This document shows positions 1-64,000 of a stretch of 64,000 nucleotides of DNA, one piece after another. Under the pieces are notes generated by a model, which worked only from the letters and a program-made list of their open reading frames with translations, was not told the DNA's origin and did no database searches. Position 1 is the first letter of the stretch; each line of letters begins with the position of its first letter. The stretch spans positions 10 through 64,009 of the forward strand of contig JAIKVY010000246.1 of assembly GCA_024685275.1 (NCBI GenBank), written 5' to 3'. The translations under genes and the position numbers were made by a program. The stretch is from Clostridia bacterium (lineage in GTDB: Bacteria; Bacillota; Clostridia; Christensenellales; DTU072).

Positions 1-3000
1 TCAATTTTAATGGAAAAATATAAACGTAAAATGGTTATAGATGCATTATACGACACATATTATCTTGGACAAACAAAAGAATCGGCAAGAGAAACATATA
101 AGGCAAAGATAGAAGAATGTAAAAACTTAGCAAAAGCGGAGGTTATAACTCCAGTAGCATTATGCATGCTAAATGAAATGGAAAGTAGATTAGCTGGAAG
201 TTCTACTCCATATAGCAATTATATACCACGTTTACTAAAGGAAGATGATAGCTATAACTTAACAAATTACAATATCAATGATTCAATAGAAGCAAGAATA
301 TTTGCTAAATACATGAAATATGTTAAAAACGGAAACGATGCAAGAAGCGAATATATTAATGAAAAGATTCAACAATTAATAGAAGAACAAATTACAAATT
401 ATTATGGCGATATTATTGAAAAACTTAATGCTGAGGGGGGAAATGTTAATTCAGCATATGAATCAGCTGACTTTATTAAAGCAGGAATATATCTTGCTAA
501 ATTAAACAAAACGAATATTGTTGTTTCAATTGATGATTACATTGGTAATTTTGGCAGCATAAATGATAAAACTGGATATAACACAGCAAGAGCAAATATC
601 ATTGCTCAAACATTAATGGAAGAAGCTAATTTGGCTGGTGGACACTTAACAGAGAATGAAATACAAGATATTGTTAATAAATATTTAAATAACTATGCAA
701 TGAGAGCTTTGGTATATTTCTATGATAATCTAGCTACAAGTGAAGAAAAAACGATAATAGAAATAATTATTGAAAAAGAAGCAAAGAAGAATTTAAGTAC
801 AGATAGATATCCAATAGAAACAGAAATTATTAAGCAAATTAAATCATTTGAAAATATAAGCATAAAGAACATCTTTAATGCGATAAAACAAAGAGCTGAT
901 TTCAATAATATGGAAGCAATAGAAATAAGTTATAACTATATTTTCTTAACTTCAGCTATGGATGATATTTATTATGAAATAGAAAATGAATCTGGAAGCG
1001 CAAATTGGTATATTAATAATACAGGATTATATACAAAATACAGAGCAATGATATTAGATTTACTAAAAGCTGCTACTCAAAAAGATTCGATAGATGAAAG
1101 CGAAGGAATCTTATTTAATAATGAAAACCAAGAATTGGGTGAATATATAGATAAACTTGTAGAAATAATTGTTTCTGCTTACTACAAAGATAGAGTTGTT
1201 AATGTTAATAACGGGTTATATTCAAAAACTGAAGCTGAAAAAACAGAATTATTACCAAGCATCAAAAAACAAGTAGTAAAAATGTTGTTAAATGATGAAA
1301 ACTATTCTGAAGTATTCAAATCAATAGCAATGAAGCTAATAGATAAATTGATTGATCAAAATAATACTGAAGAAGCTTTTTATGAAGTTGTATATAACAA
1401 TATTAGAGATATTCTTGTAGAGGAAAGAACAGAACAATTTAAAGAAACAATACTAAGAAGTATTGAAGAAATGATTTTAAATGATGTATTTAATACTGTT
1501 TCATTATTCAAAACAACAGTTGAAGAATATAAATCAAAGATGTATTCAATATTAACAAATGGTGAAATATATTATGAAAGAGATTTTGATTCATTAATTA
1601 ATAAATTTATCACTGAATATAATAGAGATAATATAGATGGTTCTATATATGAAAGCATTAAGAATAAAATAAGAACAAACGATGATAAGAATTGGTGGGA
1701 TGGTCAAGAAATCTGGTGGGGCAAACAAGGCAGTAGCTTCCTTGATGATGCTGAAAAAGAAGTTATCAACCAGTTATATTTACAATGCTACTATAATACC
1801 AATGATGAAATTATAGCGAAAATAAATCACATCTTAGCAATAGCAAGAATACTTGAAGAAAGAGATAAATTCTTCGAAAACGGATTAGAAAAAGATTTAG
1901 TAGGAAATGAATTAAAATCTAATGCAAGTTTCATTAAAGAAATAGTTGATGGCAATATTTTAGGTTCAGAAACACTTTTAAGGGCTCACTTAAAAGGATT
2001 AAAGACACAAAAAGCTAAAGAGTATATTGAAGATTTACAAAATCCAAATAATATAATCATATTTGTTAATCGTTTAAACACATATGAAGAATACTTGGAT
2101 GGAATGTTTACAGTTTTAATAACGAATGATGCAATAGATCTAAATGCTGAAACAGGTATTGAAACAAAAGAATATTTGGTTAACACATATGACAATATAT
2201 TAAATAATTTGAAATATACTTCTTGTAGTTTAAGCAAAGAAGAAGCACAAGTAGATAGTGGATTAATAAACAAATATGAAATGATTAAAACATATTACAA
2301 TAATATTTATCAAACAATTATTGGATATGGTGAAATAATTAAAGTGGAAACACTTATGTGGGTTCCATTGAGATGGTATTATTTAGAAGCTGATAAGAAA
2401 TATAAAGCTGCCATAGAAAAAATGGGAGATAGCGAAATATCTGTTAAAGTAACATTCTATTCAGAAGATAATATAGAAGCAGATAGCGAAGAATCTAGAC
2501 ACATATTAATGTTTGATAGAACAACATGGCAAGAATATATTGAGGCTGAGAATAACTCAATTCCAGCAACATTAAATAATGAGAATATTTATTTAAGCAA
2601 CAAAGAAAAATCAGAAATAATTGAAAGAGAAAATGGGACAAAAGAATATACTAATGCATTCAATATGGATGAAGTCAAATTCGCATTAATAGACATAAAT
2701 GATATTAAGTTAAAATTTGAAGGCGAAGATTCACTTAATCACATAACAATAGATGCATTAAATCCAGTTTTACCAAGTGAAGCGACTGGATATGGTAAGG
2801 CTGTTGGATCTGTTGGAATTGGAGAAGAAAATTATAGTTATTTATTAGGAAAAGTTAAGATTACAGAATACAGTGAAGCCTTCTATGAATTAATTTATAA
2901 GAGTTATGAAATAAATACAGTAGAAGAAATGCAAGCATATTCAGTAAGATGTAGAACATATACTGGAGAAATAATTGAAGTTACATTATCAGTAACATAC

Positions 3001-6000
3001 TTGCCTAGAGAAATAGATTCTCTATATACAAACGAAGATTATTATTCTACCAATGCTGAAGAATTAGGCGGAACTATTGTAACTGGAATGTATTCATTAA
3101 ATGATGGGAATAAGAATGTTGTGTATATCGATCCATTAGTTAAGGATACCCATAATGATGTTTCATTCCTTTTACCAACAGAAATTGGTGTAAGATTAAG
3201 CGATGAAAATGAAACAGAATTTTTATTCAAAGATGTAAAATGGTCAGTACAACCTACCTATACACTTGCAGGTACTAGTGGACAATATGTAAAGATAAAT
3301 ATTACATCATATACATACTATGACAGCGCTACATTAACAAATAGAAAAGTTGATATTAACTATTCAACCAAAGTTGTAACGATAACTAATAAAAAGCTTG
3401 GAGAAGAAACAGTAAAGATCTTTAAACTAAGCGATAGCGATAAATATATGTTATCTTGGAACACGTATATTTATATAGAAGATAGAACAGCAAACAAGGT
3501 ATATTATAACAATGAAAATAACTTAAAAGTGTTATTAGGTGAATTAGATTCAACAACAAAGAAGATAGATGCAACAGGATCAAGCATTAGAGTTAATCCA
3601 TATTCACCAGAATATCCAACAGAATTGACAATCGAATTTAATGGAAATGAAGATGTACCAAAAGATGATATGGTAAGTGGAGCAACTTTCACTTTAGTTA
3701 ATAGCAATTCTTTAATTACAATTAATCAACAACCATATTTACAAGGAGATGTAAATAGAGAACTTAATTTTGATGCTGTATTTAAGTATAGTGGATTTAG
3801 CATTATAGTAACATTTAAAGCTATGGATATAAAGATTCCTGATGTAGAAGAAGTTGATAATGGAGATGGAACTACAAGTAAACAATATATTCAGGGTGGA
3901 ACATTGTATTTAATAGCTAACCAAGATTCAGCAAATAATCAAGTTAGAGATTTCTATAACCATGTTTACTACAACTTTGGAACAGAAGAAGAACCGAATT
4001 GGCAAAAAGTACCACTTCACTTTGAAACATCAACATTGAACCAAATATCAACAGCAAATCCTAATACGTATGAAAATGTTAAAGCAACGATTGGTGCAAG
4101 TCAATCTGGTGTTCTCTCTCAAAACATCGAATTTACAATAAAAGTAGTTAACGTTGATGCGTTAGCAACTATGGAATCCGATGAAACAGGATTTAATAAG
4201 TATGTAGAATATACGTATTTGAGTGTTCCTGTCGATTCAAAGAATAATTTGAGAATAATAAATGGAGCACCAAATTATATTGGAAAGAATTTCTTTGCAT
4301 ATGATCAAAATGATGGCTCATTAATTGAATATTTTGTAGGAACATATGATTCTACAGAATCTATTGCAACCACAACAGCCAAATTTAATTTTGTTGATAA
4401 GACGGTAATGTTGCCAATTAGTTACAAAAATAATAAAAATATCTCAAATAAGATCGCATTTAATTCAGATGGAGACAAAGATGTAGTTATCCAATACATA
4501 ATGAAAATGAATAGTTATGTATATGAAAATGTTAAATCAGTAGAATTAAATTCGGATTCAACAGGTAAGAAATGGAAATGGACAAGTGTTAACAAGGAAA
4601 GCGAGAATTATGTAGATGCTTTATTCTGGCCACTTGGTGTAAGTATGAATACAGATGATTTACCAACTTTAATTAATACAGATACAGGCGAAGAAATCAA
4701 GGTATATTGGGATTTATCAGAGTTAAATGTAAATAAAGCCAACACACAATATACATATGTTGATGGTGAAACAAAACTCGAAGGCGGAAAAGAAATAACT
4801 GGTTGGTATATAGGAAATAACAATATTTGGAATTCTATACCATTAATCGTATATATTGATAAAGTTGATATTCATGAGCAAATATTAGCAAAAATATCAG
4901 CAGAATTAGATAAAACAAGTATATTAAGTGGAGAATACTCAAAAGAATATGATGGTCAGTTTGTAAAAATAGAAATAGATCTAAATGAATTTAGTGTAAT
5001 AAGAGAAAACGGAAAAATTGAACCATTAGAAGGTAATGATTTTACTATTACATACTATGAAGTATTAAATGAATCAGAATATATAGAAATAGATGGCTAT
5101 CCAATTAATGCTGGAACATATTTTGTTAGAATCAATATTAATGATTACAACATAGAATGTGTAAACGATAATAGATATGATAGTTTAATAATGATATATA
5201 TTGATAAAACAACAATAGACTTATCAACATTTAAGTTTGAGGGAGAAGAAGTTGATAGTAATGAAATAGAACTTAAGTATGATGGAAAACAGAAATCTAT
5301 TTCTATTAGTTCTGGAATTCCACTTGTTGCTGTTGATAATTGGTTTGAACCTGGCGAAAAGGAAGAATTATTCAACAAATATAGAAATGTTGCAGGAGCA
5401 ACTGATGAAATAGCAAAGAGCCAAGTATATGATACTATATATTTAAGAGTTAGCGAGATAGCGCAACAAAAACTCACCGATTGGTATGATTTGGTACAAA
5501 GAAGATTAAATACAAATAATGTCATAACAATTAAAGCTGGAGTATATGATGAGTTTATGGTATACAATCTAAAAATTGAAGAAGCTGTATTTAGTATTTC
5601 TTACAAGAAAGATGGTATTCCAACACAAAATCTTTCAGATTGTGGAAGATATAGTGCTGAAGTAGTATTTAAAGAAGGCGAGATTGGAAACGAAAACTAT
5701 GTATTAATTAACACAAAGACAATTAATATTTCTATTGTTAAAAATGAAGAAATAGAATATAGATTTACGAGTGATTTAGTAGTATATAATGGGACATATC
5801 AAAATCCAAGAATAAACGGAATAAATGGAGAAGAAGGTTCTAGTATTCCAAGTGGAGTTATAATTAAATATACATATTCAGCAAGAGATATAGATGAATA
5901 TACTGTAACGTATGATGGAAATTATACATCAACAAAAGTATCAACTAGCGGGGCAATTATTACTGGAATTAAAGATGTTGGAGAGTATTATTACACTGTA

Positions 6001-7302
6001 CAAATAATCGGTGGCAATAACTATATTGACGGAGTATTTAGTGGAACTGTAAGAGTTATTCCTGCAGATATGTATATTGATATCAATAATCAAACTATTG
6101 AATATCTTGATGATGTTCCAACAATTGCAAATCAAATAGTGGTTTATACATCTAGATATCCGGAAGGAGATAGGGATAAATTATTAGAAAATGATAAATT
6201 ATCAAGTTTAGGAACTGTTGTATTTACTGATACTGGTATAAATAAGAACTCACCAGTTGGAACTTATTATATTAAGATATTAGGTTTAAGAGCAGATGGA
6301 CAAAGCGTAGATCAAACATTTACTAAATTTGCTAGTGCTGATAACGATAAATTGAATCCATATGCAAATAAGAATTCAAGAAAAATAGAAATAAAAGCAG
6401 GTTCAGAACCAGGAAGTATTGCTCTTGATGATAGAGAAGAATATAAGAATATTATAGCTTTATTTAATAACTATAATGTATATGTTTCATTTATTAAGAG
6501 TGATGGTGAAGATAATGAAAGCGCTGCTAGATACACTATTACAACAAAGAGTGCAATAGAAGGACAAGAAAAGGTATATGCTGTTGATTCTAATGAAGAA
6601 TTAATAGATGTTTTAGCAAGAATAAATAGCAATTTAGATCAAGAACCTGAAGTTTCTATTTATTTAACACCTCTTGATAATGGATTATCATATAATGATA
6701 TAACTATTAACACAAATAAGAGAGTAAATATTATCGGTTATTATGATGTGATTGATAGTAGTAAGATAGCAACAAAGGTTAATTCATTGAATATTATTAA
6801 GTGCGATATGATTAACTTAAATATCTTATCAATTAATATTACTACTTCAAATAAAACAGCTATAAGTGTAGGAAAGATGGTTGGCAATATTGTTATTGAA
6901 AGATGTAACATAACATCAACAACATTAACATCTACATTTGGAATTTATACAGAAGATTATTATTCAGGCACAATGACTGTAAAACAATCAACAATATCTA
7001 ACTTCGATACGGCAATAAGAATCCATAAAGGATTCCTTGAAGTAAAGAATTGTTCGTTCTATAGAAATATAACAGATATTAAAGCAGAAGATACGACAAC
7101 GAATTTAATAGTAACAAATAACTTGTTTAATGGTTCACAAACAGCAATTAATTCAGGTATATATACCAACATTTCAATTAAAGAAAATACATTTGAGTAT
7201 CTCTATATTGGAATACAAATTGAATTAACAATTAATAATGATATTTACTTACAAAACACATATACAGAAGTAAACATACCAGTAAAAATCTCCGCTGATT
7301 AA
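1..7302 (+). CDS. C-terminal >=2,430 aa of a giant secreted/surface protein; the 5' end probably lies outside the window
   Basis: The frame is open from nt 1 (TCA ATT TTA precede the first ATG at 10, with no stop) to TAA at 7300-7302. There is no RBS and no signal peptide at that Met. The composition is N/I/Y/E/K-rich. nt ~1-2330 is Gly/Pro-poor and looks helical. nt ~2330-6400 is beta-rich (T/Y/G/N/V) and carries Big_4-like signatures: FLLPTEIGVRLSDENETEFLFKDVKWSV (nt 3165-3249) and LPTLINTDTGEEIKVYWDLS (nt 4660-4719). Every other-frame ORF inside it is <=140 aa. Confidence 0.85.
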   Translation, partial: SILMEKYKRKMVIDALYDTYYLGQTKESARETYKAKIEECKNLAKAEVITPVALCMLNEMESRLAGSSTPYSNYIPRLLKEDDSYNLTNYNINDSIEARIFAKYMKYVKNGNDARSEYINEKIQQLIEEQITNYYGDIIEKLNAEGGNVNSAYESADFIKAGIYLAKLNKTNIVVSIDDYIGNFGSINDKTGYNTARANIIAQTLMEEANLAGGHLTENEIQDIVNKYLNNYAMRALVYFYDNLATSEEKTIIEIIIEKEAKKNLSTDRYPIETEIIKQIKSFENISIKNIFNAIKQRADFNNMEAIEISYNYIFLTSAMDDIYYEIENESGSANWYINNTGLYTKYRAMILDLLKAATQKDSIDESEGILFNNENQELGEYIDKLVEIIVSAYYKDRVVNVNNGLYSKTEAEKTELLPSIKKQVVKMLLNDENYSEVFKSIAMKLIDKLIDQNNTEEAFYEVVYNNIRDILVEERTEQFKETILRSIEEMILNDVFNTVSLFKTTVEEYKSKMYSILTNGEIYYERDFDSLINKFITEYNRDNIDGSIYESIKNKIRTNDDKNWWDGQEIWWGKQGSSFLDDAEKEVINQLYLQCYYNTNDEIIAKINHILAIARILEERDKFFENGLEKDLVGNELKSNASFIKEIVDGNILGSETLLRAHLKGLKTQKAKEYIEDLQNPNNIIIFVNRLNTYEEYLDGMFTVLITNDAIDLNAETGIETKEYLVNTYDNILNNLKYTSCSLSKEEAQVDSGLINKYEMIKTYYNNIYQTIIGYGEIIKVETLMWVPLRWYYLEADKKYKAAIEKMGDSEISVKVTFYSEDNIEADSEESRHILMFDRTTWQEYIEAENNSIPATLNNENIYLSNKEKSEIIERENGTKEYTNAFNMDEVKFALIDINDIKLKFEGEDSLNHITIDALNPVLPSEATGYGKAVGSVGIGEENYSYLLGKVKITEYSEAFYELIYKSYEINTVEEMQAYSVRCRTYTGEIIEVTLSVTYLPREIDSLYTNEDYYSTNAEELGGTIVTGMYSLNDGNKNVVYIDPLVKDTHNDVSFLLPTEIGVRLSDENETEFLFKDVKWSVQPTYTLAGTSGQYVKINITSYTYYDSATLTNRKVDINYSTKVVTITNKKLGEETVKIFKLSDSDKYMLSWNTYIYIEDRTANKVYYNNENNLKVLLGELDSTTKKIDATGSSIRVNPYSPEYPTELTIEFNGNEDVPKDDMVSGATFTLVNSNSLITINQQPYLQGDVNRELNFDAVFKYSGFSIIVTFKAMDIKIPDVEEVDNGDGTTSKQYIQGGTLYLIANQDSANNQVRDFYNHVYYNFGTEEEPNWQKVPLHFETSTLNQISTANPNTYENVKATIGASQSGVLSQNIEFTIKVVNVDALATMESDETGFNKYVEYTYLSVPVDSKNNLRIINGAPNYIGKNFFAYDQNDGSLIEYFVGTYDSTESIATTTAKFNFVDKTVMLPISYKNNKNISNKIAFNSDGDKDVVIQYIMKMNSYVYENVKSVELNSDSTGKKWKWTSVNKESENYVDALFWPLGVSMNTDDLPTLINTDTGEEIKVYWDLSELNVNKANTQYTYVDGETKLEGGKEITGWYIGNNNIWNSIPLIVYIDKVDIHEQILAKISAELDKTSILSGEYSKEYDGQFVKIEIDLNEFSVIRENGKIEPLEGNDFTITYYEVLNESEYIEIDGYPINAGTYFVRININDYNIECVNDNRYDSLIMIYIDKTTIDLSTFKFEGEEVDSNEIELKYDGKQKSISISSGIPLVAVDNWFEPGEKEELFNKYRNVAGATDEIAKSQVYDTIYLRVSEIAQQKLTDWYDLVQRRLNTNNVITIKAGVYDEFMVYNLKIEEAVFSISYKKDGIPTQNLSDCGRYSAEVVFKEGEIGNENYVLINTKTINISIVKNEEIEYRFTSDLVVYNGTYQNPRINGINGEEGSSIPSGVIIKYTYSARDIDEYTVTYDGNYTSTKVSTSGAIITGIKDVGEYYYTVQIIGGNNYIDGVFSGTVRVIPADMYIDINNQTIEYLDDVPTIANQIVVYTSRYPEGDRDKLLENDKLSSLGTVVFTDTGINKNSPVGTYYIKILGLRADGQSVDQTFTKFASADNDKLNPYANKNSRKIEIKAGSEPGSIALDDREEYKNIIALFNNYNVYVSFIKSDGEDNESAARYTITTKSAIEGQEKVYAVDSNEELIDVLARINSNLDQEPEVSIYLTPLDNGLSYNDITINTNKRVNIIGYYDVIDSSKIATKVNSLNIIKCDMINLNILSINITTSNKTAISVGKMVGNIVIERCNITSTTLTSTFGIYTEDYYSGTMTVKQSTISNFDTAIRIHKGFLEVKNCSFYRNITDIKAEDTTTNLIVTNNLFNGSQTAINSGIYTNISIKENTFEYLYIGIQIELTINNDIYLQNTYTEVNIPVKISAD
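4926..6330 (+). repeat. Tandem MBG-like (YDG ... G.Y ... NY) beta-sandwich repeats within the partial giant protein
   Basis: These motifs recur at ~90-110 aa spacing: KEYDGQFVKIEI / INAGTYFVRININDYN; LKYDGKQKSISI / DCGRYSAEVVFKEGEIGNENYVL; VVYNGTYQNPRI / DVGEYYYTVQIIGGNNYIDG; PVGTYYIKILGL. The pattern resembles MBG (YGX-type) domains of large Gram-positive adhesins. The assignment is by eye only. Confidence 0.45.
6700..7260 (+). repeat. Right-handed parallel beta-helix (PbH1/pectate-lyase-like) repeats at the C-terminus of the partial giant protein
   Basis: There are ~22-25-aa coils with the N/I/T pattern typical of PbH1 repeats: NIVIERCNITSTTLTSTFGIYTED, MTVKQSTISNFDTAIRIHKG, LEVKNCSFYRNITDIKAED, LIVTNNLFNGSQTAINSG, ISIKENTFEYLYIGIQIE. 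Confidence 0.6.
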
Positions 7303-7419
7303 AAATAAACTATTATTTGTGTCAGACAAGATTGGTTTATAAAGGTAATAAGCGTATAACGAAGTAAAAATAAAAGAGAGACTCAATTTTAAGCAGGTAT
7401 ATTTTAGAGGTAAAAAACA

Positions 7420-7450
7420 AGGACTTGGAGTAATTTCCAGGTCCTTTATT
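7420..7450 (+). terminator. Rho-independent terminator candidate downstream of the partial giant gene
   Basis: AGGACTTGGA-gtaatt-TCCAGGTCCT forms a 10-bp stem with one G:U pair, followed by TTATT. Confidence 0.6.
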
Positions 7451-7475
7451 CATAATTAAATTACAACAAATGTAT

Positions 7476-7896
7476 TTATTTTGCGGTTAAAAAATCAAAT
7501 AATCCATCCAAGAGAACTTGAAGTTTTTGTACGCTTTCTTCAGCAATTTGTTCGATTTGCTTTTCGGTAAAATCATCAGACTCCATGCATAATAGCTAAG
7601 TTTAATCCTTTGTATTCAGCAAACACCAAATTGCTTGCGTGCGTTGGGGCAGTGGAAACAGGAAAGCCTTTTAGCTTTTACATTAAATCCGTTCACGTAA
7701 TCACCTAAGCCTGTACCAAGCACAACGATTACCTCTGGTTTGAAATCAGTAATTTTTTCAATCTGTTCTTTACAAGAAACAAGACGTTGCTCGTATGTTT
7801 GTTCTTGCGCTTCTTTTTTAGTGTCACATCCGTAAAGACAAGCTATCAACATTATTAAAGCGATGAAATACGATAATATGGACAAAACTTTTTCAT
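7476..7896 (-). pseudogene. Decayed purine nucleoside phosphorylase (PunA/PNP family I) remnant carrying a lipoprotein-type signal; it has frameshifts and a large internal deletion
   Basis: Minus-strand reading shows an AAGAGG RBS and ATG at 7896-7894 (MKKF...). A 1-nt frame change in AAAAAGTTTT leads into the track ORF, whose first codon is TTG: SILSYFIALIMLIACLYGC...KPEVIVVLGTGLGDYVNGFNVKAK. This matches the PNP N-terminal P-loop region (cf. B. subtilis PunA PKIGLILGSGLGILADEI). A second frame change gives AFPVSTAPTHASNLVFAEYKGLNLAIMHGV* (cf. PunA [32 protein letters not shown]). About 190 aa of core is missing. A tail ORF, MESDDFTEKQIEQIAEESVQKLQVLLDGLFDFLTAK*, ends at 7476. Confidence 0.7.
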
Positions 7897-7962
7897 ATTA
7901 AACCTCTTTTTTTTGATGGGATATAATAAACACATTATGTTGCCGATAATTTAAGTGATATC

Positions 7963-8499
7963 TTATTCGCTCTTTTTATCTTCTAATAATTTAATAATTT
8001 CTTTTAATAATTCATTAGTTTCATTATTATCAGCAACTGGAGCTGGAGCAGGTTCTTCAACAGCTGGAGCAGTGGTTTCTTCAACAACAGCTTCGGCTGT
8101 CTCTTCTTTTTTATCAGCTTTTAATTTTTCTAAATTTGATTTTGCTTTTTCAGCAGCCTTAGCAGATGCTTTTCTTAAAGAGTTAAATACTTTAACTATA
8201 ATGAATAAAACGAGAGCTGTTAATAAGAATGTGATAATAGCAGAAATAACAGCACCAAAGTCTAAAATAACAGCAGGTTTAAGAATTTCACCAGCTTCAT
8301 TAAATACAGGTTCTTTTAAAAGAACTTGTAATGCGCTACCATCAGTTCCTGGAATCATATTAAGAAGTGGGGTTAAAATTCCACTTACAACAGCGGTAAT
8401 TATTGCAGTAAATGCTGCACCTATAATCATACCAACTGCAAGATCCATTACATTACCTTTAGAGATAAAATCTTTAAATTCTTTAAATAATTTTTTCAT
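7963..8499 (-). CDS. mscL: Large-conductance mechanosensitive channel MscL (178 aa) with a long acidic/Pro-Ala-rich C-terminal tail
   Basis: MKKLFKEFKDFISKGNVMDLAVGMIIGAAFTAII is the canonical MscL N-terminus/TM1. A GGAGGA RBS lies 7 nt upstream of the ATG at 8499, so the track start at 8514 is an upstream in-frame extension. The tail reads ...EETAEAVVEETTAPAVEEPAPAPVADNNE... Confidence 0.9.
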   Translation of the reverse strand: MKKLFKEFKDFISKGNVMDLAVGMIIGAAFTAIITAVVSGILTPLLNMIPGTDGSALQVLLKEPVFNEAGEILKPAVILDFGAVISAIITFLLTALVLFIIVKVFNSLRKASAKAAEKAKSNLEKLKADKKEETAEAVVEETTAPAVEEPAPAPVADNNETNELLKEIIKLLEDKKSE

Positions 8500-8554
8500 G
8501 TCTAAATCCTCCAATTTTAGTTATATTTATTACAAAAAAACCTTAATATTGGTT

Positions 8555-9193
8555 TTATTTGTTTACCTTTTCATCAAAATAAGTTGCTTCCATATCTGAA
8601 ATATGGAATAAAACAGCAAGAGGGTATTTTTCAAACGCTAAGCTAAGAGAATTATCTCCACCTAAAACACGTCTATCAAATCCACCCATATGCCAGTTAA
8701 TACAAATTGCTTCCATATAATCTAAGTGAATATATTGATTTAGCAAGAAGACAGATTTTTCACCATGCCCAAAAGGAAATTTTTCATCTATAGCATAGTA
8801 TTCTTTTTTCTCCCATTTGCCAGTTTCTTCATTTTTGTAATTTCTTAAATCAAGTTTATAGTAATTAGCTTTACATATATCATGGAAAAGAGAAATAATA
8901 GCTCTAGATTCATCGTTTAACTCTACATTGAACTTTTCTTTAAGTTCCTTTTTTTCATTTTCATAGTTCTTTTCAAATCTATGATATACATTTAAACTAT
9001 GTTCACATAAGCCACCTTTATAATTCCCGTGATATTTTGTTGATGCAGGAGCCTTGAAAAAATCGCTAGTTCCATCAAGCCATTCATCCACAAATTTAGA
9101 AATACCATCTCTTTTAATTTTGCTATCTACGATATGTAGAAATTCTCTACGGTTATTAGCAATTTCATCTTCAGTTAGTTGAATATTTGACAT
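8555..9193 (-). CDS. HD-domain metal-dependent phosphohydrolase (YhaM-type HD fold without an OB domain)
   Basis: Motifs present: STKYHGNYKGGLCEHSLNV, LFHDICK and GHGEKS. An AAGGA RBS precedes the ATG. Confidence 0.7.
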   Translation of the reverse strand: MSNIQLTEDEIANNRREFLHIVDSKIKRDGISKFVDEWLDGTSDFFKAPASTKYHGNYKGGLCEHSLNVYHRFEKNYENEKKELKEKFNVELNDESRAIISLFHDICKANYYKLDLRNYKNEETGKWEKKEYYAIDEKFPFGHGEKSVFLLNQYIHLDYMEAICINWHMGGFDRRVLGGDNSLSLAFEKYPLAVLFHISDMEATYFDEKVNK

Positions 9194-9209
9194 AAAATGA
9201 TCCTTTTAA

Positions 9210-10568
9210 TTAGTATTTATTATTTTCTCTCTCTAAATAAGCCAACTGTTGTTCTCTAGTTCTATATCTATTTATATCTATTACACAATCATGTAACAAA
9301 TTGTTTAAAACATTTTTTCTTTCAACTGGAGGTATTTTAGTAAAAGTATGAACAAAATCGTATCCATTAACTTTTAACTCTGAAACAGAGAAAGGGACTT
9401 GTTCAGCGAGCATTTCATTTCTCACTTTAAGTAAGTCTTCAGCAGATTCTAAAACATCTCCTTCAGCAAGGCCACCACCTTTCCAATCGGCATACTTTAT
9501 TAAATATATTTTATCTAAATATTTATTATATTTCAATACAAACAAGCGTTGTTTATTAATAGAAGTTTTTCTATCTTGGTTAAACATATGAGTTAAAACA
9601 AGTGTAGCTGTCTCATCAATTATTTCTTTCGAATAGCAAAGTCTTGTTAAAATCTTTCTACACATTTTTTCGCCATAGTAATCATGACCTCTATAATATC
9701 CAAATGTTAATTTACAATATGGTTTTGCAATATCATGCATCAAAGCGCCTAATCTAACTGAGACATCAGCTTCTTTTACAGTGTGTAAAATATGATAATA
9801 GACGTCATATTTATGATAATCTGGGCGTTGTTCTAATCCATATCCAAGTGTTAATTCAGGCAAGATAATTTCCAAAACACCAATTTCTCTTAAAATATCA
9901 AACCCGTTAATTATGGCATCTGAAACACCATATTTAATATCCGAAACCAACAATAAATTAAGTTCATCCTTTATTCTTTCAGGAGAAATATCCTTGATTA
10001 AAGAAGCATGAATAGTGGCTTCTTTTTTAGTATTTTCATCAATTGTAAAATCTAGAGAGGCAGCAAATCTAGCTAAGCGCATTAAGCGTAATCCATCTTC
10101 AGCAAAAACTAATTCTGGAGCTCGAGTAGTTCTAATAGTTTTTTTCTCTAAATCATTAAGTCCTAGATTAAGTGGGTCTAATAACATTTCTTTCTTCACA
10201 TCATAATATAGAGCATTTATTGTAAAATCTCTTCTTTGAGCATCAATAGAAATATCATTAGTACAAACTACATCATTGGGCCTATGTCCAGAAGTATAAC
10301 TATCTATTCTAAAAGTAGTATATTCATATCTTGATTCTTTTCCAATTATACAAAGAGTCATCATTTTCTTACTTTCAACATGTACGATGAAAGGAGAGTT
10401 TTCTAAGTATTTTATTACTTCATTAGGAGTTGCTGGTCCACATAAATCACAATCATGTTCAACATAATTAAGTAAAGAATCTCTAACATAGCCTCCAACG
10501 ACAAAAAGATCTTTTTCAAATAGAGTGGATAATTGTTTTAATTCTTCCGGTATTGTTATATTAGGCAT
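9210..10568 (-). CDS. cca: CCA-adding tRNA nucleotidyltransferase (class II, with C-terminal HD domain)
   Basis: Motifs present: LFVVGGYVRDSLL head motif, DCDLC (DxD), RRDFTINALYYD and HDIAKP (HD). It overlaps the hpt stop by 8 nt. Confidence 0.85.
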   Translation of the reverse strand: MPNITIPEELKQLSTLFEKDLFVVGGYVRDSLLNYVEHDCDLCGPATPNEVIKYLENSPFIVHVESKKMMTLCIIGKESRYEYTTFRIDSYTSGHRPNDVVCTNDISIDAQRRDFTINALYYDVKKEMLLDPLNLGLNDLEKKTIRTTRAPELVFAEDGLRLMRLARFAASLDFTIDENTKKEATIHASLIKDISPERIKDELNLLLVSDIKYGVSDAIINGFDILREIGVLEIILPELTLGYGLEQRPDYHKYDVYYHILHTVKEADVSVRLGALMHDIAKPYCKLTFGYYRGHDYYGEKMCRKILTRLCYSKEIIDETATLVLTHMFNQDRKTSINKQRLFVLKYNKYLDKIYLIKYADWKGGGLAEGDVLESAEDLLKVRNEMLAEQVPFSVSELKVNGYDFVHTFTKIPPVERKNVLNNLLHDCVIDINRYRTREQQLAYLERENNKY

Positions 10569-11115
10569 TTTTAGTGTATATTTCCTCTTTTAAAATACTG
10601 ATATCAGGAAGATTTCTATACAACTGATTATAATCAAGGCCAAAACCAACAACAAATTTATCTGGAATTTCGAAACCAATATAATCGCCTTCAATTTCAA
10701 CTTTTCTTCTAGATGGTTTATCTAATAAAGAACAAATCTTTAAAGATTTTGGATTTCTTTGAGCGAGTATTTTCTTTAAATACGAAAGGGTAGTTCCAGT
10801 ATCAATAATATCTTCTACAACAATTAAATCCTTACCAGCAACAGGCATGCTTATATCTCTAGTAATACTTACTTCACCGCTGCTAACAGTTCCTTTATAA
10901 CTTGAAACGGACATAAATTCCAAATAGCAAGGTTTATCTATTAATCTTGTTAAGTCTGTAAAGAAATAACAGCTTCCTCTTAAAATACACACCATAACTA
11001 AACTATCGCTATCTTTATAGTCATCATTAATTTGCTTTGCTATTTCAGCTATTCTTTTTTCTATTTCATCTTTAGTAATTAAGATTTTTTCTAAGTCATT
11101 AAATTGGTTATTCAT
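10561..11115 (-). CDS. hpt: Hypoxanthine-guanine phosphoribosyltransferase
   Basis: It has the PRPP-binding motif LIVVEDIIDTGTTLSYL and the C-terminal FVVGFGLDYNQLYRNLPDI. The start is taken at the ATG at 11115, which has a GGAGGG RBS (the track start at 11130 lies further upstream). It overlaps the tilS 3' end by 8 nt. Confidence 0.9.
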   Translation of the reverse strand: MNNQFNDLEKILITKDEIEKRIAEIAKQINDDYKDSDSLVMVCILRGSCYFFTDLTRLIDKPCYLEFMSVSSYKGTVSSGEVSITRDISMPVAGKDLIVVEDIIDTGTTLSYLKKILAQRNPKSLKICSLLDKPSRRKVEIEGDYIGFEIPDKFVVGFGLDYNQLYRNLPDISILKEEIYTKNA

Positions 11116-12397
11116 TTTTCCCTCCAACACGTTTTTTTACGATATGTATTATTTTATTTGTATCATCTGTGATTTTAGCATCATCAGCTGTATCTACACC
11201 GAGAATAGCATATATTTTTTTACCACTAGCCAAAACAAGTAATTCATCCTTTATTGGTTTAGAAAGTTTCAAGTCTGTTAAGAAATTACTTAAAGATTTT
11301 GTTCTACCATTAACACGTTTAAAAGTATCGCCTGGTAATCTCTCTCTAATAACAGCATCTTCTGGAATCTTATCAAAATCTAAACTTGATCCCATTTCGA
11401 TGTTATTTGCTTCAACAAAAGAGTATGAAACGCCTTTAAAGGTATATACCATGTTTAAATCGAAAGGGCACTCTTTAAAGAATTCGGTTCCTTGCTTTGT
11501 AAAGATTAAATCTTTCCAGTGTTTTGTTACAACCAAACCAAAAGGTATATCAATAGATGTATTACTTGGTTTCTTTGCTAAAGATAAGATGCTTTCAATG
11601 TGTCTTGTTTCAAAATCTTGTTGGTGTCCCATTTTCTTAATGGCAAGCATAATAGAGTATTTTTGAAGAACCTCAGGTTGACCAAAAACATTGTATATAA
11701 CGTAACCATGATTTGTTCTGGTTGGTTGAATTGCTTCTTTTACCAAATATTCGTCTGCTTCTTTAGCTGAAGTAGATATTTTTGTTAATGAATTTAAGAA
11801 AGCAGGGTATCTTTCTTTAATAAGAGGCATTAATGTATACCTAACATAGTTTCTAGTATAAGATGTATCACTATTAGTTTCATCTTCAATATGTTCAATG
11901 TTATTTTTAACAGCAAATTTTGTTATTTCATCTCTTGAATATTTTAATAGAGGACGAATATAATTTTCAGATGAAGTGATTCCAATTAAGCCTCTTAATC
12001 CAGATCCTCTGAATAGGTGCATAAGGATAGTTTCAGCATTATCATCAGCGTGGTGAGCTAAAGCAATAGCATCAACAACATGAGTTTTTATTAATCTATC
12101 AAAAACCTCATATCTAAGTCTTCTAGCACAAGTTTCAATGCTTTCGCCTTGTCCTTTTGATTCATTTACATTTACAGAGAATGTTTGAAATTCACAGTTA
12201 TTTTCTTCACAAAATTTTCTAACAAAATCGGTATCTCTTAAACTTGTTTCACCACGAATTCCGTGTTCAATGTTGATAACTATAAAATCTTTTTGACCAG
12301 CTTTAATGTAACAATAAAGCATTGTCATGCTATCGATTCCACCACTTACAGCGATTCCTAATTTGCCTTTAAATTTTTGAACACTTATATTTTTCAT
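11108..12397 (-). CDS. tilS: tRNA(Ile)-lysidine synthetase
   Basis: It has the PP-loop GIAVSGGIDSMTML and an N-type ATP-pyrophosphatase fold. It sits immediately upstream of hpt, the conserved tilS-hpt order. Confidence 0.85.
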   Translation of the reverse strand: MKNISVQKFKGKLGIAVSGGIDSMTMLYCYIKAGQKDFIVINIEHGIRGETSLRDTDFVRKFCEENNCEFQTFSVNVNESKGQGESIETCARRLRYEVFDRLIKTHVVDAIALAHHADDNAETILMHLFRGSGLRGLIGITSSENYIRPLLKYSRDEITKFAVKNNIEHIEDETNSDTSYTRNYVRYTLMPLIKERYPAFLNSLTKISTSAKEADEYLVKEAIQPTRTNHGYVIYNVFGQPEVLQKYSIMLAIKKMGHQQDFETRHIESILSLAKKPSNTSIDIPFGLVVTKHWKDLIFTKQGTEFFKECPFDLNMVYTFKGVSYSFVEANNIEMGSSLDFDKIPEDAVIRERLPGDTFKRVNGRTKSLSNFLTDLKLSKPIKDELLVLASGKKIYAILGVDTADDAKITDDTNKIIHIVKKRVGGKNE

Positions 12398-12451
12398 ACA
12401 AATATTTTACTATACGAAAAGTGCATAATCAACAAAGTTTTTTTATTTATA

Positions 12452-12485
12452 ATAAAAAAGGAGAGCATAGAAATCCATACTCTCC
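12452..12485 (-). terminator. Rho-independent terminator after the alcohol dehydrogenase gene
   Basis: On the minus strand, GGAGAGTAT-ggatttct-ATGCTCTCC forms a 9-bp stem with one G:U pair, followed by TTTTTT. It lies ~27 nt after the stop. Confidence 0.75.
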
Positions 12486-12511
12486 ATAAATAAAATAGTA
12501 TTTAGAAATAA

Positions 12512-13765
12512 TTATTCAGCTTTTGATTCTTGTTTGTCTTCAACCACTGGTTCTTCTTTAGCAACTGAAGTTTTTCCCATAATTTCATAATACATATTTG
12601 TCATTTCTTTTTTACCCATAAACTTTGGTACAGGATAAAGTGGATTAGCTTCTTTTAATGAATGTTCAACCATTGTAGGAATATCTTCTTCTCTAATCTT
12701 ATCAATAGTTGTAGGAATATTCATTCTTTCATTCATTTCCTTTATTCTACGAATAAATTCTTTTGCTTGTTGTTCAACTGTTCCTTGAATACCAACAGCA
12801 TTAGCTAATTCAGCAAGTTTAACCCAAGCTGATTTTCCAAAATAGTCGAGAACATGTGGTAAAATAACAGCATTAGCTAAGCCATGAGGAACTCCATATT
12901 GTCCGCCGAGCGCATGAGCAATAGCGTGAACATATCCAACATATGAACGAGTAAATGACATACCTGCTAAATAAGAAGCTTCTTGCATTTTCTTTCTCTT
13001 CTTTAAATCAGAACCATCATTGTAAACATCTTCGAGATTTTCAAATATTAATTTTGTAGCCTTAATAGACCAATCTCTTGTTTGAGCAGTTGTTGATTTA
13101 CCAATATATGCTTCAACGGCATGTGTTAAAGCATCCATTCCTGTTGTAGATGTGATATGTGGTGGTAATCCTAATGTTAAAGATGGATCAAGAACAGCAT
13201 ATTTTGGAATTAAAACAGGATCATTAATTGGATATTTCTCGTGTGTTTCAGGATTTGAAATAACTGCAGCAACTGTAGCTTCACTTCCAGTCCCGCTTGT
13301 TGTTGGAACAGCAAAAATTGTAGGAATAGCTTTTCTAACTTTTAAAGTTCCTTTCATTTGTGGAATTGTTTTGTCAGGCCTAGCAACTCTAATACCAACA
13401 CCTTTAGCACAATCCATTGGGGATCCGCCACCAAATGCAACGATAGCATTAGCGCCTATTTCATTATACATTTGATATGCTTCTTCGATATTTTGTATTG
13501 TTGGGTTTGGAACAGTCTTATCATATACAGCATATTTGATTCCTTTTTCATCAAAATCAGCTTTTAATGGATCAATTAATTTTCCTTTATTATGAAGGAA
13601 ATCATCTGTGACAATTAAGATAGAAGTATAGCCTTCTTCTTGTACTTTGTTAGCTAAACGTCCAAGACCATCAATTAATTCTGGTTGTCTAAAATTCATC
13701 AATTTCATTCCAATCTTGAAACAAAATTGATAACATCTACAGTAACATTTACTAAATATATTCAT
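12512..13765 (-). CDS. Iron-containing (group III) alcohol dehydrogenase
   Basis: Motifs present: AFGGGSPMDCAKG, metal-binding His motifs HAVEAY and HALGGQYGVPHGLANAVILPHVL. An AGGAGG RBS lies 6 nt upstream of the ATG. Confidence 0.85.
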   Translation of the reverse strand: MNIFSKCYCRCYQFCFKIGMKLMNFRQPELIDGLGRLANKVQEEGYTSILIVTDDFLHNKGKLIDPLKADFDEKGIKYAVYDKTVPNPTIQNIEEAYQMYNEIGANAIVAFGGGSPMDCAKGVGIRVARPDKTIPQMKGTLKVRKAIPTIFAVPTTSGTGSEATVAAVISNPETHEKYPINDPVLIPKYAVLDPSLTLGLPPHITSTTGMDALTHAVEAYIGKSTTAQTRDWSIKATKLIFENLEDVYNDGSDLKKRKKMQEASYLAGMSFTRSYVGYVHAIAHALGGQYGVPHGLANAVILPHVLDYFGKSAWVKLAELANAVGIQGTVEQQAKEFIRRIKEMNERMNIPTTIDKIREEDIPTMVEHSLKEANPLYPVPKFMGKKEMTNMYYEIMGKTSVAKEEPVVEDKQESKAE

Positions 13766-13974
13766 TACATGCCTCCTAAAAAATTATTAAATATAATTTA
13801 ATAAATTCTAACACTTAATATCTTCAAACGCAACAAAAAAGAGATAAAAAATGATATAAGAAAAACATTCAAAATAAGTTAAAATTTAGCATATAAGAAT
13901 AAACAATATTGAAATAATTAATATGTAATAAATTGAATATTGGGCAACAAAACAACGAAGAAAAGATAACGATT

Positions 13975-14784
13975 CTACCAATCTTCTGTTTTGTTTGTCA
14001 TTTTTATATCATCATAAAAAGATTTATATTTTGTTGAAAAATCATTAACTTCGCTAAATCCATGAATTTCATTTTCTGAGGCATTTATGTCAAAATCAGC
14101 TTCTTTTTTTATTACCATTTTCGATGGTTGTTTTTCAAATAATTCAGGAAAAATGATAGGGTATAAATCATATCTATTTGAAATAACTTGTCTATTTGTT
14201 TTTGATAACTGGCTGTGAGAATTATGTCCTCCTTCAATTAGAACACAATCAACATTTAAGCTTGTGGCAACTTCACTATCATGCACCGTATCACCGACCA
14301 TTAAAATATTTCCGCTCAAGTTATATTGTTCTATTAAAGATTTTCCAATACTAATTTTACCATGGGCAAAAGTATTGTCGCATCCACCAATTCCATCAAA
14401 GTATTTACTAATACCATAATGCTCAAGTGATTCAATCACGATATTTTTTTCAGAAGCAGTTAAAATGTATTGTTTAATATTCTTGCTCTTAATCACTGCA
14501 AGAACCTCTTTAACTTCTTTGAATAGAGATGGTTCATATTTTCTTTTTTCGTATTCAGCGGTATATTCGTTTGCCATTATTTCAAATGGCTCGTCACTAA
14601 AATCAAAACCTAATTCTTTGTAATAATCAATAACAGGAAATTTAAAAAGTTTTCTATATTGATCTACTGTTGGAACCGGCAAATTACGTTTAATTAATGA
14701 TGGGGCAATGGATGCAACGCTAGTTGTTGTGTCATCAAGCAATGTTCCATTCCAGTCCCAAAAAATAATGTCATATTTTGCCAT
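13975..14784 (-). CDS. HAD-superfamily hydrolase (phosphoglycolate-phosphatase-like) with a ~70-aa C-terminal extension
   Basis: Motif I is IIFWDWNGTLLDD. It also has the cap-domain pattern, ILTAS (motif II-like) and MVGDTVHD (motif IV). The start is taken at the ATG at 14784, 10 nt after an AAAGGA RBS; the track start at 14790 is a TTG. Confidence 0.75.
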   Translation of the reverse strand: MAKYDIIFWDWNGTLLDDTTTSVASIAPSLIKRNLPVPTVDQYRKLFKFPVIDYYKELGFDFSDEPFEIMANEYTAEYEKRKYEPSLFKEVKEVLAVIKSKNIKQYILTASEKNIVIESLEHYGISKYFDGIGGCDNTFAHGKISIGKSLIEQYNLSGNILMVGDTVHDSEVATSLNVDCVLIEGGHNSHSQLSKTNRQVISNRYDLYPIIFPELFEKQPSKMVIKKEADFDINASENEIHGFSEVNDFSTKYKSFYDDIKMTNKTEDW

Positions 14785-14804
14785 GAACAATAAATCCTTT
14801 CGTA

Positions 14805-15371
14805 TTAATATTTCTTTATACCAGTATAAAGAGTATCAAGATACAAATCTAGTTTTTCGTTAATAATATTTACAGCTTCAATTTCATTATTTGCGCCATA
14901 TGTTTTATCATCAGGAATATTTTCAAATCTAATTCTATCATCTAGTCTTGTGTTAGCTAATTTTTTAGACCATCCTTCAACAGAAGTATAGCAAATAATT
15001 AATTTTTTTAAAGACCACGCATTAGCAACTTCAGATAAGGTTCCAGCTCCGCCTCCAACCATAATAACAGCATCAGCAGTTGCGACCAAAACATTTCTAT
15101 ATAAATCCATTCCTGTCGGAATAACGATATCACTATAACCATTATTTTGGCTGCGATTAAAGCTTGGCAAAAGAGCAATAGTTGCTCCTTCAAAATATTT
15201 AGAAGAATCTTTTGCCCCTTTAAATACAGCTTCCATTATTCCGCCCATTCCACCGCTTTGAACTCTATATCCATTATCTACTAATAACTTCCCAGTTCTA
15301 TATGCAAGTTCATATTTTTCACTTCCAGGTTTAGCGTCTGCATTTCCAATTACAGCAATTATTTTTTTCAT
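14805..15371 (-). CDS. LOG/TIGR00725-family Rossmann-fold protein (the so-called lysine decarboxylase-like family)
   Basis: Motifs present: SGGMGGIMEA and VGGGAGTLSEV (the PGGxGTxxE-like LOG motif). An AAGGAG RBS is present. Confidence 0.7.
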   Translation of the reverse strand: MKKIIAVIGNADAKPGSEKYELAYRTGKLLVDNGYRVQSGGMGGIMEAVFKGAKDSSKYFEGATIALLPSFNRSQNNGYSDIVIPTGMDLYRNVLVATADAVIMVGGGAGTLSEVANAWSLKKLIICYTSVEGWSKKLANTRLDDRIRFENIPDDKTYGANNEIEAVNIINEKLDLYLDTLYTGIKKY

Positions 15372-15723
15372 ATTATCTCCTTGTTTGTATGTAAAAACTA
15401 TTTATTCGCACTTATAAAATTTAATGCAATAAGGGATACAAATATTAAGCAAACAGAAGCCCAAATAAGCAAATGCCCAAAGCGTTTATTCAATAGTAGG
15501 CAACTCAATTAGTGATTGCTGTTCATTAATTATATCACAATCTAATTTATTATTTGATGCTATATGTGCCTATAGTTTTCTTAAAGGATTTTACAATTTA
15601 TTGCCCGATGGTGTCAAGAAAAGAATGATTTAATGTGTATGGGTTTATATTTAATATAAAAATGCAAGAAAATGAGCAATTTAGTTATTTCTTTATGAAA
15701 ACTTAAACAAAAGAAAAATAGTA

Positions 15724-15752
15724 TTGACATAAGCATTTATTAACTATAATAT
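15724..15752 (+). promoter_or_regulatory. Sigma-70-type promoter candidate for the giant gene
   Basis: The -35 is TTGACA (15724-15729). The -10 is either TATAAT (15745-15750, 15-nt spacer) or TAATAT (15747-15752, 17-nt spacer). An A-rich UP-like tract lies upstream. This would give a ~25-nt leader with no GGAGG before the ATG at 15781. Confidence 0.55.
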
Positions 15753-15780
15753 AAATATATATTTATATTTAGCGCGAAAT

Positions 15781-15858
15781 ATGAAGAATAGAAAAAAGTT
15801 TTTATCAGTATTTATTTTAATTGTCTGCATAGTACTAGCACTATGCATGGTTGCATGT
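15781..15858 (+). other. Lipoprotein signal peptide with lipobox (cleavage before Cys26)
   Basis: MKNRKKFLSVFILIVCIVLALCMVAC|SERV has a basic n-region, a hydrophobic core and M-V-A-C. It is followed by a G/S linker, NNQGGGSSSGSGQ. Confidence 0.8.
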
Positions 15859-18800
15859 AGTGAAAGAGTAGCAGAAAATGAAGAAAACAATCAAGGTGGC
15901 GGTTCTAGTTCAGGATCAGGACAAGTTGTTGATATCAAAACAGAACCATTAAAGAGTTTCAACGATTTTACAAAAGCAGTTAAGGATTCTTTTGCTGATG
16001 ATTTGGTTGATAAAGGAAATTATGTTGAAGAAGATCAAAATTGGTTAGACATTAACCTTGTTCTTGAATATAAACGTCATGCATATGAAAAAGAAAATGG
16101 TGTTTACACATCAACAGCCAAGAAAACAGTTCATTTCAGAATTATCATTCAGATGAAAATATCCCTTAGGGATAATAGCCAAAGTAGAGCGCTTATTGAG
16201 CTTAATGATGTCTCGAGAAACGTTACCTATCTAGGTTTCTATTACAACAACTCAACAACATATCTAAATGTTGGTGGAAAAAAATACTATACAGAACAAA
16301 TTAACTTAACTGCAATTGGAACATTATTAGTTGATGCTCTTAAATTGACTAATTCTGCAGATAAGACAGATATAGTAGGAATTGTTGTTGATGTCTTACA
16401 AGGTGTAATTCCAGTTGAGTCTATTCAAGGCATTTTATCAACAGCTTGGAAGTTATTCTTGTTCAAAGGCCCATATGATATTACTTATTCAACAGCAACA
16501 ACAACTTTTGATGCGCAGGATGATCAAGGAAGAGTTCAAAAGTACACATACCCAAGATATAGATACATTAACGAATATTTGAATTCAGATTTCATTTTCG
16601 GAATGATTCATCAAGGAAGAATTAGTATTTCTATTGCAAATATTGATTATAAACTTGCATGGACAGAATTTGGTTTACCAGATTTAGACCATATTCTTGA
16701 AGATGTTATTGGGTTTGGTTTGAAAGATATAGTTGAAAAAGATTGGCCAAAAATGAAGATTAGTCTTCATGCTATAACAGAACTTAAGAAAACTAAAAAC
16801 GATGATCCAACATATCATGCTTATAATTATGCATTCAATGGATTTGGTTTGAGTGTTTTAACCGATACTGGAGAATATGATGTCTCTTTGGAAGTAACAC
16901 CATTTGTATTTGGTATAAGAAAAGAAAGTGGAGTTAACGTAGAACTTGGTTCATACAGTTTGAACGATAAAGGAACTGTATATAAGGCAGGAAGTTTTAC
17001 TAACCTTGAAGCAAATCTTAGATTAAGTTTTGATAGTGAAGAAGGCGAAAAATTAACCATCAGTTCTTTGATTGGCAGTAAGGTATTTGATTTAGGCGAT
17101 TTAAGTTCTATGCCTATTAATATCCAAGAAAAAACTCATTACACATTTGATATTGGAATATCCGCGTCACTAGATTTGTTTGAAAATAAGAATAATTATT
17201 TGGATGCAAAAATCAAATACAATGGAAAGAAGATAATAGGTATTTACCTTGTTCCAGATTTAACGCAGACAACAGTTGCTGGTCGAGGAAAATATTTGAG
17301 TTCAATTTATTTAGATTTTGGAAATTTGACAAGTGGTGGACAACCATTCTTCCCATCCACTGTAATTACAGGAATTGATTTAACAACTGCATTATCAACT
17401 CTTATTGGCGAAAATATAATGGGCATTTTAGACCCGTATAGAGGAAAAACCACAGCGACAAGAAATGCTGAAGGCGAAGAAGAAAAGAAGGGTGGTCTAG
17501 ATGTAATGAAATTGATAGGTCTATTAATCTCTGAAAATATAATGACAGATGATTTTGGAAATATCTCTTACGAATACAAATACATTACATTGCCAAAGAA
17601 AAATGGAAGCAAAGTCTTAAAATTTGCATTTGATAACTATGCTATTAACACCATTGTATCAATGTTTATACCAAGCATTACTCCAACTATTAATAGTGCA
17701 GGAGAAACAATATACGAAGATGGAATTGGAATTAAAGGATTATCACTAAGCTTAGATTTTGCGCGACCATTTGATTCAATTAGATTAAATGTTGATATAT
17801 CAGAATATACATCTTTATCACTCGGTATTGGATCAACAAATGCCGATGGAACATATAACACTGGCCTATCTTATTTTGAAATACCACATTTTGATTTATC
17901 AGCAGTAGGCCTTGATTCTAATTTAAAAGTTCCAGATGAAGCAATTGCTAAGAGACTTAGAGGTGAATATAGAGACTTAGATGCAACTTTATCTTATACT
18001 GCTAGTTTGTCAGGAATAATTGAAATTGGATCTACTGAAAACACTGTAATTAATTTAGATTCTCTTGTTCAATACGTTGTTGAACAATTCTTAGATAATT
18101 TAGGGTTATTAGCTCAAATTAAGATTAACTCATCAAGTAATTTGAAGATTAAATACGTTGTTCAGTTAGGTACTGCACTTAGCAACTTAGGAACATCTAT
18201 TTTAGTTTTAGATTTGTACTTGCTAGATGAAGAAAATAAAGAAATTTACACTGCACCTTTCCTTGAATTGTATTATAGGGGAGACACAGACACTATTTAT
18301 ATCACAACAAAAATCAACAATGAAGCTAATATGGTTGACCAACTTAGTTCGCAACTACCATTTATCAAGATTATAGATGGTAATATCCCTAACTTATCTA
18401 TTTCAAATGTTGGAATAGCGAACATGTTAAAAGGAAAAGGTTTTGATATAAGGCCTTTATTTGCAACAATTGGAAAAGATATTGGATCAGGCATTAATAT
18501 TTCAAATGCTGATGTTACACCTACTGAAGATGGTGCTGATGTTGGCGGCGGAAGTAACATTCTTAACATAATTGGCGGAGCATTAAAGGGTATTAATGTT
18601 GAAAATGGAATGCTCGGAATTGTTATAAACGAAGATGTATTAACGATTCTTATGGGAATGTTGAATGTTGGAATTAATGGTGGATTGCCACAAATAAATG
18701 CTCATGTTGATTTACAACTAGGTACACAAAATGAGCTAACAGATAACGGCGAATATTTATACAAGATTACTCATACGGAAAAAGAAATAGATGTAACAAC

Positions 18801-21800
18801 AATTTACTATGTTGATAAAGAAACTGGAGAAACAATTGATTATCAAAATAAAAATGATTTTGGTGAAAACATTGTTTTAGATTCAGAAAAATATACAACA
18901 TTAAAAGTAAACGAGTTATTAAAAGATCACGAGTTTGTAAGAGTTCATTTAGGAATATTAGATAGTAATGGAACAAGAAAAGAAGCGTTCTATATTGATT
19001 GGACTTTAATCGACACAATAAATATTACAAAATCAAATTCAGCTAAACCATTAGCAGCATTTAGTGCTGCAGCATATGTTGATTTAAAGAATTGGGTTAA
19101 TACTTTAGTTGTTTCTGTAAATGTTGAATTGGAATTAGGCATTAGTGCGACAGAAGAAGAATACAATTATACAGATGCATATAACCTCTTATCAGCTTTA
19201 CAATTAGCTGGTCTTGGAGACGCTATTACTCAATTAGCAAAAACCTTACAAATACATGTTGATAACAGATATTTAAAAGAAAATGGCGATGGTGTTGGAA
19301 CACTTTTAGGATTAGCAGTAAAAGGAAATGTAAACATCGGTAATATCTTTGATAGTGAGGTAAGCGTTGTTTTATTTGATAAAACAGTACTTTTACCAGA
19401 TGGTTACAGAGCATCAGATGGAAATACTTATCAAATTATTATTGGGATTTACGTAAAAGATGGCGATGGATATGTCGATTTATCATATCTAGGAGTAAAT
19501 CTTGTTAAAATTAATGACCTTTCACATACATATCAAGGAGTTTTAGCATCAGAATTTGATGCATTATGGAAAGAAAGTTATGAAGAAGTAACAAATTCAG
19601 ATGGCACTCAATCAACAACTGCGTTTATAGATTATGAATATCTATTAAACGAAGTTTATTGCCAAGCTATTTTAGACGAATTCTTGTCTAACCAATATCA
19701 TGAGTATGCGTTTAATGAAGCGACTGGAAAGGGTGAATGGGAAACGAAATATCCTGTATCTAATTATAAGTACATTGTATACAATGACAAACTATTGAAA
19801 GCTGGCCCAGAGGCAGATCAACCTAATTTGTATTATGGAAATTTAGAGGACGATTACATCATTTACATATACGAAACATCAAAACTTATTAATTACTTTG
19901 ATATAGGAACCAATGATAATATTCTCAGATTAAAGAAAGGGTATTCATCATATTTAGTTAATAGCAATGGAACAATAACTGTTAAAAAAGGCAATCAAGA
20001 GGAACAAATTAATACAGTAAACGGAGAAGGTGGTATTCCTATTACCATTAATATCTGGGAACTTCAAAAAGCGATAGAAACAAATGCATATGGTGGATCT
20101 ACATTTGGAGATGGAACTATCTTCTTAAATAAAGTTAAAGCTTCAGCATATTCATTATATTCAACAATAGTATCACAATATGCTGGATATTTTGATAATA
20201 CAAACACTGATGACAATCCAGTTGCTCGAAACAATTTACTTGCAATGTATTGGGAAATAGTAAATGATCAAAAGGAAATTTGGGAAGTTAAATATACAAA
20301 TTCAAGTGATTATTTAACAAGTGCATCTGATTTATCATCAAGAGCTTTAGATAATATTAGAAGTAGATATCCAGAATATAGAGATGCATCAGCTTTAGTA
20401 ATAAGAGAAACAAAATATTACTCTGATGAAATGGAAGTATTGAGAGAGGCTTTAGTAAGAGATTATATAAACGGCTTGGTTTCATCAAATGGTGTAGAAA
20501 CCATGTCAAATAATCTTCTAAAAGCAATAACTGTAATGAAGTTTATGAAGAACAGTACAGATATTGTATTCAATATTGAAAATGCATATGGAGAATATAT
20601 TAAAGCACAAAATCTAGAACTTTCACCAACATCTAGCACAGAAAAATCATCAATTTCAATTGATGGTAAAATAGCTCTTAAATTGATATATGATAGAGGA
20701 GCTATCACATTAGAATTAACAAAGAATGTCTTTGAAACATTATTAACAGCTCTTGGCTTTGGAGAAGTAACAAATTATATTTCTATTGATTATTTAGGAT
20801 TAGGAATTGATTTATCGGATGGATTAAAAGTTCAAATTAAACTACAAGTTGAGGATACATACAGCATTTCACTAGCTATTAATGAATTAAAGGCAAGTTT
20901 AGATGAAAGCAAACGTGAAGATTATGGTTTTGTTATAACAAAAGACTTTACAGAAGGTGGTACAATTGAAGGTATTCCAAATGCTTTCCAAGTACAAGCA
21001 GCTATTGAAATATCTATAGAGAACATATTAAAACAAACGAATACTACTGGAATAAATGATTATGATTTAACGGCATTATTGACAAGATTATTTGGTGGTT
21101 CAGCATTTACAAGAACAGAATTAAGCGAGTTCTTGGCAGAGATAACAAAATTGAATCCTGAATTAACAGAAGACGCTGTAAAAGCAGAAGCATTTAGACG
21201 ATTAATTAGCGATAGTTTAGGAAACGAAAAGAAAACAACTGAAATCAATACTAGAAGTTCTGAAGCTTACACTGAAGCATCAAAGAATGGTGCTCAAAGA
21301 GATTCAGTAGAACATTTATCATTAGCTTGGGATAAATTAGTTGATGGAGCTATTATTCTTGATATCGGAGCTTTGGGTATCGAATTCTTAGTTCAAATTA
21401 TTGGAGATATTAAAGCAGTTCTTACTATTGAAGCTACTGCATATATTGATATTACAGAAATAAGATCAAGTAGTTTACAGGTAGTTTTAAAGAGAACTAT
21501 AGGAAATGAAACAGATGTTGTTCTTACTCTCTATTATGATGGGCGTACAAACACAAGTAAGACAGAGTTTACTGGAGACGTATACATTTCAACAAAGATA
21601 TTTGATATAGGCAATATCAAATTAACAAATGTATCTGCAATTTTCGGAGATATGTTTAAAACATTCAACAGTGAATTTATTGGAGATGTACAAAATTCAG
21701 TATATAAGTTCTTTGGAATAGAAAGAACAGAAGCATCAGGACAAACTCCATCAAACGCTTCAAGCGAAAAAATAAATGCAAATAATGCTGATGGAATGGT

Positions 21801-24800
21801 GACAGCAGCGACAATTATTAATTTAACATTTAATGATTCAAATATAGGAATATCACTAGCTAAAGCATCAATACTTAATTTAATTTATGTATTCTTGAAT
21901 ATTGATTTATCTGAGCAATTATCAGAAATTACTATGGGCTTAGGTATTGATTTAAGATTTGATAAGGATTTATCTGTTTCCGTTGGTATTGATTTAGGAC
22001 ATATTGTTAGTAGAAATAATGAAGAATTAGCTGCTATTATGGATTCTGTTTTAGAAAATAGAGATGGGAATAAGAGTAGTGCTTGGCAAGAATTACAAAC
22101 CATGCTTGTAGAAGTATTGCAACAAGAAGAAGATATATCACCAGAAGCAATAGTAGAAGCCTTTGATACTATCTTAAACGATATTAAATCAAACAATGTA
22201 AGTAAATATGGGACAAAATATTCAGATTCAGAGCTTAGAGAAGTTGCTTGGGATACGGTGTATTGGTTGAGCAAAGGAGTTACTTATGATGAAGCTATAG
22301 AAGTATATCCTGAACCTGGTGAAACTGAAACTAGAATAACCATTGATGTATTCAATATTTTAACCGGAGAACTCATAGATATAAATGGAGATGAGACGAA
22401 AGTTTTAATAAAAGTAGGTAAAATCAACGCTAGTATGAACAAAACTATGCTTGATCCAGATGTTGACTTTGTTGGATTTAAAGAAATGTCTCAAATTGCA
22501 AAGATTGGTCTTGCTTTAGGTGGATACGCACAGTTTGAGATTTCTGGAAATGATAACGGAGAATATAGCTTTGATTATTTGTTTGAATTAGTATATAAAC
22601 AAATATTCGATAACAGAGATCCTGATATCGGATTCCAAGTTGATATAAACGCAAACGATGTATTTGCTCAAACAAACTGGATTGATATTAAGGCAAATGT
22701 TGATTTAACAAAATTAAAAGATTTATCAAATATTGAATTGTATTTATCAATTACATCAGACACAAACCACAAGAAATTTGAGCAATTATCAAAGCTAAGA
22801 GAGTATTTAAAATCTATTGAAGAGGCAAATAACTCATACTACAATGCATGGAATTATGCACATAATGCTTCAATATACCAACAAGGTAATTCAGATTTTG
22901 AAAATCTAGCAATATTAAATGACTATGAACATAATTATAAGGCCTTAGTTGCATTAATGGATGATGTATATGCAAAATATAACGCAATGTACCAAGTATC
23001 ATCTCAAGAAGAGTTATATGAAAAACTATGGAAGCAATTATATGGTATAGTTGGTGACTTCTATTTAGGAAATGTACTTGGATTATATATCATATTAGAT
23101 GATAATGGCGTAGGTAATATTTATTTAGATTTAGCATTTTTAGGAATAGAACCTGTTGTATTAAAAGATGTATCAAAATTCCTCACAAAAATAGGTGAAA
23201 GTTTTGAAATAGATTATCAAAAATTCTTAGATGGATTATTTGGTGGATCAAGCAAAGAAGAAGATGAAGAATCACCAAATAATGCGTATGGTGTTAAAGC
23301 TAAGAATGCTGATGATGAGACTTCTTTAGCAGAACTTGCTCAATTATTAGTTTCTATTAATGCAAATAAAAATAACACATTCTTATTAGTAAAAATTACA
23401 AGTGCAGCTATATATGCATTACTTGAATCTTTTGGTGTTAAAGATATCAAAATGTATTTTGGTGAAGAACCAGAAGAAATAGCTGAAGATGATACAATGA
23501 TTTATCCACAATATTCTCCATCTGGAGAAATTAGATTATTTGGATATCATGAAGATATTGAGGATAATGTTGTAGTTAAGAGATGGTATGATTTATTAAG
23601 CGTCGGTGTTAAATTACAAAATCTAATGTTCTTAGATATTGGTATAATTCAACCTTCATTGGATATTGTAAGGGGAGATATTAGAATTTTACCAAAAGAA
23701 TTTATAGAACAAGACAATAAAGTTGTTTCATATTACACAGAACTTGATGAATGGGAAACAGACTTAAGATTATCTATGGATGGAAGTATAGATGTAATTG
23801 CAGATATGATTACAAACGCTGAAACTGGTTACACAGATGATATTAATCAAATGAATTTAGGACCATTCTTAAGAGAAATATTAGGCGAGCAATTACAATT
23901 AGATATAATTTTACAAACGTTAAGTGATATAGAATTAGATACTCATTTCAATTTACAAATCTCAGTTAATATTCTGAGAATATATCAAGCTTTACAAACT
24001 GATATGTCTAACATGGGAATTGGAGATTATATTGGATTAGTTGGTATTATAGCTCCAGAATTATGTTTGGAAATAATTTCTAGAGATGTAGATACACACA
24101 AAGAAACAGTAATAATGGGTATATATTTGATTAAAGAAACAAATAGATATGGAGAAGAATATTTATCTTTATATGTTGATTTAGGCAAATTACATATTTC
24201 ACCAATTAAAGTAACAAATTTAGTAAAGGTAGCTCCATTATTAATTAATAGTTTCTCTCAATTATTTGCTAATGAAGAAGAGGCTGAAAATGCTGAAAGT
24301 TTACAATTATTGACATATTTCTTAAATTTAACAAGCAAAGCTAGTGAAATTTCTAAATCAAAAGATATTGATTTAAATACGATTAGAAATAGCGCAAAAG
24401 AATATGTTGAATCAAGCGATTTTGTAAGTTTGAGAGAATTAAATAAATTATATGATAACAATGCTAGTGAAGAAGTAATTCAAGAAAAAGTAAATGAAAT
24501 AGTAGATGGCGTTACTAGAGCTAAGAATGCAGAAAGAGAAGCAAAACCTGTTGAAGACTTTATTGCAGTTGTTGTCGGAAATGATTACGGATTTACAATA
24601 GAAGCTGTTGCAGAAGTTTTAATAAAGATTCTCGACGAAGCATTTAATGATATAAAGACAATTGAAAGACGTTCTTTCGAACACATGATGAAAGATGTAA
24701 TTTCTGACGAAATTGAAGTTGAAGCTAGTGGATATAATAGAATTGTAGCTCAAATGAGAACATTACTAGAAGATAGTGATGGGGAAAAGAAATTAGCATG

Positions 24801-27800
24801 GTTGAACGTTATAGAAGAAAGTAGTAATTATTTAGATAATGCGGATAATTTAAAACTAGCAAATGATCTTTATACATCTATTAATAACGTTAATAGAGCT
24901 ATTTACAATAGCAGATATTCAGAAAACAAAATATATGATGTTGCATGGGATGCTTTATTATGGATGTTCGCTGGAATTTCATATGAAGACGCAACTAAAG
25001 TTTATCCAATAGATGCTGGTGGTGATTTAACAGTAATAACAATAGATATATTCAATAGATTAGTAAATGGATACATTAAAATTGAAGATGACGGTGTTCA
25101 AAGTAAATATGATGAATTAAAAGAAAGCGCTAATGACGAGCAAACCATGGATAATGCAATATTGATGAGAGGCTTAGAATACTTCATGTATTATTATGAA
25201 GCAGATGCTTTTGATAAATATGTAGAATATATAAATCAAATGCTTTTCTATATTAATAAATATAAAACAGCACATCATGTTGATGAAGTGCAAGATACAA
25301 GAGTAAATAATGTAAGAAAAGCTGAAGCATATGATGAATTAATTATTAATAATTTCTTAAAGAAAGAAGATAAAGACATATTCACAGCAGAATTTAATAA
25401 GAATTATAGTATTTTAGTAAGCGGGAATGAAACAGTAGCAAAAGCCACCACATGGGATACAATAGTTTCATTCTTTAATGGTGCTTATACCAAATTAGTA
25501 TCAGCTTTAGATTACGTAAATACTAAAGCGAAAGAAATATACAAAACAGAATTTAAAGATAAAGAAAACGATGATTTACCAACTGTATTTAATATCGTTA
25601 ATAGAACATATAAATATGATGCAAATCAAAGTGAAACAGCAAATACTACGTACACTTATAATTCAATAGTTACTATTTTATTCAAAACAGTGGCTTGGGA
25701 ATATTTATTTATAAGTGGACAAGCAGAAAATACAGATGCTAGACCATATAAAACATTATTTGAAGATTTGGCAATCAAAGAATCAAGTAATACACAAGGT
25801 GTTATAGGACAGGCACAAGTAAAAGAATATGCGTGGGAAAAATTAAGAGAAGATGCAGAAAACGTTGCTAAAGGCGTATATCCATATATATTAAGAAACG
25901 ATATAGTTTTAGAAGTAAGTGAAACAGAAAATATTAGTAAATATGGTTTTGGATATACTGTATCTTATTCAAAGAGCACAAAAGATAAAGAGCATGTATG
26001 GGCACTTTACGTAGTAGATACAAACATAGCTAATACATTTGAAGCTTATTTATTGTCAGGTAGTTCAAAACTTCCAGAAATGGTTGTTGAGGCTGCTCAT
26101 GGAACAGGTTCAGCAAAGATTGCATTATTAAATGAAAATAGATTAATAGCTGTAGAAGCAGAACTTGGTAGATTTAAAGTTAAACTTGCATTTAATAGTG
26201 CTGGTTTATATATGTCAAAGAAAGATCTAGTAAAAAATGTTCAAAGAAATAAATTGAATTATGATGAATATACCGAAATTACCGTAGCTGAATTTTTAGC
26301 AGAAGATGAAACAAAATATGCAGAATTTGATGAAAAGAGTCAATACGTATATGCAAAACTAGATTTAGATTTAGAATTAAAAGAAGAACAAACTGATTTC
26401 AATTTCACAGAATTAGTTAGCACTTTACTTGATCAAATTGGTGTTGATTTAGTTATCAATAATAATCAAATTGGAATTGAATTATTATTAAAATTATTAA
26501 CACATCTTGATTCTAAATTTAGATTATCAGTAGAAGCAAGAGTAAATCTATTTAGCTTATTTAAAGGTGATTTATCTACAACAGATATCGCATTAACACT
26601 TTATTCAGGGGAAGGATATAGAGACGTTGTTTTACAAGTTGTTTTAGGATCATATGTTGATGTAAATGATAATAAAGAAAAGAACTTCGTATTTGTAGAT
26701 TTAAGTAGATTTAACATTCAACCATTAATTATTTATGATGCAATTAATTATGTTAGAACACTTCTTGATTCATTAAATTCAAGCAACGCTACATTCTCAC
26801 CATATGATTATAGATACGCAAAGAATGGTGCTGAATTATTTACAGATGTTTTAGCATATGGAATCATGCATACAGCAATGAATGCAGATAATAGTGAAGA
26901 ATATGAAAAGATAGTTCTTGGTTTTGATGATCCTACAGGAGTTGGTGCCTCAATAGAATCTGCAGCAATTTATGTAATTTTGAACCTATTAGGAATGGGA
27001 CAAATTAAAGATTATCTAGAAAAAGCAGCACACATTACTTTAGAAGCTAATATATTTGGTGTTCCAAACTATAGAGATGGAATGAGTTATTCAGATAAGT
27101 ATAGAGACTTAATTAGATTAAGTTTAGCATTAAAAGCATTTGAAGAAGATGGCGGCGTTTCAGCAACGACTGGATTAGAATTAGATTTAGGTATTCATGG
27201 AATAGAATTATCATTGAATCAAAAGAAATATATTCTAGACTTAGATTCTGTTGAAAACCTACAAAATCATTTATTACCGGAAAATTATGCTGAAATTAAT
27301 AATAGCTTACCCCCTATTATTTTATCAACAACGATAATGTTGAATATAGCAGGTGCAGAAACAGAAGAAAGCAATATTAATGTATCACCAATTTCAAATC
27401 TTTTAGATACAATAAATCCAGATTTGTCACCAAGCTTGTCTAATATTATAGGACAAATCTTGTTAAAGATAGTTGATAATAACGCAATGACTGTTGCTAT
27501 TGATTTGAAAGCACAAATATCTTTAGGAAGAGGTGAGGATACAGATTATCTCAACCATATATTAGAAGAATCTATTATTAGAATAGCAATTAGAGCTTGG
27601 TATACATACGAAGAAACAACATCTGATAAGAATAAAGAATGGGCTGTAGTAACATATAGTAATGGTAATTTATATATCGACTTAGAAAATCTTAATATCG
27701 ATAAGATTATGATAAGAGATGCTACAAGCTTAATAATGAAGAAAGACGAAGAGACTCAAAATGCATGGGCAGAAGTAGCTAGATTGTGGAAAGCTGCAAC

Positions 27801-30800
27801 AGGAGACACATCAATTGGTATAGAAGTTGATGCAATTCTAGGAACTCATGGATTGTATATTGCTATGCAAAAAGCAGCAATTAAATCAATAATAAATATA
27901 TTTGGATTTGGTGATGCATTAGTATTTAGAGATGATTTAATTCAAATATATTTGGAAACTAGAAGATTAGATGAAGATCTTTGGATCAATAACAACAAGA
28001 CAATAAGCTTATTTGCTGGAGCAAATATTGCATTCTTGAAAAATGGACAATTTGCTATAGATTCATTAGCAACAGGGCAAATATCAAGTTTAAATCCAGC
28101 AATATTAATTAATTTAGGTCTTGAAGGTATATATATTGGATTTGAAAATAGAGAAAATTGGGATGTTGATAGTCCAGAAAAATATATAGAAGTAAATGAT
28201 ATTAACACAATTAGATTTGGAACAAACTTAAGCTTAGATTTCAGTGATAGTACAGGTATTTATGACTTTAGGGAATTGTTAAATTCAATTCTAGATATGA
28301 CTGATATCGATTTAGCAGGCATTGGTATACAAAAGGATATTAGATTAATATTAGATATTGTTCAAGCAGATATAGCTAATGTATCGGTTAATGCAAGTGT
28401 ATCAGTATATTTAGGAGATTTAATTAGTTCGGCGTTAAGCGGAGCTGGAATTAATATTGATATTGACCAAATAATTGAGAGATTACAGGCAAGTATTGAA
28501 ATTGTATTCAAGAGAGATAATAGCGATGAAAAAGTAACTTCTATTAAGATAGTTTATATTAGAGGCGATGCATACATTGACTTATCTAACTTAAACAAGA
28601 ATTTAGGTAAGGCAAAGGTTGAAGGCGTATTAGATTTAGTTTCTTCTTTAATAGGAGGAAATAGTGAAGCAGCCGAAGCAGCTAATGGATTTGTTAAAGT
28701 AGTTAATGATTATGTAAATTCATTTGTAGCAAAGAATGCAACAGAAGCTATTACACTAGAAGATATAACCAAAACATATATCAGTTTAGCTATGAGTGGA
28801 CAAACCGGATTAGAAATATTGGTTGTATATGGTGCTGTACAAGCCGCTATTAGATATTTATTAGGAAGTGAATCTATTGCTGAAGTTATGGCTATAGTAG
28901 CAACAGCAAGTAACCCATCTTTATCTTTGAATTTAAATAAAAAGGTAGAAATAAGAGTTAATTTAAGTGTTCCATCAAGATTTAAAAATGATGATCAATA
29001 TATAAAATTGACAGCAATAGAAAAATCAATAGAAGAATACTATGATATAGCTGAGGGTATCACGTACGAAGAACAATATTTATCAAGTGGTTCGCAAACA
29101 ATATTCTCAGATACAGTCGGGAGTGGTGAAGATAAAACAATAAAGACTATTATTGAAGATGTAATTAGCAAGTCTTCATTATATAAATTGTTTAATTTAA
29201 CAGATTCAAAGAAGAGTGCGATTGTAGATCAATGGGAAAAAGATGGATTATTGTCATCAATTAATATTAGAAATTATTCAGTAACTGAATGGTTGAGTAG
29301 ATTAGATGCAAAATACATGTTCTATTCTCGTAATGATTGTAAACCACTAGTATTTAATTTGATTGCTTTATATTTGTATGAAGATAAAGCCTCAATTAAC
29401 TTTAATAACTTATTTAGCAACACAATAACAGGATTAAACGTTAGTGTTGATACAAGCTTATCATTAACAGAAGATGAACAAGTTGCTCTATTGCAAGAAT
29501 TAGGTAATTACAAGAAAGTTGAAGGGGAAACATATTATACATTATTCGAATTCTTTAGTGAGTATTTCTCTGGAGAATTTGAAAACGATGATGTTAAGGA
29601 TAGTGATTATAAGACATTTATTAGAGATATTGCTATTAATTACATTAAAGGAGCTATTACATTAAATGCTATTTGGCTTGAAAGCTTAGAAGGCGAAATT
29701 AAAACAATTAGTTTAGATGGTTCATCATATATTATTCACACAGCAAAATATGATGAATATTATGATAAATTGTTAGTAAAAGCATGGGATAAATTAATAG
29801 AAAACTTTGAAAACAAACTTGGTTTAGGGACTATAACAAATAATGAATTGTTATTATATGCTATTGCTCAATTTTCATATGAAAAAGCAAGGAATATCCT
29901 TGATGATAATGCAAGTGAATCAGAGATAAAGAGTGAAGCTTATAATCAATATGTTGAATTTGTTGAAGAATATTCTATTTTAGATTATGAGGGATTGACT
30001 GAGACAACAAATGGAAAATTAAAACAATCAATTATATACAAGAATCTTTTATATACATATTTAGATGCTATTGATGTTGAATTATTAACGGGTATTAATT
30101 TTGATAGTTTCACAGGAAGTTTAAGTAGAACTAAAGAAGAATTAATTGGAGATATTAGGGACATTGTTAAAGGTATTTTATATGGAGTTAGAAAATATTC
30201 ATATGATTTATTAACAAATGTTGATTCTGAATATAGATCTGATTATGAAAGAGTAGTTTTAAGTAGTACAGCAGAACTTGAATTTACATACGATGTTTTA
30301 TATGATATAAAAAATATATATCTAGATGTAATTGAATTATTTGGACAAAGTGATTCAGTAAGTGCTGCAAGAACTATCTTAGTTGATATAGGTCAATATT
30401 TATACAATGAAGAATCAACAATACAGGAAATTACAAGTATCACCAATCCATCAGATTTACATTTATTAAATGCAGCAATAGCTATTTTAGAAAAATACAG
30501 TGCATTATTTAGTAATTTATTTACAGTACAAGATGTTTCAAATTATGTAAATAACACATATAGTGCAGATAGTTGGGATAGTTTATTTGATACATTTGAT
30601 TTCAATGCATATGATACATTTGATGAATTAAAACTTGATGTATTGAGAATTTATTATGAAAATCAATTACAAGCATATGATTTTGGTGCGCTTTATGATA
30701 ATTTAACAATCAAGACATATGAAAATATCTATTCAGTAATTAAAAATAAATATGAAAATGCATTAAGTATTAGGGATGTTAAAGATTGTGATGAGATAAG

Positions 30801-33800
30801 AGGTAAATTATTTAAAGCATATGCTGGTCCAGGAGATAATACTTGGGATAACTTAATATACATTTTATCTAACTACTATTTTGCATACCATAATGCTAAG
30901 AAAATCATTCTTACAGAAGCAAAGACAAATGTAAACAAATACTTAAAGTTATTAGTAAATAATGGAACTGCATTTACTATTGAAAATTATAGTAATACAT
31001 TTAATGGTGAGATTATTAGTTTAAATCTATTAAATGATTACTCAAGTGCAAATATAGTAAATATGGCTCTCGCATTTTTAACAAATCAATATGTAGATAT
31101 TAGTGATGTAAATACTTTAAGAAATATTAATACCACATTTACACAAGCTAGCTCTGATGAATTAGTGTTATATGCAGGATGCTACATTATTTATCAAGAA
31201 TTAAGTGATAATGATACTATTAAAGCAAAGATAGCTAAAGCATATAAAGATTATTCAGAAGGCAATTATGTTAATGGCTTACAAGATGTAAATATTAATT
31301 CTATTCTTGTTATTTTAAATAAGATTTATGAAAGTCTATCGTTTGAAGGAAAATCGTTAGCAAAATTAATAGTTTCGCAATTAATTAGTGTTGGAACAGC
31401 TATTGATCCAGATATATATTTAAACACAGACGAAGAATTAAAAGTAGAAATAGAAAAAATTAATAAAGATTCACTTGTTAAAGAAAGAGCATATAATTTT
31501 ATGATAAGTAGTTCAATTGATTTAGAAATGTATACTCAATTGAATTCTGTAAAACAAAGCATTATTTTTGAACTAATATATCTAAATAATCCACAAGATA
31601 GAAATGATATCAATAATGTATTATTATCATTCTGGAATGGAACTTTAGCTGATGTATTAGTGTCATTTAAGAATAATAAGGCACTTTTAACTGAGACTAA
31701 TATTGATATTTATTATCAAATGTTTGGAAAGATATTCTCAGATACAGCAAAAGAAGAATTATATAAATTATTTACTGAAGTTGATAGCACAACAGGAATG
31801 TATAGACAGATAATAACTATATTTGATAATTTGGTACAAGACACATATGTAGATATTATGACTGATTATGATAAAGCTGTTGTGGTTAGTCGTGTATATG
31901 AAAAACTAAGTGAATATTTACCAGATAACGTAGCAGGAGCACAAAGCGCTGGATATAATGCACTATATGCATTTACAAAGATATTTGTAGATACAATATA
32001 TGATTTCATTAACATTGATTTTGAGGCAATGATAGAGAATATTTTACTTAGCTATGATGATGCTAAATACAAGAATTTAACATCTAACGAAGTATTATCA
32101 TATTATCAAAGCGTTATTAAAGTTGTTGAAGATCAACTTGAAACAATGATTTTCAATCAATTTAAAGATCAAATCAAAACATATGCAGCAAATGAAAATA
32201 ATTTAATTTATCAAGTTGAGAAAACTGCAAAAGATTTCTTGTATATCGATAATGCACCAGTAGGCACACTTGGAGAAGAAGATGAAGGAACTTTATCTGA
32301 TATAACAACAAGTTATAATATTAATCCTGATAATAAAGTTGAAAAGGATGGCGATGACGTTGTTATATATACCAAGGAAGGAAATAATTATAATAAAGTA
32401 ACAGATACAAGTTCATTGACCTCAGGCCAAAAGACATATAACAAATATGATATTACTGCTAAGATTGTGGTTAAATTAGTTCCAACAGTATGTTCTAATA
32501 ATAGTTATCAATTCCCACTAAATGCACCACTAGGATTAACAAGTTTATATACAACTTTACAAAAAACTGTAGATATCACAAAAACAGGACAAAAAGTAAT
32601 AATTGATGGAACAGGATATACTGTATTTGTTGGCTGGGTTGATGACCAAAGCATATTAAGAAAAGATGAAAATGATGAAATTGTTAGCGATGAATTTATT
32701 AAAGAATTAACTATAGAATTAACATATGAAAATTGTGCATGGTTAAATTCAACAGATAACTCATGGGGCTCTGGAAAATGGAGTAGTTATTTCATTGATA
32801 CAACAGATAGTGATAAGAATAATAAATTAAAAGAATTAGGTAATCAATTTATTGAAAAAATAGAAACTGAGCATTCTGATTGGATTTCGGATGCTGTAGC
32901 TAATGCGATTAACACGTTAAAAGCTGAATATTATCAAGCCATACAGGATGTATTAAAATTAGTAGATCTTATAGTCGGAACTGAAGCTGCTCCAGCTGGC
33001 GTAACAGTAGAAACAATAGAAGATAAAGTTGGTTCAGCAACAACATCAGTTGAATTATATGAAAATGCATCAAAATTAATAAAAATCATTTCAGAATGTG
33101 AAAGAATATCAGGAAATGATTATGGTAAAGCTAATTATGAAACGATGTATTCATATAAATTAAATGCCCTTGTTGATTTCTATAATGGGAAAAATGTTGG
33201 AATAAAAACAAACTTCTTAAAAGAAGTTATGTCAGCAACTAACTATAAATTAGCATTTTTAGATTTGGATGAAGTAAATAGTTATAACTTAAATATTATA
33301 GTTGGTGGCATTGAACTTGCTAATTATATAGATATCATTACTAACCTTTCAGAAGCAATGATAGAAGGGTATTTAGAAAGTGAAAATATTGAAGTATTAA
33401 GAGCTAAAGAAAGAAAAGATGTAAGTTCATACTTAGAACAAACACTTAAAAACACATTGTTATCATTTGATGCTGCTAAATATAGAAAAGCATTACATAT
33501 CTTTAAAGAAAAGATGGAAACAACGTTTAACAATAATAATGGTTTCGTTTTCTATTCAGATAGCGACACAATAATTAAATCTAAGAGTAATTACAATTAT
33601 TCACAATTAATAGACAAGATTATTAAAGATGGTGAAAGCATATTATTAAAGAACTATGTTTCAGAAACTAATGCTGGGTATTTGATATTAAATAGTAGAA
33701 TTAATGCTACAGGACAAAAGTTTGGTTCAAACGAAAATTGGTTTAGATTTGCATATAATTTAGTAAAGAGTCAACAATATATTAGTGCTGAAAACTGGAC

Positions 33801-45800: not shown

Positions 45801-48800
45801 TCAAATGAATAAAGCTGTTACAGATATTTTAGTAAGCTATATTCCATTGACAGTAACAAAAACACAAATGGAAAGTGAAAGTTATGATTTATTATATGAA
45901 TCAACAACAAAATATAACATGTTATTCTTAAATAGCATTTATGAAGAAGTAAGCAAGAATCCATTAAATGCAACGACAACTGCTAAGAAAGCAGCTGCAT
46001 GGGAATATTATTACAACTTAGTATCTTCAAAATTAGATGAAAATAGCAATGTAAATCCATATTATGATGTTAAAGTAAAACAACAATTAGATAGCATTTA
46101 TTTAGGTGTACAAGTTAAACACTCTACATTAACATATAATGGAGCTAAAGCAAGATGGTACAACAATACAATTCAAGCAAATGCTGGAGTAATTTCAATT
46201 AATAAACTTGAAGAAGTATACAATACTATAAATAGAAATATTGCTAACGTTCAAAAGACTGTTACAGAAAAGAAAGCATTAGCATATGATGAATGGTACA
46301 ACAATTATACAAGAGGCGAAATCATATTCTACAGAAAAGTAGATGAAAAGATTTTAACAGGTGCTAATTCAATCGTTATTAACGTAGCTGATAAGATGTC
46401 AATAGATAGTAGTGATATTGGCAACAAACTTGAATTCTATTTCAATGGTTTAACAGATGAAAGACAAGCAATTGATGTAATTTGGTATGATAAGGATAAG
46501 ATTGTAGAAAATATTAATAAGAATATTGGATACAATGGATACTTAACATATGGTGATGTTGTAATATTTGATCCATTATTTGGTAACCAAACAAGAAAGA
46601 ATTTAATTATTCAATTAAGTTCAATCGAAATTGTTTCATTCGGTATATCAGCAGCCCTAATGTACAATGGTGACATTGAGAAATTCTTACCTGAATATAT
46701 TATTGAAACAAGCCCAGGCGTTTCATATAGTTATAAAGTTGAATTTAACCCATATGATGAAAGTAGCATTGCAAATCTTTTACAATACTATTTATATGAT
46801 ACAAATGTATCACATTATTACATAATAACATCCACATCTACAGGCGAAACAAAAATAATTAACCAAATAGAAGATGGTGTTAGAATGTTTAAGTTTGCTA
46901 CTGATTCTCAAGGTATGCCAATTTGGAAATATAAGAATGATACAAATGGCGATGGAGATTACACAAATGATGGTTTAAGCTATGATGGAAAGACATATAC
47001 TTCTATTTTAGTTTTAGTACAAAGTGCTAACTATGATGAAGAAAATCCAAGTACACCAAAATGGTCAGCTTGGGTAGAATATGACTTCAATCATGCTTAC
47101 TTTAATGATGCTTCACTTGCTCAAGACAACAGAGTTATAGATTCTACTATTACAAATATAACGAAATTCTACGTTGATGGTTTAAGCGTAGGAACTGATA
47201 TTAGTAAGAGTGGAGATAAATATTATATAACCATCGATCCATCTATTGTTGATTTGTCAAAAGGTTTAACATTTGATGTTGTGACAAAAGGATATAGATT
47301 TATTCCAAAATCAATGGCTGGTGGAGTAACTGAATTTACTAATAGCGACTTTACAAACGTAATGACATTAGCTGGTAGAATAGACCTTGATAATATTGAA
47401 AACTTCTACGAAAAGACATATATTGATACTCAAATTGTATTTGGTGACAAGGTTAACACAATACAAAGAATCAATATAAGATTAATAAATAGTGCTATTT
47501 CTACTATTAAAGAAGCAACAGAAATTATTTACTATGATAAAGATGATAATGTAATAGACTTTAATACTCATGCATATACAGCATTTGAAAATCTTTTAGA
47601 TAGTCTCCCAGTTAGAGCAGATGTAACTGGATTAGTAAATGGATTAAAGAAGACAATATCTATACCAGTTAAATGGGATTATATTGAAGAATATACTAAG
47701 ACAAAGGTAATTGACGATGTTACATATAGAGTAAATAGCCAAGAACAATATCCAAAAGCAAGAGCATATATTGGAAGCAAGACATTTGGATACATTGTAA
47801 GAGAAGTTGAATTAAAGATTAAACAAGAAACAATAACAAGTATTACTGGATTACCAGAAAGAAATACAATAAATGTTGATCCATACAGTAATACTAAGAA
47901 GATGGATGATTTTGCAAGTATTTATACTCAAGCAAGAATTACTACAAGCTTAGGAAATGAGTATGATGTAAGCATTGTTATAGATTCATCTAATATTGAT
48001 TACATGTTATATAAAGAAAACGACTTTGAATCTCAACAATTTACAATCTACTTTAATGTTGGTAATACAGTTAAAACAGAACATTCTAACTTCGATATTA
48101 GACAAGGTTATCCAATTACAGCGATATTAGAGTCTAGAAAAGTAGAATCAATTAAGATATTTGATGAATCAGGTGAAGAAGTATTAGATCCTGTAGGAAA
48201 TATGTATAATCAAATAGACTTTAGTAAATATCATTATGCGGTTATTTACGGCAGCGGAGCAGATGCTGTTAGAGTTGATGATAGTGATGTAACGATTTTA
48301 GGAACTGAAGATATCGAATATAAACCAGCTGGTGGTAGATTCACCATTAAGGCTACAGTAGGTCAAGGAGATTTATTACAAGAATCTCAAATTGAAGTTG
48401 TTATTACAAAAGCTGAATTAATTACTATCGTATATGATGGAGAAGAAAGTGAATTATCTAATACTGGATTTGGTTTAGGAGACGATAATAAGAGCGATTC
48501 TAATAAGATGCTTTCATATAAACATACAACTCTAACTGCTGGTCAAGAATATTATGAATTAGAAAGAATTGTAATTGAACCATTTATTGGATTTGTAGAA
48601 TATGGAAAATATGTTGAAAGCGATTCAATAAAATATGGAGCTGGAATAACGAACACGTCAAGTATTGATTATACTAAGTATGGTTTACCAAATACAATTA
48701 CAGCATGCATTAATATTGGAAACAATGAATATGAGACAATTGAGCTTAATGTTGCTTGGGATTACAAGACTGTATTAGATGATATGACATTAAATGGTGG

Positions 48801-51800
48801 ATTATACAATAAAGATGGTAACGTCAATGTTGTTACTGCAACTGTATATAAAGATGTTGATGAAAAAGGAAAGATTATTAATGGTCAATCATTGAATGTT
48901 TCTGTAAAAGTAATGGATAGAAGCATTAAATATTATGAAGTAAGTTATAAAGAAGATTTTAATAACGCCTTATTTATTGGCCTTGATGATATCGTTTATT
49001 CTGTAGAAAATGGCGGAGCAAGTAATACATATGAATTATTGATTGATCCATATTCATTACAAAACCCAATGTTAACAGAAGAATCAGATAAGGTATTTAA
49101 TACAGAAAGTAATGCGTATAGTGAAAACTTCAGTTTAGAAGATGGCAATATTAATCCTAACTTCGTTTACTTTAGATGGGTAAGAGCAGTATGCGAAGAT
49201 GGATATACTGTTTTATATAAACTAGGCTCAGACAACTATAAGATATTTGATACAGACACAGGCGTTGCTACTAAAGCTACAAATCTCTATACTGGTAGAA
49301 ATGTAACAATCGAATTAAAAGTTGGTGAATCAATAACAAATGGAATTGAAGAAAGTGATAGAGTATTTGCAAAAGAATCATTTACTTTATCAATTGCACC
49401 AAAGATTGGTGGAAAAGCAGCTGATGAAGGATTTAATGAAAAGATAAATGCAAGAATACTTGATATGACATATTCAAAAGGTAATGGATTACCTAAGGAT
49501 ATGTACTATATTGACGTATATGGAATTATAGATAAATTCTCTACAGAAGTAGAATATGAAGAAGTAGAAATAAATAAACCAATCATTGGTAACGATAGTG
49601 CAAATTATTTCTGGAGAGATTCAAGCAAAGCCGATTTAGTATCTCACGTATTTGAAGAAATCACATATGATGATACGGATATTAATACAAATAGATATGA
49701 TATTGTTTCAATGGAAACAGACCCATCTCTTGGCGAAATTCCAATTAGAATTACTACAGTTAGTGCATACGGCCCAACATCTGGAAAGACAATAGGATAT
49801 GGCGGTGGCGTAGGTAGATTAATCGCTAAATTTGGTAATTCAAAAGAAATAGGCCTTGGTGGTGAACAAACGTTCGATGTACAAATTGTATATGTAAATA
49901 GAACACTTTATGCTGGAGATTCAAAAGGCAAGGGATTAATATTTGAGTATGAAAGCTTAGATAAAGATGGTAATGTTGAAATAAGAAAATCTGCTCCATT
50001 CTTTAATGAAGAAGATGGTGCATTCTACTTTGACCCATATGTTGATTTCAATAGAGAAAATAACGGATTTGAATTAGGAGAAGTAGATGGGCTTGGAAAT
50101 ATAACAAAGAATGGTTCACAAGGATTCTTGTTATATGGTAAATATGGATTATCTGTAAGATTTGTAACAACTAAGTTTGATGAATTATTAAATAATAAAT
50201 TAAATACAACATCATTTGTACACAATTTAAGTAAACAAACAACAATTAATGTTTCATTCATTTCAGCAATTGCTGGTATTAAGTATTCAGGTGGTGTATA
50301 TGATGCAACTGCTGTCTTAGAAAGAACATATTCAACAACGTCACAAAAAGAAGTTGCAGAAAGAAGTGCTCAAAGAATTGGATTTACAGTAATATTCAAG
50401 TCAAGACAAGCAGGTTCTGATAGCGTAAGTAATTCAGTTGTAGTAGGCAATCCATCAGATGGGTATAAGACATATAAATATGCTACTATCGCTGGAACAA
50501 ATTACGAAGTTAATGAAGGTTTGAGCGTAAATATTTACAATGATGAATTCTTAGATACAAAAGTTGGAAAAGATACTAGAACAGGAGAAGATATAACTGT
50601 TAAGATATTAAATAAAGATAAACTAATTTTAGGATTAAGAATATATGAATATATTGGACAAATTGGTATATCTACCCAAATATCTAATAAAGTATTTAGA
50701 AGTGGAAGCTATAACTTCTACTATTATGGTAAAGACTTTGCTCAACCAATTATTTATGAATATAACTCATATGCTAACGACTATACAGCCGAAGAAGTTA
50801 GAACAGGATATTATAATAACTTAATATTATCTACATCAGAATTTAGTGGAACAATTGGTTCAATTAAATACAATAATGGTATATTAATGAAATTTGTAAT
50901 GGATACAACGTTTGCTTTAACATATAAAGGAACAGATGTTTACTTCAATTTAACAATTCCAGGATATGCATTAGGTAAGAATGGCCAACAAAAGATAAAG
51001 ATAGTATTATCATCAACAGAAGAATATATTTATATGGCTTTACCATTAATGAAGTATGGATATACTAAGTCAATGAATGTTAATTCATATATTATTAACA
51101 CAGCAACATTTGCAGGCACTTATGATGGCCATAGCGTAGATATTAAAGGATGGGCTTATCTAACTTATTACGATAGCGTAATTAGAAGTATTGGTTCAGG
51201 AAGTGTTGTTTGCGAATATAGCGATGGAGTATTCTATTTGTATGATCCAGAATTTGGAAGCAATGCTGATAGCGGATATAGTAAACAATCAGCTATTTCA
51301 TATTCAACGCATACTGGTATGTTAAATGTTGATTCTCCATATTTCTTTATTAATAATGGTGGATTACCTTTACCAGATTATGTAAGGATTTACACAACGA
51401 GCAAAGCATTATTCAACCATTATAAAGAGGATATAGAAACATTACAATCAGGGTATTCATCTGCATTGAATACATTTATGGCCCAAAACACAACAGGAAA
51501 GGATTATTGTTCTAATAAAGCTGTAACAAAATATCTTTCAGCTTCTTGGACACATGCAAGAGCTAATTCATTAAAAGTTAATTATAAAGATACAAGCTTT
51601 GGTTCATCGTTCTGTATGAGTGTTGATGGACAAGTTGTTCAAACAACAATGACTTCAACGCCATGGTTAATTTCTAATACATCTGGAACAGTTCAAGGAT
51701 TCAATACAACAACTGCATATGGAGATGAGGATATTATTCCATTACCATCAACAACTGAAGTTTATAATTCAAATATTCATATAATTTATAAGAAAGACTA

Positions 51801-53232
51801 TGATGGCGGAAATGCTGGCTCAGGCTACTTTGTTGATCCAAGTTCAGATGTTAAATTAATGTTCAATGAAGATTATGGATATAGAGTATTCTATGTAATT
51901 AATGGAAAAGAATATTATATTAACTTTACTGATATTAATGGCGGTGGCACAACAAAAGATAGCATTAATAAATGGAACTTCAATAAAGTAAGATTCGCGT
52001 CTGGCACTTCTCAATATGCATACCTAACATTAGGTGGAGCAGATGGACAAGTAGTTTCATGGAGATTTAGTAATTTAAGCAATAGAACTATGATCGGAAC
52101 AAATATTCCTTCAGTAGTTTCTGTTTCAAGCGCGAATGATTATACGTTGCCTCAATTATTAACTGTATTCTACACAAAGAATGGAGCCTCAACAGCTTAT
52201 TTACCAGTTAGATATGGATATAATTTAGATAATCCAGATGAATATAAAGGCGTATATATGAAAGCAAAATCATCATATAACACAGATGGTGGTGATTATG
52301 AAACAGAAGGCGGAACTCCTGTTTACGCAACAAGAATATATTCTGAACAAAGTGGCAATACAACGCAGATTAAAGTAAGTAGTTATGGTGGCCATAGTAT
52401 AGCGACAACATCAATTGCACAAAATAGTCTATATCAAGCAAAAGTAGCAGATGATAATACAAAGAGAGCGTTTGTACAAAATGCAAACCAAGTAGCATTC
52501 ATTACTTGGATGGTAGATGCAAGAGTTGCATATCCAAAGAATTTAAATAAATTCAAAGGAGAAATAGCTTTAGGTGCATATGGCGATTATGGACAATTCT
52601 ACTTTGATTCAGATAAATATAATGAAAGTGATGGTTTATTATCAGGATTTGTTAAATATTATTCTGGATTGGTAGAAGAGAGATTTAACGCTGGTTCATT
52701 CTATTTATATTCATTCAATACAGAAGAACCTTCTAGCAAAGATGGTGGTTCTAAACCATACAGATTTACCAATTTAAGTGCAAAATCATTTAAAGGATCT
52801 ATAAATCCAAGTGCAACATATTTAGGAAATGGGGCAGGTGATGTATATAAGAATACACAAAAGATAACAATTAATATTCCACAAGGAACTAAGTTTGATT
52901 TATCTTGGATGCCTATACTTGTAGGAAGTTATACTCATGTAGAGGAAGGAACTGTAGATACAGACTTTGGAGTTCTAGATTATATATTAGAGCCAATACT
53001 TGATGCTATGACTGGAGATAAGACATTAACAGCAACAGAAACAACTGCAATGTTATTACCATGGCAAAATGCAAGCGTTAAAGATGAAAAGACTGGCCAA
53101 ACAAAGAATTTTGGCGATACAATGATTGATACATCTGAAATAAGAAGCTATACAATTAAATTAAATAATGTAAGACTTGGTTCATATGACTTCTCATTTG
53201 AAGTAATGGTTAGAATAAAGAAGGAAATTTAA
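15781..53232 (+). CDS. Giant (12,483 aa) predicted surface lipoprotein. Order: N-terminal lipid anchor, ~8,380 aa of diverged beta-rich super-repeats with nested helical insertions, then a ~4,100-aa prealbumin-like/Ig-like adhesin-type region.
   Basis: The frame runs uninterrupted from ATG 15781 to TAA 53230-53232. The longest ORF in any other frame over the same 37 kb is 129 aa. It has a lipoprotein signal peptide and the internal architecture listed in the sub-features. No LPXTG and no C-terminal TM anchor were found. Confidence 0.9.
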   Translation: MKNRKKFLSVFILIVCIVLALCMVACSERVAENEENNQGGGSSSGSGQVVDIKTEPLKSFNDFTKAVKDSFADDLVDKGNYVEEDQNWLDINLVLEYKRHAYEKENGVYTSTAKKTVHFRIIIQMKISLRDNSQSRALIELNDVSRNVTYLGFYYNNSTTYLNVGGKKYYTEQINLTAIGTLLVDALKLTNSADKTDIVGIVVDVLQGVIPVESIQGILSTAWKLFLFKGPYDITYSTATTTFDAQDDQGRVQKYTYPRYRYINEYLNSDFIFGMIHQGRISISIANIDYKLAWTEFGLPDLDHILEDVIGFGLKDIVEKDWPKMKISLHAITELKKTKNDDPTYHAYNYAFNGFGLSVLTDTGEYDVSLEVTPFVFGIRKESGVNVELGSYSLNDKGTVYKAGSFTNLEANLRLSFDSEEGEKLTISSLIGSKVFDLGDLSSMPINIQEKTHYTFDIGISASLDLFENKNNYLDAKIKYNGKKIIGIYLVPDLTQTTVAGRGKYLSSIYLDFGNLTSGGQPFFPSTVITGIDLTTALSTLIGENIMGILDPYRGKTTATRNAEGEEEKKGGLDVMKLIGLLISENIMTDDFGNISYEYKYITLPKKNGSKVLKFAFDNYAINTIVSMFIPSITPTINSAGETIYEDGIGIKGLSLSLDFARPFDSIRLNVDISEYTSLSLGIGSTNADGTYNTGLSYFEIPHFDLSAVGLDSNLKVPDEAIAKRLRGEYRDLDATLSYTASLSGIIEIGSTENTVINLDSLVQYVVEQFLDNLGLLAQIKINSSSNLKIKYVVQLGTALSNLGTSILVLDLYLLDEENKEIYTAPFLELYYRGDTDTIYITTKINNEANMVDQLSSQLPFIKIIDGNIPNLSISNVGIANMLKGKGFDIRPLFATIGKDIGSGINISNADVTPTEDGADVGGGSNILNIIGGALKGINVENGMLGIVINEDVLTILMGMLNVGINGGLPQINAHVDLQLGTQNELTDNGEYLYKITHTEKEIDVTTIYYVDKETGETIDYQNKNDFGENIVLDSEKYTTLKVNELLKDHEFVRVHLGILDSNGTRKEAFYIDWTLIDTINITKSNSAKPLAAFSAAAYVDLKNWVNTLVVSVNVELELGISATEEEYNYTDAYNLLSALQLAGLGDAITQLAKTLQIHVDNRYLKENGDGVGTLLGLAVKGNVNIGNIFDSEVSVVLFDKTVLLPDGYRASDGNTYQIIIGIYVKDGDGYVDLSYLGVNLVKINDLSHTYQGVLASEFDALWKESYEEVTNSDGTQSTTAFIDYEYLLNEVYCQAILDEFLSNQYHEYAFNEATGKGEWETKYPVSNYKYIVYNDKLLKAGPEADQPNLYYGNLEDDYIIYIYETSKLINYFDIGTNDNILRLKKGYSSYLVNSNGTITVKKGNQEEQINTVNGEGGIPITINIWELQKAIETNAYGGSTFGDGTIFLNKVKASAYSLYSTIVSQYAGYFDNTNTDDNPVARNNLLAMYWEIVNDQKEIWEVKYTNSSDYLTSASDLSSRALDNIRSRYPEYRDASALVIRETKYYSDEMEVLREALVRDYINGLVSSNGVETMSNNLLKAITVMKFMKNSTDIVFNIENAYGEYIKAQNLELSPTSSTEKSSISIDGKIALKLIYDRGAITLELTKNVFETLLTALGFGEVTNYISIDYLGLGIDLSDGLKVQIKLQVEDTYSISLAINELKASLDESKREDYGFVITKDFTEGGTIEGIPNAFQVQAAIEISIENILKQTNTTGINDYDLTALLTRLFGGSAFTRTELSEFLAEITKLNPELTEDAVKAEAFRRLISDSLGNEKKTTEINTRSSEAYTEASKNGAQRDSVEHLSLAWDKLVDGAIILDIGALGIEFLVQIIGDIKAVLTIEATAYIDITEIRSSSLQVVLKRTIGNETDVVLTLYYDGRTNTSKTEFTGDVYISTKIFDIGNIKLTNVSAIFGDMFKTFNSEFIGDVQNSVYKFFGIERTEASGQTPSNASSEKINANNADGMVTAATIINLTFNDSNIGISLAKASILNLIYVFLNIDLSEQLSEITMGLGIDLRFDKDLSVSVGIDLGHIVSRNNEELAAIMDSVLENRDGNKSSAWQELQTMLVEVLQQEEDISPEAIVEAFDTILNDIKSNNVSKYGTKYSDSELREVAWDTVYWLSKGVTYDEAIEVYPEPGETETRITIDVFNILTGELIDINGDETKVLIKVGKINASMNKTMLDPDVDFVGFKEMSQIAKIGLALGGYAQFEISGNDNGEYSFDYLFELVYKQIFDNRDPDIGFQVDINANDVFAQTNWIDIKANVDLTKLKDLSNIELYLSITSDTNHKKFEQLSKLREYLKSIEEANNSYYNAWNYAHNASIYQQGNSDFENLAILNDYEHNYKALVALMDDVYAKYNAMYQVSSQEELYEKLWKQLYGIVGDFYLGNVLGLYIILDDNGVGNIYLDLAFLGIEPVVLKDVSKFLTKIGESFEIDYQKFLDGLFGGSSKEEDEESPNNAYGVKAKNADDETSLAELAQLLVSINANKNNTFLLVKITSAAIYALLESFGVKDIKMYFGEEPEEIAEDDTMIYPQYSPSGEIRLFGYHEDIEDNVVVKRWYDLLSVGVKLQNLMFLDIGIIQPSLDIVRGDIRILPKEFIEQDNKVVSYYTELDEWETDLRLSMDGSIDVIADMITNAETGYTDDINQMNLGPFLREILGEQLQLDIILQTLSDIELDTHFNLQISVNILRIYQALQTDMSNMGIGDYIGLVGIIAPELCLEIISRDVDTHKETVIMGIYLIKETNRYGEEYLSLYVDLGKLHISPIKVTNLVKVAPLLINSFSQLFANEEEAENAESLQLLTYFLNLTSKASEISKSKDIDLNTIRNSAKEYVESSDFVSLRELNKLYDNNASEEVIQEKVNEIVDGVTRAKNAEREAKPVEDFIAVVVGNDYGFTIEAVAEVLIKILDEAFNDIKTIERRSFEHMMKDVISDEIEVEASGYNRIVAQMRTLLEDSDGEKKLAWLNVIEESSNYLDNADNLKLANDLYTSINNVNRAIYNSRYSENKIYDVAWDALLWMFAGISYEDATKVYPIDAGGDLTVITIDIFNRLVNGYIKIEDDGVQSKYDELKESANDEQTMDNAILMRGLEYFMYYYEADAFDKYVEYINQMLFYINKYKTAHHVDEVQDTRVNNVRKAEAYDELIINNFLKKEDKDIFTAEFNKNYSILVSGNETVAKATTWDTIVSFFNGAYTKLVSALDYVNTKAKEIYKTEFKDKENDDLPTVFNIVNRTYKYDANQSETANTTYTYNSIVTILFKTVAWEYLFISGQAENTDARPYKTLFEDLAIKESSNTQGVIGQAQVKEYAWEKLREDAENVAKGVYPYILRNDIVLEVSETENISKYGFGYTVSYSKSTKDKEHVWALYVVDTNIANTFEAYLLSGSSKLPEMVVEAAHGTGSAKIALLNENRLIAVEAELGRFKVKLAFNSAGLYMSKKDLVKNVQRNKLNYDEYTEITVAEFLAEDETKYAEFDEKSQYVYAKLDLDLELKEEQTDFNFTELVSTLLDQIGVDLVINNNQIGIELLLKLLTHLDSKFRLSVEARVNLFSLFKGDLSTTDIALTLYSGEGYRDVVLQVVLGSYVDVNDNKEKNFVFVDLSRFNIQPLIIYDAINYVRTLLDSLNSSNATFSPYDYRYAKNGAELFTDVLAYGIMHTAMNADNSEEYEKIVLGFDDPTGVGASIESAAIYVILNLLGMGQIKDYLEKAAHITLEANIFGVPNYRDGMSYSDKYRDLIRLSLALKAFEEDGGVSATTGLELDLGIHGIELSLNQKKYILDLDSVENLQNHLLPENYAEINNSLPPIILSTTIMLNIAGAETEESNINVSPISNLLDTINPDLSPSLSNIIGQILLKIVDNNAMTVAIDLKAQISLGRGEDTDYLNHILEESIIRIAIRAWYTYEETTSDKNKEWAVVTYSNGNLYIDLENLNIDKIMIRDATSLIMKKDEETQNAWAEVARLWKAATGDTSIGIEVDAILGTHGLYIAMQKAAIKSIINIFGFGDALVFRDDLIQIYLETRRLDEDLWINNNKTISLFAGANIAFLKNGQFAIDSLATGQISSLNPAILINLGLEGIYIGFENRENWDVDSPEKYIEVNDINTIRFGTNLSLDFSDSTGIYDFRELLNSILDMTDIDLAGIGIQKDIRLILDIVQADIANVSVNASVSVYLGDLISSALSGAGINIDIDQIIERLQASIEIVFKRDNSDEKVTSIKIVYIRGDAYIDLSNLNKNLGKAKVEGVLDLVSSLIGGNSEAAEAANGFVKVVNDYVNSFVAKNATEAITLEDITKTYISLAMSGQTGLEILVVYGAVQAAIRYLLGSESIAEVMAIVATASNPSLSLNLNKKVEIRVNLSVPSRFKNDDQYIKLTAIEKSIEEYYDIAEGITYEEQYLSSGSQTIFSDTVGSGEDKTIKTIIEDVISKSSLYKLFNLTDSKKSAIVDQWEKDGLLSSINIRNYSVTEWLSRLDAKYMFYSRNDCKPLVFNLIALYLYEDKASINFNNLFSNTITGLNVSVDTSLSLTEDEQVALLQELGNYKKVEGETYYTLFEFFSEYFSGEFENDDVKDSDYKTFIRDIAINYIKGAITLNAIWLESLEGEIKTISLDGSSYIIHTAKYDEYYDKLLVKAWDKLIENFENKLGLGTITNNELLLYAIAQFSYEKARNILDDNASESEIKSEAYNQYVEFVEEYSILDYEGLTETTNGKLKQSIIYKNLLYTYLDAIDVELLTGINFDSFTGSLSRTKEELIGDIRDIVKGILYGVRKYSYDLLTNVDSEYRSDYERVVLSSTAELEFTYDVLYDIKNIYLDVIELFGQSDSVSAARTILVDIGQYLYNEESTIQEITSITNPSDLHLLNAAIAILEKYSALFSNLFTVQDVSNYVNNTYSADSWDSLFDTFDFNAYDTFDELKLDVLRIYYENQLQAYDFGALYDNLTIKTYENIYSVIKNKYENALSIRDVKDCDEIRGKLFKAYAGPGDNTWDNLIYILSNYYFAYHNAKKIILTEAKTNVNKYLKLLVNNGTAFTIENYSNTFNGEIISLNLLNDYSSANIVNMALAFLTNQYVDISDVNTLRNINTTFTQASSDELVLYAGCYIIYQELSDNDTIKAKIAKAYKDYSEGNYVNGLQDVNINSILVILNKIYESLSFEGKSLAKLIVSQLISVGTAIDPDIYLNTDEELKVEIEKINKDSLVKERAYNFMISSSIDLEMYTQLNSVKQSIIFELIYLNNPQDRNDINNVLLSFWNGTLADVLVSFKNNKALLTETNIDIYYQMFGKIFSDTAKEELYKLFTEVDSTTGMYRQIITIFDNLVQDTYVDIMTDYDKAVVVSRVYEKLSEYLPDNVAGAQSAGYNALYAFTKIFVDTIYDFINIDFEAMIENILLSYDDAKYKNLTSNEVLSYYQSVIKVVEDQLETMIFNQFKDQIKTYAANENNLIYQVEKTAKDFLYIDNAPVGTLGEEDEGTLSDITTSYNINPDNKVEKDGDDVVIYTKEGNNYNKVTDTSSLTSGQKTYNKYDITAKIVVKLVPTVCSNNSYQFPLNAPLGLTSLYTTLQKTVDITKTGQKVIIDGTGYTVFVGWVDDQSILRKDENDEIVSDEFIKELTIELTYENCAWLNSTDNSWGSGKWSSYFIDTTDSDKNNKLKELGNQFIEKIETEHSDWISDAVANAINTLKAEYYQAIQDVLKLVDLIVGTEAAPAGVTVETIEDKVGSATTSVELYENASKLIKIISECERISGNDYGKANYETMYSYKLNALVDFYNGKNVGIKTNFLKEVMSATNYKLAFLDLDEVNSYNLNIIVGGIELANYIDIITNLSEAMIEGYLESENIEVLRAKERKDVSSYLEQTLKNTLLSFDAAKYRKALHIFKEKMETTFNNNNGFVFYSDSDTIIKSKSNYNYSQLIDKIIKDGESILLKNYVSETNAGYLILNSRINATGQKFGSNENWFRFAYNLVKSQQYISAENWTKVKDVLSLDPSATGFSLEVNDASQLKEILEYAILYTLTDDSNAINEYGLVNAEGNDNVYLTNQEELILANELYARLKDIGRPFENISVFKNIYSSSGSEFNTRLERAIYFNAKTIIEKDSKEYLDKEAEEAVINDQEYTLLLRESAALDVFNIYLELVGNNVELTLTKAHDIAEASNYEYLRNLIEDNGGANIQSVTVEYNDFFTYVRDLYTDSSIKDSVRNIVNYVYNYAGLTFNRLTINSADVISKLYPEYIYHYMDSKKETIYNDIIGILGKIYKNNDETFNIDDVEGIKIVELINGLSSIVVDSNYKAFTSMLSNLGLKEDEVTVDNIFDMVAYIYGNNYDVFSGISPLNDANNYVNGLKTIMDSMRDKLKDIYLNPNSKASRINNYTYNKISRIEYYDYAILNQVDYERIGKYSASIESYVLNLVNALIKNTYGLHGLFNDISSADADKYGGDLNSSLAGDSLIAYKALKGFVFYSGNFNYYIDNYTNNIRNVLKQQYFDNKTLMEYLIYGDELLGEPYEIVETPEIGQIENYYEKNTINSTFVKTEDTVIDDGKTYYISTGNRLAIKLANDFVDLATNMIETDKTTISNDLGINVDTIKNSGTTIEKAAAMYNIANKYKDLNDGANDFTQAFKDHYKHKPALAIDNISEYLTESIWKEYYANFNSLYTAVEDVLKMKETCQGFLEDENVQLSDIEEFLSKINYKDSANFLNIFMEKTKQNITDTLETEIKNSKYILEVAFDYMDSSIIQAGEVAQVDISLALDLSNTKLQAENEVISIDPVTGDKTSSIEDILSDSEKDEFISYTDLQLYLAFNGYLSVEFGAGETDLADIIKLVLTNINLSQIGVYFDKSHIMLGKINARIGLDVDKILKIDDDEELAKAVMAFIDIEYQLIDNGESNQEVRFDQQVISLYIYEGKVYLRIEIFDAEICLGLNLNLAKLLLNLLGVRKDEDEVVSQNLAKFNDAIAKKFNGNYSENILRKVYNAAKQGSDASVIEALIRGSSNEMSIVLTADILIEVLRALITDESVIENVSNLIYVIITSGEIEIEYGKDFGINLNLRKNLTQSLSGKTNVSYNVNLGLLKDTEFSMNKSVKVNGIIQTTENEKFINFSRELETLNNSGFFNKFHIMTLDVENLLNTALNGGAVNLDIATTLGKVFGDRIQIGISLEFNADVMRTIIDWSELFGVLGSLNINPAFYLRVFDNFKGNIRLDLSLDFNVALLSTAISEDEDRVYNAFDVKLRAYRGDLNIFNIYELSGVLNTTKDNPIFSPTFYMDLGDSGPEKYKVSSKDLYEFLHINLVEMMLNILGSDAHAHVDISDASNADDEEALSDTEQGISETILGFEGENIANLDFGKILKSITFGEGKLGIRLSEAIANELIKIINKNWTFAEIGNFSLDINFVDNTIALNIPLDASLKDSNGNELERSKLKYGVKISNLYVYFGTVVDFLGDNKTEEDLFADYPDINDYVWIEESNLSLKITDDANTIVDLSSVTSNIMSGLELQILSNEDMLDVGLGLTLRTYIDFSDLANLQFELIIKINGNRAISVAYVGSMDDGNVYLDLSGIGYPQVYLSGIKLGDMLNDILQKLYDSFDKSQNTIDSSNAAGYVSGSISSGEATAIKYPTIANVGIGNNILIALIDRDLFNVAMSGALLKTLIGSLTSSLNFIPDFANLQVGYEHDVISGIKLVYDEGQHFAISLNFEHSYTYMVTSKNLNANVEAKSHMPLAGVNKADYVCIDELKNLYLSLNLELSLITMNPNGDKSDTVEELEALLENLLGMSANSVDLQFQDANVILGVSVKIGFDLTNYANSVLIIEITYNDETIIGLYYVEGQLYASLSGLGLFDIKLNAVDIMSALSGILTGTGLPITSEGIKIKEIILNAISLLESGARGTATWSKDVENTLGIDDEYAEYLKQYKEKHDNGEYEQLTAAQTETIKSTINNELIEMNQKYGNVWNSTKFREKYDEVMDTIGFGEVVATDAITKAGGVITVMLYNGSFLISPKSEALSSLLGMDIPAFDNFAISMNLDNGINNLDLKVRIDDSNTLDISIPEKDGLSLYLNYGVGEGAGGMDISLANKLSDYIPDSLSTFGAISGLTFGEQGFNIDIPNLIDSLLNFLSLEGLNINLESKGDYWTRRTSYTNYSIFNASAPQMYADEDKGYTTRDWEKFKNLLITIYAMGEIGSIINLFVSAYTFNPQNLFNMITGIAGLAGKINDVFSNTADLYNGLNKNIRYQKLQRNARGRGNIKLYKDTANVLSLEVNIPNISSASILQADLVQFGLILRGNLVEKLAEAVDSLGFVANTILGFFENIKDVISALDDGELDLNKIIGSFTGGKGLYLNGDTIDALIKSFSKTEDTSSYYSKMYGTVLDSNGNPVEGATVTYTHSGVTHTTTTNNVGRYYFTELPMTGHLDETHDLSLIPAVRASFYAKYNLGGLTIDDLSKEQFISGLKHGMAGSDTGDIGQDSEVTYEGVTYVYHYYTYGQANLGNPRAGYFYKKSDYGTISVTKKGSTTTGLNGILLEPSIVAGAKHIDNLVITTTDSEEGTSDIIINGYVINTTGMTDSSFETYESVANIETNYKNNLNNRIGGVNVVYNLGEANINTSTSAENTGSFVLHAKEYGTLRQAISGNTILHQFELTKANYVDHHNIIVTYNDAFAYFFDDSSRTAYQKLDEYISQIIGTDGTGALAQEKNNGNAYEFNVYFGMTIVNEHLISITGNVTAKDNDEKISIPNPEDFEIWVAVAEHNTSDYKLIGVCDFYDLLPDDFSATMDIYGNFSISSEKLTLENKDGSISGKDIKVKFRSSKYKNCDYLFTYNDSTNKYNNTKIITADSVTNVSGETFETALSIICNHVFTLRAENWTTEYENASAFAALRLRIGSDLVDKTYKQSADMIDDELKQGTVEIIADDYVYVEIWLSSAVINNVIYKVDNLLGGLDNMMDISPTATIQTSTISDVDTTTQSDFNFRYYKYTELTTKYDSLYENFPELKRGRYNETKDISVGDRIYLSESQYYQAVFSALPKIPIALVHGLLADKAYANLGLHKTIQSDALKTIFKIVDILGFLPGLERNDDVDTDTSLQDFIALLLDCPKFPEIILTAVQGLLGLLNLIPYAKFVFIPINFVLNQVISVFEKLIDAVFELIDYLLPLLYNLLPLESGYNMFNTYDLKGSPLESAKFAYTIKGTEKDSNEVETETTIESYNSSLASLFYEESGQKELGDYSVKTAQGVENVTLYRQTDSVDRSVYAKVSLNNGSIFGALESIQLFVNGASYTSTIESKYAELEEDFRTGKSNDTNAQWSYDYEKYYGRNGTFFSGEIVDKYGNRGSGYSFSLPDASLEHTIKATDIRILPIYEKGEKVAFNHSYYNAAGTLTTGAYGSANFSNNLQFMNDWIGTNNTNNYSVTDIYYFDPITEKKVVYYRYFVYDAYGDKYSVGQSVKQDRYQELEINLSSGLNLRHVVDINSDTILFSRYKSVDDNGAIALMGILQVEEDWQNPTKIVLYDPYDLTDFEVHGGTWATNNGGQVVRNYNPNVTVYDTLANRAKIDFDDGASTGTYGANVFWDFDTFKACKSDVTTHLNGYIGNTIYSEIEVEIKLISLESDNQGDEETTVSAKAELLEVAANTRFDPRAETVEEFMNKLCEGFEIYYSAANSTNGKEKTYLYNDVTWSLDYVETEYKDAKGNVIRSYDSLVDYDNAYINIKYRTYGVDENGNAYASNTGYSSMVIKLNEVINYTANGVEGELEGTIGGIKRDTESEKIFGVATINPLNNTKPLETMQKLKKFDKVYLNSGSVTTDWEVIKNSFALIGNEKGLTLEDYDVLDTSAQTYYVSYAITDATGNIQKVIIKVVIQSSGIVGIEETNQGSENDRNQVLILPNGEVQADVNEDPIKYVLDTLHLNKNVTLIYDNGGKEVVSLNEDGKFNEDLDSNIKAQYVSYVTGIDENNKYIIENFILIEGKGGLSYLVPSLEYNKTQDFDIYAQVGVQGYTKYQMNKAVTDILVSYIPLTVTKTQMESESYDLLYESTTKYNMLFLNSIYEEVSKNPLNATTTAKKAAAWEYYYNLVSSKLDENSNVNPYYDVKVKQQLDSIYLGVQVKHSTLTYNGAKARWYNNTIQANAGVISINKLEEVYNTINRNIANVQKTVTEKKALAYDEWYNNYTRGEIIFYRKVDEKILTGANSIVINVADKMSIDSSDIGNKLEFYFNGLTDERQAIDVIWYDKDKIVENINKNIGYNGYLTYGDVVIFDPLFGNQTRKNLIIQLSSIEIVSFGISAALMYNGDIEKFLPEYIIETSPGVSYSYKVEFNPYDESSIANLLQYYLYDTNVSHYYIITSTSTGETKIINQIEDGVRMFKFATDSQGMPIWKYKNDTNGDGDYTNDGLSYDGKTYTSILVLVQSANYDEENPSTPKWSAWVEYDFNHAYFNDASLAQDNRVIDSTITNITKFYVDGLSVGTDISKSGDKYYITIDPSIVDLSKGLTFDVVTKGYRFIPKSMAGGVTEFTNSDFTNVMTLAGRIDLDNIENFYEKTYIDTQIVFGDKVNTIQRINIRLINSAISTIKEATEIIYYDKDDNVIDFNTHAYTAFENLLDSLPVRADVTGLVNGLKKTISIPVKWDYIEEYTKTKVIDDVTYRVNSQEQYPKARAYIGSKTFGYIVREVELKIKQETITSITGLPERNTINVDPYSNTKKMDDFASIYTQARITTSLGNEYDVSIVIDSSNIDYMLYKENDFESQQFTIYFNVGNTVKTEHSNFDIRQGYPITAILESRKVESIKIFDESGEEVLDPVGNMYNQIDFSKYHYAVIYGSGADAVRVDDSDVTILGTEDIEYKPAGGRFTIKATVGQGDLLQESQIEVVITKAELITIVYDGEESELSNTGFGLGDDNKSDSNKMLSYKHTTLTAGQEYYELERIVIEPFIGFVEYGKYVESDSIKYGAGITNTSSIDYTKYGLPNTITACINIGNNEYETIELNVAWDYKTVLDDMTLNGGLYNKDGNVNVVTATVYKDVDEKGKIINGQSLNVSVKVMDRSIKYYEVSYKEDFNNALFIGLDDIVYSVENGGASNTYELLIDPYSLQNPMLTEESDKVFNTESNAYSENFSLEDGNINPNFVYFRWVRAVCEDGYTVLYKLGSDNYKIFDTDTGVATKATNLYTGRNVTIELKVGESITNGIEESDRVFAKESFTLSIAPKIGGKAADEGFNEKINARILDMTYSKGNGLPKDMYYIDVYGIIDKFSTEVEYEEVEINKPIIGNDSANYFWRDSSKADLVSHVFEEITYDDTDINTNRYDIVSMETDPSLGEIPIRITTVSAYGPTSGKTIGYGGGVGRLIAKFGNSKEIGLGGEQTFDVQIVYVNRTLYAGDSKGKGLIFEYESLDKDGNVEIRKSAPFFNEEDGAFYFDPYVDFNRENNGFELGEVDGLGNITKNGSQGFLLYGKYGLSVRFVTTKFDELLNNKLNTTSFVHNLSKQTTINVSFISAIAGIKYSGGVYDATAVLERTYSTTSQKEVAERSAQRIGFTVIFKSRQAGSDSVSNSVVVGNPSDGYKTYKYATIAGTNYEVNEGLSVNIYNDEFLDTKVGKDTRTGEDITVKILNKDKLILGLRIYEYIGQIGISTQISNKVFRSGSYNFYYYGKDFAQPIIYEYNSYANDYTAEEVRTGYYNNLILSTSEFSGTIGSIKYNNGILMKFVMDTTFALTYKGTDVYFNLTIPGYALGKNGQQKIKIVLSSTEEYIYMALPLMKYGYTKSMNVNSYIINTATFAGTYDGHSVDIKGWAYLTYYDSVIRSIGSGSVVCEYSDGVFYLYDPEFGSNADSGYSKQSAISYSTHTGMLNVDSPYFFINNGGLPLPDYVRIYTTSKALFNHYKEDIETLQSGYSSALNTFMAQNTTGKDYCSNKAVTKYLSASWTHARANSLKVNYKDTSFGSSFCMSVDGQVVQTTMTSTPWLISNTSGTVQGFNTTTAYGDEDIIPLPSTTEVYNSNIHIIYKKDYDGGNAGSGYFVDPSSDVKLMFNEDYGYRVFYVINGKEYYINFTDINGGGTTKDSINKWNFNKVRFASGTSQYAYLTLGGADGQVVSWRFSNLSNRTMIGTNIPSVVSVSSANDYTLPQLLTVFYTKNGASTAYLPVRYGYNLDNPDEYKGVYMKAKSSYNTDGGDYETEGGTPVYATRIYSEQSGNTTQIKVSSYGGHSIATTSIAQNSLYQAKVADDNTKRAFVQNANQVAFITWMVDARVAYPKNLNKFKGEIALGAYGDYGQFYFDSDKYNESDGLLSGFVKYYSGLVEERFNAGSFYLYSFNTEEPSSKDGGSKPYRFTNLSAKSFKGSINPSATYLGNGAGDVYKNTQKITINIPQGTKFDLSWMPILVGSYTHVEEGTVDTDFGVLDYILEPILDAMTGDKTLTATETTAMLLPWQNASVKDEKTGQTKNFGDTMIDTSEIRSYTIKLNNVRLGSYDFSFEVMVRIKKEI
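16261..39384 (+). repeat. At least 14 diverged copies of a ~300-400-aa protein module, marked by a conserved beta-hairpin 'junction' signature
   Basis: Junction motifs, with exact nt from in-frame translation: YLNVGGKKYY 16261; IYLDFGNL 17305-17328; IYITTK 18295-18312; YVDLSYLGVNLVKINDL 19471-19521; VYISTKIFDIGNIKLTNV 21580-21633; IYLDLAFLGIEPVVLKDV 23119-23172; LYVDLGKLHISPIKVTNL 24169-24222; FVFVDLSRFNIQPLIIYDA 26686-26742; LYIDLENLNIDKIMIRDA 27670-27723; AYIDLSNLNKNLGKAKVEGV 28570-28629; VYLRIEIFDAEICLGLNL 36571-36624; FYMDLGDSGPEKYKV 37636-37680; VYLDLSGIGYPQVYLSGIKLGDM 38497-38565; LYASLSGLGLFDIKLNAVDI 39325-39384. Each is preceded by h-x-h-Y-h (e.g. IIGLYYVEGQ, ISLYIYEGK, IIGIYVKDGDG). 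Confidence 0.8.
28990..36070 (+). other. ~2,360-aa Gly/Pro-poor, predicted all-alpha insertion between super-repeat copies 10 and 11
   Basis: It lies between the strand-like ...VEIRVNLSVPSRF (ends ~28980) and ...GEVAQVDISLALDLS (starts ~36070). The sequence is Y/N/D/E/L/I/K-rich and lacks the junction signature. It contains recurring aromatic motifs: KAWDKLIENF, EAYNQYVEF, ERAYNFMIS. Confidence 0.6.
40927..41061 (+). other. Carboxypeptidase-regulatory-like (prealbumin/transthyretin-fold) domain
   Basis: YGTVLDSNGNPVEGATVTYTHSGVTHTTTTNNVGRYYFTELPMTG matches the classic G-x-V-x-D-x-x-G-x-P-[VI]-x-G-A-x-V ... T-x-T-x-x-x-G-x-[YF]-x-F-x-x-L pattern. Two weaker look-alikes follow at ~41480-41705 and ~41975-42245. 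Confidence 0.7.
42889..43310 (+). other. ~140-aa hydrophobic, Pro-punctuated helical patch inside the beta-sandwich region
   Basis: ALPKIPIALVHGLLADKAY...FPEIILTAVQGLLGLLNLIPYAKFVFIPINFVLNQVISVFEKLIDAVFELIDYLLPLLYNLLPL contains TM-length apolar stretches, unlike the polar context around it. Confidence 0.6.
44500..53229 (+). repeat. Array of highly diverged Ig-like beta-sandwich modules with a Big_4-like signature (LPxx[IV]x[VA] ... [IV]x[VI]xW[DS]), plus one DUF5011-like module
   Basis: Examples: FMNKLCEGFEIYY...YNDVTWSLDYVE (~44737-44855); DWEVIKNSF...LDTSAQTYYVSYAITDATGNIQKVIIKVVI (45217-45385, DUF5011-like); AIDVIWYDKD (~46470); LPVRADVTGLVNGLKKTISIPVKWDYIEEY (~47605-47700); GLPNTITACINIGNNEYETIELNVAWDYKTV (~48679-48780); TLPQLLTVFYTKNGASTAYLPVRYGY (~52140-52240). 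A preceding [IV]-[DN]-P-[YLF] motif recurs (TINVDPYS, LLIDPYS, VEFNPYD). Confidence 0.5.
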
Positions 53233-53336
53233 AAACAATATCCACGGAATAATAACAAGGGTTTTCTAATTGTTAGCAATAGGTAACATAAATTTTAAAT
53301 ACAATCTTAAAAATTTATTAAACAACAAGTAAATAG

Positions 53337-53364
53337 TTGCAAAATACAAAGTAAGTGATATAAT
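53337..53364 (+). promoter_or_regulatory. Sigma-70 promoter of htpG
   Basis: TTGCAA (53337-53342), a 16-nt spacer, then TATAAT (53359-53364). Confidence 0.7.
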
Positions 53365-53368
53365 ATGA

Positions 53369-53395
53369 TTAGCACTTGAGATATTCGAGTGCTAA
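53369..53395 (+). promoter_or_regulatory. CIRCE operator (HrcA binding site)
   Basis: TTAGCACTT-GAGATATTC-GAGTGCTAA compares with the consensus TTAGCACTC-N9-GAGTGCTAA. It has one mismatch and exact 9-nt spacing. It sits between the -10 and the htpG RBS (GGGAGG, 53401-53406). Confidence 0.85.
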
Positions 53396-53412
53396 TTTAT
53401 GGGAGGCACAAA

Positions 53413-55263
53413 ATGAAAAAATTCAAAACAGAATCTAAAAAAGTATTAGATTTAATGATTAATTCAATTTACACACATAAAGAAATATTTATAAGAGAAT
53501 TATTAAGTAATGCATCTGATGCTATTGATAAATTATATTTTAAAACATTGCAAGATGGTATTAGTGGTTTATCAAGAGATCAGTTCTTTATAAAGATTAC
53601 AGCAGATAAAGAAAAGAAAACATTACAAATAGAAGATAATGGTATTGGAATGACAGAAGAAGAACTCGATAACAACTTAGGAATAATTGCTAAAAGTGGT
53701 TCTGGAGAATTTAAAGCAAATATGACAGATGAAAACAAAGACCAAATTAATATAATTGGTCAATTTGGTGTTGGTTTCTATTCTTCATTCATGGTTGCAT
53801 CAAAAGTAGAAGTATTATCAAAAGCATATGGTTCTGATACTGCATATAAATGGGTAAGCAACGGAAGCGATGGATATGAAATTTCAAAAGCTGATAAAGA
53901 TTCAAACGGAACGATAATTACTCTTTTCTTAAGAGATGACACAGAAGATGAAAAGTACTCTAAATTCCTAGAAGAATACGAAATAGAAGACCTAGTTAGA
54001 AAGTATTCAGATTATATTAAATATCCAATAAAGATGGACGTAACCAAGATGGATACATCAGAAGATAATAAAGATGCTAAAGAAGAGAAAGAAGAAAAAA
54101 CTCTTAACAGCATGGTTCCACTTTGGAAGAAAAATAAAAAAGATATCACAGAAGAAGAATATAATAAATTCTACAAAGATCATTTCTATGACTATGAAGA
54201 TCCAGTCAAAGTAATACATTATCAAGTAGAAGGAAGAGTAGATTATACAGCGCTATTATATATCCCAGCTAAGCCAGCATTTGATTATTACACAAAGAAT
54301 TACGAAAAAGGACTAAAGCTCTATACCAACGGAGTTCTAATAACGGACAAGTGCAAAGACTTATTACCAGACTTTTTAAACTTTGTAAGAGGTGTTGTTG
54401 ATAGTGATTTAACATTAAATGTTTCACGTGAAACCATACAAGAATCTGCTCAATTAAAGTTCATAGCTTCTAACATTGAAAAGAAAGTATTAAATGAATT
54501 AACATCTATGATAGAAACCGATAGAGAGAAATACGAAACCTTCTTTAAAGCATTCTCCCGTCAAATTAAATATGGTATTTATGATGGTTGGGGTATGAAT
54601 AAAGATAAGCTCAAAGACCTTTTAATGTTCCATTCATTAAAAGAAGATAAATTGATTACATTAAAAGAATATGTAACAAAAATGGGTGAAAGCCAAAAAG
54701 AAATATTCTACGCATCAGGTTCTTCAATAGAATCAATAAAAGGAATGCCATTAACAGAGAAAATATTAGATGATGGTAATGATATATTATGTTTAGTAGA
54801 AGATATTGATGAATTTGCAATTAAAGTATTAAATGATTATCAAGAAAAGCCATTTAAATCAATTTCTGCATATGATGAAAAGAATTCTGAAGAAATAGAT
54901 GTTAAAAATGAAGATTTAACAAAAGCAATGAAAGAATTCTTAGGCGATAAAGTATCAGATGTAAAGATAACCAACAGATTAAAATCTCATGCTGTATGTT
55001 TATCAACAATTGGTGAAATATCTAACGAAATGGAAAAGGTATTAAGCCAAGACCCATCATCAAATGGCTCAATAAAGTCGCAAAAAGTGCTTGAAATCAA
55101 CGCAAATCACGCAATATATCAAAAATTAGAAGATATGCTTGCAAATGACAAAGAAAAATTAGAAAAAGTAACAAAAATACTCTACAATCAAGCATTATTA
55201 ATTGATGGTTTAAAGATTGAAAACCCAACCAATCTCTTAGATATGATCTGCGATATTATTTAA
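53413..55263 (+). CDS. htpG: Molecular chaperone HtpG (Hsp90)
   Basis: Motifs present: IFIRELLSNASDAIDKLYF, GQFGVGFYSSFMVA and LNVSRETIQ. The start is taken at the ATG at 53413 after GGGAGG; the track start at 53389 falls inside the CIRCE element. Confidence 0.95.
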   Translation: MKKFKTESKKVLDLMINSIYTHKEIFIRELLSNASDAIDKLYFKTLQDGISGLSRDQFFIKITADKEKKTLQIEDNGIGMTEEELDNNLGIIAKSGSGEFKANMTDENKDQINIIGQFGVGFYSSFMVASKVEVLSKAYGSDTAYKWVSNGSDGYEISKADKDSNGTIITLFLRDDTEDEKYSKFLEEYEIEDLVRKYSDYIKYPIKMDVTKMDTSEDNKDAKEEKEEKTLNSMVPLWKKNKKDITEEEYNKFYKDHFYDYEDPVKVIHYQVEGRVDYTALLYIPAKPAFDYYTKNYEKGLKLYTNGVLITDKCKDLLPDFLNFVRGVVDSDLTLNVSRETIQESAQLKFIASNIEKKVLNELTSMIETDREKYETFFKAFSRQIKYGIYDGWGMNKDKLKDLLMFHSLKEDKLITLKEYVTKMGESQKEIFYASGSSIESIKGMPLTEKILDDGNDILCLVEDIDEFAIKVLNDYQEKPFKSISAYDEKNSEEIDVKNEDLTKAMKEFLGDKVSDVKITNRLKSHAVCLSTIGEISNEMEKVLSQDPSSNGSIKSQKVLEINANHAIYQKLEDMLANDKEKLEKVTKILYNQALLIDGLKIENPTNLLDMICDII

Positions 55264-55293
55264 TATCACAATTATAATCAATCAATTTCAACA

Positions 55294-55326
55294 ATATGGC
55301 TAGCTAATAACTAGCCATATTTTATT
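55294..55326 (+). terminator. Rho-independent terminator after htpG
   Basis: ATATGGCTAG-ctaataa-CTAGCCATAT forms a perfect 10-bp stem, followed by TTTATT. Confidence 0.8.
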
Positions 55327-55376
55327 AACAATCTATAAATTTGTATTATTTAACCTAAATGAAGTATAATTATCAT

Positions 55377-55898
55377 ATGAAATACATGATAGCTTCCGAT
55401 TTTCATAGTCACTACGATGCGTTTGAGAAATTCTTTAAGAGGGTAGAAGAAGAAAAGCCTAACGAAATAATCTTTCTTGGGGACCTTGTTAAAGAATATG
55501 ATTATATGTGGTTTAATAATATGATTTCAAACATCTATATCCCAATAATAACGGTGTTAGGTAATTGCGATAGAGAATATTCAATAGATTTATTAAATAT
55601 AGGCAATCAAGGCTATTTATATTCGGAATCCGCAAATAATAGAACAACATATTTTACTCATGGACACATATATAATCCTGGTTCGCTTCCTTCTCAAATA
55701 ATAAAAGGGGACATTTTATTCTATGGCCATCGCCATATTCCATTAATACAATCAATAAATGGTATGATATTTGTTTGTGTTGGAAGTGTAGCAGAACCAA
55801 GGCAATCTTCAAATCCAACATATTGCATATATGATTTAGAAAAAATCCAACTTAAAGATATTAATACAAAAGAGGTGATAAAAGAATTGATTCTTTGA
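55377..55898 (+). CDS. YfcE/MJ0936-type metallophosphoesterase
   Basis: Motifs present: MIASDFHSHYD, FLGDLV, LGNCD, THGH and YGHRH, in canonical order. The start is uncertain (ATGs at 55359, 55377 and 55386, with no clear RBS). The stop is TGA at 55896-55898. Confidence 0.75.
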   Translation: MKYMIASDFHSHYDAFEKFFKRVEEEKPNEIIFLGDLVKEYDYMWFNNMISNIYIPIITVLGNCDREYSIDLLNIGNQGYLYSESANNRTTYFTHGHIYNPGSLPSQIIKGDILFYGHRHIPLIQSINGMIFVCVGSVAEPRQSSNPTYCIYDLEKIQLKDINTKEVIKELIL

Positions 55899-56101
55899 TG
55901 AATAACAATCTATTTGTATTCTTATGTTTCACGTGAAACTATATTCTATAAATATACATTTTTAAAAATAAACACTCCCCTTCCCTACTCTACCCTATTT
56001 CTTTTTATAATACCAATTTATATATAATCTACTCTCTTGTTTTGTATTTTTGATAAATATGATTATAATTATAAAAAGAAATATTAATTATGGTGGTAAT
56101 T

Positions 56102-56554
56102 ATGAAATGCGAATATTGTGGAAGCGAAATTGATGTTCATGATTTATATTGTTCCTCTTGTGGCTCAAAAAACCCTAACTACTCCCCTGCTTATGAAAAA
56201 ATAAGTAGAGACCTAGATGATCCAGAAGATATTGATAAAACGTTTAACTTTACAAAAGATACTACACCTCATCCACAACCTCTTGTTAATAATCCTAACA
56301 ACAGAACTCAAAAAGATTTGAAATATGATAAGGATGCAAAAACCCTAAGTATATTAGGTATTGTATTTGCTTGTCTAGGATTTAACATAGTTTCAGTTAT
56401 ATTATCTGTAGTCGCTCTTTCAAATGCTTCTAAGTCATCTACTAAAAAATATAAGACCTTAGCAATAATAGCTTTAATAGTAAGTGTTGCTCTTACAGTC
56501 CTCTACTCTATTCTTAGTGCAACAACTAATATATTTAAGATGTTTAAAAGCTAA
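56102..56554 (+). CDS. Zinc-ribbon protein with a C-terminal two-helix membrane anchor (function unknown)
   Basis: It has CEYCGSEIDVHDLYCSSCGS (CxxC...CxxC), a Pro/Asn-rich linker, and two hydrophobic helices (LSILGIVFACLGFNIVSVILSVVAL and LAIIALIVSVALTVLYSIL). The start is taken after GGTGG; an alternative ATG lies at 56090. Confidence 0.65.
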   Translation: MKCEYCGSEIDVHDLYCSSCGSKNPNYSPAYEKISRDLDDPEDIDKTFNFTKDTTPHPQPLVNNPNNRTQKDLKYDKDAKTLSILGIVFACLGFNIVSVILSVVALSNASKSSTKKYKTLAIIALIVSVALTVLYSILSATTNIFKMFKS

Positions 56555-56592
56555 TGCTATCGTTTCATTAGTACTAATTTATATTCAGAATG

Positions 56593-56619
56593 TCCTTGGA
56601 GAAATCCAAGGATTTTTTA
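56593..56619 (+). terminator. Rho-independent terminator
   Basis: TCCTTGGA-gaaa-TCCAAGGA forms a perfect 8-bp stem with a GAAA loop, followed by TTTTTT. Confidence 0.8.
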
Positions 56620-56648
56620 TTGACACAATAAAAAAGATTTGATACAAT
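56620..56648 (+). promoter_or_regulatory. Extended -10 sigma-70 promoter of the gpx-trx-ohrR-copAZ unit
   Basis: TTGACA (56620-56625), a 17-nt spacer, then TGaTACAAT (56640-56648). An AGGAGG RBS lies at 56681-56686. Confidence 0.75.
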
Positions 56649-56691
56649 TAAATCAAATAAAACTAAATTATAATAAATTAAGGAGGCGATT

Positions 56692-57216
56692 ATGAGTAGT
56701 TTTTATGATTTTAGCGTGTTAAATGCCAAAAATGAACAGGTTTCGTTGGATATGTTTAAAGGTAAAGTAGTTATGGTTGTTAATACTGCTACTGGCTGTG
56801 GCTTTACTCCACAATACGAACCTATTGAAAAGATGTATGAAGATTTTAAAGATAAAGGATTTGATGTTTTAGATATTCCTTGTAATCAATTTGCAAATCA
56901 AGCGCCAGGAACAGATGAAGAAATTCACCAATTTTGTACTCTCAAATATAAAACACAATTTCCTCAAATGAAAAAAGCTTTCGTAAATGGTGAAGAAGAA
57001 TTACCTTTATATACCTTTTTAAAGAAAGAACAACCATTTAAAGGCAAAGGCACAATGAAAATGCTTGGTTTATTATCAAAAGCTAAAGGAAATGATATCA
57101 GATGGAATTTTACCAAGTTTATTATTGATAAAGAAGGAAATGTTGTTGCAAGATTTGAACCAACTGTTAAAATGGAAGAAGTAAGAAAATTTGTAGAAGA
57201 ATTACTTAATAAATAA
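56692..57216 (+). CDS. gpx: Glutathione peroxidase-family thiol peroxidase (Cys type)
   Basis: Motifs present: VVNTATGCGFTPQY (active-site Cys), PCNQFANQAPG and IRWNFTKFIIDKEG. Confidence 0.9.
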   Translation: MSSFYDFSVLNAKNEQVSLDMFKGKVVMVVNTATGCGFTPQYEPIEKMYEDFKDKGFDVLDIPCNQFANQAPGTDEEIHQFCTLKYKTQFPQMKKAFVNGEEELPLYTFLKKEQPFKGKGTMKMLGLLSKAKGNDIRWNFTKFIIDKEGNVVARFEPTVKMEEVRKFVEELLNK

Positions 57217-57230
57217 TAGGAGCCTACATA

Positions 57231-58088
57231 ATGAGATATGATATAGCTATAATAGGAACTGGACCAGGGGGCGTTTCAGCAGCAATTACATCCAAAATAA
57301 GGAATAAAAATATTCTTTTAATTGGATCTAATGAGTTATCAAAAAAACTTAATAGCGCTGAAGAAATTAATAATTATCCTGGATTTCCTAAAGTTAAAGG
57401 TTCTATATTAAAAGATGCTTTAAAAACACATTTAGATAGTTTAGGCATTGAGATTACAGAGGATAGAATAAATGCTGTATATGCTATGGGCGATTATTTC
57501 ATGCTTCAAGGTAAAAACAGTTATGAATCTACAAGTGTTATTTTAGCGTGTGGAATGGAAAACGTAAAATCAATAGATGGTGAAGAAGATTTAGTAGGTA
57601 ATGGTGTTAGTTACTGTGCCACATGTGATGGAGCATTATACAAGAATAAAGAAGTAATGGTAGTTGGGTATAATGATGAATCAATAGAAGAAACAGAATT
57701 TTTGGCTGAATTATGCTCTAAGGTAACTTTTATTCCTATGGGAAAAGTAAAGCCAAGTTTTGAAAAATCAAATATTGAAATAAAGAATCAAAAACCAATT
57801 AAAATTAAAGCTCAAATGCGTAAAAGAATAGTTGAGTTTGAGGATAATAGTGAAATGATTGTTGACTGTGTATTTATACTTAGAGACGCAATTAAGCCAG
57901 GTACACTTGTGCCAGGATTAGAAACAGAAAATAGCAATGTTGTTTGTGGTAAAGATATGTCAACAAATATACCAGGATGCTTTGTTTGTGGAGATATAGC
58001 AGGTGCGCCATATCAATACATAAAAGCTGCTGGAGAAGGGAACATAGCTGCTTTATCAGCAGTTAAATATATAACAAATAAGAAATAG
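57231..58088 (+). CDS. Thioredoxin-reductase-like flavoprotein lacking the NADPH-binding motifs (candidate pyridine-nucleotide-independent TrxR)
   Basis: It has the FAD motif IIGTGPGGVSAA, the redox CATC (GVSYCATCDG) and the C-terminal CGDIAGAPYQYIKAAGEG. At the position of GGGxSA(V/M)EEA it reads VVGYNDESIEET, and no HRRxxxR motif follows. Confidence 0.75.
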   Translation: MRYDIAIIGTGPGGVSAAITSKIRNKNILLIGSNELSKKLNSAEEINNYPGFPKVKGSILKDALKTHLDSLGIEITEDRINAVYAMGDYFMLQGKNSYESTSVILACGMENVKSIDGEEDLVGNGVSYCATCDGALYKNKEVMVVGYNDESIEETEFLAELCSKVTFIPMGKVKPSFEKSNIEIKNQKPIKIKAQMRKRIVEFEDNSEMIVDCVFILRDAIKPGTLVPGLETENSNVVCGKDMSTNIPGCFVCGDIAGAPYQYIKAAGEGNIAALSAVKYITNKK

Positions 58089-58103
58089 TATTTAGGAGGA
58101 TTT

Positions 58104-58415
58104 ATGGTTAAAGAAATTTATGAAAACACATTTGTAGATGCAGAAAATTCAAAGTATGCACTTGTTGATTTTTATGCTGATTGGTGTGGTCCATGTCAAC
58201 AATTAGGACCAATCGTTAGTGAATTATCAAATGTTTTTGCCGGACAAGTTGATTTTTACAAAATAAATGTTGATGAAGCTCCAGAAACATGTGACAGATT
58301 TGGAATAACAAATATTCCATGTTTAATTTTACTTAAAAATGGTGAAGAAGTAGATAGAAGTGTTGGCTTTAGACCAATGAATGGAATTGAGAACTGGATT
58401 AAATCAAAAATTTAA
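58104..58415 (+). CDS. trxA: Thioredoxin
   Basis: It has the WCGPCQ active site, is 103 aa long, and has an AGGAGG RBS. Confidence 0.95.
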   Translation: MVKEIYENTFVDAENSKYALVDFYADWCGPCQQLGPIVSELSNVFAGQVDFYKINVDEAPETCDRFGITNIPCLILLKNGEEVDRSVGFRPMNGIENWIKSKI

Positions 58416-58416
58416 T

Positions 58417-58866
58417 ATGGATACAAAAGATATATACAGTGAATGTTTAAAACTAGATAATCAACTATGCTTCCCGTTGTATGCAGCGGGGAGAGAAGTT
58501 GTATCACAATATACTCCATTTTTGAAGGAATTGAATATAACTTATACACAATACATCGTATTTATGGTGCTATGGGAAGAAAAGAGCATAACAGTTAAAG
58601 ACCTTGGCAAAAGATTATATTTAGATTCTGGAACACTAACACCTTTACTTAAAAAATTGGAAGTTGAGGGGTATATTAAGCGTAATAGAGACAAAAGCGA
58701 TGAGAGAGTGGTAATAGTATCATTAACAGATCTTGGTTGGGAATTAAGAGAAAAAGCAAAACAAATTCCATTTAAAGTTGGACAATGTCTTAAGATGGAC
58801 ATAGAAGATGCCAAAAAGTTAAAAGAGTTATTATACAAGTTTCTCAATTCACTGGAGATTGACTAA
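58417..58866 (+). CDS. ohrR: MarR-family organic-hydroperoxide-sensing repressor (OhrR type, probably 2-Cys)
   Basis: LDNQLCFPLYAAGREVVSQYTPFLKELNITYTQYIVFMVLWE matches the OhrR sensing-Cys region (Cys18). A second Cys lies at position 124 (VGQCLKM). The start is taken at the ATG at 58417, 1 nt after the trxA stop. Confidence 0.8.
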   Translation: MDTKDIYSECLKLDNQLCFPLYAAGREVVSQYTPFLKELNITYTQYIVFMVLWEEKSITVKDLGKRLYLDSGTLTPLLKKLEVEGYIKRNRDKSDERVVIVSLTDLGWELREKAKQIPFKVGQCLKMDIEDAKKLKELLYKFLNSLEID

Positions 58867-58868
58867 GG

Positions 58869-61190
58869 ATGATAAGAAAATATAACGTTGAAGGAATGCA
58901 CTGTGCTGCATGTTCTTCTTCAGTAGAAACTGTAACGAAAAGAGTAAAAGGAGTAAAAAAAGCAAGCGTTAGTTTGCTTCAAAAGCTTTTGCTTGTTGAA
59001 TGCAGTGAAAAAACAAACGATGAAGATATATTTAACGCAATAAAAAAAGCAGGATTTTCTGCAACTAGAATAGATAGCGACAAAGAAATAAAAAATCAAA
59101 ACCAACCCAAAGAAATAGATGGCAAAAAGAGAGAAAAAATACTCATAATAAAAATGATAGCAACACTAGTTATTACGCTTGTTATCATGTATTTTAGTAT
59201 GGGGCATATGATTAAATTACCACAACCACACGTATTCATGTATATGGTTGATGGAAAGATGCAGGCAACATCTATTTTAATGCTATTTTTATTTATTCTA
59301 ACAATTATCGGAATATATCTTAATAAACAATTCTATATAAATGGCTATAGAGCTCTATTTTTAGGCCATCCTAATATGGATACGCTAGTTGCTCTAGGTT
59401 CATCAGCTTCTTTAATATACGGAACGTTTTCTCTATTTATGCTTCTAGCAGGAATAGAACATAATAATCAAGAATTGATAAATACGTATTCACAAAATCT
59501 ATATTTTGATTCAGCCGTAATGATTTTACTATTTGTTTCTTTTGGAAAGTTTTTGGAAGAAAAGTCTAAAAATAGGACAACAGAAGCTATTGAAAGCTTG
59601 AAAAAGCTTGCTCCACAAAAAGCAAATAGATTGGTTGATGGAAAAATTGAAGAAGTGGATATTGATCAATTAAGAATTGGAGATATAGTTGTAGTTAAAA
59701 CTGGGGAAAGTGTTCCTATCGATGGAGAAGTAATAGAAGGTTTTTGTAGTATAGATGAATCAATGCTTACAGGAGAAAGTTATCCAAAAGATAAAGAAAT
59801 ACATGATAAATGTATGCAAGCAACGATTTGCTTAGATGGAACAGCAAAAATAAAGGTGGAAAAAATTGGAAAAGAAACAATATTTTCACAAATAATAGAT
59901 ACATTAACAACAACGGGAGCAACAAAAGCCCCAATAGCTAGAATAGCTGACACTATTGCAAAATATTTTGTTCCAATTGTATGTGGAATATCTTTAGTAA
60001 CTTTGATTATTTGGTTATCACTAGGAAAAACATTTGATTTTGCCTTATCTAATGCCATAGCGGTTTTAGTTATTTCTTGCCCCTGTGCTTTAGGTTTAGC
60101 AACTCCGGTAGCCATTACCGTATCAACAGGAGTATTAGCAAAGAAAGGCGTTTTAATAAAGGATGCAAAAGACTTAGAATACTTTAAAGATATAAATACG
60201 TTTGTATTTGATAAAACAGGAACGTTAACAAATGGCAATTTAGAAGTAACAGAAGAAAAAGCAGATCAGCTAGAAGAATTCAAAACCCTTATTTATAACT
60301 TAGAATTAGGCAATAATCATCCACTAGCAAAGGCAATTGTTAATAAACATAAAGACGAAAATATAAAACTAGTAAATTTTGCAGAATATACAATAATCAA
60401 AGGTAGAGGAGTTGTTGCTAAATTAAATGAAGATACATTGATTTTAGGCAACGAAAAACTTATAGAAGAAAATGGTCTTGATATAAGTAAAAATAAAGAT
60501 GAAATAAAAAGATATCAAGAAGAAGGTAAGACAATTGTTTACCTTGCTAAAAACAATCAATATTTAGGTTTTTGTGCATTGGCTGATACCATTAATGAGT
60601 CAGCAAAGCAATGTATTGAAGAATTACAAAAACAAGGGAAGAGAATAGTAATGATTTCTGGAGATAACGAAATTGTCGCTAAAAAGATAGGAAAAGACCT
60701 AAATATAAATTCAAACGATATATATGCTAATGTTTTACCAGTAGAAAAAGCAACTATAATAGAAAAATTACAAAAGGAAGGAAAAGTTGCATTTGTTGGT
60801 GATGGAATAAATGATAGTGTTGCTTTAAAACAAGCAGATATTGGTATTTCAGTAAGTGGTGGAAGTAGTATTGCTCAGGACAGCTCAGATATAGTTTTAA
60901 TGAATCCATCACTTAAATCAATATTAGATACATTAATGGTTTCAAAAAAGACAGTGTTGAACATAAAAGAAAACTTATTCTGGGCACTAATATACAATAC
61001 GCTTTGTATCCCAATAGCAGCTGGAGTGCTTTATCCAATAAACTTTTTATTCAATCCAATGATTGGTGCAGCATGTATGAGCGTTTCAAGTATATTTGTA
61101 GTATTAAATGCGTTAAGATTAAATTTATTAAATAAAAAGGAGAAAACTCAAAATGGAAAAAATTGTAGTTACAGACATGATGTGCAATAA
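58869..61190 (+). CDS. copA: Copper-translocating P1B-type ATPase
   Basis: It has an N-terminal HMA domain (GMHCAACSSSVE) and the motifs TGES, CPC (SCPCALGLATP), DKTGTLT and GDGINDS. Confidence 0.95.
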   Translation: MIRKYNVEGMHCAACSSSVETVTKRVKGVKKASVSLLQKLLLVECSEKTNDEDIFNAIKKAGFSATRIDSDKEIKNQNQPKEIDGKKREKILIIKMIATLVITLVIMYFSMGHMIKLPQPHVFMYMVDGKMQATSILMLFLFILTIIGIYLNKQFYINGYRALFLGHPNMDTLVALGSSASLIYGTFSLFMLLAGIEHNNQELINTYSQNLYFDSAVMILLFVSFGKFLEEKSKNRTTEAIESLKKLAPQKANRLVDGKIEEVDIDQLRIGDIVVVKTGESVPIDGEVIEGFCSIDESMLTGESYPKDKEIHDKCMQATICLDGTAKIKVEKIGKETIFSQIIDTLTTTGATKAPIARIADTIAKYFVPIVCGISLVTLIIWLSLGKTFDFALSNAIAVLVISCPCALGLATPVAITVSTGVLAKKGVLIKDAKDLEYFKDINTFVFDKTGTLTNGNLEVTEEKADQLEEFKTLIYNLELGNNHPLAKAIVNKHKDENIKLVNFAEYTIIKGRGVVAKLNEDTLILGNEKLIEENGLDISKNKDEIKRYQEEGKTIVYLAKNNQYLGFCALADTINESAKQCIEELQKQGKRIVMISGDNEIVAKKIGKDLNINSNDIYANVLPVEKATIIEKLQKEGKVAFVGDGINDSVALKQADIGISVSGGSSIAQDSSDIVLMNPSLKSILDTLMVSKKTVLNIKENLFWALIYNTLCIPIAAGVLYPINFLFNPMIGAACMSVSSIFVVLNALRLNLLNKKEKTQNGKNCSYRHDVQ

Positions 61191-61338
61191 TTGCGTAAGA
61201 AGAGTTAAGGCAGCATTAGAAGAAGCTGGTGCAACTAATATTGAAATTAGTTTAGAAGAAAAGAAAGCAACCTTTGATGGTATTAGTAAAAAAGAAGGAA
61301 TCAAGGCTGTAAAAGAAATAGGATTTAAAGCAAAATAA
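61153..61338 (+). CDS. copZ: Copper chaperone CopZ (HMA domain)
   Basis: It has the MMCNNCVRRV metal-binding motif, is 61 aa long, and has an AAGGAG RBS. It overlaps the copA 3' end by 38 nt. Confidence 0.85.
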   Translation: MEKIVVTDMMCNNCVRRVKAALEEAGATNIEISLEEKKATFDGISKKEGIKAVKEIGFKAK

Positions 61339-61467
61339 TAAAGCTAAACATTTTTATTAATTTGCTTAAATAAATTGTAAAAAAGTGATAAAAATGTTAA
61401 AATTAATGTAGAAACATTTGTAGCTTATATATGGCTAAATATATAAATGTAGATAAAAGGAAACGAT

Positions 61468-62001
61468 ATGAATTTTGAAGGAAAGAAAGTATTAATAGCA
61501 TATTTTTCTCATATTGGAGAAACATTTTCTAATGGGGATACAGTTGAGTTAACAAAAGGAAACACAGAAACAATAGCAAAGCATTTAGCAAAAAAATTCA
61601 ATGCAAATATGTTTAAAATTGAAACTAAACAAATATACCCAGTTGATTACAAGCAATGTTCAGAAATAGCAAAACAAGAACAAGAATCAAACATCAGACC
61701 AGAACTTGTAAAAAATTGTAGCATAGAAGGTTATGATGTAATTATTTTAGGATTTCCATGCTGGTGGAGATCAGTCCCAATGGCAGTATTAACATTTTTA
61801 GATTCTCATGATTTTACTGGCAAAACAATTTTACCTTATTCAACACATGAATGGAGCGGAAAAGCTAATAGTGAAACAGATATTAGAAGAGCATGCCCAA
61901 CAGCAAATCTTTTAGAAGGATTTACAATTCATGGAACATGGGTAAATACATCAGAAGATAAAGCATTAGCATTTGTTGATAAGTGGTTTGAAGAAAACTA
62001 A
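61468..62001 (+). CDS. Flavodoxin-family protein
   Basis: The KVLIAYFSHIGET start and the ILGFPCWWRSVP motif are typical of short flavodoxin-like (Flavodoxin_4-type) proteins. An AAAGGAAA RBS is present. Confidence 0.6.
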   Translation: MNFEGKKVLIAYFSHIGETFSNGDTVELTKGNTETIAKHLAKKFNANMFKIETKQIYPVDYKQCSEIAKQEQESNIRPELVKNCSIEGYDVIILGFPCWWRSVPMAVLTFLDSHDFTGKTILPYSTHEWSGKANSETDIRRACPTANLLEGFTIHGTWVNTSEDKALAFVDKWFEEN

Positions 62002-62036
62002 TTAAGGCATACCCTTTTAAGTGATAATTAAATCAT

Positions 62037-62070
62037 AAGCACCTAAGATAACATCAAAGGTGCTTTATTA
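62037..62070 (+). terminator. Terminator candidate after the flavodoxin gene
   Basis: AAGCACCT-13 nt-AGGTGCTT forms an 8-bp stem, followed by a weak T-tract (TATTAAT). Confidence 0.5.
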
Positions 62071-62196
62071 ATGTTTAATTGATATTTTTAAATGTAAAAT
62101 TCATATTATTTACATAGTTTTTATTTAATATCTCTTGATATATAATATAACAAACTATATAATTTTATTATAACAAATGTTATATAGGTGATTTAA

Positions 62197-63072
62197 ATGA
62201 AAGAATTAATAAGACAAATTAGACGGTATACTGGATTAAACCAAATTGAAATGGCTGCAAAATTAGGTGTTAGTTTTGCTACAATAAATCGATGGGAGAA
62301 TGGGCACTCTGAACCTACTCGTCTTGCGCAGGATAGTCTTTATATGTTATGTGAGAATATGGATGTACCAGTATATGAAATGATTATTGAAAAAATAAAG
62401 CGAGAAGAATCTTCTATTTCGTTAAATAGAGGCCATATTTTGTTATATCATGGTTCAAAAAGTGGTTTAAATGGAGATATAAAACCAGTGAGTCGAGAAA
62501 AATGTGATTTTGGTAAAGGGTTTTATATGGGAACAACTCTTGAACAGACATTGACTCTTATTTGTGATTTTGAAGAATCAAAATTTTATATTGTTTCAAT
62601 TAATATCAATGGACTTGAAAGAGTGGAAATTCCAGCAAATATAGATTGGGCTATGGTAGTTGCATATTATCGTGGGCGTATGGAAAGAATAAAGGGGAGT
62701 AAGTTTTATAATAAATATAGTTCAATTACTAGTGGAAAAGATTTGGCTATTGGTGATATTGCAGATGATAGAATGTTTTATGTAATAGATAACTTTTTCT
62801 TAGAAAACATTACAGATGTTGCACTTGTGAATAGTTTATCAGCACTTGAACTAGGCAAACAATATGTTGCTCTTACGGAAAAGGCATGTAAGGCAATAAA
62901 AATAGAAAAAGAAATACCAATTTCATTTTTTGAAAAGAAAGTTATACAAAAGGTTAGCAAAGAAAATCGTCAGAAAGGAATTGATCTTGCTAATAATATT
63001 TGCAAATCATATCGTCGAGAAGGAAAGTTTTTTGATGAAATTTTAGATGATGCAATAAAGGATGATAAATAA
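62197..63072 (+). CDS. XRE-family HTH domain fused to a DUF3990-like domain
   Basis: The N-terminus LNQIEMAAKLGVSFATINRWENGHSEP is a Cro/C1-type HTH. Residues ~80-200, LLYHGSKSGLNGDIKPVSREKCDFGKGFYMGTTLEQT, match the LYHGS...DFG.GFY signature I associate with DUF3990. An AGGTGA RBS is present. Confidence 0.6.
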   Translation: MKELIRQIRRYTGLNQIEMAAKLGVSFATINRWENGHSEPTRLAQDSLYMLCENMDVPVYEMIIEKIKREESSISLNRGHILLYHGSKSGLNGDIKPVSREKCDFGKGFYMGTTLEQTLTLICDFEESKFYIVSININGLERVEIPANIDWAMVVAYYRGRMERIKGSKFYNKYSSITSGKDLAIGDIADDRMFYVIDNFFLENITDVALVNSLSALELGKQYVALTEKACKAIKIEKEIPISFFEKKVIQKVSKENRQKGIDLANNICKSYRREGKFFDEILDDAIKDDK

Positions 63073-63488
63073 TGAATAATTTGGAACTAAAAATATGCGA
63101 TATACAAGGTCGGCTTTTTGAACTGTTTATAAACACGGAATATGATGCAGAAAGCTTAGTAAAAGCATTTATGAATAGTGAAATAGCTAAAAATCTTGAT
63201 TCTGATTATAATCGTATGCAATGGGTTGGAGAAGAGTATCTTTTAGATGAACTTATTGATACTTGCAAAGATAAGTTGAAATTGAAAAAAGAAAGTACGT
63301 CAAAAGAAGTTTTATTTTGGATGGGGTACGTTTATCGTTATTGGCATTTTTATACAAAAGAAGGTAGCAGCAAAATTTATAAGCAAGCCTCTTTTGAAAC
63401 AATGAATATTAACTATTTAATGTTTCATACTATGGATGTTGAAATAGCAATAGGTGACCTAAAAGAAATTTACAATCAAAAGAAATAG
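63072..63488 (+). CDS. Hypothetical protein, translationally coupled partner of the HTH-DUF3990 gene (possibly DUF3791-like)
   Basis: The start overlaps the upstream stop (TAATG). It is 138 aa, acidic and looks helical. The C-terminal ...NYLMFHTMDVEIAIGDL resembles the LHT-containing end of DUF3791 proteins, which usually neighbour DUF3990. This call is tentative. Confidence 0.4.
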   Translation: MNNLELKICDIQGRLFELFINTEYDAESLVKAFMNSEIAKNLDSDYNRMQWVGEEYLLDELIDTCKDKLKLKKESTSKEVLFWMGYVYRYWHFYTKEGSSKIYKQASFETMNINYLMFHTMDVEIAIGDLKEIYNQKK

Positions 63489-63655
63489 TTCTTAATCTCG
63501 TATTGAATGTTTAATTATCTTTATCATATGTTTTGGAGTGTACACCAGTTTTATAATGTGTTTGATGATAGATAATTATTTTTTTATTAGTCAAGATATC
63601 AACAAAAATAATTGCTTAATTATGTAAAATGATACAATATTATGGAACAATAATT

Positions 63656-64000
63656 ATGAGCAACACAATAAAGAAATTTTTTGGAGATATAGATATATTA
63701 AATGGACCAATACTTAAAAACGTATTGCTCTTTGCTTTGCCTATAGCTCTAAGTGGAATTCTCCAATTATTATTTAATTCTGCAGATGTCGCTGTAATAG
63801 GGTTATATGAAAATAGCATTTCTCAAGCAGCAGTTAATAGTAATGGTGCAATCGTAAATTTAATAGTTCAACTATTTATTGGGTTATCAACAGGAGCAAC
63901 TGTTTTAATAGCTAAAAATATAGGTGGTGGAAATACTGATGATATTAAAAGTATGGTCTTTACATCTTTATTTATAGCAATTATTTCTGGCTTTATAGTC
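63656..64000 (+). CDS. MATE-family efflux transporter, N-terminal 115 codons (runs off the 3' window edge)
   Basis: This ORF is not in the supplied track. Translation from ATG 63656 gives MSNTIKKFFGDIDILNGPILKNVLLFALPIALSGILQLLFNSADVAVIG...LSTGATVLIAKNIGG, the typical MATE N-terminus. The frame is open to nt 64000. Confidence 0.75.
   Translation, partial: MSNTIKKFFGDIDILNGPILKNVLLFALPIALSGILQLLFNSADVAVIGLYENSISQAAVNSNGAIVNLIVQLFIGLSTGATVLIAKNIGGGNTDDIKSMVFTSLFIAIISGFIV

Follow-up and report, generated by a model that had tools for sequence, protein, structure and literature searches.

The window analysed here (the whole stretch of 64,000 nucleotides) opens with a reading frame that runs in from its left edge. 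This raises two questions: does the frame encode a complete protein or the end of a much larger one, and how is its product related to the giant protein encoded downstream on the same strand? Below, the product of window nt 1-7302 is called A, and the neighbouring 12,483-aa protein is called B. The features of the locus are as follows.

1..7302, + strand: partial CDS, the 3' 2,433 codons and TAA of a putative giant lipoprotein gene, A (open frame, collinear relatives)
1..642, + strand: aa 1-214, divergent part of the helix-rich region (composition rich in helix-forming residues)
643..2400, + strand: aa 215-800, helix-rich region rich in Tyr, Asn and Glu (blastp collinearity, conserved motifs, composition)
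2401..3699, + strand: aa 801-1233, best-conserved core, beta-rich, FYSED…RHxxxFDRTTW…IDALxPxLPS (family alignment, invariant columns)
nt 3130-3270, + strand: aa 1044-1090, Big_4-like unit (Big_4 PF07532, sub-threshold)
3700..4899, + strand: aa 1234-1633, beta-rich modules, …MYYNFGTxxEPNWQKVPL… and …TGKKWTWT… (family alignment)
4900..6570, + strand: aa 1634-2190, four MBG-like (Ig-type) modules with YDG, AGTY and NY motifs (Pfam sub-threshold, hhalign)
nt 5317-5559, + strand: aa 1773-1853, helical insert in MBG-like module 2 (conserved; AF2 pLDDT 76-83)
6577..7299, + strand: aa 2193-2433, right-handed parallel beta-helix tip (AF2, Foldseek, conservation)
7963-15371, - strand: block between A and B (gene layout)
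15781-53232, + strand: B, 12,483-aa giant lipoprotein (neighbour of A in the window)

The frame at the window edge and its relatives

Frame 1 stays open from the first nucleotide until the TAA at 7300-7302, for 2,433 codons; the longest open stretch in the other five frames is 151 codons. Given the base composition of positions 1-7302, a frame this long would arise by chance with a probability of about 10^-107. An ATG first occurs at nt 10, and the three codons before it are also open, up to the window edge. A GGAG-type motif is absent from TCAATTTTA, the only 9 nt before this ATG, but precedes several of the other genes in the window. By the Kyte-Doolittle scale, the visible 2,433 aa contain no hydrophobic or membrane segment and no signal peptide, the maximal 19-residue mean being 1.08. 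Thus both the frame open from nt 1 and the first Met lacking a signal peptide, described in the earlier note, are confirmed.

In the NCBI nr database A is represented by a 2,430-aa protein beginning at the ATG at nt 10. The contig is 64,079 nt long, so that the window covers nearly all of it and leaves at most 79 nt outside. The 5' part of the gene lies beyond the contig end. The start at nt 10 probably reflects a closed-end gene call, although an in-frame stop might occur within the 79 nt or fewer outside the window. The 2,430-aa record should be used with caution, as more than half of the gene is missing from it. Circularity of the contig, with the frame resuming from the right end, was considered and rejected, as the right end contains the start of an unrelated gene for a MATE-type transporter. 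A scan of genome and metagenome contigs with aa 1-500 of A produced no match.

An exhaustive HMMER search with A identified four relatives. The members of the A family are P0002, P0003, P0004, P0005 and the L084 ORF from a 'Clostridia bacterium' MAG. Blastp of A against the relatives yields E 0.0 over 1,600-2,350 aligned residues. Residues 215-2425 of A are collinear with residues 3358-5575 of P0003 (5,584 aa) at 30% identity, and A is also collinear with P0002 (3359-5182) and P0004 (563-2097). The L084 ORF (>5,874 aa, E 5e-96) is still open at its left end and, by collinearity with P0003, could reach about 6,700 aa. By the alignment with P0003, A lacks about 3,100 residues on its N-terminal side, equivalent to about 9.4 kb of DNA; given the range of sizes in the family (3,888 to >5,874 aa), this length is only approximate. 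Thus A is the C-terminal piece of a far larger protein, as the earlier note had supposed: the collinear relatives of 5,222 to >5,874 aa match from residue ~3,358 onwards.

Lipoprotein signals are present in P0003 (…MLGLVAC), P0002 (…FALSSC) and P0006 (…FAMASC), the lipobox pattern being [LVI][ASTVI][GAS]C after an N-terminal signal peptide. The upstream lipobox that had been expected is therefore seen in full-length relatives; the N-terminus of A itself lies outside the contig. The visible part of A would constitute the distal 44% of a lipoprotein of about 5,500 residues, its lipobox being read from the relatives. P0006 has N- and C-terminal parts in common with the A family and a different middle part, and thus the family is mosaic.

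The gene order of the window recurs in L087, where P0004 is followed by mscL, cca, hpt and tilS on the opposite strand, with 53-72% identity between the neighbours. Hence P0004 is the positional orthologue of A. The P0004 gene is interrupted close to its 5' end by an in-frame TAA. The mscL gene is also found 3' of the A-family gene in L081 and L086. In relatives, a second giant lipoprotein gene ('giant-1'), seen in L081 and L086, precedes the A-family gene.

The GC content of the family ranges from 29 to 51%, and one of the genomes is rumen-derived by its name. Judged from these sequences, A is a member of an uncharacterised, conserved, syntenic and almost Pfam-dark family of uncultured Clostridia-type bacteria. 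Neither Pfam nor NCBIfam has a significant match to A, whole or in pieces, all matches being sub-threshold. A word-indexed homology search returned A alone with the whole 2,433 aa, nothing with the C-terminal 800 aa, and only A and P0006 with the family alignment. No match to A was found in PHROGs or viral contigs, nor by single-sequence and profile searches of PDB sequences. Rfam and tRNA scans of the 64-kb window found nothing. The neighbouring HD protein, used as bait, recovered 80 metagenome loci at about 50% identity, with no A-like gene among them. Large ORFs beside the HD gene in L008, L050 and L051 were considered and found to be unrelated to A.

Module layout and the C-terminal beta-helix

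In the order from the N- to the C-terminus, the full-length relatives consist of a signal peptide with a lipobox, an Asp/Gly-rich linker, about 1,350 aa of N-terminal beta-rich modules, further beta modules, a helix-rich region of about 1,500 aa (by eye), about 830 aa of beta-sandwich modules, four MBG-like modules and a right-handed beta-helix of 240 aa. The window covers A from the end of the helix-rich region through the beta-helix, the contig breaking within the former.

Residues 1-214 of A taken alone have no significant similarity to the relatives; the relatives' profile matches them at E 0.005-0.15 only, yet at the collinear position. Residues 215-800 correspond by homology to the last part of a long region of like sequence in the relatives (P0003 ~2,390 to 3,995, by eye); YYYLTGE and WW are among the motifs conserved here. 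By its composition this region is likely to be helical. Identity to the relatives is highest in the core, 34-41% over aa 801-1000 and 22-38% over aa 1001-1200, with many invariant columns. Residues 1198-1587 align with residues 2833-3209 of P0006, and thus the beta-rich modules are common to the shorter relative. In the AF2 model, aa 1234-1633 include beta strands, at low confidence. No internal repeats were found in aa 1-1300. With an alignment of five sequences, confident AF2 models were obtained for the tip and one helical insert only.

The MBG-like repeats described in the earlier note at 4926-6330 are partly supported, by resemblance between modules and by faint database matches, but none of the Pfam MBG models PF17883, PF18676 and PF18887 reaches its gathering score. 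MBG PF17883 matches aa 1638-1712 with 18.7 bits (cut-off 23.3, E 0.0024), and MBG_3 PF18887 scores 22.5 bits (cut-off 25, E 1.3e-4) on the orthologous third module of P0003. P0004, the L084 ORF and P0006 have no MBG match at E <= 0.1. Hhalign relates modules 1 and 2 (aa 1677-1771 and 1860-1940) with 80-84% probability. MBG-type motifs are readable in A, namely KEYDGQF…INAGTYFV…DYNI, LKYDGKQ…DCGRYSA…NENY and VVYNGTY…DVGEYYY…GNNY. AF2 confidence for these modules is low to moderate. The proposed Big_4-like modules are reduced to one candidate, the match of PF07532 to aa 1044-1090 (E 0.054), which at 13.5 bits does not reach the gathering score of 22.1. Comparable faint Big_4 matches occur in P0006, L082 gene 1 and L086 giant-1.

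The C-terminal 240 aa of A can confidently be modelled as a right-handed parallel beta-helix. In the AF2 model based on the five-sequence alignment, residues ~2193-2433 form regular short strands with block pLDDT mostly of 70-92 (61 in one 10-residue block); a single-sequence model of aa 1634-2433 was uninformative (pLDDT 35). The best Foldseek match is the PL6 alginate lyase 8bwk_C (E 3e-4, probability 1.0), followed by 7xks (PL1, 0.98), 1ru4 (PL9, 0.99), the pectin methylesterase 4pmh (0.97) and the glucanase 3eqn (0.97). In BFVD, viral right-handed beta-helices and members of the pectate lyase superfamily were matched. Thus the beta-helix that the earlier note had placed at 6700-7260 holds as a fold, at approximately nt 6577-7299. 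However, the Pfam families named for checking it, Beta_helix, NosD and Pectate_lyase_3, do not match aa 2101-2433, nor does any other Pfam family at E <= 10; NCBIfam yields nothing relevant.

The same tip is present in P0003, P0004, the L084 ORF, the shorter P0006 and, via a frameshifted ORF of 310 aa in L086, P0002. In the alignment of five tip sequences E2347 and N2356 are invariant, K/R2267, D2249 and D/E2414 vary conservatively, and D/N2237 and D/N2239 are also conserved. Judging from the fold, a role of the tip in binding or degradation of glycans is plausible.

Relation to protein B and alternative explanations

Both giants are indeed encoded on the + strand, one on either side of a minus-strand block (7963-15371). 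The earlier note had further suggested that they are paralogues with exchangeable distal modules and a common sequence style. The similarity of style holds for composition, but does not extend to sequence similarity with the visible part of A. Relative to the housekeeping proteins, Tyr and Asn are abundant and Cys and His scarce in both, a pattern to be expected when extracellular proteins are encoded by an AT-rich genome. Blastp of A against B has a best E of 1.1, and phmmer finds nothing. None of the profiles built from the A-collinear region, the middle region of the relatives and the upstream giant-1 detects B, the family profile scoring uniformly negative, and apart from the N-terminal stretch described below no similarity was found between B and the relatives. 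By the refutation criterion that the earlier note itself had set, the absence of detectable similarity, the paralogy fails. B was also considered as the counterpart of giant-1 and rejected, as the giant-1 profile finds nothing on it. Residues 103-175 of B, about 70 aa following the lipobox, resemble the N-termini of the full-length relatives of A (hhalign probability 93%, P 3e-7); against the relatives' profile without the signal peptide the B stretch scores 19.7 bits versus at best 15.7 in 3,000 shuffles. For A, the matching region lies outside the window. As had been noted, B has no detectable counterpart of the MBG-like repeats or the beta-helix. Every family member with a visible C-terminus has the same tip, and thus the tip is conserved rather than swapped, and it is the middle that varies. 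This contradicts the exchange of distal modules within the A family and, together with the failed comparisons with B, corrects both ideas.

Paralogy of A and B within one megaprotein family that swaps its distal modules is accordingly improbable and, as far as the visible part of A goes, largely refuted. Giant size, the + strand and the compositional bias are common to both, B is a lipoprotein like the relatives of A and matches their N-terminal profile, and P0006 demonstrates that mosaic members exist; but similarity to B is not detected by blastp, phmmer or profiles, the tip is conserved across the A family, and the IDPx…LP module motif, found in 4-6 copies in the full-length relatives, has 0 copies in B. 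Slightly less credible still is a free-standing A of 2,430 aa translated from the ATG at nt 10, either as a cytoplasmic protein or as a split or pseudogenised remnant of a giant gene. The NCBI record starts at this ATG, aa 1-214 are poorly conserved, and the in-frame TAA of the L087 orthologue demonstrates that interrupted copies exist. However, the frame continues through the three preceding codons to the window edge, the 9 nt available contain no Shine-Dalgarno-like motif, and in all full-length relatives the position of the ATG is internal (~residue 3,150). Moreover, the composition and domains are of the extracellular type, yet an export signal is lacking.

The third alternative concerns only the tip, which could be an enzyme, that is, a stalk-borne surface polysaccharide lyase, hydrolase or esterase acting on alginate-, pectate- or other uronate-type glycans. 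This seems unlikely, although less so than the two explanations above. The best structural matches are enzymes, with phage depolymerase-like tailspikes in addition, and the few conserved polar positions listed above could be taken in its favour. On the other hand, the identity to the matched enzymes is 11-15% and the target-normalised TM-scores are just 0.19-0.35; no lyase or beta-helix family of Pfam or NCBIfam matches even at E 10; and the beta-helix is short. Most of the conserved columns belong to the hydrophobic core, no set of Ca2+-binding and catalytic Lys/Arg residues is recognisable, and the conserved polar residues could not be placed on any known active site.

Proposed role and comparison with known systems

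The reading that we prefer, with a probability of about 0.7, is that A is the distal part of a lipid-anchored surface lipoprotein of about 5,500 residues, a probable fibril with a beta-helix at its end. The protein would be exported by Sec, and its N-terminal Cys would be lipidated and hold it in the membrane. The chain would extend as a long fibril, so that the C-terminal beta-helix would be farthest from the cell. In that position its most likely function would be to bind, and possibly to cut, a polysaccharide carried by host mucus, by plant fibre or by another cell. The data establish that A is truncated, that it has orthologues in syntenic positions, that relatives have a lipobox and that the tip has the beta-helix fold; from these we infer surface exposure, the shape of the fibril and its ligand or activity, an adhesin-like, long, lipid-anchored fibril being most likely.

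More speculatively, and with considerable doubt, the A family together with the preceding second giant lipoprotein could represent an undescribed lipid-anchored surface fibre of uncultured gut and rumen Clostridia. If true, this fibre would combine, over more than 90% of its length, a long non-repetitive helical stalk with new beta-module folds, and would have a beta-helix end that recognises or cuts glycans. The A-family proteins occupy a large share of the coding capacity of a small genome and would probably attach to host or dietary glycans. Current domain libraries leave these lipoproteins of 4,000-6,000 residues almost wholly unannotated. The modelled tip offers one concrete, expressible domain of 240 aa.

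A close analogy is with the fibrillar adhesins and giant surface proteins of Firmicutes, which consist of MBG, Big or other Ig-like repeats and a terminal functional domain. Like these, A is a very long, putatively extracellular protein with arrays of beta-sandwiches and low Cys content, with candidate MBG-like YDG/AGTY/NY modules beside the beta-helix; its folds resemble, with low probability, Ig/FN3 arrays such as SiiE and Sap. Unlike in the fibrillar adhesins, no module of A reaches a Pfam gathering score, and a helix-rich region, long and non-repetitive, is present. The anchor in the relatives is an N-terminal lipobox, not LPXTG, an S-layer-homology domain or a C-terminal anchor.

The fold of the last 240 aa is like that of beta-helix enzymes (PL6, PL1, PL9, CE8) and phage tailspike depolymerases (Foldseek 0.97-1.0). 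Unlike these, the tip has a shorter helix, no sequence match and no identified catalytic residues, and in the A family it is located at the far C-terminus of a lipoprotein of >5,000 aa.

B is like the A family in being a giant lipoprotein; it is encoded on the + strand as A is, its amino-acid bias is comparable, and it has the stretch of about 70 aa after the lipobox that the full-length relatives have. It differs in having no other detectable similarity and no detectable MBG-like or beta-helix tip module.

Giant proteins of 10,000-30,000 aa with RCC1, Listeria-Bacteroides repeat, YG repeat, dockerin and LRR domains were described in Clostridia from mammalian gut metagenomes, and a role in adhesion or binding was proposed for them (bioRxiv 10.1101/2023.11.21.568195). 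By this description, the A family differs in lacking those repeats, being essentially non-repetitive and Pfam-dark. What A has in common with them is that both are predicted giant surface proteins of uncultured Clostridia.

A truncated giant gene and its relatives

Nucleotides 1-7302 of the plus strand, at the left edge of the window, are a real coding sequence. Frame 1 has no stop codon between nt 1 and the TAA at 7300-7302 (2,433 codons), confirming the earlier note, and its earliest ATG is at nt 10. With base frequencies of A 0.43, T 0.29, G 0.17 and C 0.11 in these nucleotides, stops are expected about every 10 codons and the probability of 2,433 codons without one is approximately 10^-107; the longest open run in the five remaining frames is at most 151 codons. 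The database entry for the protein, denoted A below and numbered over its visible codons, is a 2,430-aa singleton from NCBI nr. The highest 19-residue hydropathy mean is 1.08, and thus the visible part contains no signal peptide, membrane segment or C-terminal anchor. The absence of a signal peptide had been noted before. As for the accompanying claim that the first Met lacks a ribosome-binding site, the GGAG-type motif present ahead of several other genes of the window is absent from the 9 nt preceding the ATG, which are too short to judge.

The source contig is 64,079 nt long, so the window covers nearly all of it. A gene for a MATE-type efflux transporter begins at 63656-64000 and continues past the right edge. 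One possibility was that the frame of A wraps round a circular element; it was rejected, as the right end is the start of this unrelated gene. Thus the contig is linear and broken within genes at both ends.

Word-indexed searches recovered only A itself, and an exhaustive HMMER search with residues 1-1200 recovered four relatives.

Relatives of A from the HMMER search
P0002: 5,222 aa
P0003: 5,584 aa
P0004: 2,143 aa, N-terminally cut
P0005: 2,639 aa, C-terminally cut

Scanning species-representative genomes yielded two further loci: 'MAG: Clostridia bacterium isolate MAG134' (49% GC) has an ORF longer than 5,874 aa, and 'uncultured Clostridiales bacterium RUG11154' has a fragment. In blastp, A 215-2425 and P0003 3358-5575 form one collinear segment (30% identity); P0002 3359-5182 aligns with A 224-2077, and P0004 563-2097 with A 801-2381. 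P0002 and P0003 are 45% identical across 5,200 aa. Residues 1-214 of A, taken alone, have no significant similarity to the relatives, but a weak alignment does sit at the collinear position. The full-length relatives begin with a lipoprotein signal followed by an Asp/Gly-rich linker (MINKRTKLILLLLTLVLVVSMLGLVAC in P0003), the signal of P0002 ending in FALSSC. The collinearity and these signals indicate that the visible A is probably the last ~44% of a lipoprotein of ~5,500 aa, with about 3,100 residues (~9.4 kb) predicted to be absent upstream. The earlier suggestion of a C-terminal part of a larger protein is thereby supported; a lipobox is seen in the relatives, the N-terminus of A itself being outside the window.

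On the ENA contig of P0004 (locus L087, 32% GC), the A-type gene is followed on the opposite strand by mscL, the gene of the CCA-adding enzyme, hpt and tilS. The order is the same in the window, which has one additional HD-domain gene; protein identities are 58-72% for MscL, 52-53% for CCA and ~70% for Hpt. The mscL gene also follows the A-type genes of P0003 (locus L081) and P0002 (locus L086). Thus A is a positional orthologue, beyond a mere homologue. Upstream of the A-type genes in the latter two loci there is another giant gene on the same strand, with a gap of 33-50 nt (L081 1-9967, at least 4,104 aa; L086 1-9950, at least 4,307 aa). The two products share 44% identity and are related neither to A nor to B, the 12,483-aa giant lipoprotein of the window (15781-53232, plus strand). 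This arrangement suggests a two-gene giant-lipoprotein operon in these loci, and a similar gene may precede A, past the left end of its contig.

In L086, the beta-helix tip of P0002 is encoded by a separate 310-aa ORF (25650-26582), which is in a different frame and overlaps the 5,222-aa call at its end. Either a frameshift or a misassembly accounts for this; the true size of P0002 is about 5,500 aa, and the database protein is ~300 aa short. Near the 5' end of the contig of P0004 there is an in-frame TAA (L087 193-195) with the ORF in the same frame on either side, which may reflect a pseudogenised or split gene, or else a sequencing error.

Two small features adjoin the A gene.

Features next to the A gene
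7476-7900, minus strand: apparent broken small lipoprotein gene between the A gene and mscL
7955-8599, plus strand: 214-aa GTG ORF antisense to mscL, low-complexity and Ser/Ala/Leu-rich

The former has an ATG near 7893 preceded by AAAGAGG, a signal-peptide-like ORF (LIMLIACLYGC) at 7616-7885 in another frame across an A/T run, and a further piece at 7476-7586 in yet another frame; it is a frameshifted pseudogene or reflects homopolymer sequencing errors. The latter is almost certainly not a gene.

Modules and the C-terminal beta-helix

Segments of the visible A
aa 1-800: Tyr-, Asn- and Glu-rich, with abundant helix-forming residues; helical, as inferred from composition
aa 801-1233: best-conserved core; many of its aromatic and Gly/Pro positions are invariant in the family alignment
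aa 1234-1633: additional beta-rich modules, common also to the shorter relative P0006
aa 1634-2190: four modules with a YDG / AGTY / NY pattern
aa 2193-2433: the tip, a predicted right-handed parallel beta-helix (AF2 with the family alignment, Foldseek)

Identity to the relatives is 34-41% in residues 801-1000 and lower further on; one unit of the core resembles Big_4, at E 0.054 only (Pfam). The earlier note had placed both the MBG-like repeats and the beta-helix accurately. The YDG / AGTY / NY pattern can be read in the repeats; the Pfam matches, MBG to module 1 of A (E 0.0024) and MBG_3 to the third module of P0003 (E 1.3e-4), are under the gathering score. Modules 1 and 2 of A match each other in hhalign with 80-84% probability, and module 2 contains a conserved helical insert (aa 1773-1853, AF2 pLDDT 76-83).

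The predicted fold of the tip is well supported. Single-sequence AF2 gave pLDDT 35 over aa 1634-2433. With the five-sequence family alignment, most blocks of the C-terminal 240 residues have pLDDT 70-92 (61 in one block), and a regular short-strand pattern runs across the model. Its Foldseek matches in the PDB are the PL6 alginate lyase 8bwk (E 3e-4, probability 1.0), pectate lyases 7xks (0.98) and 1ru4 (0.99), pectin methylesterase 4pmh (0.97), glucanase 3eqn (0.97) and also tailspikes; matches in a viral structure library are right-handed beta-helix and pectate-lyase-superfamily proteins. Thus the fold proposed earlier is borne out by the predicted structure, but the beta-helix and lyase models of Pfam and NCBIfam do not match the tip even at E 10.

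P0006 (3,888 aa, lipobox FAMASC, 29% GC) matches the long members over ~1,300 aa at its N-terminus and ~1,050 aa at its C-terminus, and is devoid of their middle, including the helix-rich region. In its locus (L082/L083, 29% GC) three giant genes (3,180, 3,888 and more than 2,175 aa) stand in tandem on one strand. A lipobox is present in the products of the first two and an ordinary signal peptide in that of the third; smaller genes are interspersed, including one for a 505-aa lipoprotein. The MBG-like modules and the beta-helix are the same in all members with a visible C-terminus. Thus the tip is the conserved part of the family, and the distal modules do not appear exchangeable, contrary to the initial proposal.

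Comparison with B and the likely role of A

The same proposal made A and B paralogues, which is essentially refuted at the sequence level for what the window shows. Blastp and phmmer between them find nothing (best E 1.1), B matches none of the relatives of A or their giant neighbours, and its scores are negative against profiles built from the A-collinear region and from the middle region of the relatives. The IDPx…LP module motif has 4-6 copies per full-length relative and none in B, which is almost Pfam-dark, its sole match above the cut-off being one CarboxypepD_reg unit at ~nt 40927-41055. The 'style' common to both giants is compositional: compared with the housekeeping proteins of the window they have more Tyr, Asn and Thr and less Cys and His, which fits extracellular proteins of an AT-rich genome. 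The N-terminus of B (window 15781-16305, aa 1-175) contains a lipoprotein signal, MKNRKKFLSVFILIVCIVLALCMVAC, ending in LCMVAC, and a Gly/Ser/Asn-rich linker. With the signal peptide excluded, B residues 103-175 score 19.7 bits against a profile built from the N-termini of the relatives (best of 3,000 shuffles 15.7, natural decoys 4.6), and hhalign gives 93% probability, P 3e-7. This would be the only link between B and the full-length relatives, in a region outside the window for A. It argues for paralogy, which nevertheless seems improbable given the searches and the missing motif; the match may represent a stretch common to giant lipoproteins shortly past the lipobox.

The truncation of A is well supported, and an independent 2,430-aa protein whose translation begins at nt 10 is very improbable. 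Given its architecture, A is most likely a fibrillar adhesin. It would be exported, exposed at the surface and held on the membrane by an N-terminal lipid anchor. Next would come a long stalk with helical and beta-sandwich segments, then Ig-type modules and finally the beta-helix, the point most distant from the membrane. The beta-helix would bind polysaccharide, cutting being less likely. A catalytic tip would be compatible with an adhesin, and the structural matches 8bwk, 7xks, 1ru4, 4pmh and 3eqn are enzymes. On the other hand, lyase models do not match it, and the columns conserved among the five family members are chiefly hydrophobic core, the few polar ones (E2347, N2356, K/R2267, D2249) forming no recognisable catalytic set, so that catalysis is unlikely.

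Adhesin-like giants of the cell surface that combine Ig-type modules with beta-helices are already known. Unlike these, the A family is unnamed and essentially unannotated when its sequences are searched against Pfam, NCBIfam, PHROGs and the PDB, largely non-repetitive, apparently lipid-anchored instead of wall-anchored, and positionally conserved among organisms whose GC content spans 29-51%. It also differs from the Clostridia giants described in a survey of giant bacterial proteins, which are made of recognised repeats, e.g. RCC1, dockerin and LRR (bioRxiv 10.1101/2023.11.21.568195).

Follow-up and report, generated by a model that had tools for sequence, protein, structure and literature searches.

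A 12,483-residue predicted lipoprotein from uncultured Clostridia belongs to a rare family of giant proteins

The protein described here, encoded by a single open reading frame of 12,483 codons, is a member of a rare and uncharacterised family of giant predicted lipoproteins. Bacterial proteins of more than 10,000 residues are rare, and most of those described so far are either NRPS/PKS enzymes or adhesins with extensive repeats. What sets the present protein apart is that 1.4 MDa would depend on a single lipid anchor and that about 99% of the sequence is unmatched in Pfam, NCBIfam and PDB, although the protein is conserved as a family across uncultured Clostridia of very different GC content. 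The mature protein (1.395 MDa; pI 4.5; net charge about −740) is the product of a 37-kb gene, the transcription, translation and export of which are a notable cost to the organism. The original prediction, made on the 64-kb stretch of DNA that was analysed (the window), had proposed a coding frame maintained by selection, which stands, and a lipid-tethered surface protein, which is still the best reading; to be corrected are two points, in that the giant is no singleton but belongs to a conserved family of giant proteins, and that the protein contains diverged repeats.

The reading frame and its features

The features of the gene and its product are as follows (aa, residues of the giant protein; bits, score of each module against the module profile, leave-one-out unless stated; shuffles, score of shuffled sequence):

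15724..15752, + strand: candidate promoter-like site, TTGACA-17-TAATAT, 29 nt upstream of the ATG, 10/12 matches
15781..53232, + strand: open reading frame, ATG start, TAA stop, 12,483 aa
15781..15858, + strand: predicted signal peptide and lipobox, aa 1–26 (MKNRKK, hydrophobic core, MVAC; Cys26 the putative lipidated first residue)
15859..16620, + strand: acidic G/S linker and conserved N-terminal domain, aa 27–280, with family matches
16621..17541, + strand: Module 1, aa 281–587; 16.7 bits with a profile lacking its own orthologues; shuffles ≤3.9
17692..18768, + strand: Module 2, aa 638–996; 27.4 bits, orthologues excluded; shuffles ≤1.6
18820..19704, + strand: Module 3, aa 1014–1308; 19.5 bits; shuffles ≤7.8
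21205..21798, + strand: Module 4, aa 1809–2006, C-terminal part of the module profile; 27.7 bits
22321..23355, + strand: Module 5, aa 2181–2525; 28.0 bits
23521..24402, + strand: Module 6, aa 2581–2874; 25.4 bits
26104..26895, + strand: Module 7, aa 3442–3705; 29.5 bits
27019..27810, + strand: Module 8, aa 3747–4010; 20.3 bits
27847..28749, + strand: Module 9, aa 4023–4323; 23.2 bits
28750..35850, + strand: central lineage-specific insert, aa 4324–6690, ~2,400 aa
35851..36840, + strand: Module 10, aa 6691–7020; 29.4 bits, orthologues excluded; shuffles ≤−1.4
37945..38703, + strand: Module 11, aa 7389–7641; marginal in window-only leave-one-out, 5.6 bits
38716..39516, + strand: Module 12, aa 7646–7912; 24.3 bits; the modelled module
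39541..39738, + strand: small helical insert, aa 7921–7986, three predicted helices
40927..41055, + strand: CarboxypepD_reg-type Ig-like beta-sandwich, aa 8383–8425 (PF13620, E=1.4e-10, 41.8 bits, cutoff 32.3)
41056..53229, + strand: conserved C-terminal region, aa 8426–12483, ~4,000 aa, without an anchor motif at its end
53230..53232, + strand: stop codon TAA

The frame is uninterrupted from the ATG at 15781 to the TAA at 53230–53232 and is preceded by an in-frame TAA at 15730. At the base composition of this DNA (A 39%, T 31%) the probability that a random codon is a stop is 0.092, so 12,483 stop-free codons would arise by chance with a probability of about 1e-522; codon-position composition is even along the frame (GC1 ~0.40 and GC3 ~0.15 in every 1,000-codon tile). 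Within the same region, no other start-to-stop ORF exceeds 129 aa (21885..22274, minus strand), and the longest stop-to-stop run in the other frames is 229 codons. Repeats at the DNA level amount to two trivial two-copy arrays (TRF) and two chance 40-nt pairs (direct-repeat search). The giant ORF is thus confirmed as a genuine single coding frame under selection, because 12,483 stop-free codons at 29% GC cannot otherwise persist. All four points (the unbroken frame, the 129-aa limit on other ORFs, its maintenance by selection and the lack of near-identical tandem DNA repeats) agree with what had been predicted. No Shine-Dalgarno sequence is visible in the sequence upstream of the ATG at 15781, and the promoter-like site is a candidate only, since shuffled sequence contains no fewer of them.

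N-terminal signal, predicted anchoring and relatives

The N-terminus reads MKNRKKFLSVFILIVCIVLALCMVAC|S, followed by a G/S-rich linker, as had been claimed. Positively charged MKNRKK precedes a hydrophobic stretch at aa 7–25 (Kyte-Doolittle 3.2), the n-region and h-region of a signal peptide, and this stretch is the sole strongly hydrophobic segment in the protein. Positions −3 to +1 (M-V-A-C) fit a lipobox; the strict PROSITE-type (PS51257) and G+LPP patterns fail at −4, for no other reason than that this residue is Cys. Each of the family's 14 true (intact) N-termini has a signal peptide that closes with the aligned lipobox cysteine, and 12 of the 14 satisfy the PROSITE-type pattern. A lipoprotein-type signal is probable, and the presence of this cysteine wherever the N-terminus of a family member is intact strengthens the original reading of a surface megaprotein tethered by an N-terminal lipid, which is retained as the best one.

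The predicted lack of LPXTG, SLH-like and C-terminal transmembrane anchors also held. No SLH, LysM, CWB or other wall-binding or anchor domain was found in the giant protein by Pfam, and its C-terminus (...FEVMVRIKKEI) ends without a hydrophobic segment or sorting signal. The single LPxTG motif (LPMTG, aa 8423) lies inside the protein, with 4,060 aa between it and the C-terminus; a sortase-anchored adhesin was rejected on this ground and for want of a C-terminal hydrophobic segment. Neither lgt nor lspA was found within the window.

The family comprises 39 clusters among 1.84 billion representatives, from Clostridia/Bacillota metagenome genomes. Most members are of 6.5–7.9 thousand aa, and the 12,483-aa protein is the largest found here. 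It is collinear with the family from end to end at 20–45% identity: ordered BLAST matches to P0005–P0013 extend from aa 1 to ~12,280 and cover 85.6% of its length, and aa 1–980 match collinearly P0001, P0002, P0005–P0012, P0024, P0026, P0027, and P0039. Orthologous fragments with 35–45% identity represent the N-terminus (P0001, P0002), the middle (P0008, P0014, P0018, P0016), and the C-terminus (P0003/L064). Intact relatives were recovered independently, P0012 (7,879 aa) from 9 NCBI assemblies and the P0010 cluster (7,264–7,268 aa) from 19 Logan assemblies; a metagenome scan for the family gave one JGI contig, and a scan of viral contigs gave none. A contig scan of GTDB species genomes with the giant's N-terminus found no match, nor did a search of a 5.8-billion protein set with aa 7300–8800, a result that reflects a word-index limit since relatives exist.

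The MFA5448907.1-like proteins share with the giant the lipobox cysteine, 10–12 modules, the CarboxypepD_reg domain and the conserved C-terminal region, but the MAGs that encode them have 41–50% GC, against 29% in the window, and the family is thus not tied to low-GC reduced genomes. In L064 a change of frame divides the homologous sequence into 7,315 + 2,316 aa, and another relative shows scaffold gaps; unless the split in L064 is an assembly error, not every copy is an intact single ORF. Definition of the family helps to annotate thousands of residues of "dark" gut-metagenome sequence and to recognise fragments of such genes in broken assemblies, and it opens the question of what uncultured gut Clostridia display on their surface. 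In NCBI, MFA5448907.1 (7,809 aa) and MCL2629995.1 (6,732 aa) are entered as "carboxypeptidase-like regulatory domain-containing protein", a name that reflects one small domain only, and HKL74311.1 (partial) as "hypothetical protein".

Modules, inserts and domain content

About 99% of the giant protein has no match in Pfam, NCBIfam or PDB, so that its original description as mostly unassignable is accurate for these collections, yet both a repeated module and a family of homologues were found. PF13620 is the sole Pfam domain above threshold; it lies after the last module, and relatives carry 1–5 copies. A Big_4 match near aa 10965 is sub-threshold (Pfam, E=0.19), the NCBIfam search was empty, and neither tiles of the protein nor the module profile found anything among PDB sequences beyond one chance match (E=0.025). 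No enzymatic or secretion-machine domain was found in Pfam, NCBIfam or PDB sequences, no recognised stalk or adhesive Pfam domain exceeded threshold apart from the one CarboxypepD_reg, and neither the protein nor the adjoining genes yielded a protease domain.

The repeated unit is an alpha/beta module of ~260 aa, present in 12 very diverged copies (13–21% identity). At the DNA level the gene is, as had been stated, no tandem array of near-identical repeats; the protein is nevertheless internally repetitive. The end of the module carries the motif "..YY..G.LY.DLS.LG...I..D", and Module 11, marginal on its score, is strongly conserved across all family members. An AlphaFold2 model of aa 7640–7925 (Module 12), built from a 41-sequence alignment of paralogous and orthologous modules, has a mean pLDDT of 75.1, a pTM of 0.61, ~11 strands and 3–4 helices. 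Foldseek found no match to it in PDB or BFVD, the weak top matches being sheet-plus-helix ligand platforms (e.g., CD1, MHC-I, hot-dog folds); the modules have no match in Pfam, and a permissive Pfam scan of the 41 modules gave single-member noise only. On this one model, the module that is repeated 12 times seems to have a fold not described before. An AlphaFold2 model made earlier (971 aa, 11 sequences) was poor (pLDDT 49.9) and its Foldseek matches were meaningless; the small helical insert corresponds to its residues 562–627, a block with pLDDT 71–86.

Linkers between modules are acidic and of low complexity, and are low-confidence in the AlphaFold model. In the last 30 residues of modules the dipeptide N-A, a short conserved motif, is enriched ~4.4-fold (159 observed vs. 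~36 expected at 194 ends in 41 proteins); it is absent from 72 of the 194 ends over the span tested, and the surrounding sequence context is weak.

The modules are also separated by fast-evolving inserts, which in the giant protein occupy aa 1309–1808, 2875–3441, and 4324–6690 and on account of which it is ~4,600–5,900 aa longer than MFA5448907.1/MCL2629995.1-like relatives. The core of the central insert (aa 4871–6663; nt 30391–35769) has no detectable homologue and is the only stretch without family matches; its codon periodicity is normal despite this. At that position P0014 has an insert of comparable length (1,846 aa), and in sequence the equivalent inserts in P0014 and P0018 show no detectable similarity to the central insert. 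The C-terminal region, which is unassigned, is collinear with P0003, P0005–P0013, L064, L065, and L066.

Probable role, alternatives and known counterparts

The protein is probably, if only by a modest degree of confidence, a membrane-anchored, extended surface fibre or adhesin-like scaffold. Sec would export it, Cys26 would receive a lipid, and this lipid would be its only hold on the cytoplasmic membrane, in the outer leaflet; the remainder would form an acidic, modular fibre of great length that projects from the cell surface. Starting at the membrane, the order would be the conserved N-terminal domain, the 12 modules with their flexible linkers and inserts, the CarboxypepD_reg domain and the C-terminal region; the modules would be ancient duplications joined by flexible, low-complexity linkers, and the ~4,000-aa C-terminal region, at the far end, would be the likeliest contact or binding part. 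With its predicted lipidation and surface exposure, its presumably extended shape and its putative adhesive or scaffold function, the protein would probably serve gut-type uncultured Clostridia/Bacillota as a spacer, an adhesin-like fibre or an envelope scaffold. No adhesive or ligand-binding domain was identified in it, which counts against this reading, and the modules are far more diverged than typical stalk-adhesin repeats, a hint that their roles are specialised and go beyond that of a spacer.

The same anchoring and the same lack of binding domains would suit a protein that runs along or within the envelope, wrapped round the cell or spanning the wall, and that contributes to integrity, spacing or an S-layer-like coat. 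The very acidic, modular character of the giant and its conservation as a single copy beside housekeeping genes fit such an organiser, and the 1.1-MDa Ebh of Staphylococcus aureus is linked to envelope integrity; this reading is nevertheless rather unlikely, with no SLH, LysM, CWB or other wall-binding domain in the protein and with a family so rare (39 clusters in 1.84e9 representatives) that a general envelope component is not indicated. The N-A enrichment at module ends, within low-complexity segments of low AlphaFold confidence, recalls the Asn-Ala autocleavage that occurs in nodavirus capsid maturation, and the motif might mark cleavage sites at which the chain itself or a protease releases about a dozen surface subunits, to remain associated or to be shed. 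Such a processed polyprotein is improbable, given the weak context round N-A, the lack of a protease domain in the protein or its neighbours and the many module ends that lack a motif which could equally be a structural cap.

Stacked modules might alternatively form a continuous groove that carries lipid or other hydrophobic cargo from the membrane to another surface, be it that of a host or partner cell or an outer layer. One end would be membrane-anchored, the many tandem modules are rich in long amphipathic beta strands, and the weak top Foldseek matches are ligand platforms, but for the one module modelled no TamB, YhdP, Lpt or VPS13 structure was among the Foldseek matches listed (best E=0.11, TM ≤0.27), Pfam detected neither AsmA nor DUF490 in the 41 modules, the predicted anchor is a lipobox rather than a transmembrane helix, and helices in the modules together with disordered acidic linkers would interrupt such a groove; a conduit of this kind is very improbable. 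An AsmA/TamB-like beta-taco in particular was rejected, with no Pfam or PDB-profile support and none from Foldseek for the one module modelled. It is unlikely, too, that the modules are a new fold and the whole more than a passive fibre, either a multi-subunit assembly self-processed at N-A or a bridge for hydrophobic cargo from membrane to target; if true, either would represent a type of cell-surface machine so far undescribed in Gram-positive-type bacteria. That the gene is an assembly chimera or an unexpressed relic is scarcely credible: the window is probably from a metagenome assembly, one relative has a frame break (L064) and another scaffold gaps, and no Shine-Dalgarno sequence is visible, but against this stand the stop-free length at 29% GC, the occurrence of all segments in the same order as in complete relatives, the normal codon periodicity of the unmatched stretch, where P0014 also has a similarly sized insert, and the absence of DNA repeats able to drive misassembly.

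As a putative surface fibre, the giant invites comparison with giant fibrillar adhesins (Ebh, SiiE, LapA/Bap-type, and Clostridia repeat proteins of 10–30 thousand aa), with which it shares megadalton size, a modular and presumably extracellular build, attachment to the cell by one end, the possession of one or more Ig-like domains and, probably, a host-associated organism. It differs in its predicted anchor (an N-terminal lipid, where they use LPxTG, the retention module of a T1SS or an anchor at the C-terminus), in its repeats, which are ancient, 13–21% identical and absent from Pfam/PDB rather than near-identical tandem arrays, and in having no recognised adhesive domain. Omnitrophota giant proteins are likewise very large, mostly unannotatable metagenome ORFs that need structure prediction by subregion; they are reported to contain many transmembrane regions as well as divergent SecA DEAD-helicase domains and to adjoin secretion genes (bioRxiv 10.1101/2023.11.21.568195), whereas the present protein has one hydrophobic segment, no SecA/helicase Pfam match and housekeeping neighbours. 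AsmA-like or repeating-beta-groove proteins (TamB, YhdP, VPS13; PMC10345924) also combine an N-terminal membrane tether with many beta-rich repeats that are hard to detect by sequence; the giant offers no sequence match to them and, for the one module modelled, no fold match, has helices in its modules and disordered linkers between them, and comes from producers labelled Clostridia, with no evidence of a second membrane.

The giant gene lies among housekeeping genes that are unrelated to it, and its relatives do not share this context, which fits a stand-alone structural surface protein. The large ORF upstream was considered as a homologue and rejected for lack of homology, and scans of the window for Rfam families and tRNAs found none. 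No giant homologue was present at matched HtpG loci. The wall-less or thin-walled, small-genome organism that had been proposed is a conjecture, and host association is only suggested: sample codes resemble those of pig and ruminant gut studies, and the best matches of the window's HtpG, at no more than 55% identity, are to assorted gut MAGs.

The 37-kb frame and its surroundings

The giant ORF is a real feature of the window (GC 29%) and was correctly observed in the original prediction: it is open over its full length, is preceded by an in-frame stop (TAA at 15730) and encodes a mature protein of predicted 1.395 MDa and pI 4.5. At the composition of the window a random codon is a stop with a probability of 0.092, which puts the chance of so long an open frame at ~1e-522. 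Thirteen 1,000-codon tiles have the same codon-position composition (GC1 0.37-0.44, GC3 0.14-0.20), thus the frame looks coding throughout. Within the region the next ORF in length has 129 aa, the same figure as originally reported, and the longest stop-free stretch in the other frames has 229 codons. Tandem and dispersed DNA repeats were sought across the region and none of note was found, which bears out the claim that there is no array of near-identical tandem copies. The stretch before the ATG (15760-15783, ...TTTAGCGCGAAATATG) carries no Shine-Dalgarno-like sequence; in the next gene, htpG, a GGGAGG precedes the start region (comparison stretch 53395-53413). The missing element may indicate weak or unusual translation initiation for a 37-kb gene.

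Features of the window
1-7302, plus strand: second large ORF, listed as 10..7302
7955-8599, plus strand / 7963-8514, minus strand, and 8555-9193, minus strand: small ORFs (212-214 aa) in the interval from the upstream large ORF to the gene for the CCA-adding enzyme
Upstream of the giant, minus strand: SLOG/LOG-like protein, HAD hydrolase, Fe-alcohol dehydrogenase, TilS, HPRT, CCA-adding enzyme
15781-53232, plus strand: the giant, 12,483 codons, ATG at 15781 to TAA at 53230-53232
Downstream of the giant, plus strand: HtpG, metallophosphoesterase, glutathione peroxidase, thioredoxin-reductase-like protein, MarR, copper ATPase, flavodoxin

The neighbours of the giant are ordinary housekeeping genes, and no protease, secretion or sortase genes adjoin it. 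No RNA genes were found in the window, and the gene neighbourhood is not conserved in relatives. HtpG reaches no more than 55% identity to gut-MAG proteins labelled Bacilli, Tenericutes, Oscillospiraceae or Erysipelotrichaceae, which points to a Bacillota-type bacterium with no close GTDB species representative for this protein. Among the best HtpG matches is 'Candidatus Fimimonas' (L004, DVOC01000065.1; a chicken-gut MAG), filed by NCBI taxonomy under Myxococcota; this is odd beside the other best matches, which are Bacillota gut MAGs, and calls for caution with organism labels on these MAGs.

The frame at 1-7302 is open to the left window edge (frame 1, S-I-L-M...), so the listed ORF is the C-terminal part, at least 2,433 aa, of another large protein. 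Pfam gives no match for it, it lacks hydrophobic segments, and it is similar neither to the giant nor to other members of the giant's family; '..YDG..' motifs recur in it, and a stretch at its C-terminus resembles beta-helix repeats. The two small ORFs have no Pfam match, and the candidates at 7955-8599 and 7963-8514 overlap on opposite strands.

A family of collinear giants and its repeated module

The description of the giant as mostly unassignable is correct: Pfam found one domain, NCBIfam found nothing in aa 1-9800, and searches of PDB sequences returned nothing meaningful. A reading of it as an orphan did not survive. A module-profile search of 1.84 billion representatives recovered only 39 proteins, including complete giants of 6,529-7,879 aa (P0005, P0006, P0007, P0010, P0011, P0012, P0022) with which the window protein is collinear from aa 1 to ~12,280 at 20-35% identity by BLAST. 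Fragments P0008, P0014, P0016 and P0018 are closer (31-45%, BLAST). Two further fragments on short ENA contigs, P0001 and P0002, are ~40% identical to the N-terminal 1,500 aa and start with a lipoprotein signal; a divergent HAD hydrolase adjoins P0001, as in the window. P0003, on a 121-kb contig, is 35% identical to the C-terminal 1,500 aa, and the 7,315-aa gene directly before it forms with it one homologous region, split by a frame change at window-protein aa ~10,191-10,197. This split locus (L064:9960-10040, ENA ERZ28658026 scaffold_31, 121 kb, GC 50%; genes of 7,315 and 2,316 aa) reflects an indel in the assembly or else a gene that is truly split or in decay. Family matches account for 85.6% of the giant, leaving aa 4871-6663 as the sole uncovered stretch. 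NCBI names MFA5448907.1 'carboxypeptidase-like regulatory domain-containing protein [Clostridia bacterium]', gives MCL2629995.1, from a Firmicutes/Bacillota bacterium, the same name, and calls HKL74311.1 'hypothetical protein [Clostridia bacterium]'. Further members lie in an NCBI Clostridia MAG (L065, GC 41%), where the gene is interrupted only by two 100-N scaffold gaps, and on one JGI metagenome contig (L066, GC 50%); none was found in IMG/VR. With all three tested defining features present, the window protein is a member of this unstudied MFA5448907.1-like family.

Features of the giant, by residue
aa 7-25: its sole hydrophobic segment
aa 573, 925, 2003-2016, 2512-2524, 2846, 3678, 4003, 4330, 7330, 7627: examples of the Asn-Ala (N-A) dipeptide
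aa 1309-1808 and 2875-3441, with 4324-6690 the main contributor: inserts between modules, which make up its extra length
aa 8383-8425: CarboxypepD_reg, the sole domain above threshold (Pfam on overlapping tiles, E=1.4e-10)
near aa 10965: Big_4, a sub-threshold Pfam match

At the protein level the giant is repetitive, as it holds 12 diverged copies of a ~260-aa module. This module emerged from an iterated HMM seeded on a recurring motif, '..YY..G.LY.DLS.LG...I..D', noticed by reading the sequence. Leave-one-out tests within the window gave 19-30 bits for 8 of 11 copies (shuffles ≤7.8), while module 11 was marginal (5.6 bits) and modules 1 and 2 failed; module 10 was found solely by the family-wide profile. 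Iteration of that profile yielded 201 instances over 41 proteins, and the window protein accounts for 12 of these. With an independent profile of 139 instances, from which anything BLAST-similar to them was left out, modules 1, 2 and 10 scored 16.7, 27.4 and 29.4 bits (shuffles ≤3.9). Copies are only 13-21% identical to one another, thus the duplication is ancient. In relatives of ~7,500 aa the first profile matched 5-9 or more times, and the full search gave 10-12 matched stretches. At the place of the central insert, P0014 carries one of like size (1,846 aa vs 1,926 aa) with no detectable similarity to it; the central insert is therefore a real, fast-evolving feature of the window protein's sub-clade and not a chimeric join.

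Self-BLAST of the giant detected almost no internal similarity; the only notable match (70 aa, 41% identity) pairs aa 2138-2204 with 3035-3104 (nt 22192-22392 and 24883-25092). Both segments lie in inserts and share the motif '..VAWD..L.W...G.SYE.A..VYP'; the shorter 'AW[DE]' recurs in the giant's other inserts and in those of P0001 and P0014.

Anchor, module fold and linkers

In each of the 14 family proteins with a true N-terminus, a Cys at position 25-38 closes the signal peptide. A PROSITE-type lipobox pattern accepts 12 of them; the only reason why the window protein and P0001, its closest relative, fall outside it is a Cys at residue -4. In all members the C-terminal end is a beta-type segment without an anchor. 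The giant was rejected as an LPxTG adhesin, since its single LPMTG is internal and it has no C-terminal sorting signal.

An AlphaFold2 model of aa 7360-8330 (11 sequences) was poor (pLDDT 49.9) except for a three-helix insert at aa 7921-7986, and gave no significant Foldseek match. A single module (aa 7640-7925), modelled from an alignment of 41 paralogous and orthologous instances, reached a mean pLDDT of 75.1 (pTM 0.61; core blocks 82-93), with about eleven predicted strands, several of 8-13 residues, plus three or four helices. Against 350,542 PDB chains, Foldseek with this model gave a best E of 0.11 (TM ≤0.27), and against BFVD one of 0.039; no Pfam family recurred in a scan of 41 modules, and the module profile found nothing among PDB sequences. 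Within the limits of the PDB and BFVD comparison, the modelled module would be an undescribed fold.

Linkers after modules are acidic, of low complexity and of low AlphaFold confidence, and carry the N-A dipeptide in a weak context, [A/P]-x-N-A-[A/P/D/E]. In a 30-residue window at 194 module ends (41 family proteins), N-A was observed 159 times vs ~36 expected (~4.4-fold); a role in cleavage, cross-linking or capping is possible.

Probable role and alternatives

The giant begins with a Sec/lipoprotein-type N-terminus and has no further anchor; its modules and linkers form a very long acidic chain with at least one Ig-like domain, and its distal C-terminal region of ~4,000 aa is conserved. Domains for enzymatic activity or transport were not identified in it. 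This layout suggests that Cys26 would be lipidated, tethering the protein to the cytoplasmic membrane on the outer side, and that the chain would form a fibre pointing outwards from the cell, by our estimate probably well over 100 nm long if extended, whose distal end would make contacts. Taken together, these steps are somewhat favoured. The original interpretation is supported in part: a lipid-tethered surface megaprotein is still the best reading, 'orphan' and 'non-repetitive' need correction, and a wall-less organism with a small genome is conjectural.

The same lipoprotein-type chain could instead serve as an envelope organiser or coat, which is considered unlikely. Processing of a polyprotein at the N-A motifs, which are enriched at module ends, is less probable again, and a function in bridging to another surface or in conducting hydrophobic cargo is rated lower still. 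That the ORF is an artefact or a dead gene is scarcely credible: relatives recur intact in independent assemblies (nine from NCBI for P0012, 7,879 aa; nineteen from Logan for the P0010 cluster, 7,264-7,268 aa), which argues that such frames are real and maintained.

Surveys of giant bacterial proteins (the Omnitrophota preprint, 10.1101/2023.11.21.568195; 'The neglected giants', PMC11573180) include NRPS/PKS enzymes, repeat-rich surface proteins and Omnitrophota giants, the last with many transmembrane segments and SecA-like domains; neither describes the present lipoprotein family. Membership tests rejected the window protein as an Omnitrophota-type giant and, on Pfam and PDB searches and the model of one module, as an AsmA-like protein. 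As a putative giant surface protein it establishes a new family, whose repeated module is also new; nearest in probable role are the giant fibrillar surface proteins, which differ from it in anchor, repeat type and domain content.
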